Made by a program: the position numbers and the translations under genes. From Myxococcota bacterium (GTDB lineage Bacteria; Myxococcota_A; UBA796; CAJQPC01), in contig JAZAMN010000004.1 of assembly GCA_036229005.1 (NCBI GenBank), positions 64,001-128,000 on the forward strand: DNA of 64,000 nt. The letters run 5' to 3'. Under the pieces are notes generated by a model. It ran no database searches and was not told the origin of the DNA. It saw only the letters and a program-made list of their open reading frames with translations. Below, in pieces: positions 1 through 64,000 of this stretch. Every line of letters starts with the position of its first letter. The first letter of the stretch is position 1.

Positions 1-810
1 GCCACCAAGACCTTCTCCTGCCCGCTGGCCTGGGAGGCGATCGACCAGGGCCTGCTCTCCATGGACGAGCCCGCCGCCGACACCCTCACCGAGTGGCAGG
101 GGCTCGAGCACAAGCAGGACATCCGCGTCGAGCACCTGCTGCGCTTCACCAGCGGCCTGGAGAGCGACTTCCGCGAGATGACCCTCGACGGCCTCCGCGA
201 CCCCGACGAGCAGCGCATCGCCGACAAGTACGCCTACGCCCTGGAGCTGCCCTCCGAGGCCCCGCCCGGCGAGCAATACGTCTACGGCAGCGCCCACCTG
301 ACCGCCTTCGGGGCGCTCATGTCCCGCAAGCTGGACGGCAGCCCCGTCGCCTGGCTCCAGGACCAGGTCCTGGACGTCATCGGCATGCGCTTCTCCGGCT
401 GGAACCACGACGCCGTCGGCAACCCCATGCTGTCCTACGGCGCCTGGACCTCCACCCCCGAGATGGCCCGCTTCGGCGTCTTCCTCCGGGACGACGGCGC
501 CTGGGAGGGCGAGCAGGTCGTCGCCCCCGGCCTGCTGGACTTCTGCATGAGCCCCACCCCTCAGAACCCCGCCTATGGGGTCGCGAGCTGGATCAATGGC
601 CCCATGGGCGAGACGGCCCAATTCCCGGGTGAGCTGGGGTATGCGGACGGCCCCATCATGACCCCCGACGGCGAGGACATGCTGGTGGCCGGCGGCGCCC
701 GCGGTCAGCGCATCTACGTGATGCCCGAGCGGGACTGGGTGGTCGTGCAGCAGTGCGACTCGCGCAGCTTCCGGGACACCGAGTACCTCCAGCGCCTCCT
801 TGATTGGTAG
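1..810 (+). CDS. Serine hydrolase / beta-lactamase (class C-like) family protein, 5' truncated by the window edge
   Basis: Frame 1 is open from base 1 (ATKTFSC, probably the tail of an S-x-x-K motif). Contains HLLRFTSGL, PPGEQYVYG, MARFG and GARGQRIYVMPE segments typical of this family. Confidence 0.75.
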   Translation, partial: ATKTFSCPLAWEAIDQGLLSMDEPAADTLTEWQGLEHKQDIRVEHLLRFTSGLESDFREMTLDGLRDPDEQRIADKYAYALELPSEAPPGEQYVYGSAHLTAFGALMSRKLDGSPVAWLQDQVLDVIGMRFSGWNHDAVGNPMLSYGAWTSTPEMARFGVFLRDDGAWEGEQVVAPGLLDFCMSPTPQNPAYGVASWINGPMGETAQFPGELGYADGPIMTPDGEDMLVAGGARGQRIYVMPERDWVVVQQCDSRSFRDTEYLQRLLDW

Positions 811-856
811 GAGCCAGCGACTAAGGGACTCCCGCAACCACACATCGGGAGTCCCC

Positions 857-1696
857 ATGTCCACCATCGCAGTCCTCGGAACCGGCCTGTTGGGCGCCGG
901 CTTCGCCTACAAGGCCATGGACAACGGCCACAGCGTCCGCGTCTGGAACCGCACCGCCGCCAAGGCCGCCCCCATCGCGGAGGCTGGCGCACACCACGCC
1001 CAGTCCCCCGCCGAGGCCGCCCAGGGCGCCGACCGCGTCCACCTGGTGCTCAGCTCCGACGACGCCGTCGAGTCCGTCATCTCCCAGCTCCGCGAGGGCC
1101 TGGGCCAGGGCGTGTGGATCATCGATCACTCCACCAACCTCCCCGCCCGCGTGGCCGAGCGCTGCGAGCGCCTGAGCGCCGAGGGCGTCAACTACCTGCA
1201 CTGCCCCGTGTTCATGGGCCCCTCCAACAGCCGCAACGCCACCGGCTCCATGCTGATCTCCGGCGGGGAGGACCTCATCGCCCAGCACCGCGCCGCCCTG
1301 GAGGAGATGACCGGCGAGCTCATCGTGGTCGGCCCTCGGCCCCAGGACGCCGCCGTCCGCAAGATCATCGGCAACGGCCTCATCATCGGCCTGGCCGGCC
1401 TGGGCGGTGACCTGCTGCAGCTCGGCAAGGAGGCCGGCTGGAGCGTGGAGCAGACCCTCGATGCCATCGGCGCCTTCTCCCCCATGGGCAAGGGCATGGC
1501 CAAGCGCGCTGCCGCCTACGGCACCCGCCCCGCCAGCTTCGAGCTCTCCATGGCCCGCAAGGACATCGGCCTGATGATCGAGACCGCCGGCGCGGACAAG
1601 TGCTGCATCCTGCCCGGCCTGGCGCAGTCCATGGACGCGCTGATCCAGGACGGCCAGGGGCAGGAGGACTTCACCGCCGTGGCCGCCCTCAAGTAG
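857..1696 (+). CDS. NAD(P)-dependent oxidoreductase, 3-hydroxyisobutyrate dehydrogenase family
   Basis: Rossmann motif IAVLGTGLLG, then VWNRT, IIDHST, K-IIGN and MARKD. ATG at 857. Confidence 0.85.
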   Translation: MSTIAVLGTGLLGAGFAYKAMDNGHSVRVWNRTAAKAAPIAEAGAHHAQSPAEAAQGADRVHLVLSSDDAVESVISQLREGLGQGVWIIDHSTNLPARVAERCERLSAEGVNYLHCPVFMGPSNSRNATGSMLISGGEDLIAQHRAALEEMTGELIVVGPRPQDAAVRKIIGNGLIIGLAGLGGDLLQLGKEAGWSVEQTLDAIGAFSPMGKGMAKRAAAYGTRPASFELSMARKDIGLMIETAGADKCCILPGLAQSMDALIQDGQGQEDFTAVAALK

Positions 1697-1731
1697 CGCA
1701 GTGGGGGAGGGGAGCTCCGCTGGAGGAGCCC

Positions 1732-1770
1732 CCTCAGACCTCAGACCTCAGACCTCAGACCTCAGACCTC
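1732..1770. repeat. Heptamer tandem repeat (CCTCAGA) x5.5, next to a GC hairpin (1707-1735) between convergent genes
   Basis: CCTCAGA at 1732, 1739, 1746, 1753, 1760 and partial at 1767. It overlaps the stop of the minus-strand gene. Confidence 0.9.
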
Positions 1771-3024
1771 GTCGTCCCGGCGGCGACGGCGCAGCAGGAG
1801 CAGGCCGGCCAGGGGCACCAGCCAGGCCAGATCCGTGGGGGCGGGCTGGCTGCTGCAGCCGCACACACCGACCTCGGCGGGGATGGTCTCCATCGTGCCG
1901 CCGGTGTCCTCGTCTTCGGACCAGCCGCTGCCGTAGAGGGGGATCTCAAAGGCCAGCTTGGTGGGGTCGGAGGTGTTGAGGATCAGCACTGCCTCCTGGT
2001 CCCCAGCCACCGTCGGGGCGAAGGTGACCACCAGGCCGTCCTCGGCGCCCGCGTTGGCGTAGATGGTGCCCGGGAACACGGTGAACTCGCCCGCGCCCTG
2101 GATGCCCGAGAGCGCCTCGACGGGCAGCTCGCCCAGGTTCATGACCTTGACCTCGCAGGTGGCGATCTCGCCGACCTCGACCTCGCCAAAGTCGCACTCC
2201 GTGGTGAGCGCCTCGATCTGCGGCAGCGGGTGGTAGATGTCCACCGGCATGAAGTCCTTCTCGACCTCGGTGTCCACCATCGGCAGCTCGATGTCGAAGG
2301 CCCCCACCTCCGTGCAGCCGATGATCGGGATGCACACCCCAAAAGAGGGAGTGAACACCAGGTCCACCGCGGCCCCGTAGAGCCCCGTGAACACCGCCTT
2401 CTCCTCCAGCGCGCCCGTGGTGGGCACCGGGATGATCTCGAAGCCGCCCTCCTCGTCGATCACGCTGGGGCCTGTGGCGATCTGGATGCCCTGGAAGCTG
2501 GCGACGATGTCCGAGCGCCAGTCCATCTGCACGTAGAGCTCGACCCCCGTGAACACCGACTGCTTGTAGTCAAAGAGCCGGTCCTTCTTTCCGGGGGACA
2601 GGATCTCGGCCACCTGCGGGTCGCCGTTGGGCAGCAGCCAGGGGTCGAAGGTCGTCTCGCCGCCGTACACATCGGACGAGCTGTACAGGTTCTGTCCCCA
2701 GGTGTACCCGCCGATGTCGAACTGCAGGTCCGCGGAGATCCCCAGCTCCGTGTCCAGCAGGAAGATGCCCGTGCCCGGCGCGGGCTCGTAGCCGTGGGTC
2801 AGCGGGTCGGGCCACTCCAGCCAGGAGTCGCCCTCCATCTCCACCAGCGCGCCGCCGGCCGAGGTGTTCTCGATCTTGACCTGGATCGGCGACCCGGAGG
2901 GCACCCAGCCCGTCGACGACGTCGCGCCCTCGTAGATGTTCGTGAAGTCATCGAACACCACCTCGGACGGGGTGGACTCGAAGGCCAGCGCGGGCGCGCT
3001 CAGCAGGGCAAGAAGCAGCGGCAT
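1762..3024 (-). CDS. Surface protein with an Ig-like (choice-of-anchor D/ASH-like) domain and C-terminal MYXO-CTERM sorting signal
   Basis: Signal MPLLLALLSAPALA; DFGEVEVG...VTFAPT...LILNTSDP domain; C-terminus CGCSSQP...LAWLVPLAGLLLLRRRRR. Confidence 0.8.
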   Translation of the reverse strand: MPLLLALLSAPALAFESTPSEVVFDDFTNIYEGATSSTGWVPSGSPIQVKIENTSAGGALVEMEGDSWLEWPDPLTHGYEPAPGTGIFLLDTELGISADLQFDIGGYTWGQNLYSSSDVYGGETTFDPWLLPNGDPQVAEILSPGKKDRLFDYKQSVFTGVELYVQMDWRSDIVASFQGIQIATGPSVIDEEGGFEIIPVPTTGALEEKAVFTGLYGAAVDLVFTPSFGVCIPIIGCTEVGAFDIELPMVDTEVEKDFMPVDIYHPLPQIEALTTECDFGEVEVGEIATCEVKVMNLGELPVEALSGIQGAGEFTVFPGTIYANAGAEDGLVVTFAPTVAGDQEAVLILNTSDPTKLAFEIPLYGSGWSEDEDTGGTMETIPAEVGVCGCSSQPAPTDLAWLVPLAGLLLLRRRRRDDEV

Positions 3025-3397
3025 GGGGGACCTCAGCGGTGCGCCAGTATCCACCGGGTTGTCCTCGCCTGCAAGCGTAGATGACTCAGAGTCACCTTCC
3101 CGCTACGGCAGCGTAGGTTTTGAACCATTCCGCGTCGAGCGCCGACCGGCCTATCTGGACCAGGGCCCGTCAAAGTCGTTCTGGGAGCGGCTCTCTGGGG
3201 GGGCCTTGCGCGCCTGCTGCGGGGGGAGGCAGCACTTTGTGGGGGCAGCCCTTGCCCGGCACCAGGCCTGTGAATAAGCTGGGGTGTCGCGCAAGCGGCA
3301 TGCTCACTGAGAGTCAGGCATCCAGCGTCGCCAGCGGTGTTGGATGCGGTCGCACCGCCCCTGTGAAGTTGGGGAGCGGGTGGCCACATAGGAACGT

Positions 3398-3777
3398 GGG
3401 GGCGCACCGGTTTCGACGGGGCCGCGGTAGGTTGAGGCCGCATGCCGAGAGTGTCATGACCTCTCGTAAAATCACATGACGCAGAATGTACAACTGCCAA
3501 CAACAACAACAACTTCGCTCTCGCAGCCTAAACCGCTGCTGAGCTGTCCGGCTGAACCGTTCTCCAAGGGCCTCAGCTGGGCATGTCACGACTTGGATAG
3601 TCCTGAGCGTCGCGTAGCGTAGGCGCAGGGGACGATAAATAACCACACTCAAATCGCTGCCACCCCACTGCGGGATGGGCCTCTGGGTCCTGCTTGGGGT
3701 TGTATCCAGAGGATAAGCATGTAGACGTTGAGACTGAGTGGTCACGGACGCGGGTTCGACTCCCGCCGCCTCCACCA
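3398..3777 (+). ncRNA. ssrA: tmRNA (transfer-messenger RNA); tag peptide (A)ANNNNNFALAA*
   Basis: 5' GGGGGCG pairs with 3' CGCCTCC-ACCA and includes the G3:U alanine wobble. 5' GGTTTCGACGGGG motif, T-arm GCGGGTTCGACTCCCGC, tag ORF 3496-3531. Confidence 0.97.
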
Positions 3778-3798
3778 TTCCAGGGCCCCAGGCCCGCA

Positions 3799-3835
3799 GA
3801 GACGCCACCTTGGCCTTGTGTCAGGGTGGCGTCTC
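3799..3835 (+). terminator. Stem-loop downstream of tmRNA (likely terminator or processing hairpin)
   Basis: GAGACGCCACC (3799-3809) and GGTGGCGTCTC (3825-3835) form a perfect 11-bp inverted repeat. No strong U-tract follows. Confidence 0.55.
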
Positions 3836-4009
3836 CTGCTCTGGGGGCCGTCCTGCCCCGCCCGCATCCCCGCCGCGGGGGCCGCTGAAATCCAGTGAAA
3901 AGCGAGGTCCTCGGCGTCTGTCGCATGCCCTGGCCCACCTCCCCGGGCTGCGCCCTTGCGGCCTTATGCGCAACCCTGGCAGCATCGTCGCCCGCAAGCG
4001 AGGACACCC

Positions 4010-5494
4010 TTGGCCCAACTGACCCTCCCCGAGCTCGAGCGCCACCTCTGGGGCGCCGCCGACATCCTCCGGGGCTCCATCGACTCCAGCGACTACAAGC
4101 ACTACATCTTCGGGCTGCTCTTCTACAAGCGCCTGAACGACGTGTGGCTCGAGGAGTACGAGCAGCGCCTGGCCGAGTTCGAAGACGACGCCCTGGCCCG
4201 CGACCCCGACGAGCACCGCTTCCACATCCCCCAGGGGGACTTCTGGTCCGACGTCCGCAAGCACAGCACCGACATCGGCACCCACCTGAACATGTCCTTC
4301 CGCTCCATCGAGGACGCCAACCCCCGGCTCAAGGGCGTGTTCCAGGACGTGGACTTTGCCAACCGGCAGCGCTTCCCCGACCACCTGCTCGACGCCCTGC
4401 TCCAGCACTTTGAGAAGCACCGCATGCGCAAGGCCGACGTGCCCTCCACCATGCTGGGCGACGCCTACGAATACCTCATCGCACAGTTCGCCGACGACGC
4501 CGGCAAGAAGGGCGGGGAGTTCTACACCCCCAAGCAGGTCGTCAAGCTCATGGTCGAGATCCTCCAGCCCCAGGAGGGCCAGACCGTCTACGACCCCACC
4601 TGTGGCTCTGGCGGCATGCTGCTGGAGGCCACCCACTACATGGAGCGGAACGGGCTCAACCCCCGGGCGCTCACCCTCTACGGCCAGGAGAAGAACCTCA
4701 ACACCTGGGCCATCTGCAAGATGTCGCTGTTCCTGCACGACATCGACGACGCCTTCATCGAGCGCGGCGACACCCTGGCCGACCCCAAGCACCTGGACAG
4801 CGACAAGACCGTCAAGCGCTTCGACCTGGTGCTCGCCAATCCGCCGTTTTCCCTCAAGAAGTGGGGCCACGCCGTCTGGAGCAAGGGCGACCCCTACTCC
4901 CGAGACACCTACGGCTGTCCCCCCAAGTCCTACGGCGATCTCGCTTTTGTGCAGCACATGGTGGCCTCCCTCAAGCCCGGCGGCCGCATGGCGGTTGTCT
5001 GTCCGCACGGCGTGCTCTTTCGCGGGGGAGCCGAGGGCAGGATCCGCAAGGGTTTGCTCCAGGACGATCTGGTCGAAGCGGTGGTTGGTTTGGGAGAGAA
5101 CCTGTTTTACGGGACGGGGATCCCCGCTGCGGTGCTGTTCATCCACCGGGACAAGCCGGAGGACCGGAAGGGCAAGGTCCTCATCGTCAACGGCGACAAG
5201 GACTTCATTTCCGGCACCAACCAGAACACTCTGTCGGAAGAGAATGTATCCAGGCTCGCACAGTCGGTTCACCACTTTCGGGATCAGGACCTCTTCTGCC
5301 GGGTCGTGGATCTGGGTGAGATCGAGGACAACGACTTCAACCTGAACCTCACCCGCTACGTACAGACCGATCCGCCCCCGCCGCCGATTGACGTGAAGGC
5401 CGAGGTGGCGACGCTTCACGAGTTGATGACGAAGCGGGACGAGGCCGAGGGCCGGATGCTCGGGTTCTTGAAGGAGCTTGGCTATGTCGAGTAG
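4010..5494 (+). CDS. hsdM: Type I restriction-modification methyltransferase subunit M (m6A)
   Basis: LWGAADILRG N-terminus, GEFYTP, YDPTCGSGGML (motif I), catalytic NPPF, PHGVLFRG. TTG start after AGGA. Confidence 0.95.
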   Translation: MAQLTLPELERHLWGAADILRGSIDSSDYKHYIFGLLFYKRLNDVWLEEYEQRLAEFEDDALARDPDEHRFHIPQGDFWSDVRKHSTDIGTHLNMSFRSIEDANPRLKGVFQDVDFANRQRFPDHLLDALLQHFEKHRMRKADVPSTMLGDAYEYLIAQFADDAGKKGGEFYTPKQVVKLMVEILQPQEGQTVYDPTCGSGGMLLEATHYMERNGLNPRALTLYGQEKNLNTWAICKMSLFLHDIDDAFIERGDTLADPKHLDSDKTVKRFDLVLANPPFSLKKWGHAVWSKGDPYSRDTYGCPPKSYGDLAFVQHMVASLKPGGRMAVVCPHGVLFRGGAEGRIRKGLLQDDLVEAVVGLGENLFYGTGIPAAVLFIHRDKPEDRKGKVLIVNGDKDFISGTNQNTLSEENVSRLAQSVHHFRDQDLFCRVVDLGEIEDNDFNLNLTRYVQTDPPPPPIDVKAEVATLHELMTKRDEAEGRMLGFLKELGYVE

Positions 5495-6716
5495 TCTCCC
5501 ACTTGGTTGGAGCCGCCGGCCCATCGGCTCCTTCGCCCAGAAGGTCCGGAGGATGAACTCCGATGCCGAGGACCTGGAGCCGCTTTCAATCACCAAGGAT
5601 CAAGGGGTTGTCCTTCAGCGTCTGAAGTACAAGAAGCGGATTGCCACTGATCCGCGAAAGTACCAGATTGGGATGGACGGTGACTTTGCGTTTGATCCGA
5701 TGTCTCTCTACTATGGTGCGATTGGGCGTATTCAGGATCTGGGGCGTGGATTGATTAGTCCGGACTATGTGACCTTCACCGTGGATCGAAGCGTCGACCA
5801 CGACTTCTTGGAGGCGCTTCTTCGTTGGTCACACATGCACAAGGAGTACGAGTACCTCTCCGAAACGTCGAATTCACGAGGCAAACGACGGCGGCTCTAC
5901 TGGTCCGTACTCATTGATCTCCCCATTCTGCTCCCACCCCTCCCCGAACAGAAGAAGATCGCCGCCATCCTCTCCTCCGTGGACGAGGCCATCCAGGCGA
6001 CACAGGCGGTCATCGAGCAGACCCGGCGGGTAAAGGAAGGGCTGCTCCAGGACCTGCTGACCCGAGGCATCGGACACACGCGGTTCAAGCAAACGGAGAT
6101 CGGGGAGATTCCCGAGTCGTGGGAGATCCGTCGAGTTGACCAACTCTGCCAAGTGACCAGCGGAGCAACCCCGCTGCGTAGCAACCAAGCCTATTTCGAC
6201 TCTGGGGATGTCCCCTGGGTCAAGACGATGGACTTGAACGGCGGCGTCGTTTCAACCACCGACGAGTCGATCACACCGTTGGCTCTTGCCGAGACCTCCT
6301 GCAAGGTCCTGCCCGTAGGCACAGTGATGTGTGCAATGTACGGCGGTTTCCGGCAGATCGGTCGGACCGGCGTGCTTGCGATGGAGGCTGCCACCAACCA
6401 GGCCATTTCTTCGATGGTGTTGAAACCGAAGGCGAAGCTGTTGCCAGAGTTCCTGAACTACTTCTTCGTCGCCCATCGTCCACGTTGGAAAGGCATTGCA
6501 GCGAGCAGTCGGAAAGACCCCAACATCACCAGGCAGGACGTGTGTGGGTTCAAGGTCGCCGTGCCCCCCGTGGCTGAACAACACGCGATCGTTGACCGGG
6601 TGGATGCCCTGACTGCTGCTATCGGTGAGGGAGAGGTCGCGTTGGCCGCCCACCGCCGAGTGAAGGCAGGTCTCCTCCAAGACCTCCTCACCGGCAAGGT
6701 CCGAGTGTCCGTGTGA
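5484..6716 (+). CDS. hsdS: Type I R-M specificity subunit S
   Basis: Two variable TRDs separated by PPLPEQKKIAAILSSVD...GLLQDLLTRG, repeated at the C-terminus as PPVAEQ...GLLQDLLTGK. Overlaps hsdM and hsdR. Confidence 0.93.
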   Translation: MSSSLPLGWSRRPIGSFAQKVRRMNSDAEDLEPLSITKDQGVVLQRLKYKKRIATDPRKYQIGMDGDFAFDPMSLYYGAIGRIQDLGRGLISPDYVTFTVDRSVDHDFLEALLRWSHMHKEYEYLSETSNSRGKRRRLYWSVLIDLPILLPPLPEQKKIAAILSSVDEAIQATQAVIEQTRRVKEGLLQDLLTRGIGHTRFKQTEIGEIPESWEIRRVDQLCQVTSGATPLRSNQAYFDSGDVPWVKTMDLNGGVVSTTDESITPLALAETSCKVLPVGTVMCAMYGGFRQIGRTGVLAMEAATNQAISSMVLKPKAKLLPEFLNYFFVAHRPRWKGIAASSRKDPNITRQDVCGFKVAVPPVAEQHAIVDRVDALTAAIGEGEVALAAHRRVKAGLLQDLLTGKVRVSV

Positions 6717-9700
6717 CCACCCCCAACGAACTCTCCCTCGTCGAAAAGCCCATCCTCCACTTCATGGAGTCCATGGGCTACCGCGTCATCGGCCCCGACC
6801 AGCACCCCAGCCTCCGCGCCCGCGAGAACGAGGTCCTCTTCAAGCCCCTGCTGGTCAAGGCCCTCGGCGAACTCAACGACATCGACGAGGCCACGGCCCT
6901 CGCCATCTACAACGAACTGGCTGGCCTCTCCGACAACAAGCGCTGGGTCGACATCCTGCGAGGCAACTACTCCCGAAAGGTGGCCGGGGAACAAACCCAC
7001 CGCACCATCCGCCTGGTGGACTTCAAAGACCCCCAGAAGAACCACTGGGCCGTCACCAGCCAGCTGCGCGTCCAGGGCGAGGTCGTCCGCAAGCCCGATG
7101 TGGTCGTCTACCTCAACGGCATCCCCGTGGTGGTCATCGAGGCCAAGAGCCCCGTCAACCCCAGCCAGAACAGCTTCGACGCCATCGAACAGATCCGCAT
7201 GTACGAGTCCGACGTGCCTCGGCTCTTTGCGCCCAACCTGTTCAACATCGCGACCAACGACGTCACCTTCCTCTACGGCGCCACCGGCGCCCCCAGTGAG
7301 TTCTGGAGCCGCTGGCGAGACCCCTGGCCTCGCTCACCTGACGCGTTCTCCGACGAGACCGAGAAGGGCCTTTACAGCCTGCTGGAGCCCGCCCGGCTGC
7401 TGGACATCCTGGCCCACTTCATCGTGTTCGAGACCCGCGACGGCAAGACCATCAAGAAGGTCTGTCGCTACCAGCAATACCGGGCCGTCAACAAGATGGT
7501 CCAGCGCGTCATCGACGGGGAGCACCGCGCCGGCCTCATCTGGCACACCCAGGGCTCCGGCAAGAGCCTGACCATGGTGTTCGCGGCCCTCAAGCTCAAG
7601 TTCCACCGGGGCCTCTCAAGCCAGCGCCTACAGAACCCCAACCTGCTGATCATCACAGATCGCATCGACCTGCACGACCAGATCAGCGCCACCTTTGTCG
7701 CCTGCGGTCTCCCCAACCCAGTGGACGCCGACAGCATCGACAAGCTGCAGCAGAACCTGGTCCCTGGCGTCTCGGGTCGCACAGTCCTGTCCACCATCTT
7801 CAAGTTCAACTGGGAGGACGAGCGCCTCAAGTCGCAGGTCCACGCCCAGCGCCTCGCCGCCTTGCGGGACCTCGAGGTCGCCGGCTCCGAGAACTGGATC
7901 CTCATGGTCGATGAGTGCCACCGCACCCAGGAGAAAGACCTGGGCGCCTACCTGCGCGCCATCCTGCCCAAGGCCACCCGTTTTGGCTTCACCGGAACCC
8001 CCGTCAAGAAGAACGACCACGACACCTTCACCAACTTTGGGGCCAAGGGGGAGCGCTACCTGGACAAGTACGGGATCGACGACGCCGTCGCGGATGGAGC
8101 CACCGTGCCCATCCTCTACCAGGGCCGCATGACCGAGTGGCACCTGCACGCCAAGGAGCTCGACGTCGTCTTTGACCAGTGGTTCGTCGACGAGCCCGAC
8201 GGGAAGATCGAGGAGCTCAAGCGCCGCGGCGTCACCAAGGGCGACCTCGCCCGCTTTGAGCCGCGCATCCAGCTCATCGCCCTGGATCTGTGGACCCACT
8301 TCCAGAAGAGCGTCCAGCCCGATGGCTTCAAGGCACAGATCGTCGCCATCGATCGCCTGGCCTGCGTCGCCTACAAAAAGGCCCTGGACAGCGTCATCGC
8401 CAACACCCTGGTCAAGACCCACAAGCTCTCGCCAGAGGACGCCCAGGCCCGCGCCACGGCCATGTCCAAGTGTGTCTACAGCCCTGCCCAGCACGACCAG
8501 CAGAAGCACCCGGAGCTCGTCGAGTTCCAGCTGGACGACCAGCAGACCAAGGACGCCATCAGCGACTTTGTGGACCCCGCCTCTGACCTCAAGTTCCTGA
8601 TCGTCTGCAACAAGCTGCTCACGGGCTTTGACGCCCCCATCGAGCAGGCCATGTACCTGGACAACCCCCTCACGGATCACAACCTGCTCCAGGCTATCGC
8701 GCGCACCAACCGGCGCTACGGGACAGCAAAGGCGCACGGCCTCATCGTCGACTACATCGGCGTCTCCAAGAAGCTCTCCGAGGCCCTCTCTGCCTACCGG
8801 AAGGAGGACGTCGCCTCCGCCATGAAGGACCACGACGTCCTGGCCGACAAGCTCAAGCTCGCCCACCGCGAGGTCATGGATCTGGTCAAGCAGGTCCCTC
8901 GCACAGACGATCCCGACGCCAACGTCAAGGCCGTCATCGCACACCTGGCCACCGAAGACCGCTGGTACATCTTCCGCTCCAAGGCCGATGCATTCCTCAA
9001 GGCCTATCAGGCCCTCACCCCCGACCCTCGGGTCCTGCCCTACCAGGTCGATCTCAAACACATCGCCTCCTGCATTCCCTACGGTCTGCTGCGCTTTGAG
9101 AACAAGGAGGAGACCGACTGGAAGAAGTACAGCCAGAAGGTCCGGCAGATGCTCGACGAGCACCTGGAGGTCACCGGCCTCAAGACCGTGTGCAAGCTGC
9201 GCAGCCTCACCGACCCCAAGTTCTGGGATGACTTCGAGAGCCCCCAGGACATCGAGGAGGCCGCCGTCCGCAAGCTCTCCGAGCTCAAGAAGGAGACCAC
9301 CGAGCGCGCCGCCAAGAACCCTGCTCGCTACGAGAAGTTCTCTGACCGCATCAAGGAGCTCATCGACAAGTTCAACCAGGGCCTGCTGGAAGCCCAGCAG
9401 ACCCTCGACTTCTCCAAGCAGGTCGCCCAGGCCCTCACCACAGAGGACCAGGCCCACCAGGGCACCGGCCTGAGCGAGCGGGCCTTCTCCATCCACGCAA
9501 TCCTGGAGAGCTTCGCCATCCAGCACACCGTGGACCCCCAGGGAGACGGCTACAAGGCCGGCGACACCAAGCCCACCGAGCCCAAGCTCTCCGCCCTCCA
9601 GAAGGCCGCCTTGGACATCGATGCCCTCTACGCCTCCGACGAGTCCGCCCCTCCCCACTGGCAGGACAAGTCCCAGCTCCGCAAGGAGCTCCGCGGCCAG

Positions 9701-9808
9701 GTCCGGCGCCTGGTCAAGGGCCTCGGCCTGGACGGCTGGGCCAAGGAGGTCCCCAGCTCCGTGGAGCACTACGCGCTCCAGCACTACCGCAAGCCCCCGG
9801 GGTCTTGA
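6713..9808 (+). CDS. hsdR: Type I R-M restriction subunit R
   Basis: PD-VVVYLNGIPVVVIEAK nuclease motif, HTQGSGKS Walker A, DECH box, GFTGTP, LLTGFDAP, QAIARTNR. GTGA overlap with hsdS. Confidence 0.95.
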   Translation: MTTPNELSLVEKPILHFMESMGYRVIGPDQHPSLRARENEVLFKPLLVKALGELNDIDEATALAIYNELAGLSDNKRWVDILRGNYSRKVAGEQTHRTIRLVDFKDPQKNHWAVTSQLRVQGEVVRKPDVVVYLNGIPVVVIEAKSPVNPSQNSFDAIEQIRMYESDVPRLFAPNLFNIATNDVTFLYGATGAPSEFWSRWRDPWPRSPDAFSDETEKGLYSLLEPARLLDILAHFIVFETRDGKTIKKVCRYQQYRAVNKMVQRVIDGEHRAGLIWHTQGSGKSLTMVFAALKLKFHRGLSSQRLQNPNLLIITDRIDLHDQISATFVACGLPNPVDADSIDKLQQNLVPGVSGRTVLSTIFKFNWEDERLKSQVHAQRLAALRDLEVAGSENWILMVDECHRTQEKDLGAYLRAILPKATRFGFTGTPVKKNDHDTFTNFGAKGERYLDKYGIDDAVADGATVPILYQGRMTEWHLHAKELDVVFDQWFVDEPDGKIEELKRRGVTKGDLARFEPRIQLIALDLWTHFQKSVQPDGFKAQIVAIDRLACVAYKKALDSVIANTLVKTHKLSPEDAQARATAMSKCVYSPAQHDQQKHPELVEFQLDDQQTKDAISDFVDPASDLKFLIVCNKLLTGFDAPIEQAMYLDNPLTDHNLLQAIARTNRRYGTAKAHGLIVDYIGVSKKLSEALSAYRKEDVASAMKDHDVLADKLKLAHREVMDLVKQVPRTDDPDANVKAVIAHLATEDRWYIFRSKADAFLKAYQALTPDPRVLPYQVDLKHIASCIPYGLLRFENKEETDWKKYSQKVRQMLDEHLEVTGLKTVCKLRSLTDPKFWDDFESPQDIEEAAVRKLSELKKETTERAAKNPARYEKFSDRIKELIDKFNQGLLEAQQTLDFSKQVAQALTTEDQAHQGTGLSERAFSIHAILESFAIQHTVDPQGDGYKAGDTKPTEPKLSALQKAALDIDALYASDESAPPHWQDKSQLRKELRGQVRRLVKGLGLDGWAKEVPSSVEHYALQHYRKPPGS

Positions 9809-10068
9809 TGTCTGAGCCTGCAGAGCTGATTCACCCTAATGGGCGCACAACCGTTGTCCAGCCAGTGGACGGCCAGCGTTTCACCACGCAGGAACTGGAA
9901 GGCCTGGTTGGGCTGGGCTGTGAGATCCGCAGAGGACCGGCTGGATACGTCATCGTCTGCAAGTTCGGCGATGACCGCCCACCGAATCAGGGGATGCCCG
10001 GGTTCCGCGGCCCCGTGGTCATTCTCCCGTCCTCAGCCATGCTCCATCAACTCCCCAGAGACTTCTGA
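9808..10068 (+). CDS. Small hypothetical protein, weak resemblance to the DUF3846 family
   Basis: TGATG coupling to the hsdR stop; ends 1 nt before the next ATG. The segment P.DG.RFT..ELEGLVG..EI recalls DUF3846 (from memory, unverified). Confidence 0.55.
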   Translation: MSEPAELIHPNGRTTVVQPVDGQRFTTQELEGLVGLGCEIRRGPAGYVIVCKFGDDRPPNQGMPGFRGPVVILPSSAMLHQLPRDF

Positions 10069-10069
10069 G

Positions 10070-10801
10070 ATGCCCAGGCTCACCGTCGGCAACACCCAGA
10101 TTCCCTATGCGGTTCGCTACAGCGATCGCGCAAAGCGCAAGCGCGTTCAGGTGACCCCCGAAGGGGTCTTGGTCATTGCCCCAGTGGGCACCCCTGACGC
10201 TGGCGCGCAGGGGTTGGATGCCTTCCTGCGCACCAAGCGACGTTGGGTCTTCGACGCCGTGCGCCAGGTCGAGCAGGAGCACCAGAAGCTGCTCTCGCAG
10301 CGCTACGACTCCGGCGCCAAGCTCCAGTACCGTGGGCGTTGGCTCATGCTGGACGTCAGCTCAGGCGCTGTCGAGCAGGTCCAGATCACCTGCCGCTCCA
10401 AGTTCCACGTCCTCGTGCCTGAGGGGCTCAGCGGGCTGGACCGCTTGGGGTCCATTCGAGCCGCCTTCGACGCTTGGCTCCGCGAGCGGGCCCAGCGGGA
10501 CATTCGGCGCTTCGGCAACAGACACCAGACCGCCCTCGGCGTCCAGGCCAAGTCCTTTCAGATCTCCGACGCCAAGGCCCGCTGGGGTTCCCTCGGCCGC
10601 GACGGCACCGTGCGGGTTCACTGGCGTCTCGTCCAGGCCCCCGTCGCCGCCTTGGAATACGTCGTCGCCCACGAACTCACTCACCTCCTGCACCGGAACC
10701 ACAGCCCCGAGTTCTGGGCCGCTTTGGCCCGCACCCTTCCAGACTGGCCGGAGCGCAAAGCGATGCTGGAGCGGTGGGAGACGGAGCATCGGGCCGTGTG
10801 A
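10070..10801 (+). CDS. YgjP/SprT-like (DUF45) zinc metalloprotease-domain protein associated with type I R-M
   Basis: KARWGS, LEYVVAHELTHLLHRNHSPEFW (HEXXH), LPDW. The usual position after hsdR. Confidence 0.88.
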   Translation: MPRLTVGNTQIPYAVRYSDRAKRKRVQVTPEGVLVIAPVGTPDAGAQGLDAFLRTKRRWVFDAVRQVEQEHQKLLSQRYDSGAKLQYRGRWLMLDVSSGAVEQVQITCRSKFHVLVPEGLSGLDRLGSIRAAFDAWLRERAQRDIRRFGNRHQTALGVQAKSFQISDAKARWGSLGRDGTVRVHWRLVQAPVAALEYVVAHELTHLLHRNHSPEFWAALARTLPDWPERKAMLERWETEHRAV

Positions 10802-10823
10802 TAATGCAGATTGGAGCAGAACC

Positions 10824-12971
10824 TTGCCTGTATTCGGTAAAGTTGAACTGAACTTTGGAAGCGAGCCGGGGGGTGAGAGCCTCAGCTTTCAACCCGGCGT
10901 TCTGACGCTTGTTGTAGGGCCGAACAACTCGGGGAAGAGCCTCTTTCTACGTGAGTTGGCGGGGGTGAATCCCCGGGCCGGCAGCCACCTCCTCCGCGAC
11001 ACCCGTTGGTTGGATGAGTTGCGAGTTGTCGCAGATGTGGAGTGGAGTCCACTTGTGGCTGAGGATATCCGGAAGGAGATTCTATCGGAGCAGGAGCACT
11101 CGCGGATCCGGCTTTTCGGCGACTGGACCGAGACGGGGGCCTTCTTGGACTGGGCGGGCAGCGAGCTATTGGCTGCATGGTCTCCGGTTGTTGAAACCCT
11201 CCTACGGATGCGGGGTGGGCCGAACGCAGCTCTGATTAATTATGTCATTCCGGAGCCTCTGGGTCTACCGTTGGCGGAGAACTGGGCCAAGGTGGTCGTC
11301 CTTGCCTTCTATGTTCTCTCCCATCAAGACGAAGAGTTCGTCGTTACCGAGTTCCGGCAGGAGTTGTTTGAGCGTGTCTCTATCGCCTGGGAGGGGAGTC
11401 TCGAAGTGGCAGAGAAGGCGGGTCTTGAACTGGAGAAGGATGATCTCAAGCATTTGTGCACTTCAAAAGTGCTTGTCCGCTTCTTCTCCAGCCATATTGC
11501 CGCCCTTGGGATTGCCGCTTTCTTTGCGGAACTCGGTAAGAAAATGGGAAAACCGGTACCTGCTGTTGGGCCAAACCCAGCCGGCTTCATCGAACGGATG
11601 GAGGCATTGGCAGCACTGTCAGATGACTGGAGGAAGCTTGTCGAGCAGCCTTTAGAGATGGTCCGAGTAGAGGAGAAGTACCGTTGGTTGCGTTGGCGAA
11701 AGAACGGTGGGATCGAGTCAAAGTTGGTGGTTCGATATCTTGATGGTGGAAATCGGCTGGAGTTGACAACGACACAATCGCTTCAGGCGTACTCGGCCAA
11801 GGCAAACGTCCTTTCGCGTCTTCTGTACGATACCTCTCGTCGTGAGCTTCTGAGGCGTCTGGTTTGGGAGACCCTGGGTGAGCACCTATACATCGATGCA
11901 GTCTCAGAGCCGTCCAGGGCAACTTGGGTTCTCTCCAAAGAAGAGACTTCCTTTGAAGGTAGACACTCGCACGAGGCCCTTGAATTCTTTTCGAACACGC
12001 TGCCACTTGCATCCCGGTCCGACGGCGTCCACGCCTACGTTGGACTACTCGCTGAGGTCGTCGCAGCGCCACAGAATGTCATCTTCATCGATGAACCGGA
12101 AGCATTTCTCCACCCCCCACTGGCGCGCACACTCGTACGCCAGCTCTGTGAAGTCGCCCGTCAACACGACAAGCAACTCTTCGTCTCCACCCACAGCCAG
12201 GAAGTGCTCACGGCGGCCGTACGCTCCGGCGTGGAGTTGAGCATCCTCCGCTTGACCTACGATGGTACTCATGGGACCGCTCGAACCCTACCTCCGAGAG
12301 TCCTCGCCAAAGTCGCGGTAGACCCGCTCCTGCGCTCCGAACGCACATTGTCAGCCCTGTTTCACACGGGTGCTATCGTCTGTGAGGCGGATGCTGACCG
12401 TGTGTTCTATGAGCAGATAAACGAGGTGTTGCTGAGAGAGCAAGAGGGCGGCTTGGACTCTCTGGTCTTCATGAATGCGCAAAACTGGTCTACGGTTCGG
12501 CGAATGGTGGGGCCGTTGCGCAAGATGGGGGTGCCGGCCGCTGCGATCATTGATCTGGATTGTCTGTTTGAAAAGGAAATGAAGCAGCTCTTCCAGGCCG
12601 CGAGAGTTCCGCGAGGTACCCAGGATGGCTGGAATCAAACGCGACAGGAGCTCAAGAAGAGCTCCTCAGGACGATTGAAGTCGTCGAACCTCTCGGAACT
12701 GTCTCGTGAACAGCACCAGTCACTTGAAGGGCTGCTTGAGAGCATGGCAAGGTACGGAGTGTTCGTTGTTCCAGTCGGAGAGCTTGAAGATTGGTACGGC
12801 CCGGAGGTGGTGGGGAACCGACAGAAGACACCCTGGGTACAGAACGTCCTCGGGCGGCTGTCCGAGGACTACGAAGGGCAAGATCGACTCGGGTTCGACG
12901 ACAGTCCCATCTGGGACTTCATGCGCCGCGTCACAGCGTGGATCGAGAACCCCCGATGGGGGATCGATTGA
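10824..12971 (+). CDS. ABC/AAA ATPase-TOPRIM fusion (OLD-like ATP-dependent nuclease), candidate anti-phage gene
   Basis: Walker A VGPNNSGKS, SDG signature region, Walker B IFIDEPEAFLHP, H-loop VSTHS, TOPRIM IVCEADAD and IIDLD. TTG after GGAG. Visibly more A/T-ending codons than the host genes. Confidence 0.8.
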   Translation: MPVFGKVELNFGSEPGGESLSFQPGVLTLVVGPNNSGKSLFLRELAGVNPRAGSHLLRDTRWLDELRVVADVEWSPLVAEDIRKEILSEQEHSRIRLFGDWTETGAFLDWAGSELLAAWSPVVETLLRMRGGPNAALINYVIPEPLGLPLAENWAKVVVLAFYVLSHQDEEFVVTEFRQELFERVSIAWEGSLEVAEKAGLELEKDDLKHLCTSKVLVRFFSSHIAALGIAAFFAELGKKMGKPVPAVGPNPAGFIERMEALAALSDDWRKLVEQPLEMVRVEEKYRWLRWRKNGGIESKLVVRYLDGGNRLELTTTQSLQAYSAKANVLSRLLYDTSRRELLRRLVWETLGEHLYIDAVSEPSRATWVLSKEETSFEGRHSHEALEFFSNTLPLASRSDGVHAYVGLLAEVVAAPQNVIFIDEPEAFLHPPLARTLVRQLCEVARQHDKQLFVSTHSQEVLTAAVRSGVELSILRLTYDGTHGTARTLPPRVLAKVAVDPLLRSERTLSALFHTGAIVCEADADRVFYEQINEVLLREQEGGLDSLVFMNAQNWSTVRRMVGPLRKMGVPAAAIIDLDCLFEKEMKQLFQAARVPRGTQDGWNQTRQELKKSSSGRLKSSNLSELSREQHQSLEGLLESMARYGVFVVPVGELEDWYGPEVVGNRQKTPWVQNVLGRLSEDYEGQDRLGFDDSPIWDFMRRVTAWIENPRWGID

Positions 12972-13013
12972 CGGTGTCTGTTCGAGCGAGTTCCTGTTGA
13001 ATTGGAGCCCCCC

Positions 13014-13787
13014 ATGCCCCTCACCGACTGCCCCACCCACGGCGAATCCGGAGCGGTGGAGATGTGTCAGCACCTCCACCGGTCCCTCCAGGCCGGGGTG
13101 TACCGGACCTTCACCGTGCTCCCGGTCTTCCCGGTCCGGATCTGCGCGGACTGCGCGCAGGCCTATGGGGTGCCCGAGCTGCTGGCTGCTGCAATGGTGT
13201 CTGCCGAACAGCTACGCGAGCAGCGCGCCAATGACCCCGGCCTCCGTGCCATTGCACCGGACCACGTGGTGCACCGTGAGCTCCTGACTGAGCGGCATCC
13301 AGAACTCCTGACACGGATCGAGTCCATCTACGACGCGGTCAACGCGCGCAGTCGGATGATGTGCTGCGGCTGCATCGACGCGGTTCAGGTCAGCCACGCG
13401 CGGGCGACGGGGGCCTCGCTTCCCTGTGAACCCTTCGACCAGACCATCGTCAATGGGAGTGACCCCCGGCTCTTCGCGCTGGCTGAGCTGGTGCGCGCGC
13501 ACCTGAGCCCCCGGGGGAACCACGAGGGGCGCTTCTACGGCTGCCAGGTGTTCGCGGGGACGGCGCTGCGGCCGCTGCGGGTGCGCGTCTTTGGGGTGGT
13601 GGACGAGGCGGAGCGGGCCGCCATGACGCGGCGCATCGACGCGTTCTTTGAGGGGGCCGAGCGCTTCCAGAGGGAGGTCCAGTACTTCGAGGCGATGGCC
13701 TGGGATGAGCGGGTGGTGGAGGGGAGCGTGACCCGGACCCGGAGGCCTCTGGTGCTGGTGGCCGAGACGCTGGTGCGCAGGGAGTAG
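13014..13787 (+). CDS. Hypothetical Cys/His-rich protein (possible Zn-binding)
   Basis: CPTHG...MCQH, ICADC and CCGC clusters. ATG after GGAG. Confidence 0.6.
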   Translation: MPLTDCPTHGESGAVEMCQHLHRSLQAGVYRTFTVLPVFPVRICADCAQAYGVPELLAAAMVSAEQLREQRANDPGLRAIAPDHVVHRELLTERHPELLTRIESIYDAVNARSRMMCCGCIDAVQVSHARATGASLPCEPFDQTIVNGSDPRLFALAELVRAHLSPRGNHEGRFYGCQVFAGTALRPLRVRVFGVVDEAERAAMTRRIDAFFEGAERFQREVQYFEAMAWDERVVEGSVTRTRRPLVLVAETLVRRE

Positions 13788-13838
13788 GCCCGCCGGCGGA
13801 TTGGGCGGCCCCATCGGGGCCGGCGGTCCGCCCCAGAC

Positions 13839-13873
13839 GCAAAGAAGCCCCACCAGGCGGCAGGGCTCCTTGC
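13839..13873 (-). terminator. Putative terminator downstream of amt
   Basis: On the minus strand GGAGCCC...GGGCTTC is followed by TTT. It lies between convergent genes. Confidence 0.45.
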
Positions 13874-13889
13874 AGGTTCTCGCGGAGGC

Positions 13890-15119
13890 TCAGGCCTCGA
13901 CGGGCTCGTCGATGGCGTAGCCGGCTTCGCCGTGCTCGATGAGGTCGAGGCCGGTGCGCTCGTGGTGCTCGGGGACACGAAGGCCCATGAAGCGGTCGAG
14001 GGCCCAGCTCAGGGCGTAGGTGACGCCGAAGGTGTAGGCGGCGGTGGCCAGGATGCTGATGACCTGGATGCCGACGATCTCGAAGTTGCCCTCGATGAGG
14101 CCGGAGGCGCCGCCGACGGCGCTGACGGCGAAGATGCCGGTGGCCAAGGCACCCCAGGCGCCGCCCAGGCCGTGAACGCCGAAGGCGTCCAGGCTGTCGT
14201 CGTAGCCGAAGCGCTCCTTGAGCAACACGCCCAGGTAGCAGAGAATGCCGGCGCCAGCGCCGATGGCGAGGGCGCCCCCCAGACCGACGAAGGCGCAGGC
14301 GGGGGTGATGGCGACGAGGCCGGCGACGGCGCCGGACGCGACGCCGAGGGCGCTGGTGTGCTTGCGGTGGAAGGTCTCCACGCCAGCCCAGGTGATGGCG
14401 CCGGTGGCGGCGGCCACGTGGGTCACCATGAAGGCCCAGCCGGCGTCGCCGTTGGCGGCCAGGGCGCTGCCGGCGTTGAAGCCGAACCAGCCGAACCACA
14501 GCAGGCCAGCACCCAGCAGGGTGAGGGCCAGGTTGTGGGGCCGGATGGAGGCCTTCTGCCAGTCGATGCGGCGGCCCAGGACCAGGATCATGGCCAGGGC
14601 GGCGACGCCGCTGTTGACGTGGACGACGGTGCCGCCGGCGAAGTCCAGGGCGCCGAGCTCGCCCAGCCAACCACCGGGACCCCACACCCAGTGACAGACG
14701 GGGGCGTAGACCAGCAGCGACCAGACCAGGGTGAACACGACGTAGGCGCGGAAGCGGATGCGCTCGGCGAAGGCGCCGCTGATGAGCGCTGGGGTGATGA
14801 TGGCGAACATCATCTGGAAGGCGACGAACACGATGTGGGGGATGTCGTCGGCGAAGGGACCGGGCTCGGTGCCGACGCCCTGGAGGAAGGCGTACTCGAA
14901 GCCGCCGATGAAGCGGTTGCCTTGGCCAAAGGCCAGGCTGTAGCCCAGGGTGACCCAGGCCAGGGTGGCCAGGCCCATGGCGAAGAAGCTGTGCAGCAAG
15001 GTGCTGAGCACGTTCTTGGCCCGCACCATGCCCCCGTAGAAGATGGCAAGCCCCGGGGTCATGAGCAGCACCAGCGCGCAGCTCATCAACATCCAGGCAG
15101 TGTTCCCGCTGTCGATCAT
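13890..15119 (-). CDS. amt: Ammonium transporter (Amt family)
   Basis: GNTAWML, FQMMFAIITPALISGAFAER, DFAGGTVVH, LLWFGWFGFNAGS, DDSLDAFGVHG, GLDLIEHGE. Confidence 0.97.
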   Translation of the reverse strand: MIDSGNTAWMLMSCALVLLMTPGLAIFYGGMVRAKNVLSTLLHSFFAMGLATLAWVTLGYSLAFGQGNRFIGGFEYAFLQGVGTEPGPFADDIPHIVFVAFQMMFAIITPALISGAFAERIRFRAYVVFTLVWSLLVYAPVCHWVWGPGGWLGELGALDFAGGTVVHVNSGVAALAMILVLGRRIDWQKASIRPHNLALTLLGAGLLWFGWFGFNAGSALAANGDAGWAFMVTHVAAATGAITWAGVETFHRKHTSALGVASGAVAGLVAITPACAFVGLGGALAIGAGAGILCYLGVLLKERFGYDDSLDAFGVHGLGGAWGALATGIFAVSAVGGASGLIEGNFEIVGIQVISILATAAYTFGVTYALSWALDRFMGLRVPEHHERTGLDLIEHGEAGYAIDEPVEA

Positions 15120-15353
15120 TCAGGTCTCCCTGCGCCCTGGGACCGTCCAGGGAGCAGCGCCGATTCTCCACGGATCCGCCAGCAGTGAGTGGTTTCAGGG
15201 TGTTACGAGTGCGTTCCGGGCCGTTGCAATCGCCGCAAGTGGGCGTCGGAGCGGGGTTTGTGTGTGTCAGAGGTGAACGAGCGTTCGTTCGCTCTTGCGC
15301 ATCTGAGCAAGTTGAAGGATCTCCAGGCGCAGGGCATGGCGTACTCTGGGGGC

Positions 15354-16808
15354 ATGATTCAGCTCCTCGTTGTCCTCGCCTGCACCAGGAATCCTTCTGA
15401 GACGTCTGTTTTGGACGACACGTCCGAGACGGTGGGGACCGATGACACGCAGGACACCCAGTCCTCCTCCTCTCCCTCCTGGGAAGAGGTCCGACCCATC
15501 TTCCAGGGGCACTGCAGCCGCTGCCACAGCGCGAACCGGCTCTCGACCTACAAGCGGCTGGAGACGCTGGAGGACATCCGTGGGCTGCGCACCAACATCC
15601 TGGACAAGCTGGAGACGGAGCCGCCGCGGGGGCTGCGGATGCCGGTGGCGTCGAACCACTCGGGGGGCTGCACGCCCGAGCACCCGGCCATCAACGACAA
15701 GCGCTTGAGCGAGCAGGAGCTGGAGACGGTGCGGGCCTTCCTGCAGCGAGAGGACCTCCGGGATGAGGTCGACAGCTTCCCGGCCCTGGAGCCGCCGGTG
15801 GTGCCGGAGCTGGAGGATGCGGTGACGTACACCTCGTCGGAGTTCGGGGTGCTCAACGACGGCTTCCTGGAGGACCCGAACGGGGACACCGGGGGGTACA
15901 TGGACGAGAAGGACTACGACCAGCGCGAGTACGACCAGATGGAGGACGACTGGTTCTGCATCCGCTTCAACCCGGGGCGCAGCGAGGCGGGGTACCTGAC
16001 GGGCGTGCAGGCGGAGACGGCGAGCGGGCAGATCCACCTGAACGCGCAGCTTGTGATCGACACGACGGGGGCCAGCGCGGACGCTCAGGCGGCGGCAGAG
16101 GAGCGGGGGAGTGACTGGTACCGCTGCGATGCGGGGCTGGGCTTCTCGGACGCGATCCCGCTGTGGCGGACGGTGCCGGGGGGCCAGGCGGTGGAGCTGC
16201 CGGAGGCCACGGGGCTGCGCTTCGACCCGAGTTGGACCTTTGTGCTGCGGGCGGACTTCCACACGCACTACGACGCGGAGGAGTTCAACCGCCTCTCACA
16301 GAACGGCGTGATCGACCGCGAGGCGGGGACGATGACCTGGTACAATCAGGCGACCCTGCGGGCGCAATGGGCGGCGCCGGAGGACATCGAGCGGGAGCTC
16401 CAGTGGGTGATGGTGGAGCCCAGCACCAGCCAGGAGCGGGAGAGCTTCGCGGTGGTTCCGGGGGCCAGCACGTTGAGCTACCAGGCGGGGCTGCCTACGG
16501 ACGCGGAGCGCTACGCGGTGTTCTCGGCCGAGGTGGGGATGGGCAAGAACGGGCACACGGCGAGCCTTCTCGACACGGGGAGCTCGAGCTGCCTTGCCAG
16601 CAACGGGGACTTCAACCCGAATTGGATCGAGCAGGCGGTCTACGCCGAGGGCGCCGCGCCGGTGCTGGACGGCGGCAGCACGCTGGAGATCCGCTGCGAC
16701 TACGAGAACAAGAGCGAGGAGACCGTGACCTGGGGCCCCGAGGGCGAGGCCGCGGTCTGGGGGCGCAAGGAGCGCTGCAGCGGGGTGGTGTTCTTCTACG
16801 AGGAGTAG
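15354..16808 (+). CDS. Lipoprotein with a cytochrome c (CxxCH) domain and a PHM/copper type II monooxygenase-like C-terminal region
   Basis: Lipobox MIQLLVVLAC; PSWEEVRPIFQGHCSRCH...MP; DDWFCIRF; WRTVPGG..VELPEATGLRF; LEIRCDYEN...VTWG...ERC. Confidence 0.6.
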   Translation: MIQLLVVLACTRNPSETSVLDDTSETVGTDDTQDTQSSSSPSWEEVRPIFQGHCSRCHSANRLSTYKRLETLEDIRGLRTNILDKLETEPPRGLRMPVASNHSGGCTPEHPAINDKRLSEQELETVRAFLQREDLRDEVDSFPALEPPVVPELEDAVTYTSSEFGVLNDGFLEDPNGDTGGYMDEKDYDQREYDQMEDDWFCIRFNPGRSEAGYLTGVQAETASGQIHLNAQLVIDTTGASADAQAAAEERGSDWYRCDAGLGFSDAIPLWRTVPGGQAVELPEATGLRFDPSWTFVLRADFHTHYDAEEFNRLSQNGVIDREAGTMTWYNQATLRAQWAAPEDIERELQWVMVEPSTSQERESFAVVPGASTLSYQAGLPTDAERYAVFSAEVGMGKNGHTASLLDTGSSSCLASNGDFNPNWIEQAVYAEGAAPVLDGGSTLEIRCDYENKSEETVTWGPEGEAAVWGRKERCSGVVFFYEE

Positions 16809-16832
16809 GCCCCGCTGCAGGGCGCGCTGGCG

Positions 16833-17876
16833 TCAGGAGGACAGGCCCGCGACCCGGTCTGCCTCGACCCGCAGAGCGCCACCCACGCCGGGCTCGGAGT
16901 CGGAGTGGCCGTTGCCGTCCACGAACCAGAGGCGGCTGTCGACGCCCTCGGCCAGCAGGGCCTTGTGCAGGCGCCACGCGGCGGTGGGGCGGCAGACCTG
17001 GTCGCAGCGGCCGTGCACGGTGGAGACCGTCATGCCGCGCAGGCGCCGGAGCTGCTCGGGCTCCAGGAGCTGACCGGGCCGCAGGAAGCCCTCGGCGAGC
17101 ATGTAGTGCACCTCCAGGCTGGCGAAGGGGATCAGTTTGGAGGGGGTGGAGAGGGATGCGGCGATGGCCTCGGGATCCTTGTGGACCTTGGACAGCGAGA
17201 GCTCGTAGGCCACGAAGGCGCGGGCGGCGTCGTCGCGGGTGGCCGGGTCGGCCAGGAGCTGCCGGTAGCCCTCCAGGATGTCGGCGGGCGGGTTGCCTCC
17301 GAAGGCGGCGTGGTCGCGGATGAAGCCCTCGTAGGCCTCCCAGACCTCCGGGTAGTTGACCGCCGTGGAGCCGTCGCGGAAGAGGGCGTCGACCTCGTCC
17401 AGCAGGAAGGTGAAGATGCCGCGCAGGATGAGGTGGGCCATGCGCTCGGGGTGGGCCTCGGCGTAGGCCAGGGCCAGGGTGGAGCCCCAGGAGCCGCCCA
17501 GCACCAGGTGCCACTTGTCGATGCCCAGGTGGGCGCGGAGCTGCTCCAGGTCGTCCACCAGGTGGGGGGTGCTGTTGTCGGCGAGGGCGGCTTGGTAGTC
17601 GTCGGCCACGTTGGGCTGGCTCTGGCCGGCGCCTCGCTGGTCCAGCAGGATGATGCGGTAGACCTGGGGATCGAAGAACTGCCGCACGCCGGGTCGGGTG
17701 CCGCCGCCGGGGCCACCGTGCAGGAAGAGGGCGGGCTTGCCCGCGGGGTTGCCGGACTCCTCCCAGTAGAGGTGGTGCGTGGCGTCTGCGCTGCCGACCT
17801 GCAACATGCCGGTCTGGTTGGGCTCGATGGGGGGGTGGAGCTCGGTGGGGGCGGGGTCGATGCGGAGCTGGGTCAA
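16833..17876 (-). CDS. pip: Prolyl aminopeptidase (proline iminopeptidase)
   Basis: HHLYWEESGNPAG, FLHGGPGGG, DQRGAGQS, GGSWGSTLAL, LILRGIF, HGRCD, GHS. TTG start after GGAGG. Confidence 0.92.
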   Translation of the reverse strand: MTQLRIDPAPTELHPPIEPNQTGMLQVGSADATHHLYWEESGNPAGKPALFLHGGPGGGTRPGVRQFFDPQVYRIILLDQRGAGQSQPNVADDYQAALADNSTPHLVDDLEQLRAHLGIDKWHLVLGGSWGSTLALAYAEAHPERMAHLILRGIFTFLLDEVDALFRDGSTAVNYPEVWEAYEGFIRDHAAFGGNPPADILEGYRQLLADPATRDDAARAFVAYELSLSKVHKDPEAIAASLSTPSKLIPFASLEVHYMLAEGFLRPGQLLEPEQLRRLRGMTVSTVHGRCDQVCRPTAAWRLHKALLAEGVDSRLWFVDGNGHSDSEPGVGGALRVEADRVAGLSS

Positions 17877-18065
17877 GGTGGCCTCCAGGGGATTCCAGGG
17901 CAGGGGAGGGGGCGCCCGGTGCTCCTGGCTTAACGACCTGCTCCCAGGGGGCGAGGGGCCCCGCTGTCGGCGGCGCCACCGTCTTGCCCAGCCCCCCCCG
18001 CCGAAGTAATCGAGAGGGCAACAACCCCGTGGAAACCCACCCCCTCTCAGCACCTGAGGCGTCCC

Positions 18066-20837
18066 ATGAGCCTGTACACAGCCTACCTTGAAGAGATCGA
18101 GCAGCGGAAGGCGGAGGGCCTGCACCCCAAGCCCATCGAAGACGCCGACATGGTCGAGGTCCTGATCGCCCAGATCCTGGACGCCGATCACGAGCACCGC
18201 GCCCAGTCCCTGGACTTCTTCATCTACAACACGCTGCCCGGCACCACGAGCGCGGCGGGCGTGAAGGCCGAGTTCCTCAAGGGCGTCATCCTGGGCGAGC
18301 ATCAGGTCGCTGAGATCACCCCCGAGTTCGCCTTCGAGCTGCTCTCCCACATGAAGGGCGGCCCCTCCGTCCGCGTCCTGCTGGACCTGGCCCTGGGCGA
18401 GGATCTGACCCTGGCTGCGCAGGCGGCCGAGGTGCTCAAGACCCAGGTGTTCCTCTACGACGCGGACACCGACCGCCTCAAGGAGGCCTACGAGGCCGGC
18501 AGCGCCATTGCCACCGACATCCTGCAGAGCTACGCCGAGGCGGAGTTCTTCACCAAGCTGCCCGAGGTCGAGGAGACCCTGCAGGTCGTGACCTACGTGG
18601 TCGCCGTGGGTGATGTGTCCACCGACCTGCTCTCCCCCGGCAGCGACGCGCACTCCCGCTCCGACCGCGAGCTGCACGGGCAGTGCATGTTCGAGCACGA
18701 CAAGGCCAAGCAGCAGCGCCTGCTGGACCTCAAGGCCGAGCACCCCGACAAGCGCGTGATGCTGGTCGCCGAGAAGGGGACCATGGGCGTGGGCTCCTCC
18801 CGCATGTCCGGCGTGAACAACGTCGCGCTGTGGACCGGCGTGCAGGCCAGCCCCTACGTGCCCTTCATCAACATCGCCCCCATCGTGGGCGGCACCAACG
18901 GCCTGGCCCCCATCTTCCAGACCACCGTGGGCGTGACCGGCGGCATCGGCATCGATCTGAAGAACTGGGTCAAGAAGCTGGACGCCGACGGCAACCCCAT
19001 CGTGGACGCCGACGGCGAGTTCGTGCTGGAGGAGGTCTTCTCCATCGACACCGGCACGGTGCTCACCATCAACACCAAGACCAAGAAGCTCTACAACGCC
19101 GACGGCTCCCAGGAGCTGGCGGACATCAGCTCCGCGCTGACCCCGCAGAAGCAGGAGTTCATCCGCGCAAAGGGCAGCTACGCTGTGGTCTTTGGCAAGA
19201 AGCTCCAGACCACCGCGGCGGCCATCCTGGGCGTGGAGGCCCCCCAGGTCTACGCCTCCTCCAAGGAGATCTCCCACCCCGGCCAGGGCCTGACGGCGGT
19301 CGAGAAGATCTTCAACAAGAACGCCGTGGGCGTGACCCCGGGCACCGTGCTGCACGCCGGCTCCGACGTGCGCGTCCAGGTCAACATCGTCGGCTCCCAG
19401 GACACCACCGGCCTGATGACCTCCCAGGAGCTGGAGATGATGGCCGCGACCGTGGTCTCCCCCAGCCTGGATGGCTCCTACCAGTCCGGCTGCCACACCG
19501 CGTCCGTTTGGAACGCCAAGGCCCGGCGGAACATCCCCAAGCTGATGGGCTTCATGAACCGCTTCGGCCTGGTGACCGCCCGCTCCCCCGAGAAGGCCTA
19601 CAAGCCCCTCACCGACGTGATCCACAAGGTGCTCAACGACATCACCGTGGACGACTGGGCCGTGATCATCGGCGGCGACTCCCACACCCGCATGTCCAAG
19701 GGCGTGGCCTTCGGCGCTGACTCCGGGACCGTGGCCCTGGCCCTGGCCACCGGTGAGGCGACCATGCCCATCCCCGAGTCCGTCAAGGTGACCTTCAAGG
19801 GCAGCCTCAAGGACCACATGGACTTCCGCGACGTGGTCCACGCCACCCAGGCCCAGATGCTGGAGCACTTCGAGGGCAACAACGTCTTCCAGGGCCGCGT
19901 CATCGAGGTCCACATCGGCACGCTGCTGGCCGACCAGGCCTTCACGTTCACCGACTGGACCGCCGAGATGAAGGCCAAGGCCTCCATCTGCATCTCCGAG
20001 CCCGAGACCCTCATCGAGTCCCTGGAGCTGGCCAAGAGCCGCATCCAGCTCATGATCGACCGCGGCATGGAGAACGAGGCCGGGATGCTGCGGGGCCTGA
20101 TCAACAAGGCCGACGCACGCATCGAGGAGCTGCGCACCGGCACCAAGCCCGCGCTGATGCCCGACGACAACGCCAAGTACTTCGCCGAGTTCACGGTGGA
20201 CCTGGACAAGATCGCCGAGCCCATGATCGCCGACCCGGACGTCGACAACGACGACCCCTCCAAGCGCTACACCCACGACACCATCCGCCCCATCTCCTTC
20301 TACGGCGGCGACAAGAAGGTGGACCTGGGCTTTGTGGGCTCCTGCATGGTCCACAAGGGCGACATGCAGATCATCGCCCAGATGCTCCGCAACATCGAGG
20401 CCGACCAGGGCAAGGTCGAGTTCAAGGCCCCCCTGGTCGTGGCACCGCCCACCTACAACATCGTCAACGAGCTCAAGGCCGAGGGCGACTGGGACGTGCT
20501 CCAGAAGTACGCGGGCTTTGAGTTCGACGACTCCGCCCCCAAGACCGAGGCGCGCACCAAGTACCAGAACACGATGTACCTGGAGCGCCCCGGCTGCAAC
20601 CTGTGCATGGGCAACCAGGAGAAGGCCGAGAAGGGTGACACCGTCATGGCCACGTCGACCCGGTTGTTCCAGGGCCGCGTGGTCGCCGACAGCGACGAGA
20701 AGAAGGGCGAGTCCCTCTTGGCCTCCACCCCCGTCGTGGTGCTCTCCACCATCCTGGGCCGCACGCCCACGATCCAGGAGTACACCGCCGCGGTCAAGGG
20801 CATCAAGCTGACCAACTACGCGCCCCCCACGCGCTGA
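18066..20837 (+). CDS. acnB: Bifunctional aconitate hydratase 2 / 2-methylisocitrate dehydratase
   Basis: TDLLSP, GVGSSRMS, GSQDTTG, QSGCHT, GGDSHTRM, FVGSCM, PGCNLCMGNQ and TSTR motifs. Confidence 0.95.
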   Translation: MSLYTAYLEEIEQRKAEGLHPKPIEDADMVEVLIAQILDADHEHRAQSLDFFIYNTLPGTTSAAGVKAEFLKGVILGEHQVAEITPEFAFELLSHMKGGPSVRVLLDLALGEDLTLAAQAAEVLKTQVFLYDADTDRLKEAYEAGSAIATDILQSYAEAEFFTKLPEVEETLQVVTYVVAVGDVSTDLLSPGSDAHSRSDRELHGQCMFEHDKAKQQRLLDLKAEHPDKRVMLVAEKGTMGVGSSRMSGVNNVALWTGVQASPYVPFINIAPIVGGTNGLAPIFQTTVGVTGGIGIDLKNWVKKLDADGNPIVDADGEFVLEEVFSIDTGTVLTINTKTKKLYNADGSQELADISSALTPQKQEFIRAKGSYAVVFGKKLQTTAAAILGVEAPQVYASSKEISHPGQGLTAVEKIFNKNAVGVTPGTVLHAGSDVRVQVNIVGSQDTTGLMTSQELEMMAATVVSPSLDGSYQSGCHTASVWNAKARRNIPKLMGFMNRFGLVTARSPEKAYKPLTDVIHKVLNDITVDDWAVIIGGDSHTRMSKGVAFGADSGTVALALATGEATMPIPESVKVTFKGSLKDHMDFRDVVHATQAQMLEHFEGNNVFQGRVIEVHIGTLLADQAFTFTDWTAEMKAKASICISEPETLIESLELAKSRIQLMIDRGMENEAGMLRGLINKADARIEELRTGTKPALMPDDNAKYFAEFTVDLDKIAEPMIADPDVDNDDPSKRYTHDTIRPISFYGGDKKVDLGFVGSCMVHKGDMQIIAQMLRNIEADQGKVEFKAPLVVAPPTYNIVNELKAEGDWDVLQKYAGFEFDDSAPKTEARTKYQNTMYLERPGCNLCMGNQEKAEKGDTVMATSTRLFQGRVVADSDEKKGESLLASTPVVVLSTILGRTPTIQEYTAAVKGIKLTNYAPPTR

Positions 20838-20843
20838 GGCCGG

Positions 20844-22130
20844 TCACTCCAGGACGTAGCCTCCAGCCAGGATCTGCAGGACCTCCTTTGCGAAGGTCGT
20901 CAGGTCCTGGCTGCGGGTGTCCCAGAGAGCGGTCCAGGGATCGGCGTCGATGACCGCTTGCTGATCCTCCTCGGGGACATCGGTCAGGTCTGGATCGACC
21001 ATCGTGTCGCCCTTCTCCCGTACGATCCGCTCGAACTCGGGGCCATCTCCGGCCTCGAGCGCTTCGATGACCTCATCGGGCAGCTCGGTGTGCACCACGA
21101 AGGTGTTGCCGGCGTCGATGCCGCCTTCGATGAACGCGTCGTTGACGGCCTCGGTCCACTTGCTGGCCTTGAGCACTCCCAGGGCCTCTTTGCCCCGGGC
21201 GTCGGCGATGGGGAAGGTGTTGGACTTGCGGCCGATGTTCAGGTGCCGCCTGTGCTTGACGCCATCGGCGGCCTCTGGCGGCGCTTCGTCGGCCTCGTCG
21301 TCCACGCCATAGCGACCGCGCAGGTACTGAACGCTCGCTTCGAGCGCCTCCTCTTCCCGGGTCACAGAGCCCAGCTTGGTCATCTTGCTCTCGGACTTCA
21401 TGAGCTTGTTGTGGTACGCCCGCTGGGCGGGGTGGATGGTCGCCCAGAGCTCCTCAGCGGTCTTGATGTGGATGTTCTGGTTGACCAGGACGCTGACAAG
21501 GCGGCTGTCCCTGGCCTCGTCGTAGCCGGGCATGCCCTGGATCGCTTTCAGGGCGTCGGTCCGCCACTGCTTCTTGGTCTTGTGGGCCTCGCCCGTGACG
21601 TAGTCGACGTCCCCGAAGCGGATGAGCTGAACAGCCCCGGCGCTTGAGCCGCTCGAGTCGCCGCCCTGGTCCAGCAGCGACTCCGCGCTCTCACCCGCGA
21701 CGACCTTGTCTGCCACTGCGTCCGCGTGGCGCTCGTAGCTGTCCCCGGCCTGCCCTGTCGCCCCCTTGAGCTGCACGCCCTGGCGTTGTTGGACTGTGTG
21801 GGCCGCCTCATGGGCCGCGGTGTGAAGGTCTGGGGAGGCACCGAAGCCGACGCTGTTCCCGGAGGCATAGGCGTGTGCTCCCAGCGCGGTCGCGGCCTCG
21901 GCCGTGGCCCCGCCGATGCTTGCCTTGACGTCCGTGACGTCGTGGCGCCCAAAGCTCTCTTGGATCCGGTCCAGGTGTGGCAGCGGGCTGCTTGCCCCCT
22001 GGGTCCCGCGCGCTGCGATGGCGCTCGCATCGGCCAGGTGGTCGCTGCCCAGGGGGTCGCTGAGGGCGTCGGGGGCGCTGGAGGCGGTGCCAAGCTCTCG
22101 GCGCTGCACAGGGGGGCGGGTATCGAGCAT
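20844..22130 (-). CDS. DUF4157 (eCIS core domain) protein with an uncharacterised C-terminal, probably toxin-like domain
   Basis: [17 protein letters not shown]..., [34 protein letters not shown], then AVQL and an unrelated C-terminal region. Confidence 0.8.
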
Positions 22131-22213
22131 GCGGTCTTCCCAGTCAGGAGATCAACTTACGCTGAATCCCCGCATTCCGGGATTGCGGAGCATTTCGGCC
22201 GCCGCCGAAACAG

Positions 22214-23653
22214 TCAGGGGACCACGACCTCCACGCCCCGGCTCTCCACCCCGGCCTTGTTCGCCGCGCTGATGGCCCAGTGGCCGCTGGTCAGGGGCAG
22301 GGTGTCCTCGCTGGCGGGGTGGATGGAGACCAGTGTCCAGGCGTTCCCGTCGGCTCGATAGGTGAGCCACCAGCGCGCGGTGGGATGATCCACCTCGACC
22401 CCCGCATCGGTCTGTGTGAGGGTCGGGACCCGGACCTTGGTGTCCGCCTGGTCGAACACGGCAGGGGGCAGCGCCGGGGTGGCGTAGAGCTCCTGGCTGA
22501 ACACATCGCGGATGCCATCTGTGTTCTGTACCAAGGGGTCGATGTGGTAGTAGATGGACCCCGTGCCGCCGGCCTCGCGGGTCAGGCGCACCTGCTCCCG
22601 GATCTCGTCGACGTCCCAACTGCTGCTGCTCCCGAGCTGATACAGAGCGTGTCCGGAGAAGGTGTGTCGGCCCGCTTGGGGCAGGTTGGCCCACCACTGT
22701 ACAAGGGGGCCAAACGCTTGCGCGCTCTGTGAGCTTGGCCAGTACAGTTGAGGTGCGAGGTAGTCGACCCACCCCTCTGCTTTCCACAGCACGGGGTCGG
22801 CGTAGAGGGACTCGTATTGGTCCAGGCCGCTGATGCCTTCGGGCTGGCCGGGGCGGTAGATGCCAAAGGGGCTGATGCCGAAGCGCACCTGGGGGTCGAT
22901 CTCTGCGACGGTCTGTGCGACCCGCTCCATCATCCGGTTGACGTTGTCCCGCCGCCAGTCCGCCAGGCTCATGCCGCCGCCGTAGGCCGCGTAGGTGGCG
23001 TCGTCGGGGAAGTCCGAGCCGTCGGGGTAGGGGTAGAAGTAGTCGTCAAAGTGCACGCCGTCGACGTCGTAGCGGGTGACCAGGTCCCGGATGACGGCCT
23101 CCAGGTGGTCCTGCACGGCGGGCGCGCCCGGGTCCAGCCACAGGGTGCTGCCATAGGTGTAGGCGTACTGGCTGTTGACCACGCTCTGGTGGTTGCTGGC
23201 CGCGGAGGCGCTGGCGCTGGCCTTGGCGCGGTAGGGGTTGAGCCACGCGTGCACCTCGAGCCCGCGGGCGTGGCCCTCGTCCAACACAAACTGCAGAGGG
23301 TCCCAGCCGGGGTCCTGGCCCTGGGTGCCCGTCAGGTAGCGGCTCCAGGGGTCCAGCTCGGAGGCGTAGAGGGCGTCGGCCTCGGGGCGCACCTGGAAGA
23401 ACACGGCGTTCAGCCCGCTGGCCTGGGCGGTGTCGAGCAGGGTGAGCAGCTCGGCTTGGGAGGCGCTGGCGCTCAGGCCGCTCTCGCTGGGCCAGTTGAT
23501 GTTCCAGACCGTCGCGATCCAGACGCCGCGCAGCTCCCGCTCGTGCGACACGAGGACGCCGCTCTCCTGGGCGCCGGTGTCGTCAAAGCGGGTGATGGGG
23601 TTGTCCGGCGTGGTCCAGGAGCCGGTGCAGGCGAGCAGGGCGAGGGGGAGCAA
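22214..23653 (-). CDS. GHL10 / YddW(DigH)-like glycoside hydrolase lipoprotein
   Basis: RELRGVWIATVWNINWPS, FQVRP..DALY, EVHAWLNPYRA, YDVDGVHFDDYFYPYP, VDYLAPQLYW. Lipobox LALLAC. Confidence 0.9.
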   Translation of the reverse strand: MLPLALLACTGSWTTPDNPITRFDDTGAQESGVLVSHERELRGVWIATVWNINWPSESGLSASASQAELLTLLDTAQASGLNAVFFQVRPEADALYASELDPWSRYLTGTQGQDPGWDPLQFVLDEGHARGLEVHAWLNPYRAKASASASAASNHQSVVNSQYAYTYGSTLWLDPGAPAVQDHLEAVIRDLVTRYDVDGVHFDDYFYPYPDGSDFPDDATYAAYGGGMSLADWRRDNVNRMMERVAQTVAEIDPQVRFGISPFGIYRPGQPEGISGLDQYESLYADPVLWKAEGWVDYLAPQLYWPSSQSAQAFGPLVQWWANLPQAGRHTFSGHALYQLGSSSSWDVDEIREQVRLTREAGGTGSIYYHIDPLVQNTDGIRDVFSQELYATPALPPAVFDQADTKVRVPTLTQTDAGVEVDHPTARWWLTYRADGNAWTLVSIHPASEDTLPLTSGHWAISAANKAGVESRGVEVVVP

Positions 23654-23804
23654 GGGGGCCTCCGAGGGGACATCCTATCGCCGCCGTGGGCGCTGTACAG
23701 GCGCCGGTGCGCTGGTCGATGGCCGGGAACGCTGTGTGCCGGATCTGGGCGCTTGCCTTGGGGCTGGCCGTGGGCAGCTTGCCGACCCCAGATTGGAGAT
23801 CCCC

Positions 23805-24434
23805 GTGTTCCTCAAGAACCTGAACTGGCGCTACGCAACCAAGAAGATGGACCCCAGCAAGGCGGTCCCCGCCGACAAGGTCGAGCAGATCGTGGAGGCC
23901 GTGCGCCTGGCCCCCACCTCGTCCGGGCTGCAGCCCTTCGAGCTCTTTGTCATCACAAACGACGCCGTGCGCGAGCAGATCCGTCCGGTGGCCTGGAACC
24001 AGTCTGTGATCACCGAGGGCTCCCACCTGCTCGTGTTCGCCGCCTGGGACAACTACACCGCCGAGCGCATCGACGAGGTCGTGGACCTGATGGTCGAGAA
24101 GCGCGGGCACACCCCCATGCTCGAGGCCTACTACACCAAGCTCAAGGCCGCCTACGTCGAGCGCGACCCCGAGCTGAACTACGCGCACGCCGCCCGGCAG
24201 GCCTACATCGCCCTGGGCTTCGCCATGGCCGCCGCCGCGGAGCTCCAGGTGGACTGCACCCCCATCGAGGGCTTCTCCCCGGAGAAGGTGGACGAGATCC
24301 TGGGGCTGCGCGAAAAGGGCCTGCGATCTGTGGTGCTCCTGCCGCTGGGCTACCGCGCGGAAGAGGGCGACTGGCTGCTGCCGATGGCCAAGGTCCGCAA
24401 GCCCGTCGAGAAGATGGTCAGCGTGATTGACTGA
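23805..24434 (+). CDS. Nitroreductase family NAD(P)H-dependent oxidoreductase
   Basis: LNWRYATKK, LAPTSSGLQP, YIALG, DCTPIEGF, LPLGYR, KVRK. GTG after GGAG. Confidence 0.9.
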   Translation: MFLKNLNWRYATKKMDPSKAVPADKVEQIVEAVRLAPTSSGLQPFELFVITNDAVREQIRPVAWNQSVITEGSHLLVFAAWDNYTAERIDEVVDLMVEKRGHTPMLEAYYTKLKAAYVERDPELNYAHAARQAYIALGFAMAAAAELQVDCTPIEGFSPEKVDEILGLREKGLRSVVLLPLGYRAEEGDWLLPMAKVRKPVEKMVSVID

Positions 24435-24455
24435 TTGAAATCTGGCTTTTGGGCT

Positions 24456-25076
24456 ATGCTCCGCGGCATGCCCTACTTAGCCGAAGACTTCCGCTCGCTC
24501 CTCCCGGAACAACAACTCCGGGAGCTTCAGCTCAGCGGGAGCGTGGTCGTGGGGCTCCGGGCGGACAACACAGTGGGGTTCACCAACGCAGCGTGGGCCC
24601 GCTTCGCCAAGCAGAACAACGGGGGGGGCGCAGTCGAGGACTGGCGGGGCAGCTTGATCGAGGCCGTCTCGCCGGAGCTCAGGGGCTTCTACCTGAAGCT
24701 CTTTGAGACCGCGCGCGCCACGGGAGAGCCCCAGGATCATCGATATCAATGCTCCGACAAGGAAAAATACCGGGAGTTCATGCTGCGGGTGCTGCCGCTG
24801 CCCAGCGGCGCGCTGATCCTCATCCACCACAAGGTCCTGGAGACCCCCCACGGATGGGAGCGCGGCACAGTGGGGGACCAGTACCGGAACGCGGACGGAT
24901 TTGTCGTCCAGTGCTCTCACTGTCGCCGCACCCGCCGGGCGGATGATCCGCTCACCTGGGACTGGGTGCCGGCCTACCTGGAGCGCCAGGCAGGCATCAG
25001 CCACGGTCTGTGTGGGCACTGCTTTCGGCACTACTACGAGGAGTTCGAGGGCGCGCCGGAGGAAGGCCAGCTCTGA
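24456..25076 (+). CDS. PAS-like domain protein with a C-terminal Cys/His (Zn-ribbon-like) motif
   Basis: FTNAAWARFAKQN PAS-like start; CSHCRR...W...ISHGLCGHC. Confidence 0.6.
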   Translation: MLRGMPYLAEDFRSLLPEQQLRELQLSGSVVVGLRADNTVGFTNAAWARFAKQNNGGGAVEDWRGSLIEAVSPELRGFYLKLFETARATGEPQDHRYQCSDKEKYREFMLRVLPLPSGALILIHHKVLETPHGWERGTVGDQYRNADGFVVQCSHCRRTRRADDPLTWDWVPAYLERQAGISHGLCGHCFRHYYEEFEGAPEEGQL

Positions 25077-25154
25077 GCGCTCGGAGCCTTGTCCCTGTTG
25101 CACAGCCCCCCGGGCCGGCGATAACGAATCGCAGACCTCCAGCCTGGGCAATCC

Positions 25155-26144
25155 ATGAGCGGGCTCCTCGCCCTCCTTGACGACGTCGCCGCCATCGCCA
25201 AAGTCGCCGCCTCCAGCATCGACGATGTCGCCTCCGCGGCGGCCGAGGCCAGCAGCAAGACCGCCGGCGTGGTGATCGACGACGCCGCTGTCGCCCCCAA
25301 GTACGTCCAGGGCTTCCAGCCGGAGCGGGAGCTGCCCATCATCTGGCAGATCGCCAAGGGCTCCCTGCTGAACAAGCTCGTGGTGCTGCTGCCCGCCGCC
25401 ATGCTGCTCAACCGCTTCGCGCCCGGCGCCATCACCCCGCTGCTCATGCTGGGCGGCAGCTACCTGTGCTTCGAGGGCGCCGAGAAGATCCTCCACGCCG
25501 TGATGCCCCACGACGACGCGCCCGGAGAGGCGGAGGAGGCCTACGACTCCCCCGAGGCCCTGGAGCAGGCCAAGGTCAAGGGCGCGGTCAAGACCGACTT
25601 CATCCTGTCCGCGGAGATCATGGCCATCTCCCTGTCCGCCATCCCCGAGAGCACGCTGATGATCGAGGCCGGCGCCCTGGCGATGGTCGGCACGGGCGTC
25701 ACCCTGGGCGTCTACGGCGTCGTCGGCCTGATCATCAAGATGGACGACGTGGGCTTGCACCTGGCCGCCAAGGGCCAAAGCCGCGCGGTCCAGGCCTTCG
25801 GGCGCGGGCTGGTGCGCGGCATGCCCATCCTGCTCAAGGTGCTCTCCGTGGTCGGCACCGCCGCCATGCTGTGGGTGGGCGGGAACATCGTCATCCACGG
25901 CCTGCACGAGCTCGGCGTCCACCACCCCTACCAAGAGATCCACCACATCGCCGAAGCCGCCGGGCACGCCATGCCCCAAGCGCTCACCGGCGCTGTGTCC
26001 TGGGTGGTCACTGCGGCCTGTGACGGCGTGCTGGGGCTGCTCTACGGCCTGCTGCTCATCCCCCTGGTCACCAAGGTGCTCTCGCCGGTGTTCGGCAAGC
26101 TCAAGGGCCTGTGGCCCCGCAAGGCCGAGGCCGCTCCGGAGTGA
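25155..26144 (+). CDS. DUF808 (YedI-like) membrane protein
   Basis: GLLALLDDVA, GVVIDDAAV.PKYV, RELPIIWQIAKGS, TDFILSAEIM, VGTAAMLWVGG. Confidence 0.9.
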   Translation: MSGLLALLDDVAAIAKVAASSIDDVASAAAEASSKTAGVVIDDAAVAPKYVQGFQPERELPIIWQIAKGSLLNKLVVLLPAAMLLNRFAPGAITPLLMLGGSYLCFEGAEKILHAVMPHDDAPGEAEEAYDSPEALEQAKVKGAVKTDFILSAEIMAISLSAIPESTLMIEAGALAMVGTGVTLGVYGVVGLIIKMDDVGLHLAAKGQSRAVQAFGRGLVRGMPILLKVLSVVGTAAMLWVGGNIVIHGLHELGVHHPYQEIHHIAEAAGHAMPQALTGAVSWVVTAACDGVLGLLYGLLLIPLVTKVLSPVFGKLKGLWPRKAEAAPE

Positions 26145-28021
26145 AGCGCCGGACCTTCCTCATCGCAGGCTCCGCCGTCGCCGGACTGGGTCTGGTGGGA
26201 GGGGCTGTTGGGCTCAAGCGCATCCAGGCCCACCGCCAGAGCCTCCCGCCCGTGGGCACCGGAACAGCAGATCGGGTCACCGGCGAGGTCAGGGTGGCGG
26301 TGATCGGCGGCGGCCTGGCCGGGATGGCAGCGGCGGCGACCCTGGCGGAGCGCGGCTACCGGGTGACGCTGCTGGAGGCCGCCTCGCAGCTCGGCGGCAA
26401 GCTGGCGGGCTGGCCCATCCAGGTGCAGGGCGAGACGGTGCCCATGGAGCACGGTTTCCACGGCTTCTTCTCGCAGTACTACAACCTGCGACAGTTCCTG
26501 CATCAGGCGGGGGCCGACCAGCACTTCGTGCCGCAGCAGGCCTACACGGTGCTGTTCGCGGACGGCCACGAAGAGGCCTTCGGGGGCGGCGAGCAGCAGC
26601 CCTTCCCCCTGGACCTGCTGCAGGTGCTCAAGGAGTCGCCCACCCTGGGCTTCTTCGACGTCGCCGGGGACCGGCCGGGCATGCAGGCGCTGCTCAGCTA
26701 CCACCCCGAGCACACCTTCGCGCGCTGGGACGGGCTGGACGCCGAGCGCTTCGTCACCCAGGGCAAGCTGGAGGGTCCCTTCTCCGAGCTGGTGCTGCGC
26801 CCCTTTGGGCAGGCCTCCATGAACAGCCTGGAGCACTTCTCCGCCGCGGAGCTGATCCGCTTCTTCCACTTCTACATGCTGGGAAACCCCGAGGGCCTGG
26901 GCTTCGACGCTCTGGGGCTGGGCTGCCACCTGTCCATCCTGGCGCCCCTGCAGGCCCACCTGGAGGCCCTGGGAGTGGACATCCGCCTGAGCACGCCAGC
27001 CCGCAAGGTGGAGCTCCAGGACGGGCGCGCGACGGGCGTGCGGGTGGGCAGCGGGACCCAGACGCTGAGCGTCCCGCTGTCGCAGATTCCTGAGCAGGGG
27101 TGGGTCGCTGTGGGGCCCGCGTTTGTGCGACAGGTCCCCGGGGGCTTCGAGGCCCTGGACGGGCGCTGCACCCACATGGGCTGTCCGGTGGGGCTGTCGC
27201 AGACTGGGGGCTTTGTGTGTCCGTGTCACGCGGGCCGCTACGACGAGCGCGGACAGAACATCGGCGGGCCGCCCCCGCGGCCCCTGCAGCCCATCCAGGT
27301 GGAGCAGGTGGGAGATGTGCTTCAGCTTGTCCTCGCCGGCGCTGATGAGCTCCTGGAGGTGGAGCAGGTCATCCTGGCGACGGAGGTGGGGGGCCTGCAG
27401 GCTCTGGCTGATACATCTTCCTTCTCCTCCCTGGCCCCCGGGCTGCATGAGGCCGCCCACGCGGTGACGATGGCCGAGCCCTATGCGGTGTGTCGCTTCT
27501 GGTTTGATACACCTGTGCGGGCCGGACGCACGGACTTCTACACCGTCGCGGGCTTTGACTGGACCGACTCGCTGGCCATCTACTCGCAGTTCCAGCACCC
27601 CTTCATCGAGTGGGCCGAGCGCACGGGTGGGTGTGTCATCGAGTCCCACGCCTACGCCATCCCCCCCGAGCTGGAGGGCAGCGTCCAGGACCACGAGGCC
27701 GCCCTGCTCGCGGAGCTGCGGCAGGCCTTCCCCGAGCTCGCGGACGCCAAGGTGCTGCACGCGGAGTCGATGACCCAGCGGAACTTCACGGGTTTTGCGC
27801 CTGGGGCCTGGGACAAGCGCAGCGGCGTGCAGACGGAGATCCCCAACCTGTGGCTGGCGGGGGATCACGTCAAGCTGGACTTCCCCGCCTTCTTGATGGA
27901 GGCCGCGGTCTCCAGCGGGCGCCTGGCGGCGGCCCACATCTGCGCAGGGGACGGGGTGCGGGAGCCCGAGCTGCACGCGGTGGAGCTGCAGGGCCGGCTG
28001 GCTGGGGTTCTGCCGAGCTGA
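26141..28021 (+). CDS. FAD-dependent oxidoreductase with an internal Rieske [2Fe-2S] domain (CrtU/CruE-like), twin-arginine-like N-terminus
   Basis: KRRTFL, GGGLAGMAAA, GGKLAGW, EHGFHGFFSQYYNL, FHFYMLGNPEGL, CTHMGC...CPCHAG, LAGD, LMEAAVSSG. Confidence 0.8.
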   Translation: MKRRTFLIAGSAVAGLGLVGGAVGLKRIQAHRQSLPPVGTGTADRVTGEVRVAVIGGGLAGMAAAATLAERGYRVTLLEAASQLGGKLAGWPIQVQGETVPMEHGFHGFFSQYYNLRQFLHQAGADQHFVPQQAYTVLFADGHEEAFGGGEQQPFPLDLLQVLKESPTLGFFDVAGDRPGMQALLSYHPEHTFARWDGLDAERFVTQGKLEGPFSELVLRPFGQASMNSLEHFSAAELIRFFHFYMLGNPEGLGFDALGLGCHLSILAPLQAHLEALGVDIRLSTPARKVELQDGRATGVRVGSGTQTLSVPLSQIPEQGWVAVGPAFVRQVPGGFEALDGRCTHMGCPVGLSQTGGFVCPCHAGRYDERGQNIGGPPPRPLQPIQVEQVGDVLQLVLAGADELLEVEQVILATEVGGLQALADTSSFSSLAPGLHEAAHAVTMAEPYAVCRFWFDTPVRAGRTDFYTVAGFDWTDSLAIYSQFQHPFIEWAERTGGCVIESHAYAIPPELEGSVQDHEAALLAELRQAFPELADAKVLHAESMTQRNFTGFAPGAWDKRSGVQTEIPNLWLAGDHVKLDFPAFLMEAAVSSGRLAAAHICAGDGVREPELHAVELQGRLAGVLPS

Positions 28022-28039
28022 GCGCGGGCGGTGCGTCTC

Positions 28040-28771
28040 TCAGGGCTGCCCGGGCGCCTGCAGGTGACGCTCCATCCACGCCTTCGCGAAGGCCACCCCC
28101 TGGGCCGCGGGGATGCAGTGGCTCGGTGCGTTCCCGACTCGTCCTTGGCTGGCCAACCCGGCCGCGAGCAGCTCTCTGAGGATGAGGGAGAAGTAGTCCG
28201 GGCCCTCCCAGGGACGGATCCCCACCTCGTCGTCCAGGCAGCGCACACAGATCTCGCGGCACCCTCCCGCCGGCGAGGTCACCCGCACCCGGTGCTCGGT
28301 CCGCCGCTTGTCGCTGACCTCCGCCAGGTACTCCGCGTGGTGGAACAGGGTCGTGGTGTCCTCGTCGGCGCCCATCCGCAGCACCTTGCCGCCGACCGCC
28401 ACCAGGCGCTCAAGCGGTGAGCCCGGGCCGTAGTAGTCATCCAGCGGTGGCTCCTCCACGAGCGCCTCAGCCCGGGCCCCCCAGGCGCCCATCCTGGTGA
28501 TGGGGTGCGCGTTCAGGATCACCCCGGGCCGGGTGCGGAAGACCTCGGAGAGCACGCCCAGCTCATCCCAGGCGGGGCTGGTCTGGGGGTGAAAGGGAGG
28601 CTCCTCGGGGGCGCAGATGAGCATCAGCAGGCTGCCTTTGGGCCCGATGGTCTGCTGCAGTGCGTCCAGGAGTTCGTCTGCGCGGCACCCCACCGCGCGC
28701 ATGGAGGCGTGGAGCATCAGGGTGTCGCCGGGGACGACGCCGAGGGCGCGGAGCTGGGCGGGAAGAGGCAT
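28040..28771 (-). CDS. Aminoglycoside 3-N-acetyltransferase (AAC(3)) family protein
   Basis: LRALGVVPGDTLMLHASMRAVG, GVLSEVFR, HP...WGARA, YGPGSPLERL, TTLFHHAEY. Confidence 0.85.
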   Translation of the reverse strand: MPLPAQLRALGVVPGDTLMLHASMRAVGCRADELLDALQQTIGPKGSLLMLICAPEEPPFHPQTSPAWDELGVLSEVFRTRPGVILNAHPITRMGAWGARAEALVEEPPLDDYYGPGSPLERLVAVGGKVLRMGADEDTTTLFHHAEYLAEVSDKRRTEHRVRVTSPAGGCREICVRCLDDEVGIRPWEGPDYFSLILRELLAAGLASQGRVGNAPSHCIPAAQGVAFAKAWMERHLQAPGQP

Positions 28772-28898
28772 GGGGCCAAGGATGCGGTGAGCGGAGGGTT
28801 GTTTCAGCCTGTCAAGGCAGCGCCACAGGATCCTGGCATGGATCGTGCGCGCACCTGCGTGCGGACGAGGTATGGAGGGCCCCCACGAGAGGTTCCCC

Positions 28899-31157
28899 AT
28901 GCTGCTCCTGCTCTCCCTGCTCGCTTGCAAGGACGCCACCCAAGACACCGCCCCGCTGTTCGCTGACGCGGATCAGGACGGCTTCAACGCCGCGGACGAC
29001 TGCGACGACGACAACGCGTCGGTCTACCCCGGGGCCAGCGAGGTCTGCGACGGCCTGGACAACGACTGCGATGGGACGGCCGACAACGGCGCCAGCGACG
29101 CGGTGGTCTGGTACCAGGACGCCGACGGCGATGGCTTCGGCGACACAGACGCCACCCTGGAGGCCTGCACGGTGCCCGCCGGCTACTCGGCCGTGGCTGG
29201 GGACTGCGATGACAGCAGCATCTACATCAACCCCGGCGCGGTGGAGGACGACTGCACCGACCCCGTGGACTACAACTGTGATGGGTCAGTGGGCTACGCG
29301 GACGCCGACGGCGACGGAGTCCCCGCGTGTGAGGACTGCGACGACAGCGACGCGGCGCGGCTCCCCGGTGGGGTCGAGATCTGTGATGAGTTGGACAACG
29401 ACTGCGACGGGCAGGTCGACAACGACGCCAGCGACGCTTCGACCTGGTACATCGACCACGACACCGATGGCTTCGGCTCCAGCGACTACACCCTGGCCGC
29501 CTGCGCCCAGCCCTTGGGCTACGTGGACAACGACCAGGACTGCGACGACAACGCGGAGCAGGCCTTCCCCGGCGGGGTCGAGGTTTGTGATGGCTTGGAC
29601 AACGACTGCGACGGGAACATCGACCCGGCCAGCGCCTCCGACGCGGCCACCTGGTACGCGGACAACGACAGCGATGGCTTCGGCGACCCCAGCACCACAC
29701 AGATCGCCTGCGAGGAGCCCACCGGCTATTCGGCCGACGCCTCGGACTGCGACGACAGCGACGCGGACGTGAACCCGGACGGGACGGAGCTCTGCGACGG
29801 TCAGGACAACGACTGTGATGGGGACACGGATGAGGACAGCGCGGCGGACGCCAGCACCTGGTACATCGACTACGACTCCGATGGCTACGGCAGCAGCAGC
29901 TACAGCTTGAGGGGCTGCGAGGCCCCCAGCGGCTATGTGTCCACCACCACAGACTGTGATGACACCGACAGCTCGGTGAACCCTGTCGCCAGCGAGGTCT
30001 GTGATGGCGTGGACAACGACTGTGACGGGGTGACCGACCCGACCAGCGCCGTGGACGCCGGGACCTGGTACCTGGACGCGGATCTGGACGGCTACGGGGA
30101 CGCGGGCACCAGCTACACCGGCTGCGAGCAGCCCAGCGGCTACCTGGAGGACGACTCGGACTGCGATGACGCCGACAGCGCCGTGAGCCCGGACGCCGAG
30201 GAGGTCTGCGACAGCGTGGACAACAACTGTGATGGGACCGTGGACGAGGACAGCGCCACGGACGCGTCGACCTGGTACCTGGACAGCGACGGGGACGGCT
30301 ACGGCGACGCCAGCGCCACGACCGCAGCCTGCGACCAGCCCAGCGGCTACGTCTCGGATGACACGGACTGTGACGACAGCGACAGCAGCGTGGGGAACTG
30401 CTACGACTGCGACGTGACGGCGCTGGGCTCGCCCAGCTACCAGACCAGCCGGAGCCTCACCTACGGTCAGTGGATGCAGGATCCCCTGGAGACCCTGGGC
30501 AGCGGGATCGTGTGGGAGATGTCCCACTACACGGGCTCGACGGTGACGGAGTACCCCAGCCTGGCGGACTTCCAGGCGCAGACCAGCGGCACGACGACCA
30601 CGCTGCCCTACGCGTTCAACGGCACCGGCGCCACCGTGTATGACGGCTATCTGTACTACAACGCCGAGAACAGCAACACGCTGGTCGAGGTCGACCTGGC
30701 CACCGGGGCGGTGAACAGCACCCTGACCCTGACGGGCGCGGGCTACCGCAACACCTACCACTACCAGTGGGGCGGCTGGTCGGACATCGACTTCGCGGTG
30801 GACGAGAACGGCCTGTGGGTGATCTACGCGACCGCCGCAAACAGCGGCCGCATCGTGGTCTCCAGCCTGGACACCCAGCCCCTGTCGGTGGTGGACACCT
30901 GGAACACGAACTCGGACACCAAGACCAGCGTCGGCAACGCGTTCATGGTCTGTGGCGTGCTCTACGCGTCGGACCGGTACAACGGCTCCAGCACCACGCT
31001 GGACTACAAGTACGACACCGCGGACTCCACGGACAGCGCCATCAGCATCTCCTTCTCCCAGAACGGCTACAACAGCCACATGGAGTACAACCCGGCCACG
31101 GGGGAGATCCGGAGCTGGGACAACCGGCAGCTCTACACCTACGCCGTCAGCTACTGA
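28899..31157 (+). CDS. Lipoprotein with 7+ MopE-type putative metal-binding repeats and a C-terminal olfactomedin (OLF) domain
   Basis: Lipobox MLLLLSLLAC; repeats DCDD....PG..E.CDG.DNDCDG; C-terminal GQWMQDP, GTGATVYDG, WGGWSDIDFAVDENGLWVIYAT, GNAFMVCGVLY, EYNP...WDN. Confidence 0.88.
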   Translation: MLLLLSLLACKDATQDTAPLFADADQDGFNAADDCDDDNASVYPGASEVCDGLDNDCDGTADNGASDAVVWYQDADGDGFGDTDATLEACTVPAGYSAVAGDCDDSSIYINPGAVEDDCTDPVDYNCDGSVGYADADGDGVPACEDCDDSDAARLPGGVEICDELDNDCDGQVDNDASDASTWYIDHDTDGFGSSDYTLAACAQPLGYVDNDQDCDDNAEQAFPGGVEVCDGLDNDCDGNIDPASASDAATWYADNDSDGFGDPSTTQIACEEPTGYSADASDCDDSDADVNPDGTELCDGQDNDCDGDTDEDSAADASTWYIDYDSDGYGSSSYSLRGCEAPSGYVSTTTDCDDTDSSVNPVASEVCDGVDNDCDGVTDPTSAVDAGTWYLDADLDGYGDAGTSYTGCEQPSGYLEDDSDCDDADSAVSPDAEEVCDSVDNNCDGTVDEDSATDASTWYLDSDGDGYGDASATTAACDQPSGYVSDDTDCDDSDSSVGNCYDCDVTALGSPSYQTSRSLTYGQWMQDPLETLGSGIVWEMSHYTGSTVTEYPSLADFQAQTSGTTTTLPYAFNGTGATVYDGYLYYNAENSNTLVEVDLATGAVNSTLTLTGAGYRNTYHYQWGGWSDIDFAVDENGLWVIYATAANSGRIVVSSLDTQPLSVVDTWNTNSDTKTSVGNAFMVCGVLYASDRYNGSSTTLDYKYDTADSTDSAISISFSQNGYNSHMEYNPATGEIRSWDNRQLYTYAVSY

Positions 31158-31259
31158 GGGCGGCCGGTACCGAGCAGTGACATGGGGGGGCAGCTCGGGG
31201 CCCCGGTTTGCGCGCCGGGGGCCAGGATGTGATGTGGCCGAACGATTTGGAGGCTTGCT

Positions 31260-32738
31260 TTGTCACTCTTGGATCCCCCCTTGGAGCACTGGCTCACCGC
31301 GAACGGGGATCACCGTCAGCTCCTGGACCCCGAGACGGGGCTGACCCGCTACCGCACCTCGAACGCCCCCAGGCCGGGCATCCCCCTGGGCTCCTGCACG
31401 GCGTCCTGGCCCTCGGAGCGCGGCTTCGCGATGGGGCAGTCGGTCCTGCAGCGCATGCGCGGGCTGCCGGATGGCCACCAGGCTGTGGAGGGGGAGTGCC
31501 GTCGCCTGCGCCCCCGTCTGCGGCGGGTCTTCGAGATGGATGAGGGCCCGGCGATGGTCCTGGCCCCCTCCGGCACCGATGCGATCTACATGGTCAGCGC
31601 GGTGCTGCTGGCGCGGCCTGGGATCGACAGCGTGCACCACATCGTCGTCGGCGCCTCGGAGCTGGGGAGCGGGACCGTCCGGGCGTCTCGCGGGCTGACC
31701 TTCTCCACCCACACGCCCTTTGGGGGAGAGGTGGCTGTGGGGCACCCGGTGGCTGGGCTTGCACCCCGCTGCACCGCGGAGCCCGCATACCTTCGAGAGG
31801 AGGACGGAGACGAGGTCACCCTGGAGCAGATCGACGCCCAGGTCGGCGCGCGCGCCCGCGAGGTGGTCGCCCAGGGCCGCGCGGTGCTGGTCCACCTGGT
31901 CGCGCACTCCAAGACCGGGCTGCGGGCGCCCTCCCTGCAGGCCATGGTGGCGCTCAAGCAGGAGCTGGGGGAGCGCTTCCACGTCATGGTGGACGCCGCC
32001 CAGGGGCGCATCAACCCCGCGGACCTGCGCTTGGCGCTCGCCCAGGACTTCATGGTGCTGTGGACCGGGTCCAAGTTCTACGGCGGCCCGCCTTTCTCGG
32101 GCCTGCTGGTGCTCCCGCCGGCGCTCGCGTCGGACCCCGGACCGCTCCCGCCGGGGATGGCCGCCTGGTTCTCCCGCGCCGACCTGCCGGCCCACTGGAG
32201 CAGCGCCCGCGCCAGCCTGCCCACCGAGTCCAACCCCGGACTGCTGCTGCGCTGGATCCTGGCCCTGGCCGAGATGGAGGCCTACCACGAGGTCCCGGTG
32301 GTGCGCCGCAGCCGCGTCTACCACACCTTCGCGGGGGCGGTGGTCGAGTGCTTCGGGGCCACCCCGGTGCTCCGGCTGAACCTGCAGCGGCCCCCCGGAC
32401 ACCGGCTCGCGGGCGGCCTGGGGGCCTACCCCAGCGTGTTCTCCTTCGCGGTGCTGGGTCCTCAGGGGCGCCTGGACAGCCAGCAGCTCCGGGCGCTCTA
32501 CGTGGACCTGGATCGGGACCTCTCCGGGCGGGACCCGCGCCTGCGCACCCGCTTCCACCTGGGACAGCCGGTCTCGCTGGGGCCGCCCGATGTGGACAAC
32601 GCCTCGGTGCTGCGGGTGGCGCTGGGAGCGCGCCTGGTCACCGAGCACCACGCTGAGCCCGACGCCGGCGCGGCCTGGTTCCGCCACCGCTTCACCGAGC
32701 TGCGCACGCAGATCGAGCTGCTGGTGGAGGGCGTATGA
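31260..32738 (+). CDS. Uncharacterised PLP-dependent (fold-type I-like) protein
   Basis: PSGTDA, VDAAQGR, TGSKFYGGPPFSG (candidate PLP lysine). Start codon uncertain. Confidence 0.65.
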   Translation: MSLLDPPLEHWLTANGDHRQLLDPETGLTRYRTSNAPRPGIPLGSCTASWPSERGFAMGQSVLQRMRGLPDGHQAVEGECRRLRPRLRRVFEMDEGPAMVLAPSGTDAIYMVSAVLLARPGIDSVHHIVVGASELGSGTVRASRGLTFSTHTPFGGEVAVGHPVAGLAPRCTAEPAYLREEDGDEVTLEQIDAQVGARAREVVAQGRAVLVHLVAHSKTGLRAPSLQAMVALKQELGERFHVMVDAAQGRINPADLRLALAQDFMVLWTGSKFYGGPPFSGLLVLPPALASDPGPLPPGMAAWFSRADLPAHWSSARASLPTESNPGLLLRWILALAEMEAYHEVPVVRRSRVYHTFAGAVVECFGATPVLRLNLQRPPGHRLAGGLGAYPSVFSFAVLGPQGRLDSQQLRALYVDLDRDLSGRDPRLRTRFHLGQPVSLGPPDVDNASVLRVALGARLVTEHHAEPDAGAAWFRHRFTELRTQIELLVEGV

Positions 32739-33982
32739 GCTGGGGTGAGCCGGTCTCGCTGGAGCGCGTGCAGCAGGGGCTGGAGCTGGCCCGCAGCCTG
32801 GGGTGGTGGGGGCCTGAGCACCGCCGCCTGCTCTTCCACGACCTGCAGCGGGTGACCGCGCACATCGGGGAGTTGCGCGCCGCCTTCCCGGACGACGCGG
32901 TGCACGGCGTCGCCATCAAGGCCAACCCCCTGGTGGAGCTCCTGCGCGTGATGGTGGAGGCGGGCGCCGGCCTGGAGGCCGCCTCCTGGGAGGAGGTCCA
33001 GTGCGCCGTGGCGGCGGGCTGCCCCGGGGACCGCATCATCTTCGACTCCCCCGCCAAGTCCACCGCCGAGCTGGAGCAGGCGCTGGAGCTGGGCGTGTGG
33101 CTGAACACCGACAACGAGGCCGAGCTGCAGCGGGTGGCGGCGTTGGGCCCCAGGTCGGCGCGGATCGGCCTGCGGGTGAACCCCCAGATCGGGGCGGGCC
33201 GAATCGGCATCACCTCCACCGTGGGCAAGGGCTCCAAGTTCGGGGAGCCGCTGCAGCGCGCGGGTGAGCTGGCTCAGCGCTATCCATTCCTCACTGGGCT
33301 GCACGTGCACACGGGGTCGCAGGGCTGCGGGTTGGAGTTGTTGGGCAAGGCAGCCCAGGCCACCGACCAAGCCGTCTCGGACCTGGGCCTGCAGTGGCTG
33401 GACGTGGGTGGCGGGCTCCCCGTTCGCTACACGGCGGCGGATCCGGAGCCCCCGACGGTGCAGGACTGGGCGGATGCGCTCAGCGGGCTGGACTCCTGGG
33501 GCAAGCGACCCATCCTGACGGAGCTGGGGCGCTCGCTGCAGGCGGGCTCGGGCTGGGCGGTCTCCCGCATCGAGGCGGTCAAGGAGGTCGCCGGGCGCCC
33601 GCTCTATGTGGTGCACCTGGGCGCGGACTTCCTGCTGCGGCGGGTCTACCGGCCGGACGACTGGGATCACCGGATGGTGGTGCTGGATCCCCAGGGCCGC
33701 CCCAAGTCCGGGCGCGTCCAGGCCGACGTGGGCGGGCCGCTGTGCTTCTCCGGTGACCTGCTGGCGCGGGATCGGAGCCTGGCCCCCGCCGAGCCGGGCG
33801 ACCTGCTGCTGATCCGCGACACCGGCGCCTACACGCTGTCCATGTGGTCTCGGCACTGCAGCCGCGCCCAGCCCCCCGTGTTGGGTCTGTGGTCGGACCG
33901 CGCGCAGCCGCTCTTTGCCGGAGAGAGCGTCCAGGACGTGGTGCGGGCGTGGTCACTGCAGCCGGGGACGCCCGCTCCCTGA
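32735..33982 (+). CDS. Diaminopimelate/ornithine decarboxylase family (fold-type III PLP)
   Basis: AIKANP, LHVHTGSQG, LDVGGGL, TELGRSL, GPLCFSGD, DTGAY. ATGA overlap with the upstream gene. Confidence 0.85.
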   Translation: MSWGEPVSLERVQQGLELARSLGWWGPEHRRLLFHDLQRVTAHIGELRAAFPDDAVHGVAIKANPLVELLRVMVEAGAGLEAASWEEVQCAVAAGCPGDRIIFDSPAKSTAELEQALELGVWLNTDNEAELQRVAALGPRSARIGLRVNPQIGAGRIGITSTVGKGSKFGEPLQRAGELAQRYPFLTGLHVHTGSQGCGLELLGKAAQATDQAVSDLGLQWLDVGGGLPVRYTAADPEPPTVQDWADALSGLDSWGKRPILTELGRSLQAGSGWAVSRIEAVKEVAGRPLYVVHLGADFLLRRVYRPDDWDHRMVVLDPQGRPKSGRVQADVGGPLCFSGDLLARDRSLAPAEPGDLLLIRDTGAYTLSMWSRHCSRAQPPVLGLWSDRAQPLFAGESVQDVVRAWSLQPGTPAP

Positions 33983-34909
33983 TCAGGGCTCCAGGGCGAC
34001 AAATCCCTCCCGGGTGGTCTCCAGGGCCAGGGTGCGCATCCAGCGGTGGCCCGGGTCCCGGTGGCTGCGCTCGTGCCAGATCATGCGGATGGGCAGCATC
34101 GGGAGGGGCAAGGGGGGCGGGAGGGCCACCAGCCCGGGGACCTGCGCGGCCGCCCACTGGGCCAGGGAGCCGCTCATGAGCATGACCAGGTCCGAGCGCG
34201 CGATGATGTGGGGGGCCGCCAGGAAGTGCCCCACCCGGACGGCGATGCGGCGCTCCAGCCCCAGCTCTCTGAGGTGGAGGTCGATGGGGTTCGGTCCGTG
34301 CTCGCCGGTGCTCACCACCATGTGTCGGGACCGCACCCACACCCCGAAGGGATCCTCGGCATCGACGAGGTCATGCTGGCGGGAACAGAGCAGCCCCCAG
34401 GGCTCCTGACCCACCAGCCGCGTCCGGTAGCCGGCCTGCGCGGGGAGCTGCGGGCCGCCCACCCAGAGGTCCAGAGCGCCCGTGGCCAGGTCCTGGAGGT
34501 TCTGCTCGGTGCGGAGGCCGGGGCGGTGGAAGCTGATCTGGAGTCCGGGGGCCTGCTCCTGCACCCGGGCCATCAGGTGGGGGAGCACAAAGAGCTCGCC
34601 CATGTCGACGCTGGCCACCCGAAAGTGGCGCTGGGTCTGGGCGGGGACGAACTCCTGGCCCACCAGCAGGGCCTGCTCGAGCTGCTCCAGGGCGGTGCGC
34701 AGCGGCGTCTGCAGGGCCCGGGCGCGCTCCGAGAGGTCCAGGCCGCCGCCCGCGGGGACCAGGAGCGGGTCCCCCAGGGTGTCCCGCAGCTTCTTGAGGC
34801 GCTGGCTCATGGCCGACTGGGAGACGTGCTGCTCGCGGGCGGCGGCGGTGACGCTCTTGAGGCGCAGCAGGGCCTCCAGGCTGGGGAGCAGGGCGGGGTC
34901 GACCTTCAT
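33983..34909 (-). CDS. LysR family transcriptional regulator
   Basis: SVTAAAREQHVSQSAMSQRLKKLRDTLGDPLL HTH; WHERSHRDPGHRWMR. Confidence 0.92.
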   Translation of the reverse strand: MKVDPALLPSLEALLRLKSVTAAAREQHVSQSAMSQRLKKLRDTLGDPLLVPAGGGLDLSERARALQTPLRTALEQLEQALLVGQEFVPAQTQRHFRVASVDMGELFVLPHLMARVQEQAPGLQISFHRPGLRTEQNLQDLATGALDLWVGGPQLPAQAGYRTRLVGQEPWGLLCSRQHDLVDAEDPFGVWVRSRHMVVSTGEHGPNPIDLHLRELGLERRIAVRVGHFLAAPHIIARSDLVMLMSGSLAQWAAAQVPGLVALPPPLPLPMLPIRMIWHERSHRDPGHRWMRTLALETTREGFVALEP

Positions 34910-35021
34910 GGTGGGGCCTGGGGTGCGAGGGGGTATCAGCAAGGCTGATGTTGAAGTGTAGATGAAGTAGTAGCGCTTTTTGTGCTGGGCGGGTTCCAAT
35001 GGGATGCGAGCTGGAGAGAGC

Positions 35022-35348
35022 GTGCCCATCTGGATCCTGACGGCCTGCCTGGGGCAACAGAAGCCCCGTGAGAGCGCGCCTTTCGAGCGTATGGCGCCGG
35101 CCTGCGAGGCGGGGGTGGTGACCCAGGTGCTGGACGCCGGGAGCTATCGCTACCTGGCCTACGAGACCCCGGCTGGAGAGGCGCGCTGGATCGCCACCCT
35201 GGCGCTGGGGGCCGAGCCCGCGCTGGGCAGCGCCCATGACTTTGTGCGCTACGGCCAGGAGCAGGGGTTCCACTCCGCTCGCCTGGACCGGAGCTTCAAC
35301 CTGCTGTTCTTCGGATTCTCCGGAGACTGTGAGACCCTGGAGGGATGA
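35022..35348 (+). CDS. Small hypothetical lipoprotein (OB-fold-like)
   Basis: GTG after GGAGAG; VPIWILTAC lipobox; GVVTQVLDAGSYRYL...WIA...FHSARLDRSF. Confidence 0.55.
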   Translation: MPIWILTACLGQQKPRESAPFERMAPACEAGVVTQVLDAGSYRYLAYETPAGEARWIATLALGAEPALGSAHDFVRYGQEQGFHSARLDRSFNLLFFGFSGDCETLEG

Positions 35349-35349
35349 G

Positions 35350-35856
35350 ATGAGAGCGACCCTTGGCCTGCTGGCCCTGAGCACCCTGAGCGCCTGCGCG
35401 TACACCGAGGACGGCTGGGTCTTCCAGCCCTTCCAGGGCCCCGGATACACCCTGGAGGAGGGCCTGGTCCTGGAGACCGACGCCGACACCACCTACATCG
35501 CGGCGGCCACCTACCTGCCCGTGGCGCGCGACCAGCTCTCCCTCTTCGATGACCGCATGGCGCCCATCATCGACGAGATGGAGGCCGGCCCCGAGGGGCT
35601 GGTGGGCTACAGCCTGGGGCAGAAGATGGTGGGCAAGGAGTACCGCACCCTCACGGTCTGGGAGGACGAGGAGGCGATGGTCCAGTGGGCCATGAGCGAG
35701 CACCACCTGGCCGCCATCGGCGACGCGGGGCGGATCCGGGACCCGGACAAGACGCCGCTGATCGTGGTCTGGGAGGTCTCGCCGGATGCGCTGCCCGTGG
35801 ACTGGGCGGAGGTCATGGAGCGCACCGACAGCGACGGCGAGTCCCGGGGCTACTGA
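35350..35856 (+). CDS. Lipoprotein with an ABM/DUF3291-like dimeric alpha-beta barrel
   Basis: LSTLSAC lipobox; GLVGYSL, RTLTVWEDEEAM..WAMSEHHLAAI. Confidence 0.65.
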   Translation: MRATLGLLALSTLSACAYTEDGWVFQPFQGPGYTLEEGLVLETDADTTYIAAATYLPVARDQLSLFDDRMAPIIDEMEAGPEGLVGYSLGQKMVGKEYRTLTVWEDEEAMVQWAMSEHHLAAIGDAGRIRDPDKTPLIVVWEVSPDALPVDWAEVMERTDSDGESRGY

Positions 35857-35865
35857 GGGGCTCGG

Positions 35866-36795
35866 CTACTCCACCCGCTCGCGCTCGGGGGTCGGGGCCA
35901 GGCCCTCCCGCGCTCGCCATGCCGCCTGGATCTGCTCGGTGGTCTGGCGGGAGCCGTCGTGGGACCAGCCGGGGGGGCCGAACACGTAGCCCAGGCGCTG
36001 GCCCAGGCTCAGGCCAGGCTGCAGGGCGTCCTGGGTGAGGGCGATGAGCTCGTGGAAGGCGATGCGCAGCGGGTTGTAGGTCGCGATGTTCTTGACCAGC
36101 CCGTAGCGCACCGGCTCGCTGTCTTGCTCGGCCACGAAGGTGCCCAGCAGGCGGTCCCAGATGATGAAGGTGCCGCCGTAGTTGGCGTCCAGGTAGCGGG
36201 GGTTGGCCCCGTGGTGGACGCGGTGGTGGCTGGGGGTGTTGAAGATGAACTCGATGGGGGCGGGCAGCCGGCGGATGGTCTCGGTGTGGATCCAGTACTG
36301 GTAGACCAGGTTGATGCCGCCCAGGAACACCAGCATGGTGGGGTGCATGCCAAAGAGCAGCACCAGGGGGGCGCGCAGCAGGAAGGAGCCGTTGAAGGGG
36401 CCGTTCCACTCCTGGCGCAGGGCGGTGCTCAGGTTGTAGTGCTGGCTGGAGTGGTGCGTGACGTGGCCCCACCACCACCAGCGCATGCGGTGGGCCATGC
36501 GGTGGAAGATGTAGTAGCGGAGGTCGTCGATCACAAAGGCCAGCGCGAACCAGGGCCAGCTCCAGCCCCAGTCCATCAGGCGGTAGGGGTAGAGCGCGAC
36601 CAGCACGCCGTAGGAGATGAACCCGAACCCGATGCCGATGGCCAGGTTGCCCGCGCCCATGGCCAGGGAGGCGGCGGTGTCCCGGGTGTCGTAGCGGGCG
36701 CGGCCAGTGCGCACGCCGACCAGGATCTCCAGGGCCATGCTCAGGATGAAGAAGGGGACGGCCAGCGCGACGACGTCGGGGAGCTCAGGCGGCAT
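35866..36795 (-). CDS. Sterol desaturase / fatty-acid hydroxylase family (alkylglycerol monooxygenase-like)
   Basis: His boxes FHRMAH, HVTHHSS.YNLSTALRQ, WIHTE, TPSHHRVHH; NYGG..IIWDRL.GTF. Confidence 0.9.
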   Translation of the reverse strand: MPPELPDVVALAVPFFILSMALEILVGVRTGRARYDTRDTAASLAMGAGNLAIGIGFGFISYGVLVALYPYRLMDWGWSWPWFALAFVIDDLRYYIFHRMAHRMRWWWWGHVTHHSSQHYNLSTALRQEWNGPFNGSFLLRAPLVLLFGMHPTMLVFLGGINLVYQYWIHTETIRRLPAPIEFIFNTPSHHRVHHGANPRYLDANYGGTFIIWDRLLGTFVAEQDSEPVRYGLVKNIATYNPLRIAFHELIALTQDALQPGLSLGQRLGYVFGPPGWSHDGSRQTTEQIQAAWRAREGLAPTPERERVE

Positions 36796-37207
36796 GGCGG
36801 CCTCCGAGCTGCTGGAGGCGGGCGTGCCAGGGGGCGAGGGTCTCCGGGGGAGCGGTGATCTGTCGGGGGGCCCAGGCGGGGTCCTGCATGCGGATCGTCA
36901 GGGTGTCGCCGGCCAGCTCCAGGCGGGCCAGGGGACCGAGCTCCCGGGCGGCGGCGTGGCGCTCCATGGACCAGGCGATGCCCAGGCTGCCGTCCTGGAA
37001 GCGCAGCAGCGCGGTGTGGCGGTCGGCGGAGATCAGGGACTCGGCCAGCGCCTTGCCGGGGAGCTGCTCGGCCAGGGTGTGGTCCAGGGTGGGATCGTCC
37101 AGGGTGACCTGCGCGCTGCCGCCGTGGAGGTGGGCCAGCAGGATGGCGAGCGGCACACCAGTGGCCACAAGTCCCAGCAACCACTCCAGGGGCATCTCCA
37201 GGGCCAC
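36785..37207 (-). CDS. Hypothetical membrane-anchored protein
   Basis: N-terminal hydrophobic helix; overlaps the desaturase start. Confidence 0.6.
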   Translation of the reverse strand: MALEMPLEWLLGLVATGVPLAILLAHLHGGSAQVTLDDPTLDHTLAEQLPGKALAESLISADRHTALLRFQDGSLGIAWSMERHAAARELGPLARLELAGDTLTIRMQDPAWAPRQITAPPETLAPWHARLQQLGGRHAA

Positions 37208-37272
37208 GCCGCACCTCGCCTGCGGACCCAGTGTAGCGGGGGGAAGGGGCTATCGTGTCCGAGAGGTGAACC

Positions 37273-38184
37273 ATGTTGCTGCTGCTGGCCTGCTCTTCTG
37301 CTCCTGTCCCGCCCCCTGTCGTAGCCCCAGCGCCGGTTCTGGAGGTCGAGGCCGGTGGGTTCCAGGAGCTCATGGCCTTCTCCACCTCCGTCAAGGACAA
37401 TGACGCGACGGAGCTCTTGAAGGCGGGGCTCGCGAGCGAGGACACCAGCGGCTGGAAGCTGCGGCTCAACCACGAGCCCATCGCGCCGCTGCTGGAGCTG
37501 TCGGGGGTGCAGGCGCCGGTGCTGGCCTTCGACGAGCTGGGCCCGGATTGGAGCGGGCTGGTGGACTACGCGACCTATGCGGCGATGCGCAGTCGGCTGC
37601 TGCGCTCGGAGGGGCAGGGGGAGCAGGCGGCGGAGCTGCTGGAGGGGGCGCTGCACCTGGGGCTGCTGATGCAGTACGCGGGGGGCGGCGTGCTCAACGA
37701 GATGGTGGGCATCGCGATGCAGGAGCTGGTGCTCACGGAGCTGGCCGAGGGGGACAAGTACGGGCCCCTGGGGCTGGAGGCGGAGCAGCGCATCCGGGCG
37801 ACGCTGGTGGAGCAGAACGCGCTGCCGATGTCTTCGCCGGGGGCGGTGTACGGGGAGTGCGAGAGCCTGGAGGCGGTGCTGGACAGCCCGGAGCTGGAGG
37901 CCTTCCTCTACGACCAGGAGGAGACCGTGGCGGTGCACTGGGCGCTCTGCGCGGACGTGATCACCCAGGCGGCGCTGCCCCCCGGAGCCCGGGAGTTCGC
38001 GGACCCGCTGGCGCTGATGGACGAGCAGCTCGGCCTGTTGAATCCCATCGGCCGGGAGGTGCTGGAGCTGGGCGGGCCGGACTACCGCAGCTTCGTGGAC
38101 AAGGAGGACGCGCTGCGGGCGCGTCGGCAGGAGGTGATCCAGGCGCTGGAGGCCCGGATCCTGGCGGCGACGGGGCCGCAGTAG
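37273..38184 (+). CDS. Hypothetical lipoprotein
   Basis: GAGGTG SD, MLLLLAC lipobox, high-GC3 codon usage. Confidence 0.65.
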   Translation: MLLLLACSSAPVPPPVVAPAPVLEVEAGGFQELMAFSTSVKDNDATELLKAGLASEDTSGWKLRLNHEPIAPLLELSGVQAPVLAFDELGPDWSGLVDYATYAAMRSRLLRSEGQGEQAAELLEGALHLGLLMQYAGGGVLNEMVGIAMQELVLTELAEGDKYGPLGLEAEQRIRATLVEQNALPMSSPGAVYGECESLEAVLDSPELEAFLYDQEETVAVHWALCADVITQAALPPGAREFADPLALMDEQLGLLNPIGREVLELGGPDYRSFVDKEDALRARRQEVIQALEARILAATGPQ

Positions 38185-38220
38185 GCGCGCTGCGGTCTGG
38201 GGGGGGCAGCTCTGGCGGAC

Positions 38221-39441
38221 TCAGCTCTGGGTGGCTGCGACCGAGGCGAGCTGGGCGGTGGCGAAGGCGGCCTGGAAGTTGAAGCCGCCGATGGGGCCGG
38301 TGAGGTCCAGCAGCTCGCCGACCACGAAGAGGCCGGGGTGGGCGTGCACCTGCATGCTGCGGCGGTCGAGCTGGTCCAGGCCCAGGCCGCCGGCGCTGAC
38401 CTCGGCCTTGGAGAAGCCCAGGGTGCCGGAGATGGGGATGCGCCAGCCCTTGACGTTCTCGACCAGGCGGTTGCGGGCCTTGCGGGAGATCTGGTTGAGC
38501 TGGGGGTTGTCGTCGGGCAGGCCGGACTGCTGGGCCAAGGTGGCCAGCACGCGCTTGGGCAGGGGGAGCAGGGTGCGCAGGCGGGGGCTGCCGGGGGCGC
38601 TGGCGCCGTCGATGAGCTGGGCGCGCAGGGTCTCCATGGGGAGCTCGGGGAGCAGGTCCAGGCGGGCCTCGTCGGCCAGGCGGCGGGCGAAGGGCTCGGA
38701 CAGGTCCATGGCCCCGGGCCCGGAGAGGCCCTTGTGGGTGAACAGGACCGGGCGGCGGCGGCGCAGCTTGCCCACCCGCAGCTCCCCGTCGATGGCGATG
38801 CCCGAGAGCGCGTGGACCCAGGGCGCGGGGGACTCCAGGGGCACCAGGGCGGGGACGGGGTCGACGACGTGCAGGCCCAGGGCGCGCAGCCACACCCAGC
38901 CGTCGCCGGTGGTGCCGGTCTTGGGGTAGGACTTGCCGCCGGTGGCCAGGATCAGGCGCCGGCAGTGGACCCGGCGGTTGCCGCAGTGGACCGTCCAGCC
39001 GGCCGCGGTCGGCTCCAGGGAGGTCACGGGCTGGGAGAGCAGGAACTGGGCGCCGGCCTGGCGGGCGTGGCGCTCCAGGGCGTTGCGCACCTGCAGGGCG
39101 GAGTCGGAGGCGGGGAAGACCTTGTCGAAGTCGGCCTCGGTCTTGGTCTTCACGCCGATGCGCTCGAAGTGGGCGCGCACCATCTGGGGGCTCAGGGCCT
39201 GCAGCGCGGGGCGGATGAAGTCGTGGCCCTGACCGAAGGCGCGGGCGGTGTCGCGCGCGTCCAGGGTGGTGGTCAGGTTGCAGCGCGTGCCCCCGCTGGA
39301 GAGCACCTTGGTGCCCGTGCGGCGGGTCTTCTCCAGGACCAGGACGCTGGCCCCGCGGCGGGCACACTCGGCGGCGGCCCACAGGCCCGCGGCGCCGGCG
39401 CCGACGATGCAGATCTCGGTCTGCGGCTCTTGTTCACTCAT
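38221..39441 (-). CDS. HI0933/BaiN (YhiN)-family flavoprotein
   Basis: GAGAAGL, GTKVLSSGGTRCNLT, ATGGKSYPKTGTTGDG, LFTHKGLSGP, GELLD..GPIGGFNFQAAFATA. Confidence 0.92.
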   Translation of the reverse strand: MSEQEPQTEICIVGAGAAGLWAAAECARRGASVLVLEKTRRTGTKVLSSGGTRCNLTTTLDARDTARAFGQGHDFIRPALQALSPQMVRAHFERIGVKTKTEADFDKVFPASDSALQVRNALERHARQAGAQFLLSQPVTSLEPTAAGWTVHCGNRRVHCRRLILATGGKSYPKTGTTGDGWVWLRALGLHVVDPVPALVPLESPAPWVHALSGIAIDGELRVGKLRRRRPVLFTHKGLSGPGAMDLSEPFARRLADEARLDLLPELPMETLRAQLIDGASAPGSPRLRTLLPLPKRVLATLAQQSGLPDDNPQLNQISRKARNRLVENVKGWRIPISGTLGFSKAEVSAGGLGLDQLDRRSMQVHAHPGLFVVGELLDLTGPIGGFNFQAAFATAQLASVAATQS

Positions 39442-39493
39442 GCCGGGGGCTTATCGTGGTGCTCCCAGACAGGACGGCCCCTTGAGCGACTTC

Positions 39494-40303
39494 ATGCACA
39501 GCACCCTCCTCGGCAAGCGCGTCCACCGCATGGGCATCAGCACGCACTTTGGGCTGGGGCCCGACGGGGTGCAGGCAGCGATGGACCGCGGGCTCAACTA
39601 CTTCTGGTACGTGAAGTCCAACATGGAGGCGATGACCGCCCCTCTGAGGCAGCGGGCTCAGACGGATCGGGACAGCCTGTTCATCGCCGGTGGGCCCAGC
39701 TTCGGGTTCACCGGGGGGCAGGTCAAGCGGGGCGCCGAGCGCATGCTCAAGCAGCTCGGGACCGACCACCTGGACCTGCTGCAGATCTTCTGGGTGGGCA
39801 AGATGTCCCGCGCCAGCGACGGGGTGCTGCGCGCGATGGAGGATCTCAAGGCCGAGGGCAAGTGCCGGGGCATCGGCTGCAGCATCCACGACCGCGAGCT
39901 GGCGGGGGAGCTGGCTCGGGAGAGGAAGGTGGACGTCCTCATGGTCCGGTACAACGCCGGACACCCTGGGGCCGAAGCGGACATCTTCCCGCACCTGGGC
40001 ACCGGCGAGGACAAGGTGGGCGTCGTGACCTACACCTCGACCCGGTGGGGCACGCTGCTGCAGGCCCCGAAGGGCTGGGACGACCGCCCGGCCAAGGCCT
40101 CGGAGTGCTACCGCTTCGCGCTCACCCGCCCCGAGGTGGACGTGGTGCTCACCGGCCCGGCGTCGGTGGCCGAGCTGGACGAGAACCTGCAGGACATGGC
40201 GCAGGGGGCGCTGGACGGGCAGCGGCAGGAGTGGATGCGCGGGCTGGGACGCCAGGCGCGGCAGAGCAAGGCGCTTCAGGCGTTCGCGTTTGACGGGTTT
40301 TGA
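39494..40303 (+). CDS. Aldo/keto reductase family protein
   Basis: LKQLGTDHLDL, GKCRGIGCSIH, VRYNAGH, VDVVLTG....ELDEN. Confidence 0.8.
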   Translation: MHSTLLGKRVHRMGISTHFGLGPDGVQAAMDRGLNYFWYVKSNMEAMTAPLRQRAQTDRDSLFIAGGPSFGFTGGQVKRGAERMLKQLGTDHLDLLQIFWVGKMSRASDGVLRAMEDLKAEGKCRGIGCSIHDRELAGELARERKVDVLMVRYNAGHPGAEADIFPHLGTGEDKVGVVTYTSTRWGTLLQAPKGWDDRPAKASECYRFALTRPEVDVVLTGPASVAELDENLQDMAQGALDGQRQEWMRGLGRQARQSKALQAFAFDGF

Positions 40304-40315
40304 GGTCCTCTGGGT

Positions 40316-40582
40316 GGCTACGCCCCCTGAATGAGCACTCCCCCGTGGCTACGGCCTCCCAGTGAGCGCCTCTTTGAGGCTACGGGGACTCAGTGAGCGG
40401 GGGGCGGACCGGAACGGTGCTCGGTTCGACAGAATTGGGTCTGATTTTGCTCAGGTGTGGACCAGTACGGGGTCGGGGTGTTGCCTGAGCCCAAAGCCGC
40501 AACAATGCTCCGCCGATCGGTGGCCCAAGCGCTCACTGAGTGCCCGTAGCCTCTCAGGACCGCTCATTCAGGCGCGCTAGCC
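40316..40582. repeat. Inverted pair of 31-bp-period repeat arrays (3 left, 2 right units; core GGCTACG-N7-ARTGAGC)
   Basis: Units at 40316, 40347, 40378; reverse-complement units at 40531-40551 and 40562-40582. The innermost pair matches 20 of 21 bases. Confidence 0.8.
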
Positions 40583-40713
40583 TCCGCCGGCGGCTGTGTC
40601 TGAGGCTCTCGCATGGCGCGGGCGCAACAGTTCCTCGCCTGCGGAGGGCAGTGTTCCAGAATCTGACCGGAGCTTCCCAGCCCAAGGCGGTGAGCCGGGA
40701 ATAGAGTGGTGCC

Positions 40714-41727
40714 ATGACCAAGCTCGCTTCCCCCGTCCTCAAGACCGTGCCTCTCCGGATGCACTGGCCCACCCTCGACCCCTTCCTGTTCTGCGCGCAC
40801 CACCGGGACGCCTACCCGGCCGGTGACGAGAAGATGGGGGTCACCGTGCCCCTGACCGGCCGCAACGTCGGCTCGGACTTCTCGGGGCTGAACGGCTTCT
40901 CGATGTACCACGGCGACCACGTGCCGGGCTTCCCGCAGCACCCCCACCGCGGCTTCGAGACCATCACCCTGGCGCGCAGCGGCTACATCGACCACAGCGA
41001 CTCGATGGGCGCCACCGCGCGCTTTGGCAACGGCGACCTGCAGTGGATGACCGCGGGCAAGGGCATCGTGCACGCCGAGATGTTCCCCCTGGTCCACCAG
41101 GACCAGGACAACCCGGCCGAGCTCTTCCAGATCTGGCTGAACCTGCCGGCGGCCTCCAAGATGGTGGAGCCCTACTTCTCCATGTTCTGGTCGGACGAGA
41201 TCCCGCGCCTCAAGGCCCCGGGCTTCGAGCTGATCCAGTACGTCGGCCCCCTGGAGGGACAAGCCCCCGCGCCGCCGCCGGACTCCTGGGCCTCCAACCC
41301 GCAGGCGGACATCGTCGTGTGGCGCGGGCTGATGGAGCCGGGCGCCAAGTGGACCCTGCCGGCGGGACCGGGCGGCGTGCACCGCGTGCTGTACTTCTAC
41401 CAGGGCGACACCCTGCGCGTGGCCGACGGTGTGCTCCCCGTGCAGCACGGCGCGCAGCTCGACCCCACCCAGTCCGTGGAGTTGGAGGCCGGCGCCGAGC
41501 CCGTGGAGTGGGTGCTCCTGCAGGGGCGGCCCATCGGTGAGCCGGTGGTGCAGCACGGCCCCTTCGTCATGAACAGCCGGCTGGAGATCCAGCAGACCAT
41601 GATGGAGTACCGGCAGACCCGCTTTGGCGGCTGGCCCTGGGACCGCGACGACCCGGTGCACCCGCGGGAGCAGGGGCGCTTCGCCATCCACGCCGACGGC
41701 CGCCGCGAGACGCCCAAGGTGGGCTGA
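40714..41727 (+). CDS. Pirin family protein
   Basis: DPFLFCAHH, GFPQHPHRGFETIT, DHSDS.G, QWMTAGKGIVHAE, FQIWLNLP, GPFVMN. Confidence 0.93.
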   Translation: MTKLASPVLKTVPLRMHWPTLDPFLFCAHHRDAYPAGDEKMGVTVPLTGRNVGSDFSGLNGFSMYHGDHVPGFPQHPHRGFETITLARSGYIDHSDSMGATARFGNGDLQWMTAGKGIVHAEMFPLVHQDQDNPAELFQIWLNLPAASKMVEPYFSMFWSDEIPRLKAPGFELIQYVGPLEGQAPAPPPDSWASNPQADIVVWRGLMEPGAKWTLPAGPGGVHRVLYFYQGDTLRVADGVLPVQHGAQLDPTQSVELEAGAEPVEWVLLQGRPIGEPVVQHGPFVMNSRLEIQQTMMEYRQTRFGGWPWDRDDPVHPREQGRFAIHADGRRETPKVG

Positions 41728-41760
41728 GGCCGCGCGCCACAGAGCAGGTAGGATGCGGCC

Positions 41761-42534
41761 ATGATCTGGCTGCTCCTGTCCTGCTCCACCCCCGCCGACC
41801 CCAGCCCCACGTCCGCGTGTGAGGGGCTCTACGGGGACCCCAACGAGAACACCGGCCTCAGCGACGCGGAGTGCTGGCCCAGCGTGGGGGAGGGGGAGGG
41901 GGACTGGTCACCTCGCCGATGGGACGATGCGTCACTGCGTGCGCTCGAGCGCTGGTCTCTGGAGGTGGACCCAGAGCCCCTGAGCACCGATCCCTACCTC
42001 TCCGACCCGCCGGCGGCCGAGGGCGTGGTCTGCGCTCTGAGCTTCGGCGAGGACACCTACAGCATGGCCAGCTACCCGAGCGTCGCGGCGGCCCATGAGG
42101 CGGGGGCGGTGATCACCCACGGGGGCGCGTGCGGGCTGTGCTCCAGCCTGGAGGACCTGGCGGTGTACGCGGGCACGCCCGACCTGACCCAGCCGGTGCG
42201 GCAGTGCGGCCTGCAGTCGATGGCCGACGGCGTGGAGGCGGGGCAGGCCTGCCTGGAGGGGCTGGGCTTCACCCCGGCCTGCGCGAGCATCTGGGCGTAC
42301 AACGTGGAGCACACCCGGCAGGAGTGCCAGGACATCTGCCTGTCGCTGCTCTCGGACCCCTACCACCAGGAGGACGGGAGCCTGAACGCCTGCCTGCAGT
42401 GCGACGAGGACGAGTCGGGGCCTGTGTTCAAGGCGGTCGCGGGGCGCACGCGGCGGAACTCGGGGCTGGCCAGCGCGCTGTGCCGACCCTGTGACACAGT
42501 GTGGAGGATCGACCACGACTATCCGGAGCTCTGA
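41761..42534 (+). CDS. Cys-rich lipoprotein of unknown function
   Basis: MIWLLLSC lipobox; HGGACGLCS, CLEGLGFT..CA.IW, CLQCDEDESGP.F..VAGRTRRNSG. Confidence 0.7.
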   Translation: MIWLLLSCSTPADPSPTSACEGLYGDPNENTGLSDAECWPSVGEGEGDWSPRRWDDASLRALERWSLEVDPEPLSTDPYLSDPPAAEGVVCALSFGEDTYSMASYPSVAAAHEAGAVITHGGACGLCSSLEDLAVYAGTPDLTQPVRQCGLQSMADGVEAGQACLEGLGFTPACASIWAYNVEHTRQECQDICLSLLSDPYHQEDGSLNACLQCDEDESGPVFKAVAGRTRRNSGLASALCRPCDTVWRIDHDYPEL

Positions 42535-42609
42535 GGGGAGGGGGATCGGGGTCCTCAAAAACCTATACAAAGCTTGCACAAGCTGTGTTCGGGGTGTACA
42601 ACCCTCAGC

Positions 42610-45120
42610 ATGCTCCCCCTGCTGCTCAGCGCTGCATTCGCCCAGGAGGCCCCCGCCGATCGGAGCCGCCTGCCCAGCGTGGCCGTCGCGGTCCAGCCGG
42701 TGCATCCGGCCCAGGCGCTGGAGCAGGGGATCTCCTCGCAGGTGCTGCTGGCGCTGCAGATCGACGCCACTGGGCGGGTGCTGGCGGCGGAGGTCGTGGA
42801 GTCCGGGGGCCCTGACTTCGACGACGCGGCCGTGCAGGCGCTGCTGGCCACCACCTTTGTGCCCGCGCTGGACGCCCAGGGGGAGCCGGCGGCTGCGGCG
42901 ATCTACTACCGGGTGGTGTTCGACGTGCAGGCCGCCCCGCCGCTGAGGATGCAGGGGCAGGCCACGCTGGGGCAGCTCCCCTTGAGCGGCGTGCGGATCC
43001 GCGGGGTGGGGCCGGAGGGCGCGCAGGCGCGGGCGGTCACGGACTCGGAGGGCCGCTACGCGCTGGTGGGCCTGGAGCCGGGCCCCTGGGTGCTGTTGGT
43101 CGAGGCCGAGGGTATGGAGCCCATCGTGCGCCAGGTGGAGATCGACGCCGAGTCGGTGGTGGCGCTGGATCTGGCCTTTCAGCCGCAGCTCGCCGCGGAG
43201 CTGGGGGACGAGCCCGGCGAGGTGCTGGTGGTGCAAGCGGCCCGGCTGACCCCGGACATCACGGAGCGGCGGCTCAGCGCCGAGGAGATCGCCTACCTGC
43301 CGGGCAGCTCGGGGGACGTGGTCAAGGCGGTCCAGAACCTGCCGGGCATCGCGCGGGCGCCCCTGGGCATCGGGCAGCTCATCGTGCGCGGGAACGACGC
43401 GGGGGACACGACCTACACGCTGGACGGCTCGCCGATCCCGCTGGTGTTCCACTTCGCGGGGCTGACCTCGGTGGTGCCGGGCCAAGCGCTGGACGAGGTC
43501 GCCTACCTGCCCGGCAACTACGGCGTGCGCTACGGCCGCACCCTGGGCGGCGTGGTGGACCTGCGCACGACCCGGCAGCTCCCGCTGGAGCCCAACCGCA
43601 GCATCAGCGTGGACCTGTACCAGTCCGCCGCGTTCATCCAGCAGCCCATCGGGGACCGCGCCGCCGTGACCGTGGCCGCCCGGCGCTCCTACGCCGACGC
43701 CGTGCTCGGCCCGCTGCTGAACAACGTGGACGGCCTCAAGGTCCAGGCCCCCCGCTACTACGACGCCCAGCTCCGCTTCCAGTACCAGGGGGACGAGGGC
43801 GACTGGGACGTGCTGCTCTTCGCCTCCGACGACCGCTTCCGCTTCCTGGGCCTGAGCGAGGAGGAGGAGGACGAGCTCACCCTGGCGGCCTTCGCGGACC
43901 AGTTCCAGCGGGTGCGGGTGCGCCACCTGTCCACCGTGCGCGGCTGGGAGCTGGAGAACACCGTGGCCTTCGGGCCCGAGAAGCGCTTCTTCGAGTTCGG
44001 CGAGGACTCCGACGCGCTGGAGGAGCGGCTCACCGTCTCCGCCCGCCAGGAGTGGGTGCGCCCGCTGACCCCCGACCGCAGCCTGGGCGCGCGCGTGGGC
44101 CTGGATCTCTTGGGCGGCCAGGAGGGCTTCAACTTCTACGTCCAGGACTTCGGCCCCCGGGAGAAGGACAGCGCCCGCTTCGTCGCCCCCGCGCTCTACG
44201 GGGAGCTGAGCTGGCGCGTGGGCCCGCTGACCCTCATCCCCGGCCTGCGCGCGGACCTGCTGGCCTACGACTCCGGCTACACCGCGACCGCGATCGACCC
44301 CCGGATCGCCGCCCGCGTGCGCATCAGCGACGGCGCCGCCCTCAAGGCCAGCTACGGCCGCTACTCCGCCTTCCCCACCCTGCGCGAGGTCTCCGGGCGC
44401 GCCGACGGGAACCCCGAGCTGGGCCCCCAGCAGTCTCTGCAGGCTTCAGTGGGTTGGGAGCAGCAGCTCCCCTGGGACCTCACCCTCGAGACCACCTTGT
44501 TCTACAACCAGCTCAGCCAGCTCGTGGTCGGCCGCGAGGACAGGCTGGAGTTCTTCACCGGCCCGCCCCCCGTGGGCCCCTTCGACACGGACGCCTACGC
44601 CAACGACGGCGTGGGCCTGGCCTGCGGCGCCGAGCTCATGCTGCGCTACGACGGCCCCAAGACCGTGGGCCTGCTCACCGGCACCTTCTCCCACAGCCAG
44701 CGCCAGGACCGCCCGGACGAGGAGGTCGAGCTCTTCGCCTTCGACCAGCCCATCGTGCTCAACGCCCTGGTCTCCCGCCAGCTCCCCCGCGGTTGGCGCC
44801 TGGGCGCCCGCTACCGCTTCGGCTCGGGCAACCCCTACACCCCCGTGGTCAACCGCTACTACGACGCCAGCTTCCGGGCCTACATCCCCGTCTATGGCGA
44901 GCGCAGCAGCGGCCGGCTCCCCTACTTCACCAGCCTGGATCTGCGGGTGGACAAGGAGTTCACCCTGCGCACGGTTCAGATGACTGCCTTCCTGGAGCTG
45001 CAGAACGCCACCAACCGCGCGAACGTCGAGGTCGTGGGCTGGAACGCCGACTACTCCGCCCAGGACAACATCACCGGCTACCCCACGCTGCCGGTCTTTG
45101 GCTTCAAGGGGGCCTGGTGA
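42610..45120 (+). CDS. TonB-dependent receptor with N-terminal TonB_C and carboxypeptidase-regulatory-like domains
   Basis: IDATGRV..AEVVES...FDDAAVQA; GDVVKAVQNLPG; FHFAG; YGRTLGGVV; LDLRVDK; terminal aromatic W. Confidence 0.88.
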   Translation: MLPLLLSAAFAQEAPADRSRLPSVAVAVQPVHPAQALEQGISSQVLLALQIDATGRVLAAEVVESGGPDFDDAAVQALLATTFVPALDAQGEPAAAAIYYRVVFDVQAAPPLRMQGQATLGQLPLSGVRIRGVGPEGAQARAVTDSEGRYALVGLEPGPWVLLVEAEGMEPIVRQVEIDAESVVALDLAFQPQLAAELGDEPGEVLVVQAARLTPDITERRLSAEEIAYLPGSSGDVVKAVQNLPGIARAPLGIGQLIVRGNDAGDTTYTLDGSPIPLVFHFAGLTSVVPGQALDEVAYLPGNYGVRYGRTLGGVVDLRTTRQLPLEPNRSISVDLYQSAAFIQQPIGDRAAVTVAARRSYADAVLGPLLNNVDGLKVQAPRYYDAQLRFQYQGDEGDWDVLLFASDDRFRFLGLSEEEEDELTLAAFADQFQRVRVRHLSTVRGWELENTVAFGPEKRFFEFGEDSDALEERLTVSARQEWVRPLTPDRSLGARVGLDLLGGQEGFNFYVQDFGPREKDSARFVAPALYGELSWRVGPLTLIPGLRADLLAYDSGYTATAIDPRIAARVRISDGAALKASYGRYSAFPTLREVSGRADGNPELGPQQSLQASVGWEQQLPWDLTLETTLFYNQLSQLVVGREDRLEFFTGPPPVGPFDTDAYANDGVGLACGAELMLRYDGPKTVGLLTGTFSHSQRQDRPDEEVELFAFDQPIVLNALVSRQLPRGWRLGARYRFGSGNPYTPVVNRYYDASFRAYIPVYGERSSGRLPYFTSLDLRVDKEFTLRTVQMTAFLELQNATNRANVEVVGWNADYSAQDNITGYPTLPVFGFKGAW

Positions 45121-45911
45121 TGCTGCTGTGGCTGCTGGCCTGTGGCGGGATGGGCGACCCCGCGACCACCCTGCGGGACGTGCAGGTTCTGACCATCGCG
45201 TCGGACCCGGGCGTGCTGGGGCCCGGCTCGGTGGGGACCCTGGACACCTTCGTCGCGGATCCGGTGGGCGAGGGGATCGAGCTGCTCCAGTGGCCCTGCA
45301 CCCCAACGTCTGACGGGGAGTGCGCCGAGCACGCCGCCATCCTGGACGGCACCAGCGAGGACTGGCTGGGCCTGACCCGCAGCGACCAGACCACCCTGTC
45401 CGTGGACATCGCCACCCCCGCTGCGCTGCAGCCCCTGCTGGGCCCCGATCCGCTGCCCCTCTGGTCGGTGTGGACGTTGGCCTGTGCCCCCGGCCTGTGC
45501 CCCCTGATGGAGGCCCAAGGGGACACCCTGGTGGAGGGGCTCGCGGACCCCACGGAGCTGCTGGTGGACCTGCCCATCGACGGCGTGAGCCTCACGCGCG
45601 GCTGGGTGTACGGCGCCGCGGAGTCCTCGCCGGCACCCGGGGTGTCGTGCAGTGCGCCGGAGACCGCAGCCCCAGAGGGTGAGGTCCTGGTGTCGTGCAC
45701 CCTGGATGCCCTCCTCGACGACGACTCCGCGCTCTACGGCTACGCGACGGCCGGCGGCTGGGAGGCCCCCTTCGTGGAGACGGGCCTGAGCGGGCCGGTG
45801 GAGTACGCCTGGTACGCCCCGGAGGACCCCGGGACCGTGACGCTCTACGTGGTGGTGGTCGATGCGCGGGGCGGGCAGGGGATCTGGAGCGGCAGCCTGC
45901 GCGTCGAGTAG
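45120..45911 (+). CDS. Lipoprotein coupled to the TonB-dependent receptor
   Basis: TGATG overlap, MLLWLLAC lipobox, VQVLTIASDP, VVVDARGG. Confidence 0.75.
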   Translation: MLLWLLACGGMGDPATTLRDVQVLTIASDPGVLGPGSVGTLDTFVADPVGEGIELLQWPCTPTSDGECAEHAAILDGTSEDWLGLTRSDQTTLSVDIATPAALQPLLGPDPLPLWSVWTLACAPGLCPLMEAQGDTLVEGLADPTELLVDLPIDGVSLTRGWVYGAAESSPAPGVSCSAPETAAPEGEVLVSCTLDALLDDDSALYGYATAGGWEAPFVETGLSGPVEYAWYAPEDPGTVTLYVVVVDARGGQGIWSGSLRVE

Positions 45912-45915
45912 GGGC

Positions 45916-47655
45916 TCAGGGCCAGGGGAGGGTGGCGCTGAGGGTGGTGCCCACGCCGCGCTCGGACTCCAGGTGGAGCACACCGCCCAGCTCGTGGATC
46001 GCCGCGCCCAGGGCCGCCATGCCGACGCCGCGGCCGGAGGTGTGGGTGATCTCCTCGCGGGTGGAGAAGCCGTCGCTGAGCAGCAGGGCCTCCAGCTCCT
46101 CGGGGGTCTCCGCCGGCAGCCCGTGGGCCTGGGCCTTGGTCCGCACGCGCTCCCAGTCCACGCCGGCGCCGTCGTCGCGTACCCAGATCCGCAGGGCGCC
46201 GGGCTGCCGCGCGACCCCCAGCTCCAGGGTGGGGGGGCCCTTGTCGCCGCGATCCTGGGGCAGCTCGATGCCGTGGTCGACGGCGTTTCGGATGGCGTGG
46301 GACCAGGCGCTCCAGAAGCGCCCCAGGCGGGCGGGGTCGACGCGCAGGCTGTCGCCCTGGGTCTGGAGCTTCAGCGCGCCCTTGCCCAGGCGGTGGGCCA
46401 GGCTCTGGGCCTGCCTTCCCATGCGCTCCAGGCGGCTGCGCAGCGGCTCGTGCTCCCAGGTGTCCAGCAGGGCCAGCAGGGTGTCCGCGGAGGCGCCGGA
46501 CTGGAGCTGGGCGCGCAGGGCCTGGACGTCGGCCGGGGAGACCTGGAGGCGGCGTTGGCTGGAGTTGACCAGCGGCTGCACGCGCTCGCTCAGGCGCTCC
46601 AGGTGGGTGAGGGCGTCGCTGAGCTCCTGGGCGCTGGGGGCCTCGCCGCTGGCGTCGATGAAGCTCTCCAGTTCGTGCAGGTGGTGGGCCAGCACCCCGC
46701 AGCCCATCAGCCCGGCGCTGCCCTTGAGGGTGTGCAGGTCCCGCCGCAGGGTGGGCAGGTCGGGCGGTGCCTGGATGGCGGCGCTGAGGCGCTCGGCCTC
46801 GTCCAGGAAGTCCAGCACGCCGCTGCGGTCGCTCAGGACGTGGTCGACCAGGGCCAGCACCTCCTCCTGGAGGGCCTTGGCGGCGCGGGCCTGCTCGGCG
46901 TCGGTCACGTCGGTCACGACGACCAGCATGCGCTCCCAGTCCTCCCCGCCGATGGGCTGCCAGGCGAACTCCAGGCTGCGGCCGCGCACCTGGGCGCGCT
47001 TGGGGAGCTGCTCCAGCGCGAGCTCCAGGGGCAGCCAGCCGTCGCAGAGGTTCTCCCAGCCCAGCTCCAGCGCGACGCTGAACGCGGGGTCCTGGTCGCT
47101 GAGCCACTCGGGCAGGCGGGTGTCCTCGCTGGGGACCCCCAGCAGCGCATCGGTGGAGACGGACCGGGCTCCGGTGATCTGGGCGGATCGGTCCAGGGTG
47201 AACAGCCCCTGCTCCACCTTGCTCAGGATGCGGGACATCTCCTGGTGGGAGCGGGCCAGGTGGCGCTCGGCCTTCCGCTGCTCGCTGACGTCCATCAGGT
47301 AGGTGTAGAGCACGGGGCGGCCGCTGATGGGGATCGGGACCATCGAGGCCACGAAGTCGCCGACGCTGCCGTCAAAGCGCCGCACCCGCAGGGGGTACTC
47401 GTGCACGTAGCCTTGCTCCCGGATCTTCATGAGCAGGGCCGTCCGGTCCTCGGGGTGCTCATAGAAGTCCAGGGCGGCCTCGCCCTCCATGTTCTCGCCG
47501 CCGCCAAAGACCTGATCCGTCGCGTCGTTGGTGAAGATGACGTGGCTGGTGCTCAGGTCGGTCAGCAGGACGGGGATCGGCGCCTTCACCGCCAGGGTGC
47601 GGTACAGCAGCAGCTCGTCGGGCTCGGGGGGCAGGGCGCGGGCGGCGTTGGACAT
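45916..47655 (-). CDS. PAS-HPt-HATPase CheA-like histidine kinase without a CheW domain
   Basis: PAS (RRFDGS), HPt LHTLKGSA, N-box HAIRNAVDHGIE, DDGAG, GFST, SGRGVGM. Ends right after the ATPase domain. Confidence 0.85.
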   Translation of the reverse strand: MSNAARALPPEPDELLLYRTLAVKAPIPVLLTDLSTSHVIFTNDATDQVFGGGENMEGEAALDFYEHPEDRTALLMKIREQGYVHEYPLRVRRFDGSVGDFVASMVPIPISGRPVLYTYLMDVSEQRKAERHLARSHQEMSRILSKVEQGLFTLDRSAQITGARSVSTDALLGVPSEDTRLPEWLSDQDPAFSVALELGWENLCDGWLPLELALEQLPKRAQVRGRSLEFAWQPIGGEDWERMLVVVTDVTDAEQARAAKALQEEVLALVDHVLSDRSGVLDFLDEAERLSAAIQAPPDLPTLRRDLHTLKGSAGLMGCGVLAHHLHELESFIDASGEAPSAQELSDALTHLERLSERVQPLVNSSQRRLQVSPADVQALRAQLQSGASADTLLALLDTWEHEPLRSRLERMGRQAQSLAHRLGKGALKLQTQGDSLRVDPARLGRFWSAWSHAIRNAVDHGIELPQDRGDKGPPTLELGVARQPGALRIWVRDDGAGVDWERVRTKAQAHGLPAETPEELEALLLSDGFSTREEITHTSGRGVGMAALGAAIHELGGVLHLESERGVGTTLSATLPWP

Positions 47656-47751
47656 GGGATGGCACTCCTCCTGGCCTCCCCAATCGGAACGAACGCGCCA
47701 GAGCGTGAATCCTGTTCACCTGGGCAGGCTGGCGCTGCGCCGCTCAACACG

Positions 47752-47767
47752 GTAACCGATCGGTCAC
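47752..47767. promoter_or_regulatory. Palindromic operator upstream of the tetR gene
   Basis: GTAACCGATCGGTCAC, near-perfect dyad with perfect core ACCGATCGGT, 25 bp before the tetR start. Confidence 0.6.
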
Positions 47768-47792
47768 TGAACCTTCCTTCCCCGGAATCCCG

Positions 47793-48392
47793 GTGCCCCG
47801 CAGCCCTGCCGACAACGCCCGCATGCGGGCCCAGACCCGCCGCGCCCTCTTGGATGCAGCGCTCGAGGTGGCCGCCGAGCGGGGCTTCCACGGCGCCAGC
47901 ATCGCGCGCATCGCGGAGCGGGCGGGGGTCTCCAAGGCCCTGGTCTTCAAGCACTTCGCCAGCAAGGACAAGCTGCTGGAGGCGCTGCTGGAGGCCGGAC
48001 TCCAGGGGGTGGGCCAAGCCTTCTCCAGCGCCCAACAGGCCACCTCTCCCCAGCAGCGGCTGCGGGCGCTGATCGCCCCGGGCTTTGCGTTCGTGCGGGA
48101 GCACCCCCGCTTCTGGCGGCTGATCTCCCAGCTCCGCATGCAGGACGGGGTCCAGCGGGGACTCGGGGCGGCGCTGCCGGCCACCACGCAGGGCATCACC
48201 CGCCAGATCGAGGCGGAGCTGCGGGCCCTGGGCACCCCGGACCCGGAGCTGGACGCGCGGGTGCTCTGGGCCGCCATCGACGGCGCCACCCAGCACTACC
48301 TGCTGGACCCCCAGGGCTACCCCCTGGAGGCCGTCCAGGAGCGCCTGATCGCCATGTACCTGGAGCTGGGCTCCACAGGAGGGACGCAGTGA
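47793..48392 (+). CDS. TetR/AcrR family regulator
   Basis: LLDAALEVAAERGFHGASIARIAERAGVSKALVFKHFASKDKL. Confidence 0.92.
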   Translation: MPRSPADNARMRAQTRRALLDAALEVAAERGFHGASIARIAERAGVSKALVFKHFASKDKLLEALLEAGLQGVGQAFSSAQQATSPQQRLRALIAPGFAFVREHPRFWRLISQLRMQDGVQRGLGAALPATTQGITRQIEAELRALGTPDPELDARVLWAAIDGATQHYLLDPQGYPLEAVQERLIAMYLELGSTGGTQ

Positions 48393-49543
48393 AGCCGATC
48401 ATCGTCGTCGGAGGGGGAATCGGGGGACTGAGCGCCGCGCTGGCGCTGCACCAGGCCGGGCTGCCCGTGCGGGTCTTCGAGCGCACCGCGGAGCTGCGGG
48501 AGGTGGGCGCCGGCCTGGGCGTCTGGATGAACGCCATGCGCGTGCTGGACCGCCTGGGGGTGGGCGCGCGGGTCCGGGAGCTGGCCCGGCCGCTGCAGAT
48601 CGCCGAGTTCGCCTCGTCCACCGGGCGCGTGATCTCGCGCACCAGCATCCAGGAGGCCGTCGGGGACCCCCACGCCGCGAACTTCATCCTGCACCGGGCC
48701 GACCTGCACCGCGTGCTGTTGGAGGCCCTGCCGCTGGGCACCCTCCAGCTCGACGCCCCCTGCGAGTCGGTGGAGCAGGACAACGAGGGCGTGACCCTGA
48801 AGCTCTCCGGCGGCCGGCGGGTCTGGGGCAGCCTCTGCATCGGCGCGGACGGCCTGCACTCCGTGGTCCGCCGCCAGCTCTTCGGCCCCGAGCCCCTGCG
48901 CTACTCCGGCCAGACCTGCTACCGCGGCATCTCGCCCATCGCGCCCCCCGACCCCCAGCTCATCCGCGAGATCCAGGGCCCCGGCCTGCGCGCCGCCATC
49001 TGCCCCATGGACGACCACCGCGTCTACTGGTGGGCCGCCATCAACGCGCCCCAGGGGGAGCAGGAGGCCGAGGAGCAGCGCCGGGATCGCCTGCTCACCA
49101 CCTTCGCGGACTGGCCCTTCTCCCTCCCCAACGTCATCGGCGCCAGCGAGGGCAGGATCCTGCGGAACGATCTGGTGGACCGCAGCCCCCGCAGCCAATG
49201 GGGGAGGGGCCGGGTGAGCCTGCTGGGGGACGCCGCGCACCCCATGCTGCCCAACCTGGGTCAGGGGGCCTGCAGCGCCATCGAGGACGCCCAGGTCCTG
49301 GCCCGCTGCCTGCTCCAGGGGGGCGTGAACGCCACCGCCCTGCGGCGCTACGAGGCCGAGCGGGCGCCGCGGGCCAACGATTTTGTCCGCAAGTCCTGGG
49401 CCTTCGGGATCCCCGTGCGCTGGCGCCGTCCGGGGGCCGTGTGGCTGCGGGAGGCCCTGATGGGGGCGCTGCCCAAGGCCGCGCTGCACCGACAGATCCG
49501 CGACCAGACCGACTTCGACGTGGGCCCGCTGCGCCCGGAGTGA
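48389..49543 (+). CDS. FAD-dependent monooxygenase (group A flavoprotein)
   Basis: GGGIGGL, REVGAG, GADGLHS.VR, LLGDAAHPMLPNLGQGACSAIEDA. Confidence 0.92.
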   Translation: MKPIIVVGGGIGGLSAALALHQAGLPVRVFERTAELREVGAGLGVWMNAMRVLDRLGVGARVRELARPLQIAEFASSTGRVISRTSIQEAVGDPHAANFILHRADLHRVLLEALPLGTLQLDAPCESVEQDNEGVTLKLSGGRRVWGSLCIGADGLHSVVRRQLFGPEPLRYSGQTCYRGISPIAPPDPQLIREIQGPGLRAAICPMDDHRVYWWAAINAPQGEQEAEEQRRDRLLTTFADWPFSLPNVIGASEGRILRNDLVDRSPRSQWGRGRVSLLGDAAHPMLPNLGQGACSAIEDAQVLARCLLQGGVNATALRRYEAERAPRANDFVRKSWAFGIPVRWRRPGAVWLREALMGALPKAALHRQIRDQTDFDVGPLRPE

Positions 49544-49598
49544 GTGGGGCGCTCAGCCCGCCTGGGACCCGGTTAGGGGGCCTCGACCGGAGGCTCCC

Positions 49599-50033
49599 AT
49601 GATCACCTGCACCCGCCGTCTCGAGTGGGACGCCATGCACCGCATCCCCCTGCACGAGTCCAAGTGCCGGGCCTTCCACGGGCACCGCTACGTGGCCGAG
49701 ATCTCCTGCCTGGCCGAGTCCCTGGACCACCTGGGCCGCGTGGTCGACTTTGGCGTGATCAGGGAGAAGGTGGGCGGCTGGATCGACCAGCACTGGGACC
49801 ACACCGCCATCCTGATGGAGGGCGACCCCGAGGCCGGCCCAATCGCTGACGCCAACCTGCGCCTGGGCCGCCCGGTCTACTGGATGAAGACCCACCCCAC
49901 CGCCGAGAACATCGTCCAGGAGCTGGCCGTCAAGGCCCAGGAGCTGCTGGCCGACACCGGCGTCGAGGTCGTGTCCATCCGCCTCTGGGAGACCCCAAAC
50001 GGCTCCGCTGAGTGGCGCAAGCCCGGCGTTTGA
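49599..50033 (+). CDS. queD: 6-carboxytetrahydropterin synthase (QueD/PTPS family)
   Basis: AMHR, KCRAFHGHRY (C-x3-HGH), VVDFG, WDH, PTAENI, LWETP. Confidence 0.85.
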   Translation: MITCTRRLEWDAMHRIPLHESKCRAFHGHRYVAEISCLAESLDHLGRVVDFGVIREKVGGWIDQHWDHTAILMEGDPEAGPIADANLRLGRPVYWMKTHPTAENIVQELAVKAQELLADTGVEVVSIRLWETPNGSAEWRKPGV

Positions 50034-50072
50034 GGCTGGGTTTGCTTTTGATTGTGTTCGCTGGGGCCGCGC

Positions 50073-50987
50073 TCAGCGGGCCAGGCTCAGCAGGCGCCGC
50101 AGGGTCTTGTGCAGCGCCCAGGCGGGCCGCGGGCTGAAGCTCTGCAGGTCGCCGTGGTCCAGCAGGGGCGTCACGCACAGGTGGCTGTCCGGCCAGGCCT
50201 GGTGCAGCGAGCGCGACTGCTCCCAGGGGATCACGCGGTCCCCGGCGCCGTGGAGCAGCAGCACCGGGCAGTCCGGCCGGGCGTGATCCAGGTCCAGCGC
50301 GTCCATGTGCAAGCCGTCGTCGGCCTGGATGCGCTCGGACCAGTGTCGGGAGGGGGCGCAGGTGAGGGCTGCGTAGCGCGCGCGCTGCCCGGGGCTCAAC
50401 GCCTGGAGTGCCTGGTGGAGCTGCGGCCTGCGCTGCAACCCCTCGTCCATCAGCGAGGTCAACAGGGCGGTCATCAGCAGGGTGTCCTCGCCGGTGGAGC
50501 GCAGGTGGTTCACCAGCAGCACGCGGCGCCCATAGCTGTCGGCGGTGGGGTCCTCCATGAGGAAGCGGGCGACCTCCCTCACCCGATGAAAGCCCCCGAT
50601 GGAGACCGCGCAGGCCAGGGTGTTCGGGGTGCGGGCGGCGGCCTGGAGGGCCAGGCCCCCTGAGAAGGACACGGACATCAGCGCGCGCGGGCGCAGGGCC
50701 CGGAGCCAGGCGGCCATGCGGTCCACGCTGCGGGGGTGGATGTGGAAGGCGGCGATGTCGGGCAGGTGGGGCAGCCAGACCTGTAGGCCCTGGGCGGCCA
50801 GGGCGCGGGCCAGGTCCAGCATCCGGGGGTCCTGGTGGGCGCGGGGGGACATGCCGTGGAAGAGCAGCAGGCGCGGCCCCTGACCGAGCCTGAGCGCGGG
50901 GCCCAGGGGGTGGGCGACCGGCGTGGGGGTGCCCGCCGGGGGGCGGGGCAGGTCGAGCATCAGCTTGGTGGCGGCGCGGTGCGTCAT
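50073..50987 (-). CDS. Alpha/beta-fold hydrolase
   Basis: LLFHGM...DPRM..LARALA, SVSFSGG, LLHGAGDRVIP, LLDH. Start uncertain. Confidence 0.7.
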   Translation of the reverse strand: MTHRAATKLMLDLPRPPAGTPTPVAHPLGPALRLGQGPRLLLFHGMSPRAHQDPRMLDLARALAAQGLQVWLPHLPDIAAFHIHPRSVDRMAAWLRALRPRALMSVSFSGGLALQAAARTPNTLACAVSIGGFHRVREVARFLMEDPTADSYGRRVLLVNHLRSTGEDTLLMTALLTSLMDEGLQRRPQLHQALQALSPGQRARYAALTCAPSRHWSERIQADDGLHMDALDLDHARPDCPVLLLHGAGDRVIPWEQSRSLHQAWPDSHLCVTPLLDHGDLQSFSPRPAWALHKTLRRLLSLAR

Positions 50988-51130
50988 GTGTGCATCTACC
51001 CGCGCGCGCGTGACGCCCCGGTGGCTGCAGTGGGACCTTCGACGCCGATGTCCTCGCTGTCGTCGCGGCGTCAACGCGGTGTTTCAGGGCGGGGTGATGA
51101 CGGGGGTGAACCCGCCGCTGGAGCTGTGCC

Positions 51131-52027
51131 ATGAAGCCCATCGCCTCCCCTGTCCCCCCCTCCCTCATCCAAGACGAGCTGGCGCGGCTGCGCCCCGACC
51201 AGATCCTGCTCGAGGACGGCCCGCGGGTCGTCGCCTCCTTCAAGGGCACCGAGCTCCCGCAGCTCATGTACGCCATCGGGCGCATGCGGGAGATCTGCTT
51301 CCGCGCGGTCGGCGAGGGCAGCGGAGAGAGCCTGGACGTGGACCGCTTCGACGCCAGCTACGCGCAGATCGCGGGCTTTGACCGGGAGACCGGCGCGCTG
51401 ATCGGCGGCTACCGGGCCGGCAAGGCGGACGAGCAGATCTCTCGGCACGGGCTGGAGGGGCTCTACACGCACAGCCTCTTCGAGTTCTCGCCGCACTTTG
51501 CGCCCACGCTGCTGCCGAGCGTGGAGCTGGGGCGCAGTTTCGTGGCCCCGGAGTACCAGCGCAGCCTGCACGGCCTGCCGATGCTGTGGCGGGCGCTGGG
51601 CACCTGGTGGGGGCGGCAGCGGGGCTACGGCGGCCTGATGGGGCCGGTGTCGATCGACCGCGGCTACAGCGACGAGAGCATCGAGATGATCCTGGGCTTT
51701 CTGTGGGCCCGCCACCGGCTCCCTGGCGCGGAGACCATGGTGAAGCCGCGCACCCCTTTTGTCCCGCGGGGCGGGCCCTTCCTGGTGGGCGGCAACATGC
51801 CGGACCTGCGCACCCTGGAGAAGCACCTCAAGGCCACCGAGGGGCGGGGCATGCCCGTGCTGCTGCGGCAGTACCTCAAGCTGGGGGCCCGGGTGCTGGC
51901 GTTCAACGTGGATCCGGACTTCCAGGACTGCGTGGACGCGCTGATCCTGGTGGAGATGGACCGCATCCACCCCACCCGCCGGGCGCGCTTTGCGCCCAGC
52001 TACAGCGAGCAGCAGGCGATGTTCTGA
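51131..52027 (+). CDS. GNAT-fold N-acyltransferase (OlsB/Acetyltransf_5-like, amino-lipid synthesis)
   Basis: IGRMREICFRAVGEGSG..LDVDRFD, GGYR, VELGRSFVAPEYQ, PVLLRQYLKLG, FNVDPDF..CVDALI. Confidence 0.85.
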   Translation: MKPIASPVPPSLIQDELARLRPDQILLEDGPRVVASFKGTELPQLMYAIGRMREICFRAVGEGSGESLDVDRFDASYAQIAGFDRETGALIGGYRAGKADEQISRHGLEGLYTHSLFEFSPHFAPTLLPSVELGRSFVAPEYQRSLHGLPMLWRALGTWWGRQRGYGGLMGPVSIDRGYSDESIEMILGFLWARHRLPGAETMVKPRTPFVPRGGPFLVGGNMPDLRTLEKHLKATEGRGMPVLLRQYLKLGARVLAFNVDPDFQDCVDALILVEMDRIHPTRRARFAPSYSEQQAMF

Positions 52028-52042
52028 GGGGGCGCTCGGGGC

Positions 52043-52456
52043 TCAGGCCTCGAGCTGCTCGACCGCCAGGCGCACCAGGTCGGTGGCGCTGAGCATGCCC
52101 ACCAGCTCGCCGTCGGGGTCGACGACGGGCAGGGCGCCCACGCGCAGCTCGAGCAGCTTGCGGGCGGCCTTGGACAGCTCCTGGGCGGAGTCCACGGTGA
52201 TGACGTTGGGCGTCATGAACCAGTCGACGCTGCCCTCGAGCTGCCGGGGATCGATGTCCTCGACCCGCATGGAGCGGGCGTCGGGGCCCAGGGCCATCTT
52301 GATGTCCCGATCGGTGAGGATGCCGGCCAGGCTGCCGTCCTCCAGCACGGGGAGCTCGCGGAAGCCGTGCCGAGACATCAGCTCGACGGCCTGCTCGAGG
52401 GTGGCATCGCTCGCGATGGAGACGGGGTTCTCGCTCATGAGATCGCGGACCAGCAT
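52043..52456 (-). CDS. CBS-domain (tandem pair) protein
   Basis: VRDLMS, LPVL...GILTDRDI, MTPNVITV, LPVVD..GELVGMLS.TDL. Confidence 0.9.
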   Translation of the reverse strand: MLVRDLMSENPVSIASDATLEQAVELMSRHGFRELPVLEDGSLAGILTDRDIKMALGPDARSMRVEDIDPRQLEGSVDWFMTPNVITVDSAQELSKAARKLLELRVGALPVVDPDGELVGMLSATDLVRLAVEQLEA

Positions 52457-52522
52457 GGGGGCCTCCTGTTTGAGGGAAACGTATTGCGGGCGGGGGCGGG
52501 AGGCGACCGGAGGAGGGCCCGG

Positions 52523-54061
52523 GGGTATCCGAGGTCGGGTATCAGGTCTCGGTCGTCAGGCTGGGGCGGGGTCCGGCGGGGTCTCTGGGGCGATCGTGGA
52601 GCTGCATTTGGATGCCCGGAGGCTCCGCGGCCCGGCCGCAGGCCTGGGCCCTCCCCGAGGCGCTTCCCCAAGTCGGCTGCCACCACCGCCGGCCCCAACT
52701 CCTACGTCATCGGCGGTCGCCGGTCGCCGGTGGCCGGTCGCCGCGCCCACCCCGATACCCGATACCTGACTCCTGATACCCCCGCGGCCTCCGAGCCCGG
52801 AGCCGGGGCGGGGTGTCAGGTATCGGGTATCAGGTCTCAGTCATCGCGCTGGTGCGGGCTCCGGTGGGGTCTCTGGGGCGAGCCTGGAGCTGCATTTGGA
52901 TGCCCGGAGCCGCGTGGCCCGGCCGCAGGCCTGGGCCCTCCCCGAGGCGCCTCCCCGAGTCGGGTGCCACCACCGCCGGCACCCACGCCTACGTTATCGG
53001 CGGTCGCCGGTCGCCTGTGGCCGGCCGCCGCGCCCACCCCGATACCCGCTACCGGACTCCGGATACCCCCCCCGGCCCCCGAGCCCGGAGCCGGGGCGGG
53101 GTGTCAGGTCTCGGGTATCAGGTCTCGGTCATCACGCTGGTGCGGGCTCCGGCGGGGTCACCCGGGCGCTCCGTGGCCCGGCCGTAGGCCTGGGCCCTCC
53201 CCGAGGCGTCTCCCCAAGTCGGCTGCCACCACCGCCGGCCCCCACGCCTACGTCATCGGCGGTCGCCGGTCGCCGGTGGCCGGTCGCCGCGCCCACCCCA
53301 ATACCCGATACCTGACTCCTGATACCCCCCGCGGCCTCCGAGTCCGGAGCCGGGGCGGGGTGTCAGGTATCGGGTATCAGGTCTCAGTCCTCACGCTGGT
53401 GCGGGCTCCGGCGGGGTCTCTGGGGCGAGCCTGGAGCTGCATTTGGATGCTCCGGGGGCCGCGTGGCCCGGCCGCAGGCCTGGGCCCTCCCCGAGGCGCC
53501 TCCCCAAGTCGGCCGCCACCACCGCCGACCCCAACGCCTACGTCATCGCCGGTCGCCGGTCGCCGGTGGCCGGTCGCCGCGCCCACCCCGATACCTGACT
53601 CCTGATACCCCCGCGGCCTTGGAGCCCGGAGCCGGGGCGGGGTGTCAGGTATCGGGTCTCAGGTCTCGGTCATCACGCTGGTGCGGGCTCCGGCGGTGGC
53701 TTTGGGGCGAGCCTGGAGCTGCATTTGGACACCCGCAGGCTCCGTGGCCCGGCCGCAGGCCTGGGCCCTCCCCGAGGCGCCTCCCCAAGTCGGCTGCCAC
53801 CACCGCCGGCCCCCACGGCTACGTCATCGGCGGTCGCCGGTCGCCGGTGGCCGGTCGCCGCCCCCACCCCGATACCCGATACCTGACTCCTGATACCCCC
53901 GCGGCGTTCGAGCCCGGAGCCGGGGCGCCCCTCCCCGAGGCGCCTCCCCAAGTCGGCTGCCACCACCGCCGGCACCCACTCAGACGTCATCGGCGGTCGC
54001 CGGTCGCCGGTCGCCGCGCCCACCCCGATACCCGATACCCGATACCCGACCTCCGATACCC
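52523..54061. repeat. Tandem array of five ~260-290-bp palindromic units plus a partial sixth, bounded by a 21-bp inverted repeat (REP/BIME-like)
   Basis: Unit anchor GGTATCAGGTCTC at 52538, 52826, 53114, 53373 and 53655 (variant). Terminal IR 52523-52543 vs 54041-54061 has one mismatch. Confidence 0.92.
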
Positions 54062-54068
54062 GGCCTCG

Positions 54069-54986
54069 CTACTCCGCCTGCGTCTGAAGCTGATGCACCT
54101 GTCCTCGCTCGCGGGCCAGGTTGATCTGCTTCTGTCGCTCACGGAAGGAGGCGCGTTGGTGATCCGACAAGCTCCGAGCGCAGTGGGCGCAGCTCACCCC
54201 CTCCTCGTAGTCCGGGTGCAGACGGTCCTGGGCGCCCAGCGGCCAGCGACAGCCACCGCAGAGGCACCAGTCACCGGGCTCCAGGTCGTGGTTCAGGGCG
54301 ATGCGCCGGTCAAAGACGAAGCACTCGCCCTCCCAGTTGCTCTGTTGGGCCGGGGTCTGCTCCAGGTAGCGCAGGATGCCGCCCTCCAGGTGGAACACCT
54401 TCTCGAAGCCCTGGGCCTTCATCCAGGCGGTCGCGCGCTCGCAGCGGATGCCGCCGGTGCAGAACATGGCGATGTTCTTGCCCTCGAGCTGCTCGCGGTG
54501 GTCCTGGATCCACTGGGGGAAGGCGCGGAAGCTCTCGATGTCCGGGTCGATTGCGCCCTTGAAGGTGCCGATGGCGACCTCGTAGTCGTTGCGCGTGTCG
54601 ATCAGCACGGTGTCGGGGTCGGCCAGCAGGGCGTCCCACTCCCGCGGCGGCAGGTAGGTGCCCACGCCCTGGAGCGGGTCGGCGTCGGGCACGCCCATGG
54701 TCACGATCTCCTGCTTGATGCGCACCTTCATGCGGGCAAAGGGGGCCTGGTGTGCGTGGCTCTCCTTGTGCTGCAGGTCGGCGAACCCGGGGATCGCGCG
54801 CAGCCAGTCCAGCACGGCCTGGATCCCCTCTGGCGGACCGGAGATGGTGCCGTTGAGGCCCTCGCGCGCGAGCAGGAGGATCCCCCGCACGCCCTGCGCC
54901 TGACAGTGCGCCAGCAAGGGCGCCCGCAGGGCCTCGGGGTCGGGGATGGGGTGGAACTTGTAGAGGGCGGCGACCAGATGCGACAT
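54069..54986 (-). CDS. trhO: tRNA uridine(34) hydroxylase TrhO (YceA, rhodanese domain)
   Basis: ALYKF, EGLNGTISG, EIVTMG, IDTRNDYE..IGTF.GA, MFCTGGIRCE, HLEGGILRYLE, CFVFD.R. Confidence 0.93.
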   Translation of the reverse strand: MSHLVAALYKFHPIPDPEALRAPLLAHCQAQGVRGILLLAREGLNGTISGPPEGIQAVLDWLRAIPGFADLQHKESHAHQAPFARMKVRIKQEIVTMGVPDADPLQGVGTYLPPREWDALLADPDTVLIDTRNDYEVAIGTFKGAIDPDIESFRAFPQWIQDHREQLEGKNIAMFCTGGIRCERATAWMKAQGFEKVFHLEGGILRYLEQTPAQQSNWEGECFVFDRRIALNHDLEPGDWCLCGGCRWPLGAQDRLHPDYEEGVSCAHCARSLSDHQRASFRERQKQINLARERGQVHQLQTQAE

Positions 54987-55008
54987 GCTCGCGGGATAAA
55001 CGGATCCC

Positions 55009-55536
55009 ATGCCTCCGACCACACCCGATGGCGACGATCGCGCCTACACAGATGCCGTGGACTTCCCCGAGTCCGTGACCCTGCACCCGGTGGCCGTGGT
55101 GCGCTCGCCCTTCGCCCAGCGCCACGGGACCCCGCGCCAGCCCGGCTTTGACGGCCCCAAGGAGTTCGGCGAGGGCCTGGGCCAGGTGGAGCTGCTCCCC
55201 AGCGTGAACCCCCTGGTGCTGCAGGATCTCGCCGGCTTCGACCGCATCTGGCTGCTGACCTGGCTGCACCTGAACGGCCCCGGCGGCCGCCCCCTGGTGC
55301 GCCCCCCTCGCGGTGGCCCCAAGCGCGGCCTCTTCGCCACCCGAGCGCCCCACCGCCCCAACCCCCTGGCCCTGTCCTGCGTCGAGCTGCTCGGCGTCGA
55401 GGGCCGCATCCTGCAGGTCCGCGGCCTGGACCTGCTCGACGGGACCCCGGTGCTGGACATCAAGCCCTACATCCCCACGTTCGACGCCCACCCCGACGCG
55501 AGCTCCGGCTGGCTCGCGGACTCGCTGGAGGACTGA
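55009..55536 (+). CDS. trmO: tRNA (t6A37)-N6 methyltransferase TrmO (TsaA)
   Basis: PRQP, VRPPR, GLFATRAPHRPNPLALS, GLDLLDGTPVLDIKPYIP, GW. Confidence 0.9.
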   Translation: MPPTTPDGDDRAYTDAVDFPESVTLHPVAVVRSPFAQRHGTPRQPGFDGPKEFGEGLGQVELLPSVNPLVLQDLAGFDRIWLLTWLHLNGPGGRPLVRPPRGGPKRGLFATRAPHRPNPLALSCVELLGVEGRILQVRGLDLLDGTPVLDIKPYIPTFDAHPDASSGWLADSLED

Positions 55537-56124
55537 GTGCGCGCCCAAGCCAAGGCCCAGACCCGCGCCCGCATCCTGGCCCATGCCCGCAGCCTCTTCG
55601 CCGAGCGTGGCTTCCAGGGCACCACCATCTCGGCCATCGCCAAGGCCGCGCAGGTGTCGGTGGGCAGCGTGCACGCCCACTTCGAGGACAAGGACACCCT
55701 GCTGGCCTTCGCCTTCCACGCCGACCTGGACGAGCGGATCGCCCAGGGCTGGCTGCGGGCAGAGGACCTCGCCGACCCCATCGAGCGGCTGCTGGCTCCG
55801 GTCACCGCGCTGCTGGAGTGGTATGCCCAGGACCCCGAGCTGGCCCGGGATCTCGTCTCCCGGAGCCTCTTCGTGAAGGGGGAGGCGCGGGCCGCGTTCG
55901 ACGCGCAGATCGCCGGGTTCACCGCCCGGGTCGCGGGGGAGCTCCACACCGCGCAGGACTGCGGCCACATCGGCGAGGACATCCCGGTGCAGCTCGCCGC
56001 CCACGGCTTCATGGCCGACTACTTCGCCACGCTGCTGGGCGGACTCCGCGAGGATGAGCTCCTGGTCCAAGAGCTCGTGGGCCAGCTCCGGGCGCTCACC
56101 CGGCTGCGCTGCGGGCTGCGCTAG
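55537..56124 (+). CDS. TetR/AcrR family regulator
   Basis: TRARILAHARSLFAERGFQGTTISAIAKAAQVSVGSVHAHFEDK. Confidence 0.9.
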   Translation: MRAQAKAQTRARILAHARSLFAERGFQGTTISAIAKAAQVSVGSVHAHFEDKDTLLAFAFHADLDERIAQGWLRAEDLADPIERLLAPVTALLEWYAQDPELARDLVSRSLFVKGEARAAFDAQIAGFTARVAGELHTAQDCGHIGEDIPVQLAAHGFMADYFATLLGGLREDELLVQELVGQLRALTRLRCGLR

Positions 56125-56183
56125 GGCCCCAGACAGGGTTTCGGGGGGCGGCGCCTTGATGGGGAGGGGAGCTCGGATTAGAA

Positions 56184-56211
56184 AATGAATGTATTCATTG
56201 AATAGATTCAA
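56184..56211. promoter_or_regulatory. Two adjacent palindromic operators TGAAT-NN-ATTCA
   Basis: AATGAAT-GT-ATTCATT (56184-56199) and TTGAAT-AG-ATTCAA (56198-56211), an AT-rich patch just before the monooxygenase SD. Confidence 0.7.
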
Positions 56212-56223
56212 GAGGGAGCCATC

Positions 56224-57318
56224 ATGCACGCCTTGGTCTCAGGAGCCGGCATCGCCGGACTCAGCTTCGCCGCCGCCATGCTTCGTCTGGGCCACCGGGT
56301 CACGCTGGTGGAGCAGGCCCCGGAGCTCCGGGCGGTGGGGGCGGGGATCGTGCTGGCGGCCAACGCGACCGCTTGCCTCTCCTGGGCGGGGATCCCGCTG
56401 GAGGGCCTGGGACGGCCGGTCGGGGGCTTCCGGATCCAGGACCTGCAGGGCCGCAGCCTGGGGGAGACGCTGGAGCTGCCGGGCGGGCACCCGACGCTCT
56501 CGGTGGACCGGGGCGTGCTGCTCGCGCACCTGGCGGCCCACGCAGCGGGTGCAGAGCTGCGCTTTGGACAGCGGATCGTGGACCTCGCTGGGGCCCAGGT
56601 GACGCTGGAGGATGGGAGCACCCTGACGCCGGATGTTGTGGTCGGCGCGGACGGACTGCGCTCCGGCCTCCGCTCCCTGGTCCTGCCCCCGGGGACGGGC
56701 CCGCAGGTGGTGGACTCGGGGCAGGTCTGTTGGCGCGGGCTCTTCCCCACGCAGCCCTCCACGCCGCCGGATCCGGTCGAGTACTGGGGGCGGGGCTCCC
56801 GGGCCGGGCTGGTCCCGCTGGGCCAGGGGCGGGGCTACCTCTACCTGGTCGAGAACGGCGACGGGGAGGGGATGGACGGCCGATTTGGCGACTACCCTGT
56901 GGCCGTGCGGGAGGCCATCGCGGCGGTCTCCAGCTTCCACAAGGACGCGCTGATGGCCGTCGAGCCCCACTGCTTTGTGCGCGACGGGGTGTTCTTCCTG
57001 GGGGACGCGGCCCACGCCCTGACGCCGAACATGGGCCAGGGGGCCTGCATGGCGATCGAGGACGCGGTGCTGCTCGCGGCGCTCCTGGACCAAGACGCCA
57101 CGACGGCTGCGCAGCGCTACCCCAGCCTACGGCGGGAGCGGGTGCGCTGGGTGGCGGACAGCTCGGAACGCATCGGGCGGGTGGGGCAGTGGGAGGGCGG
57201 GCTGGCTTGTGGGCTGCGGGACCTGGTCATGCGCACGACGCCCAAGCGGGTGGGGCAGCAGGTAGCGGCGCGGCTGTGGACCGGCTCGCCGGTAGCCAAG
57301 GGGGAGCTGGGCTCATAG
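56224..57318 (+). CDS. FAD-dependent monooxygenase
   Basis: GAGIAGL, RAVGAGI, GADGLRS, LGDAAHALTPNMGQGACMAIEDA. Confidence 0.9.
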   Translation: MHALVSGAGIAGLSFAAAMLRLGHRVTLVEQAPELRAVGAGIVLAANATACLSWAGIPLEGLGRPVGGFRIQDLQGRSLGETLELPGGHPTLSVDRGVLLAHLAAHAAGAELRFGQRIVDLAGAQVTLEDGSTLTPDVVVGADGLRSGLRSLVLPPGTGPQVVDSGQVCWRGLFPTQPSTPPDPVEYWGRGSRAGLVPLGQGRGYLYLVENGDGEGMDGRFGDYPVAVREAIAAVSSFHKDALMAVEPHCFVRDGVFFLGDAAHALTPNMGQGACMAIEDAVLLAALLDQDATTAAQRYPSLRRERVRWVADSSERIGRVGQWEGGLACGLRDLVMRTTPKRVGQQVAARLWTGSPVAKGELGS

Positions 57319-57346
57319 GATCCGGGCGTTGACCTTGGAGTCTTGG

Positions 57347-57997
57347 ATGAGTGAGCAGCCTTCCTTTGAGCACCTGGAGCGCCACCAGCGCGACCTGGAC
57401 GCGTACCGCAGCAACGTCCGGAACAGCGCGGAGGTCCGCTTCGGCCCCGGCTGGTGGGGCCCCTGGGACCAGTACGTCGACCTGCCCGAGGGCGGCCACA
57501 TCGTCGATCTGGGCTGCGGCCCGGGCACCCTGTTGGGCCGGCTGCGCGCCCGAAACCCCAAGGCCCGGCTCACGGGCGTGGAGCTCCACCCCGCGCTGCT
57601 GGAGGAGGCCCAGCAGCACCTCGCCGACGCCCAGGTCAGCTTGATCCAGGGCGATCTGGCGGTCCCGGTGGTGATCCCCGATGCCTCGGTGGACGTGGTG
57701 GTCTCCTCCCTCTCCTTCCACGAGCTCCCGCACCCCCCGCACCTGCTGGAGAACGCCGCGCGCATCCTCAAGCCGGGCGGCACGCTGGTGCTCTTCGACA
57801 TCGTGAAGTGGCCGCTGTCCGCGTACATGCAGGGCAAGGAGCTCACCCCGGACACGTTGGACCACTACCGCGAGCACTGCCTGTTCTCGCCCGAAGATCT
57901 GGCCTGGCTGGTGCAGGCCCACGGGCTGGAGGTGCAGGAGGTGTTCACGCGGCACTCGGGCAGGTTCGCCTACCTCTTCGCCCAGAAGCCCGCGTAG
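57347..57997 (+). CDS. Class I SAM-dependent methyltransferase
   Basis: IVDLGCGPG, LTGVE, SVDVVVS..SFHE, RILKPGG.LVL.D. Confidence 0.9.
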   Translation: MSEQPSFEHLERHQRDLDAYRSNVRNSAEVRFGPGWWGPWDQYVDLPEGGHIVDLGCGPGTLLGRLRARNPKARLTGVELHPALLEEAQQHLADAQVSLIQGDLAVPVVIPDASVDVVVSSLSFHELPHPPHLLENAARILKPGGTLVLFDIVKWPLSAYMQGKELTPDTLDHYREHCLFSPEDLAWLVQAHGLEVQEVFTRHSGRFAYLFAQKPA

Positions 57998-58039
57998 ATC
58001 CCGGCCCACCGTCCATCGACGAGGACAGGCTGAGCGCGC

Positions 58040-58699
58040 TCACCCGAAGCGCGCCCGGGCGCCCGCCCACAGGGTCTCGAGCTGGCTGCGGTACATGGGC
58101 CCGATGGCCTGGGGGCTGCTCTGGGCCAGCAGCAGGGGCACCCCAAAGAAGATGGACGCGGCCGCCAAGGTCAGCTCCATCACGGGGGTGTCCGGGGGGA
58201 GCTCGCCGGCCTGGATGGCCTGGGTGATCCACAGGGGGAGCAGCTCGCCGAGGCCCTGGTCGGACACGGTGGCGGCCTTGGGGTGGTCGTCCAGCCAGAG
58301 CAGGCGCTCGACCAGCTCTACGGGGGGCGTCTGCGTGCCCTGGGTCCACCGGGCCTGGTGGGCGATCAGGCTGAGCATGACGCGCGGGTGCTCCTGGACC
58401 TGCTCGGCGCTGGCCGCGTAGAAGGCGTGGATGCTCTCCAGGGGCCCGAGCTGGGCGCTCTGGAGGGCCACGACCCCCATGCGCAGGCTCCAGAGCTGCA
58501 CAAAGTGTGTGAGCAGGTCCGGCTTGGTGGGGAAGTAGTTGAAGAAGGTGGGCTGGGAGATCTCGGCGGCCTCGCAGAGCTCGCGGACGGGGATGTCCTC
58601 CAGCTCGCGCTCGCTCAGGCGGGGCACCAGGGCCTCCACCAGAGCGACGCGGGTCTTGGCGCGGTTTCGGTCGCGGAGGCCGTGGTCCATGAATCGCAT
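58040..58699 (-). CDS. TetR/AcrR family regulator
   Basis: GLRDRNRAKTR, VRELCEAAEISQPTFFNYFPTK. Confidence 0.88.
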   Translation of the reverse strand: MRFMDHGLRDRNRAKTRVALVEALVPRLSERELEDIPVRELCEAAEISQPTFFNYFPTKPDLLTHFVQLWSLRMGVVALQSAQLGPLESIHAFYAASAEQVQEHPRVMLSLIAHQARWTQGTQTPPVELVERLLWLDDHPKAATVSDQGLGELLPLWITQAIQAGELPPDTPVMELTLAAASIFFGVPLLLAQSSPQAIGPMYRSQLETLWAGARARFG

Positions 58700-58715
58700 T
58701 CCGGCAATGTAGGGC

Positions 58716-59351
58716 TCAGAGCCAGAGGGTGCACCCCACCCCGAAGAACATCGGGGCGGTCCGGCTCCCGCCGCGCCAGGGGGTGTCCAGTCCGGCCCGG
58801 GCGCTGAGCTCCACGCCGTCGCTGACCCGGCGCGCGCCCTGCACGGCCACGGACGCGAGGCCCCCGCTGGGCCCGTACCAGGCGGCGCTGGCGTCCGGGT
58901 GGTCCCGCACCCAGGCCTCCTGCGGGCGGAGCTGGCTGACCAGGTTGGCCGAGCCGCCCAGCTCCAGGGCCACAAAGCCCCGCTCCCACCGCGCCCCGGC
59001 GATGGCCTGGGCGTGCAGCGAGAGGGTCTCCCCGGCGATCAGCGTCCCCGACAGGTGCTGCTCCCGAGCGGCCACGCGCCCGTCCACAAAGAAGCGCTCG
59101 CCCCGGGCGATGGGGGTGCGCGCGGACAGCTCCAGGCGGTGGTCGGCGCCCTCCAGCAGGAACACGGGCACCGTGAGGGTGGCGCCCAGGCTCAGGGGCC
59201 GGCTGGGCAGGCTGCGGGTGTGCAGGACGCCCGCGCTGGCGGTGGCCAGCGGCTCGCCGCCGACGCTGAGCAGGGCGCGGGTTCCGGGGTCGGTGGGCGG
59301 AAGGGTGACCTCGACGGCGGAGGCCATTGCGACCAGGGCGAGCCACATCAC
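58716..59351 (-). CDS. Hypothetical secreted protein (beta-strand rich)
   Basis: Signal MMWLALVAMASA; coupled to the upstream hydrolase stop. Confidence 0.6.
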   Translation of the reverse strand: MMWLALVAMASAVEVTLPPTDPGTRALLSVGGEPLATASAGVLHTRSLPSRPLSLGATLTVPVFLLEGADHRLELSARTPIARGERFFVDGRVAAREQHLSGTLIAGETLSLHAQAIAGARWERGFVALELGGSANLVSQLRPQEAWVRDHPDASAAWYGPSGGLASVAVQGARRVSDGVELSARAGLDTPWRGGSRTAPMFFGVGCTLWL

Positions 59352-60247
59352 AGCACCCCCAGGAGGTGAGCCACGACGGCGTCGGCGGCCACCCAGACCG
59401 CATCGTGCCCGACCCCCTCCAGCGTGAGGACCTGCGGGTCCGAGAAGGGGGCGGCCTGCTCGGCGCGATAGTCGGCGTCCATGATCTCGTTGTCGTCGCC
59501 CCAGATCAGGTGGACGGGGGCGGGCAGCGTGTCCAGGCCCTCGCGGAAGTCCCAGCCGCTGGCCTGCGCGGCGCCGATGGTGTCGACGTAGCCCTGGTAG
59601 CCCATGCGCACGAAGGGCATGGGGTCGTCGGGAGAGAAGTTGTAGCCGGGGAGCTGGTCGCTCATGAGCTGGGCGAAGTTGAGGTCCAGGTGGGCGTGCC
59701 GGTCCGGGGTCAGCATCTGCTCCTGCCAGAACAGGGAGTTGAGGTGATCGGAGCGCATGTCGATCTCGGTCAACCCCATGGTCATGAACAGGGCGTCCGT
59801 GAACGGGCCGGGATCGAGCAGCACCAGCGAGGACACCGTGTCCGGGTGGGCCTGGGCGCTGGCGACGGCGAGCTGACCACCCCAGGAGTGGCCGATCAGC
59901 ACGGCCTGGCCATCGGGGCTGTACGCCGCGATGAGGTCCTGGAGGTCCTGCACGTGGAGCTCGGCGTCCACGCTGCCGGCGTCGTGGCGCTCGGACAGGC
60001 CGGCCCCGCGCTGGTCGTAGATCAGGACCTGGAAGCCGTGCTCGCTCAGGGCGCCCAGGCGCGCCATCCCGAACTGGTCCATGCCGGGACCGCCGTGGAG
60101 CAGCACGACCAGCGGGTCGGCGGGGTCGCCCAGGAGCTGGCCGTGGAGGGTGGTGTCGGCGAGGGTCAGGCGGGGGAGGGTGGGGTCCTCTGCGACGGTG
60201 GGCGGGACCAGGGTCTGGGTGCTTGTGCAGGCCATCAGGAGCAGCAT
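59348..60247 (-). CDS. Alpha/beta hydrolase lipoprotein (proline iminopeptidase-like)
   Basis: MLLLMAC lipobox; LLHGGPG, YDQRGAG.S, GHSWGG, IWGDD, GVGH. Confidence 0.85.
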   Translation of the reverse strand: MLLLMACTSTQTLVPPTVAEDPTLPRLTLADTTLHGQLLGDPADPLVVLLHGGPGMDQFGMARLGALSEHGFQVLIYDQRGAGLSERHDAGSVDAELHVQDLQDLIAAYSPDGQAVLIGHSWGGQLAVASAQAHPDTVSSLVLLDPGPFTDALFMTMGLTEIDMRSDHLNSLFWQEQMLTPDRHAHLDLNFAQLMSDQLPGYNFSPDDPMPFVRMGYQGYVDTIGAAQASGWDFREGLDTLPAPVHLIWGDDNEIMDADYRAEQAAPFSDPQVLTLEGVGHDAVWVAADAVVAHLLGVL

Positions 60248-60324
60248 GGTGAGAATCCTTGGGTGGACTCTAAATATAGTGAGCATAAAAAATATAGCAA
60301 GGTACAAAATTGGGAGAGATCGGG

Positions 60325-60593
60325 GCGCAAGTGGGGGCGAACGCACGCGCTCGCTGCGCAAGTGGGGTCGAACGCACACACTCGCTGCGCAAGTGGGCGC
60401 CAACGCACACACTCGCTGCGCAAGTGAGCTCCAACGCAACAGAGCGACCCCCAAAGCTGCGTGGAAGGGGCGGCGCTGTTGCGTTCAGCCCAACTTGCGC
60501 GCGGCGCTGTTGCGTTCAGCCCGACTTGCGCACGGGCCTGTTGCGTTCAGCCCGACTTGCGCGCGGGTCTGTTGCGTTCAGCCTGACTTGCGC
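60325..60593. repeat. Inverted pair of 31-bp-period repeat arrays (4+4 units; core GCGCAAGT-N7-AACGCA)
   Basis: Left units at 60325, 60356, 60387, 60418. Inverted units (CTGTTGCGTTCAGCC..ACTTGCGC) at 60476, 60507, 60538, 60569. Confidence 0.9.
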
Positions 60594-60615
60594 GCGGCCT
60601 CCCCCCAAAGGGAGC

Positions 60616-61662
60616 TCAGAAGCGCAGCTTGTACCGAAGCTGGGCGCCCCAGTTGTCGCGCCCCCCGGCCCGCTCTTCACCGAATGCCTCGATGTTCCAG
60701 GAGCCGCCGTCGCTCTCGTTGCCGAAGCTGGTGCCTGCGGTGGCGCGCCAGGTGTCGTCCGAGTTGTACTGGCCGGTGGCGTAGTAGGAGGCGTTGCCGC
60801 CGTCGCCGTACTTGCCGCGCACCTCGGCGCCCAGGGAGTTCAGGGTCTTGTCGTCCTCCGTGACGCTCTGGCCAAAGAGCCGGGCGCTCAGGGAGTCGTT
60901 CTGGTAGGTCGCGGCCAGGGCGGCGGCGGTGCGCTCGTCGGAGTGGCTGTAGCTGCCCTCCAGGCCGTAGATCCCGCTGTCGGCGGTGTGCCTGATGTTG
61001 CCGTCCACCGAGTAGCTGCCGTCATCGACCGTGTAGGCGCCGTTGAGGGCCGCGGTCGTGTTGCCGCCCTGGTATCGGTAGCCCGCGGTGACCTCGCGGA
61101 CGGCGATGTCCAGGGTGCTGCCCAGGTCCAGGCCGGCCAGGATCGCGTGGCCTCCGCCCAGCCCCATCTTGTGCTCGACGGTGGGGATGTCCTGGTTGGT
61201 CAGGATGTAGGTGGCCACGCCCGCCAGGGCGGCCGCCAGCATGGAGTAGGGGGACCCCATGGCGTAGTCGGAGATCGCGTCGGTCACGCCGGTGTCGGCG
61301 ATCAGCTCGTTGACGCGAGGCTCCAGGGCCTGCTTGAGGGCGTCGCCGAACTGCCTGGCGATCGCCTGCTCGGAGGGCTCGGCCTGGGAGACCAGCCAGT
61401 CGCGCACGGAGCCGAAGGCGTCGTCGACCGCGCCCTGGGCCAGCTTCTCCAGCTTGTCGCGAGAGAGCTCCTTGTTGACCACCTTGAAGAGCTCGCCGCC
61501 CAGGAAGCTGCCCAGGGCCTGCTCGTAGGTCTGCTTGGCGCTCTGCAGCTTGAGCTGCTCGGCGTTGAAGGCGTTGTCACCCACCTGCGTGGGGGTGGCG
61601 GTCTCCACCACGGGCGTGGCGGTGGCCTGGGTTGTGCTCTGGCGCTGGGTCTGGGCGGGCAT
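60616..61662 (-). CDS. Hypothetical protein with a C-terminal amphipathic beta-strand region
   Basis: High-GC3 ORF; Q/T-rich N-terminus, helical middle, alternating beta strands ending YKLRF. Confidence 0.65.
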   Translation of the reverse strand: MPAQTQRQSTTQATATPVVETATPTQVGDNAFNAEQLKLQSAKQTYEQALGSFLGGELFKVVNKELSRDKLEKLAQGAVDDAFGSVRDWLVSQAEPSEQAIARQFGDALKQALEPRVNELIADTGVTDAISDYAMGSPYSMLAAALAGVATYILTNQDIPTVEHKMGLGGGHAILAGLDLGSTLDIAVREVTAGYRYQGGNTTAALNGAYTVDDGSYSVDGNIRHTADSGIYGLEGSYSHSDERTAAALAATYQNDSLSARLFGQSVTEDDKTLNSLGAEVRGKYGDGGNASYYATGQYNSDDTWRATAGTSFGNESDGGSWNIEAFGEERAGGRDNWGAQLRYKLRF

Positions 61663-61731
61663 GCGCGTTCCCTTCGGTGCTTCGCCCTAATATAGCGGCC
61701 CGGAGCCCCCTGCCGAGCAGGGAATCTGCCC

Positions 61732-61751
61732 GAGGCCCTTTCGGGGGCCTC
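61732..61751. terminator. GC hairpin with TTCG loop downstream of msrB
   Basis: GAGGCCCT-TTCG-GGGGCCTC, 17 bp beyond the msrB stop. Confidence 0.5.
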
Positions 61752-61768
61752 TCACATCTGGGTTTCAT

Positions 61769-62266
61769 TCAGCCGTAGGGGGTGGGCTCCGGCTCCGCCT
61801 GGCGCGCGCGGTGGGCGCTCAGGACCTCCTGCACGTCGGAGCCCTCGGGCACGAACACCACCGCGTACCCGTTGACGCAGTGGCGCGTCCCGGTGGGCGT
61901 CTGCGGGGCGTCCTGGAAGATGTGGCCCAGGTGTCCGTCGCAGCGGCTGCAGCGCATCTCCGTGCGGATCCGGCCGTGGCTGGTGTCGCGGTAGGTGCGG
62001 ACCGCGCCCGGGGTGACCTCGTCGAAGAAGCTGGGCCAGCCGCAGCCCGAGTGGAACTTGTGCTGGGCGGTGTAGAGCGCCTGCCCGCAGCCGGCGCAGT
62101 GGTACATCCCGGCCTCCTCGTTGTCCAGGTAGCGGCCGGTCCCGGCGGGCTCCGTCGCGGCGTGGCGCAGGATGCGGTACTCGGTGGGGCTCAGAAGCTG
62201 CTGCCAGGTGGCGTCCTGGATGGCGGTGGCGTCGAGCTTGGGGTCCTGGGCGGGATCTTGGGCCAT
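61769..62266 (-). CDS. msrB: Peptide-methionine (R)-S-oxide reductase
   Basis: ATE.AGTG, YHCAGCG, KFHSGCGWPSF, RTEMRCSRCDGHLGHIF.D, RHCVN. Confidence 0.93.
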   Translation of the reverse strand: MAQDPAQDPKLDATAIQDATWQQLLSPTEYRILRHAATEPAGTGRYLDNEEAGMYHCAGCGQALYTAQHKFHSGCGWPSFFDEVTPGAVRTYRDTSHGRIRTEMRCSRCDGHLGHIFQDAPQTPTGTRHCVNGYAVVFVPEGSDVQEVLSAHRARQAEPEPTPYG

Positions 62267-62357
62267 GCAAACACTCCTGCGAATGTGGGCCATGAGCGCT
62301 TCGGGTTTGCGCCGGGCGGTCTCAACGATAGCCCCGATGCAGCGCCTGGAGCCGCCC

Positions 62358-63026
62358 ATGCCCGAGATCGTCCTTCACCACCTGGAATACTCCCGCTCGA
62401 CCCGCATCCTCTGGCTGCTGGAGGAGCTGGGGCTGGACTACACAATCCAGCGCTACGAGCGCGACGCGAACTTCCGGGCCGATCCCGCCCTCAAGCAGGT
62501 CCACCCCCTGGGCAAGGCCCCCGTGCTGGTGGTCGACGGCCTGGCCTTGGCCGAGTCGGGCGCCATCATGGAGTACGTCACCGCGCACCTGGCCGACGGT
62601 CGCCTGCGCCCCAGCGACCCCGTGGCCCTCCACCAGTTCCACTACTGGCTGCACTTTGCCGAGGGCACGCTGATGCCCACCCTGCTCATGAGCTTGGTGC
62701 ACACCAAGGCCCTGGGGGCCGTGCCCTTCTTCATCAAGTCGGTCGCCAAGGCCGTGCTCGGGGCCATCGGCAAGAACTTCTCGGACCCCGAGATCCGCAA
62801 GAACATGGGCTTCCTGGATCAGACCCTGGCCCAGGGGGGCCCTTGGATCCTGGGGGAGGAGCTGACCGCGGCCGACATGCAGCTCTGCTATCCCGCCGAG
62901 GCCGGCCTCTCCCGTGCACCACGGGGCAGCAGCTTCCCCGCGGTCGAGGACTGGCTGGGCCGAATCCGCGCCCGCCCCGCCTACCAGCGCGCCCTCGAGA
63001 AGGGCGGCCCCACCATGCCGGGCTAG
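62358..63026 (+). CDS. Glutathione S-transferase
   Basis: LHHLEYSRSTRILWLLEELG, HPLGKAP, LAESGAI, WLHFAEG, AAD, ARPAYQRA. Confidence 0.92.
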   Translation: MPEIVLHHLEYSRSTRILWLLEELGLDYTIQRYERDANFRADPALKQVHPLGKAPVLVVDGLALAESGAIMEYVTAHLADGRLRPSDPVALHQFHYWLHFAEGTLMPTLLMSLVHTKALGAVPFFIKSVAKAVLGAIGKNFSDPEIRKNMGFLDQTLAQGGPWILGEELTAADMQLCYPAEAGLSRAPRGSSFPAVEDWLGRIRARPAYQRALEKGGPTMPG

Positions 63027-63055
63027 GCGGGGCCGCGGTCCTCAGACCCAGGGCC

Positions 63056-64000
63056 TCAGATCAGGCCCTTGAGCACCGCCAGCACCTGGTCGATGTCGGC
63101 CTCGGTGTGGGCGGCGTTGATCTGGAAGCGGATGCACTGATCGCCCTGGGGCACCACCGGGAAGTTCAGGCCCACCACCAGCACGCCGCCGTCCGTGAAG
63201 CCTTGGACCATGGCCCGGGTCTTCTCGGTGTCGCGCACCATCAGGGGCACCACGGGGTGCTCGCCGGGGATGCTCTCCAGGCCCAGGTCGGCCAGCCCCT
63301 GACGGAACTGGGCGATGCGGGCCTGCACGTTCTCCAGCCGCTCGATGCCCTCGGGCGAGTCCGCGATGTCCACGGCGGCCTTGGCGGCGGCGCAGTCGGC
63401 CACGGACAGGGGGTTGGTGTAGATGTAGGTGTCGGCCTTCTGGCGCACGGCCTCGACCACGGCCTCGCTGGCGGCCACGAAGCCGCCGTTCACGCCGAAG
63501 GCCTTGCCGAAGGTGCCGACCACGATGTCCACCTGCTCGCCGCAGATCTCCTCGGTGCCGCGGCCGGTGGCCCCGTAGGCGCCGATGCCGTGGGAGTCGT
63601 CGACCACGGTGACCAGGCCCTCGGCGAAGCGCTCGCGGTGGGGGGCCAGGATGCGGTTGATCTCCGCGATGGGGGCGTGGTCGCCGCGCATGGAGAACAC
63701 GCCGTCAAAGATGACGACCACGCGCTCGATGCCCTCGGGCACGGACTCGATGGCGGCCTTCAGCTCGGCCATGTCGTTGTGCTTGAAGATGGCCTTGTTG
63801 GCCCGGGGCACGCCGGCGATGCGCATCGCGCGGATGATGCAGTTGTGGTTCAGCTCGTCCCCGATCCAGAAGGTCTTCTTGTTCTGGAGGGCCAGGGCCA
63901 GCCCCAGGTTGGTCGTGTACGCCGAGTTGAAGATCTTGGCGGCGGGCCTCCCGCAGAAGGCCGCGATGCGGTCCTCCAGCTCCACGTGCGCGGAGAAGGT
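63056..64000 (-). CDS. Class II PLP aminotransferase (glycine C-acetyltransferase / 8-amino-7-oxononanoate synthase family), 5' truncated
   Basis: DELNHNCII, DGVFSMRGD, VDDSHG, GTFGKAFG, FPVVP.G...IRFQ. The frame runs off the window end. Confidence 0.88.
   Translation of the reverse strand, partial: TFSAHVELEDRIAAFCGRPAAKIFNSAYTTNLGLALALQNKKTFWIGDELNHNCIIRAMRIAGVPRANKAIFKHNDMAELKAAIESVPEGIERVVVIFDGVFSMRGDHAPIAEINRILAPHRERFAEGLVTVVDDSHGIGAYGATGRGTEEICGEQVDIVVGTFGKAFGVNGGFVAASEAVVEAVRQKADTYIYTNPLSVADCAAAKAAVDIADSPEGIERLENVQARIAQFRQGLADLGLESIPGEHPVVPLMVRDTEKTRAMVQGFTDGGVLVVGLNFPVVPQGDQCIRFQINAAHTEADIDQVLAVLKGLI

Follow-up and report, generated by a model that had tools for sequence, protein, structure and literature searches.

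The lipoprotein signal of the E. coli Lpp type consists of an n-region, an h-region, and a lipobox, [LV][ASTVI][GAS]C (PMC8048626), and the Sec/signal peptidase I signal is a tripartite n-h-c peptide of 20 to 30 residues (PMC5427057). In a Gram-positive set (PMC13068155), the lipoprotein cysteine lies at position 21.4 +/- 2.7, and the G+LPPv3 pattern given there demands Lys or Arg and would by definition miss short leaders of the kind described here. It is generally taken as a rule that a signal peptide is tripartite, basic, and membrane-spanning, and prediction patterns have been built on this. We describe a genome in which hundreds of leaders break this rule, being too short as well as uncharged, alongside a canonical set that the same cell retains. 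We conclude that the uncharged, Leu-rich leader of 6 to 13 residues is likely a working minimal Sec signal, whose Cys is likely lipid-modified by Lgt and cut by LspA (or by signal peptidase I, where the leader ends in A-x-A).

The trait was noticed in a stretch of 64,000 nucleotides (the window), from which a preliminary description cited 11 leaders. All 11 (11/11) were found where it placed them, and a self-trained hexamer gene finder called a gene in each of their frames; three start codons are corrected below (TTG at 23653 and GTG at 35022 and 59351).

15354 to 15383, plus strand: leader MIQLLVVLAC (Cys 10) of a 484-aa protein whose single CXXCH heme motif lies at residue 54
23627 to 23653, minus strand: leader (TTG)LPLALLAC (Cys 9) of a 479-aa GHL10/YddW-type glycoside hydrolase, with GGAGG upstream
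28899 to 28928, plus strand: leader MLLLLSLLAC (Cys 10) of a 752-aa protein with PF11617 repeats and an olfactomedin domain
35022 to 35048, plus strand: leader (GTG)PIWILTAC (Cys 9) of a 108-aa protein
37273 to 37293, plus strand: leader MLLLLAC (Cys 7) of a 303-aa protein, with GAGG at a spacer of 6
41761 to 41784, plus strand: leader MIWLLLSC (Cys 8) of a 257-aa Cys-rich protein of an unnamed, Myxococcota-enriched family
45120 to 45143, plus strand: leader MLLWLLAC (Cys 8) of a 263-aa protein, coupled behind a TonB-dependent receptor gene
60227 to 60247, minus strand: leader MLLLMAC (Cys 7) of a 299-aa alpha/beta hydrolase
2983 to 3024, minus strand: uncharged signal peptidase I-type leader MPLLLALLSAPALA (14 aa) of a 420-aa Ig-like protein with a MYXO-CTERM-like tail
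42610 to 42642, plus strand: uncharged signal peptidase I-type leader MLPLLLSAAFA (11 aa) of an 836-aa TonB-dependent outer-membrane receptor
59316 to 59351, minus strand: uncharged signal peptidase I-type leader (GTG)MWLALVAMASA (12 aa) of a 211-aa protein, GTGA-coupled to the 60247 gene

Five of these starts are firmly fixed, those at 23653, 37273, and 41761 by in-frame stops and those at 45120 and 59351 by coupling. The claim that three leaders cannot be extended upstream is correct: a TGA at 37267 to 37269 lies two codons before 37273, the shortest forced example, a TAG occupies 41749 to 41751, and seven codons separate a third stop, TAG, from 23653. The TGATG overlap said to fix 45120 does exist, with the stop of the TonB-receptor gene; translation could start equally well at a GTG located one codon before it. 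GAGG at a spacer of 6 favors the starts at 28899 and 3024. Four of the 11 starts are ambiguous: 60247 (from an ATG 13 codons upstream, the leader would have 20 residues, two of them Arg), 35022 (an ATG 6 codons upstream gives 15 residues with an Arg; GGAG at a spacer of 5 favors the short start), 15354 (an alternative ATG lies 6 codons upstream, and the leader is uncharged with either), and 42610 (a TTG 12 codons upstream is possible; no Shine-Dalgarno [SD] sequence). The window leaders as listed contain no Arg and so no twin-arginine motif of the Tat type.

The motif counted across the genome was Met followed by a short uncharged Leu-rich run and [AGS]-Cys, with the Cys at positions 6 to 13. 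It opens 637 of 5,235 genes, where the in-gene rate would predict 8.1 and non-gene frames 4.9, a frequency at gene starts ~80-fold above background; the recurrence that the preliminary description proposed to set against chance is thus genuine (~8 expected). About one gene in eight (~12%) has a short leader, and such leaders account for four in five predicted lipoproteins of the genome. The figure is a floor, because 37273 lay outside the search window of that count, and it includes at least one false positive, a carbamoyltransferase. An in-frame stop, an SD sequence, or coupling (at least one of these) fixes 522 of the 637 starts; 327 are forced, 349 have an SD sequence, and 122 are coupled to the previous stop. 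The forced genes have no upstream ATG, GTG, or TTG, and 189 of them not even CTG or ATH; a stop lies within 15 codons of the Cys in 119 of the 637. The 16S rRNA, and with it the anti-SD sequence, is missing from this assembly. SD sequences precede 54.8% of the 637 short starts, 18.7% of 321 upstream alternatives, and 11.5% of 1,370 internal ATGs. The coding score is ~-1.1 upstream, which is non-coding, and turns positive exactly at the short start. One RNA run contained 6% of the sequence words, and five short contigs matched 36500 to 46000; these are not counted as evidence on starts or expression.

When starts were chosen independently of the motif, leaders with Cys at 6 to 14 (n = 398) comprised 392 that are uncharged and 6 with Lys or Arg, and those with Cys at 15 to 26 comprised 11 and 103, respectively. 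These are two discrete classes, with a gap at 13 to 15. Lys or Arg occurs in the free positions of only 6 of 393 short leaders, against 121 expected, so that no basic n-region is present. The Cys lies at 8 to 11 in 548 of the 637 (mode, 8 to 10), below the length of a membrane-spanning h-region, with a sharp floor at Cys 8 (142 genes at 8, 10 at 7, and 2 at 6). Hydrophobicity per residue rises as leaders become shorter (KD 2.16 at Cys 13 and 3.13 at 8); selection on a hydrophobicity threshold would be expected to produce both this trade-off and the floor. Mean core KD is 2.81 in short versus 2.31 in canonical leaders, a hydrophobicity partly required by the search pattern. Within the lipobox, where the pattern itself sets -1 and +1, Leu occupies -3 in 414 of 637, and at -2 it is found in 428 of 637 short versus 24 of 115 canonical leaders, outside the standard [ASTVI]. 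A polar Pro/Asp/Glu/Thr linker follows the Cys, as in the canonical class; the early mature region is no more acidic than in that class, and charge compensation is not visible there. Canonical Lys/Arg lipoprotein leaders, about 100 to 140, coexist in the same genome and are kept by Pal, a PPIase, and a HlyD-type protein; 12.2% of canonical genes versus 6.3% of short-leader genes fall in the top decile of ribosomal-like codon use. Short leaders ending in A-x-A open 138 genes against 8.4 expected (a pattern-defined count). Among confidently started genes, 79 have such an uncharged leader, of 9 to 19 residues (mode, 11 to 13), versus 74 with a canonical one, and the uncharged leaders do not show the basic n-region and 18- to 30-residue length of a signal peptidase I substrate.

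What these leaders are attached to points outward. CXXCH motifs occur in 84 genes, 35 of which have a short leader (15 of them forced); genes for CcmF-type heme attachment are present, and c-type heme is attached outside the cytoplasm. A Pfam search of 138 members gave matches for 64, including 7 cytochrome c-type, 2 solute-binding, PCuAC, and MbnP proteins and 1 that is plainly cytoplasmic. Another membrane segment is absent from 627 of the 637 proteins. Because the cargo includes c-type cytochromes and solute-binding proteins, export is strongly implied, and it is very probable that the short-leader proteins cross the inner membrane. The same domain families (PF11617, FG-GAP, lectin C, and cytochrome c) occur in both leader classes, and cargo-specific sorting was rejected for this reason. 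The 23653 protein was compared with 120 GHL10 homologues: 67 have a canonical Lys/Arg lipobox leader of at least 15 residues, 12 a Lys/Arg leader of at most 14, 21 a short uncharged leader, and 2 a long uncharged one; none was found in 18. As read from these sequences, the short-leader proteins keep the Cys-linker-domain layout of the others with a shortened leader, and orthologues form a continuum (17-13-11-9). BamD was unfit as a test lipoprotein, as 28 of 30 copies have a signal peptidase I-type leader.

The encoded pathway is complete and ordinary: SecA, SecY, Ffh/FtsY, YidC, LepB, four Lgt, two LspA, Lnt, and LolA, with conserved active-site motifs in Lgt, LspA, and Lnt. The four Lgt paralogues are divergent; all have R143- and R239-type residues, and none has His at the H103 position, where Y, W, or F is reported to stand instead in other bacteria (PMC13251419). 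Loss of SRP, Fmt, or Def was rejected as a cause, since all are present, and Ffh is kept in 23 of 23 order genomes searched. Across 27 genomes, the trait is not mirrored in how many copies of LspA, Lgt, YidC, and Ffh are encoded; genomes rich in short leaders (high), poor in them (low), and outgroups have the same numbers of Lgt (2 to 6) and LspA (1 to 3). High and low genomes are not told apart by any residue of the Ffh M domain, SecA (28 genomes compared), YidC, LspA, or Lgt (separation at the best column, 0.64 to 0.71), and a SecY column scan of the same contrast gave nothing clean; one genome was absent from the first SecY alignment, and two were absent from that of Ffh. The suggestion that SecA, Lgt, and LspA might be divergent finds no support here, as neither an aligned residue nor copy number tracks the trait.

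Among the genomes searched, the trait is confined to one order, in which 80 of 121 genomes exceed the maximum found outside, 173. Its distribution inside the order is patchy, and some genera are almost without short leaders; gene calling on 400 kb of four low genomes found few lipoboxes, mostly of the Lys/Arg type, and one or two short ones. The proposed minimal signal grammar is supported at the level of a lineage, one order, and for both lipoprotein- and signal peptidase I-type leaders, but it is not exclusive, given the coexisting canonical leaders and the genera nearly without the trait. Two Nannocystis database entries with short leaders look like late start calls. Our literature searches found no published description of the trait.

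For SecY, the same suggestion of divergence produced one concrete candidate for a contributing change. At the position equivalent to E. coli I187, SecY has Ala (15) or Ser (7) in every one of the 22 order genomes compared; Ile stands there in all 3 outgroups from the class and in all 120 of the closest homologues from outside. Among 148 representatives of distant SecY proteins, 19 have Ala or Ser as well. I191, I278, and I408 are intact, and changes in TM4/TM5 neighbor the I187 equivalent. In their accessible parts, PMC2171872 names I187 a ring member and does not include it among the prl positions it lists, and PMC3164448 maps most prl mutations to the ring, gate, and plug. The replacement is a non-conservative pore-ring change, and Ala or Ser there could make the channel permissive. 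Order genomes with only 0 to 4 short-leader matches also carry it, so the change matches the order boundary and not the variation inside the order.

The starts, the two leader classes, the extracytoplasmic cargo, and the complete pathway can be read directly from the sequence; that the Cys is diacylglycerylated and the leader removed is, we infer, probable. How targeting would work is less certain. The dense poly-Leu core alone may do the targeting, most likely cotranslationally through SRP and SecYEG/YidC, a step to which we give about even chances and which is taken from precedent, because no machinery residue separates high from low genomes. Possibly, though with more doubt, Ala or Ser in the SecY ring reduces the barrier to gating, in the manner of prl alleles, which would permit rather than impose short signals. 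At 7 to 10 residues (about 10 to 15 A), the leader would be too short for a bilayer-spanning helix, and we tentatively place it in the outer half of the membrane near the Lgt and LspA active sites, perhaps keeping an uncharged formyl-Met; the Lgt site faces the periplasm (PMC4728403), and SRP binding blocks deformylation (PMC5454389). A bolder scenario, which we regard as speculative, is that an order-wide, natural prl-like translocon (I187 to Ala/Ser plus the TM4/TM5 changes) has allowed the signals of hundreds of genes in each genome to shorten, in repeated and independent events, to a tag spanning half the membrane (formyl-Met, five Leu, and Ala-Cys) processed by Lgt and LspA without a membrane-spanning or charged part.

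It is highly improbable that the short starts are an artefact of start choice, with true starts upstream that restore a basic n-region. Some in-frame upstream ATG, GTG, or TTG exists for 310 of the 637, 130 genes could take a longer start with Lys or Arg, and such a start is available to 60247 and perhaps to 35022; the coupled starts and the non-coding upstream DNA weigh against it, and for the 327 forced genes it is refuted. Export might instead be posttranslational, through a SecA that is present and ordinary, and guided mostly by the mature chain, with the leader only triggering the channel and presenting the lipobox. A core of 5 to 7 hydrophobic residues is short for SRP recognition, and a permissive SecY ring fits equally well. 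However, the steep length-hydrophobicity trade-off and the poly-Leu composition point to selection on the hydrophobicity of the leader itself, and with Ffh retained throughout the order genomes searched, we consider this route unlikely.

The two discrete classes, with their different -2 residue, the Lgt paralogues without H103, and the canonical leaders of Pal, the PPIase, and the HlyD-type protein, with their slightly more ribosomal-like codon use, would also suit a separate sorting code, in which one of the four Lgt, one of the two LspA, or an unknown factor serves an accessory surface lipoproteome with its own route. Such a code appears rather less likely still, given Lgt and LspA copy numbers that do not differ between high, low, and outgroup genomes, domain families common to both classes, the continuum among orthologues, and the loss of H103 elsewhere. 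Least favored among the readings that accept the starts is an uncleaved N-terminal membrane anchor, or a modification by something other than Lgt, with the Cys not diacylglycerylated. Leu at -2 departs from the standard lipobox, and a helix of 7 residues cannot span the membrane as models of Lgt and LspA substrates assume, yet the Ala/Gly/Ser-Cys and polar linker mirror the canonical class, homologues have ordinary lipoboxes at the same place, and the parallel A-x-A class is found on outer-membrane and soluble proteins that need cleavage.

If the short leaders are working minimal Sec signals, the smallest export signal known from bacteria would have to be redefined. Hundreds of natural sequences define a lower limit, with an abrupt floor where 7 residues precede the Cys, and matched high and low genomes are available inside one order. 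The lipoproteomes of these bacteria are probably undercounted by patterns that require Lys or Arg. The short leaders share with the Sec/signal peptidase II signal a hydrophobic run to [AGS]-Cys, Leu at -3, a polar linker, extracytoplasmic cargo, and the Lgt/LspA/Lnt/LolA set; they differ in lacking an n-region or basic residue, in having Leu at -2 in two-thirds of cases, and in a Cys at 6 to 13 rather than the 15 to 25 of this genome's canonical class. The A-x-A leaders resemble the Sec/signal peptidase I signal in their hydrophobic core, their ending, and their outer-membrane and soluble cargo, but are uncharged and have 9 to 19 residues. The SecY change parallels, as a sequence-level likeness, the E. 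coli prlA and sec61 prl alleles, in that a small residue replaces a pore-ring Ile and the signals of the lineage would be defective elsewhere; unlike those alleles, it is natural, fixed order-wide, and at a position outside the prl sites listed in the accessible descriptions. Hikita and Mizushima, in 1992, reportedly engineered poly-Leu signals without positive charge in which a longer core compensates for the charge. The leaders described here likewise suggest that hydrophobicity can replace n-region charge, but with a shorter core, in nature, and across a proteome.

The window lies in an assembly of 6.4 Mb (70% GC, 94% complete), and the closest look-alikes of its proteins are mostly from Myxococcota. 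A self-trained hexamer caller returned 5,398 genes (90% coding), and all 11 leaders cited in the preliminary description were found where it had placed them, each in a frame called as a gene. The three starts that it had taken to be forced by in-frame stops, and the one that it had taken to be coupled, at 45120, are confirmed.

3024, minus strand: A-x-A (SPase I-type) leader, start favoured by GAGG at a spacer of 6
15354, plus strand: lipobox leader, start ambiguous
23653, minus strand: lipobox leader of a GHL10-type hydrolase, start forced by an in-frame stop
28899, plus strand: lipobox leader, start favoured by GAGG at a spacer of 6
35022, plus strand: lipobox leader, start ambiguous
37273, plus strand: lipobox leader, start forced by an in-frame stop
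41761, plus strand: lipobox leader, start forced by an in-frame stop
42610, plus strand: A-x-A leader, start ambiguous
45120, plus strand: lipobox leader, start fixed by coupling to the preceding stop
59351, minus strand: A-x-A leader, start fixed by coupling to the preceding stop
60247, minus strand: lipobox leader, start ambiguous; begun at the ATG 13 codons upstream, the leader would have 20 residues, two of them Arg, and look ordinary

Elsewhere in the window, a low-GC (62%) island at 3956-12971 carries type I restriction-modification genes (hsdM/S/R), a YgjP-like metallopeptidase and an AbiEii-like AAA ATPase, and an eCIS-core domain gene and an aminoglycoside 3-N-acetyltransferase-family gene are found at 20847-22130 (-) and 28043-28762 (-). 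The protein at 1762-3024 (-) has a MYXO-CTERM-like tail at its C-terminal end (Gly-Cys, a hydrophobic run and an Arg cluster); by a rough pattern, 53 genes in the genome encode such tails.

The motif is far more frequent across the genome than chance predicts, as the preliminary description had anticipated. A start codon followed by an uncharged hydrophobic run and Ala, Gly or Ser before Cys, with Cys at position 6 to 13 and close to the onset of coding, was found in 637 of 5,235 genes, against 8.1 expected from the in-gene rate and 4.9 from non-gene frames. The Cys falls at position 6 in 2 genes, 7 in 10, 8 in 142, 9 in 146, 10 in 156, 11 in 104, 12 in 45 and 13 in 32. For 327 of the 637, no ATG, GTG or TTG lies between the upstream stop and the short start, and 189 of these also lack CTG and ATH; in 119 genes the upstream stop is at most 15 codons from the Cys. 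GGAG or GAGG occurs 3 to 12 bases 5' of 54.8% of the short starts; at the same spacing it marks 18.7% of the 321 alternative starts upstream and 11.5% of 1,370 ATGs inside genes. Overlap with the preceding stop, as ATGA or TGATG, is seen for 122 short starts. In 522 of the 637 the start is fixed by one or more such features, and the mean coding score, about -1.1 upstream, is positive from the short start on.

Because the short-leader pattern itself excludes Lys and Arg, starts were also called without it, from Shine-Dalgarno sequences and coupling alone, in 3,113 genes. Two classes emerged: lipobox leaders with Cys at 6 to 14 (392 without Lys or Arg, 6 with) and those with Cys at 15 to 26 (11 without, 103 with). 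Lys or Arg occupies free positions in 6 of 393 short leaders, where background frequency predicts 121. Leu occupies lipobox position -2 in 428 of 637 short leaders versus 24 of 115 canonical ones, and the shorter the leader, the more hydrophobic it is per residue (KD 3.13 with Cys at 8, 2.16 at 13). A parallel A-x-A class comprises 138 genes against 8.4 expected; among confident starts, A-x-A leaders are short in 79 cases and canonical in 74.

No further membrane segment is predicted in 627 of the 637 proteins. A Pfam scan of 138 of them, a non-random sample from the 20 densest 20-kb stretches with proteins cut to 520 residues, gave hits for 64, including 7 cytochrome c-type, 2 solute-binding and 10 PF11617 proteins, PCuAC, MbnP, sulfatases and one S41 peptidase; another hit, a carbamoyltransferase, is cytoplasmic and a false positive of the leader pattern. 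Short leaders occur on 35 of 84 CXXCH genes, 15 with forced starts, and the genome encodes cytochrome c assembly. Both heme c attachment and solute binding are extracytoplasmic, so such cargo strongly implies that the short-leader proteins are exported. Among 48 of 115 canonical-leader proteins put through the same scan, 20 had hits, with several families in common with the short-leader set. The Pal leader retains Lys or Arg wherever its start is readable, the window genome included; Pal in the window's family (loci L163, L165, L167 and L169) has Thr at lipobox -1 (A-T-C). BamD is usually a lipoprotein; in 28 of 30 genomes of the order (L036-L065) it has an A-x-A SPase I-type leader with no lipobox Cys, and in genomes G001 and G011 this leader has no Lys or Arg and no upstream start that adds one. 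Leaders were compared across 120 homologues of the 23653 hydrolase: 67 carry canonical Lys/Arg leaders of at least 15 residues, 12 have Lys/Arg leaders of at most 14, 21 are short and uncharged, 2 are long and uncharged, and no leader was found for 18; a few of the short ones (e.g., two Nannocystis entries) look like late database start calls.

The preliminary description had proposed a lineage-level grammar, which holds in part. A fixed DNA pattern for uncharged Cys-10 leaders (in the window genome, 61 of its 67 matches fall at gene starts) reached at most 8 matches in 173 genomes from elsewhere in the class or phylum, a maximum exceeded by 80 of 121 genomes within the order (at least 9 matches; at least 20 in 58). 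However, 17 of the 121 have at most 3, and canonical leaders coexist with short ones: a canonical-type pattern matches all 121 (13 to 175 each), including the 17 low genomes (25 to 71), which are therefore not short of lipoproteins. The Cys-8 pattern is patchier than Cys-10, at 0 to 114 matches per genome. On a SecY plus Ffh tree of 24 genomes, the pattern of high and low states takes 4 changes, of which well-supported branches force at least 3, and gain and loss are indistinguishable. Across 185,579 genomes, a strict pattern of Shine-Dalgarno sequence plus MLLLLLAC hit 11 loci, spread over 8 records whose titles read Myxococcota, Alphaproteobacteria, uncultured proteobacterium or Enterobacteriaceae/Klebsiella. 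The five of these genomes that were examined gave 28 to 49 Cys-10 matches each, so we take the odd titles to be submitters' labels on bins of this order's kind; the Enterobacteriaceae and Klebsiella records (L072, L073; 32-33 short-leader matches, like the window's order) are probably mislabelled metagenome bins.

The genome encodes one each of SecA, SecY, Ffh, FtsY, YidC, Lnt and LolA, two strong LepB matches, two LspA, four Lgt, Fmt and two Def. Divergence of SecA, SecY, Lgt or LspA had been suggested. Copy numbers showed no correspondence with the trait across the genomes compared, and in alignments of SecA, SecY, the Ffh M domain, LspA and YidC not one column tells high genomes from low ones. 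R143- and R239-type residues are retained in all four Lgt, none of which has His at 103; this His is likewise missing from most Lgt of low and outgroup genomes; its replacement is reported in other bacteria (PMC13251419). Of the four paralogues, which are covered by L001-L005 and G000:C52:307977-308744, two carry a GRLGC-x-x-x-HDH signature. Contig C8 holds a cluster of lspA, a membrane-protein gene, lspA and lgt, and LspA (L002:1480-2052), compared with solved structures, has about 12-13 extra residues inserted between its pair of catalytic Asp motifs, a feature common to class outgroups and thus not trait-specific.

What survives of that suggestion is one candidate, an order-wide change in SecY. 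In the 22 order genomes compared (L080, G000:C11:149122-153141, and L081-L101), low genomes included, the TM5 residue matched to E. coli I187, by hand count on the 5abb alignment, is either Ala (15) or Ser (7). All 3 class outgroups and all 120 nearest outside homologues have Ile there. I187 belongs to the isoleucine pore ring (PMC2171872), and most prl mutations, which pass signal-defective proteins, map to ring, gate or plug (PMC3164448); the prl sites given in the passages of PMC2171872 do not include I187. Across 148 distant SecY representatives no other ring site varies as much as this one, which is Ile in 82, Val in 23, Met in 13, Ala in 12, Thr in 9, Ser in 7 and another residue in 2. 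Within the order, two further substitutions accompany the change, F192 to Thr (19 of 22) and T168 to Ser/Ala, and I191, I278 and I408 are intact.

Most likely the short leaders act as minimal Sec signals that ordinary machinery recognizes. The sequences show where the leaders start, their two classes, what cargo they carry, how they are distributed and which genes are encoded; every step of how they would work is inferred. The dense Leu core may engage SRP and SecYEG/YidC co-translationally, as described for two E. coli lipoproteins (PMC8048626), and a looser SecY pore ring could lower the gating barrier across the whole order, which fits a trait limited to the order yet repeatedly gained or lost within it. 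The leader would extend through no more than the outer half of the bilayer, the part in which Lgt (PMC4728403) and LspA (PMC8048626) act. Binding of SRP can prevent deformylation (PMC5454389), in which case the buried N-terminus would stay uncharged.

Literature on unusually short or uncharged signal peptides, mostly open-access, gave no description of such leaders in the passages concerned (PMC9360617, PMC9287161, PMC13068155, PMC5427057, PMC8082313, PMC2585858, PMC4907695), and the main text of a Myxococcota-rich secretome survey does not mention short signals or lipoproteins (PMC11495043). Compared with Sec/SPII and Sec/SPI signals, the short leaders would work alike but without two defining features, charge and length, and we therefore class them as a variant of the Sec signal.
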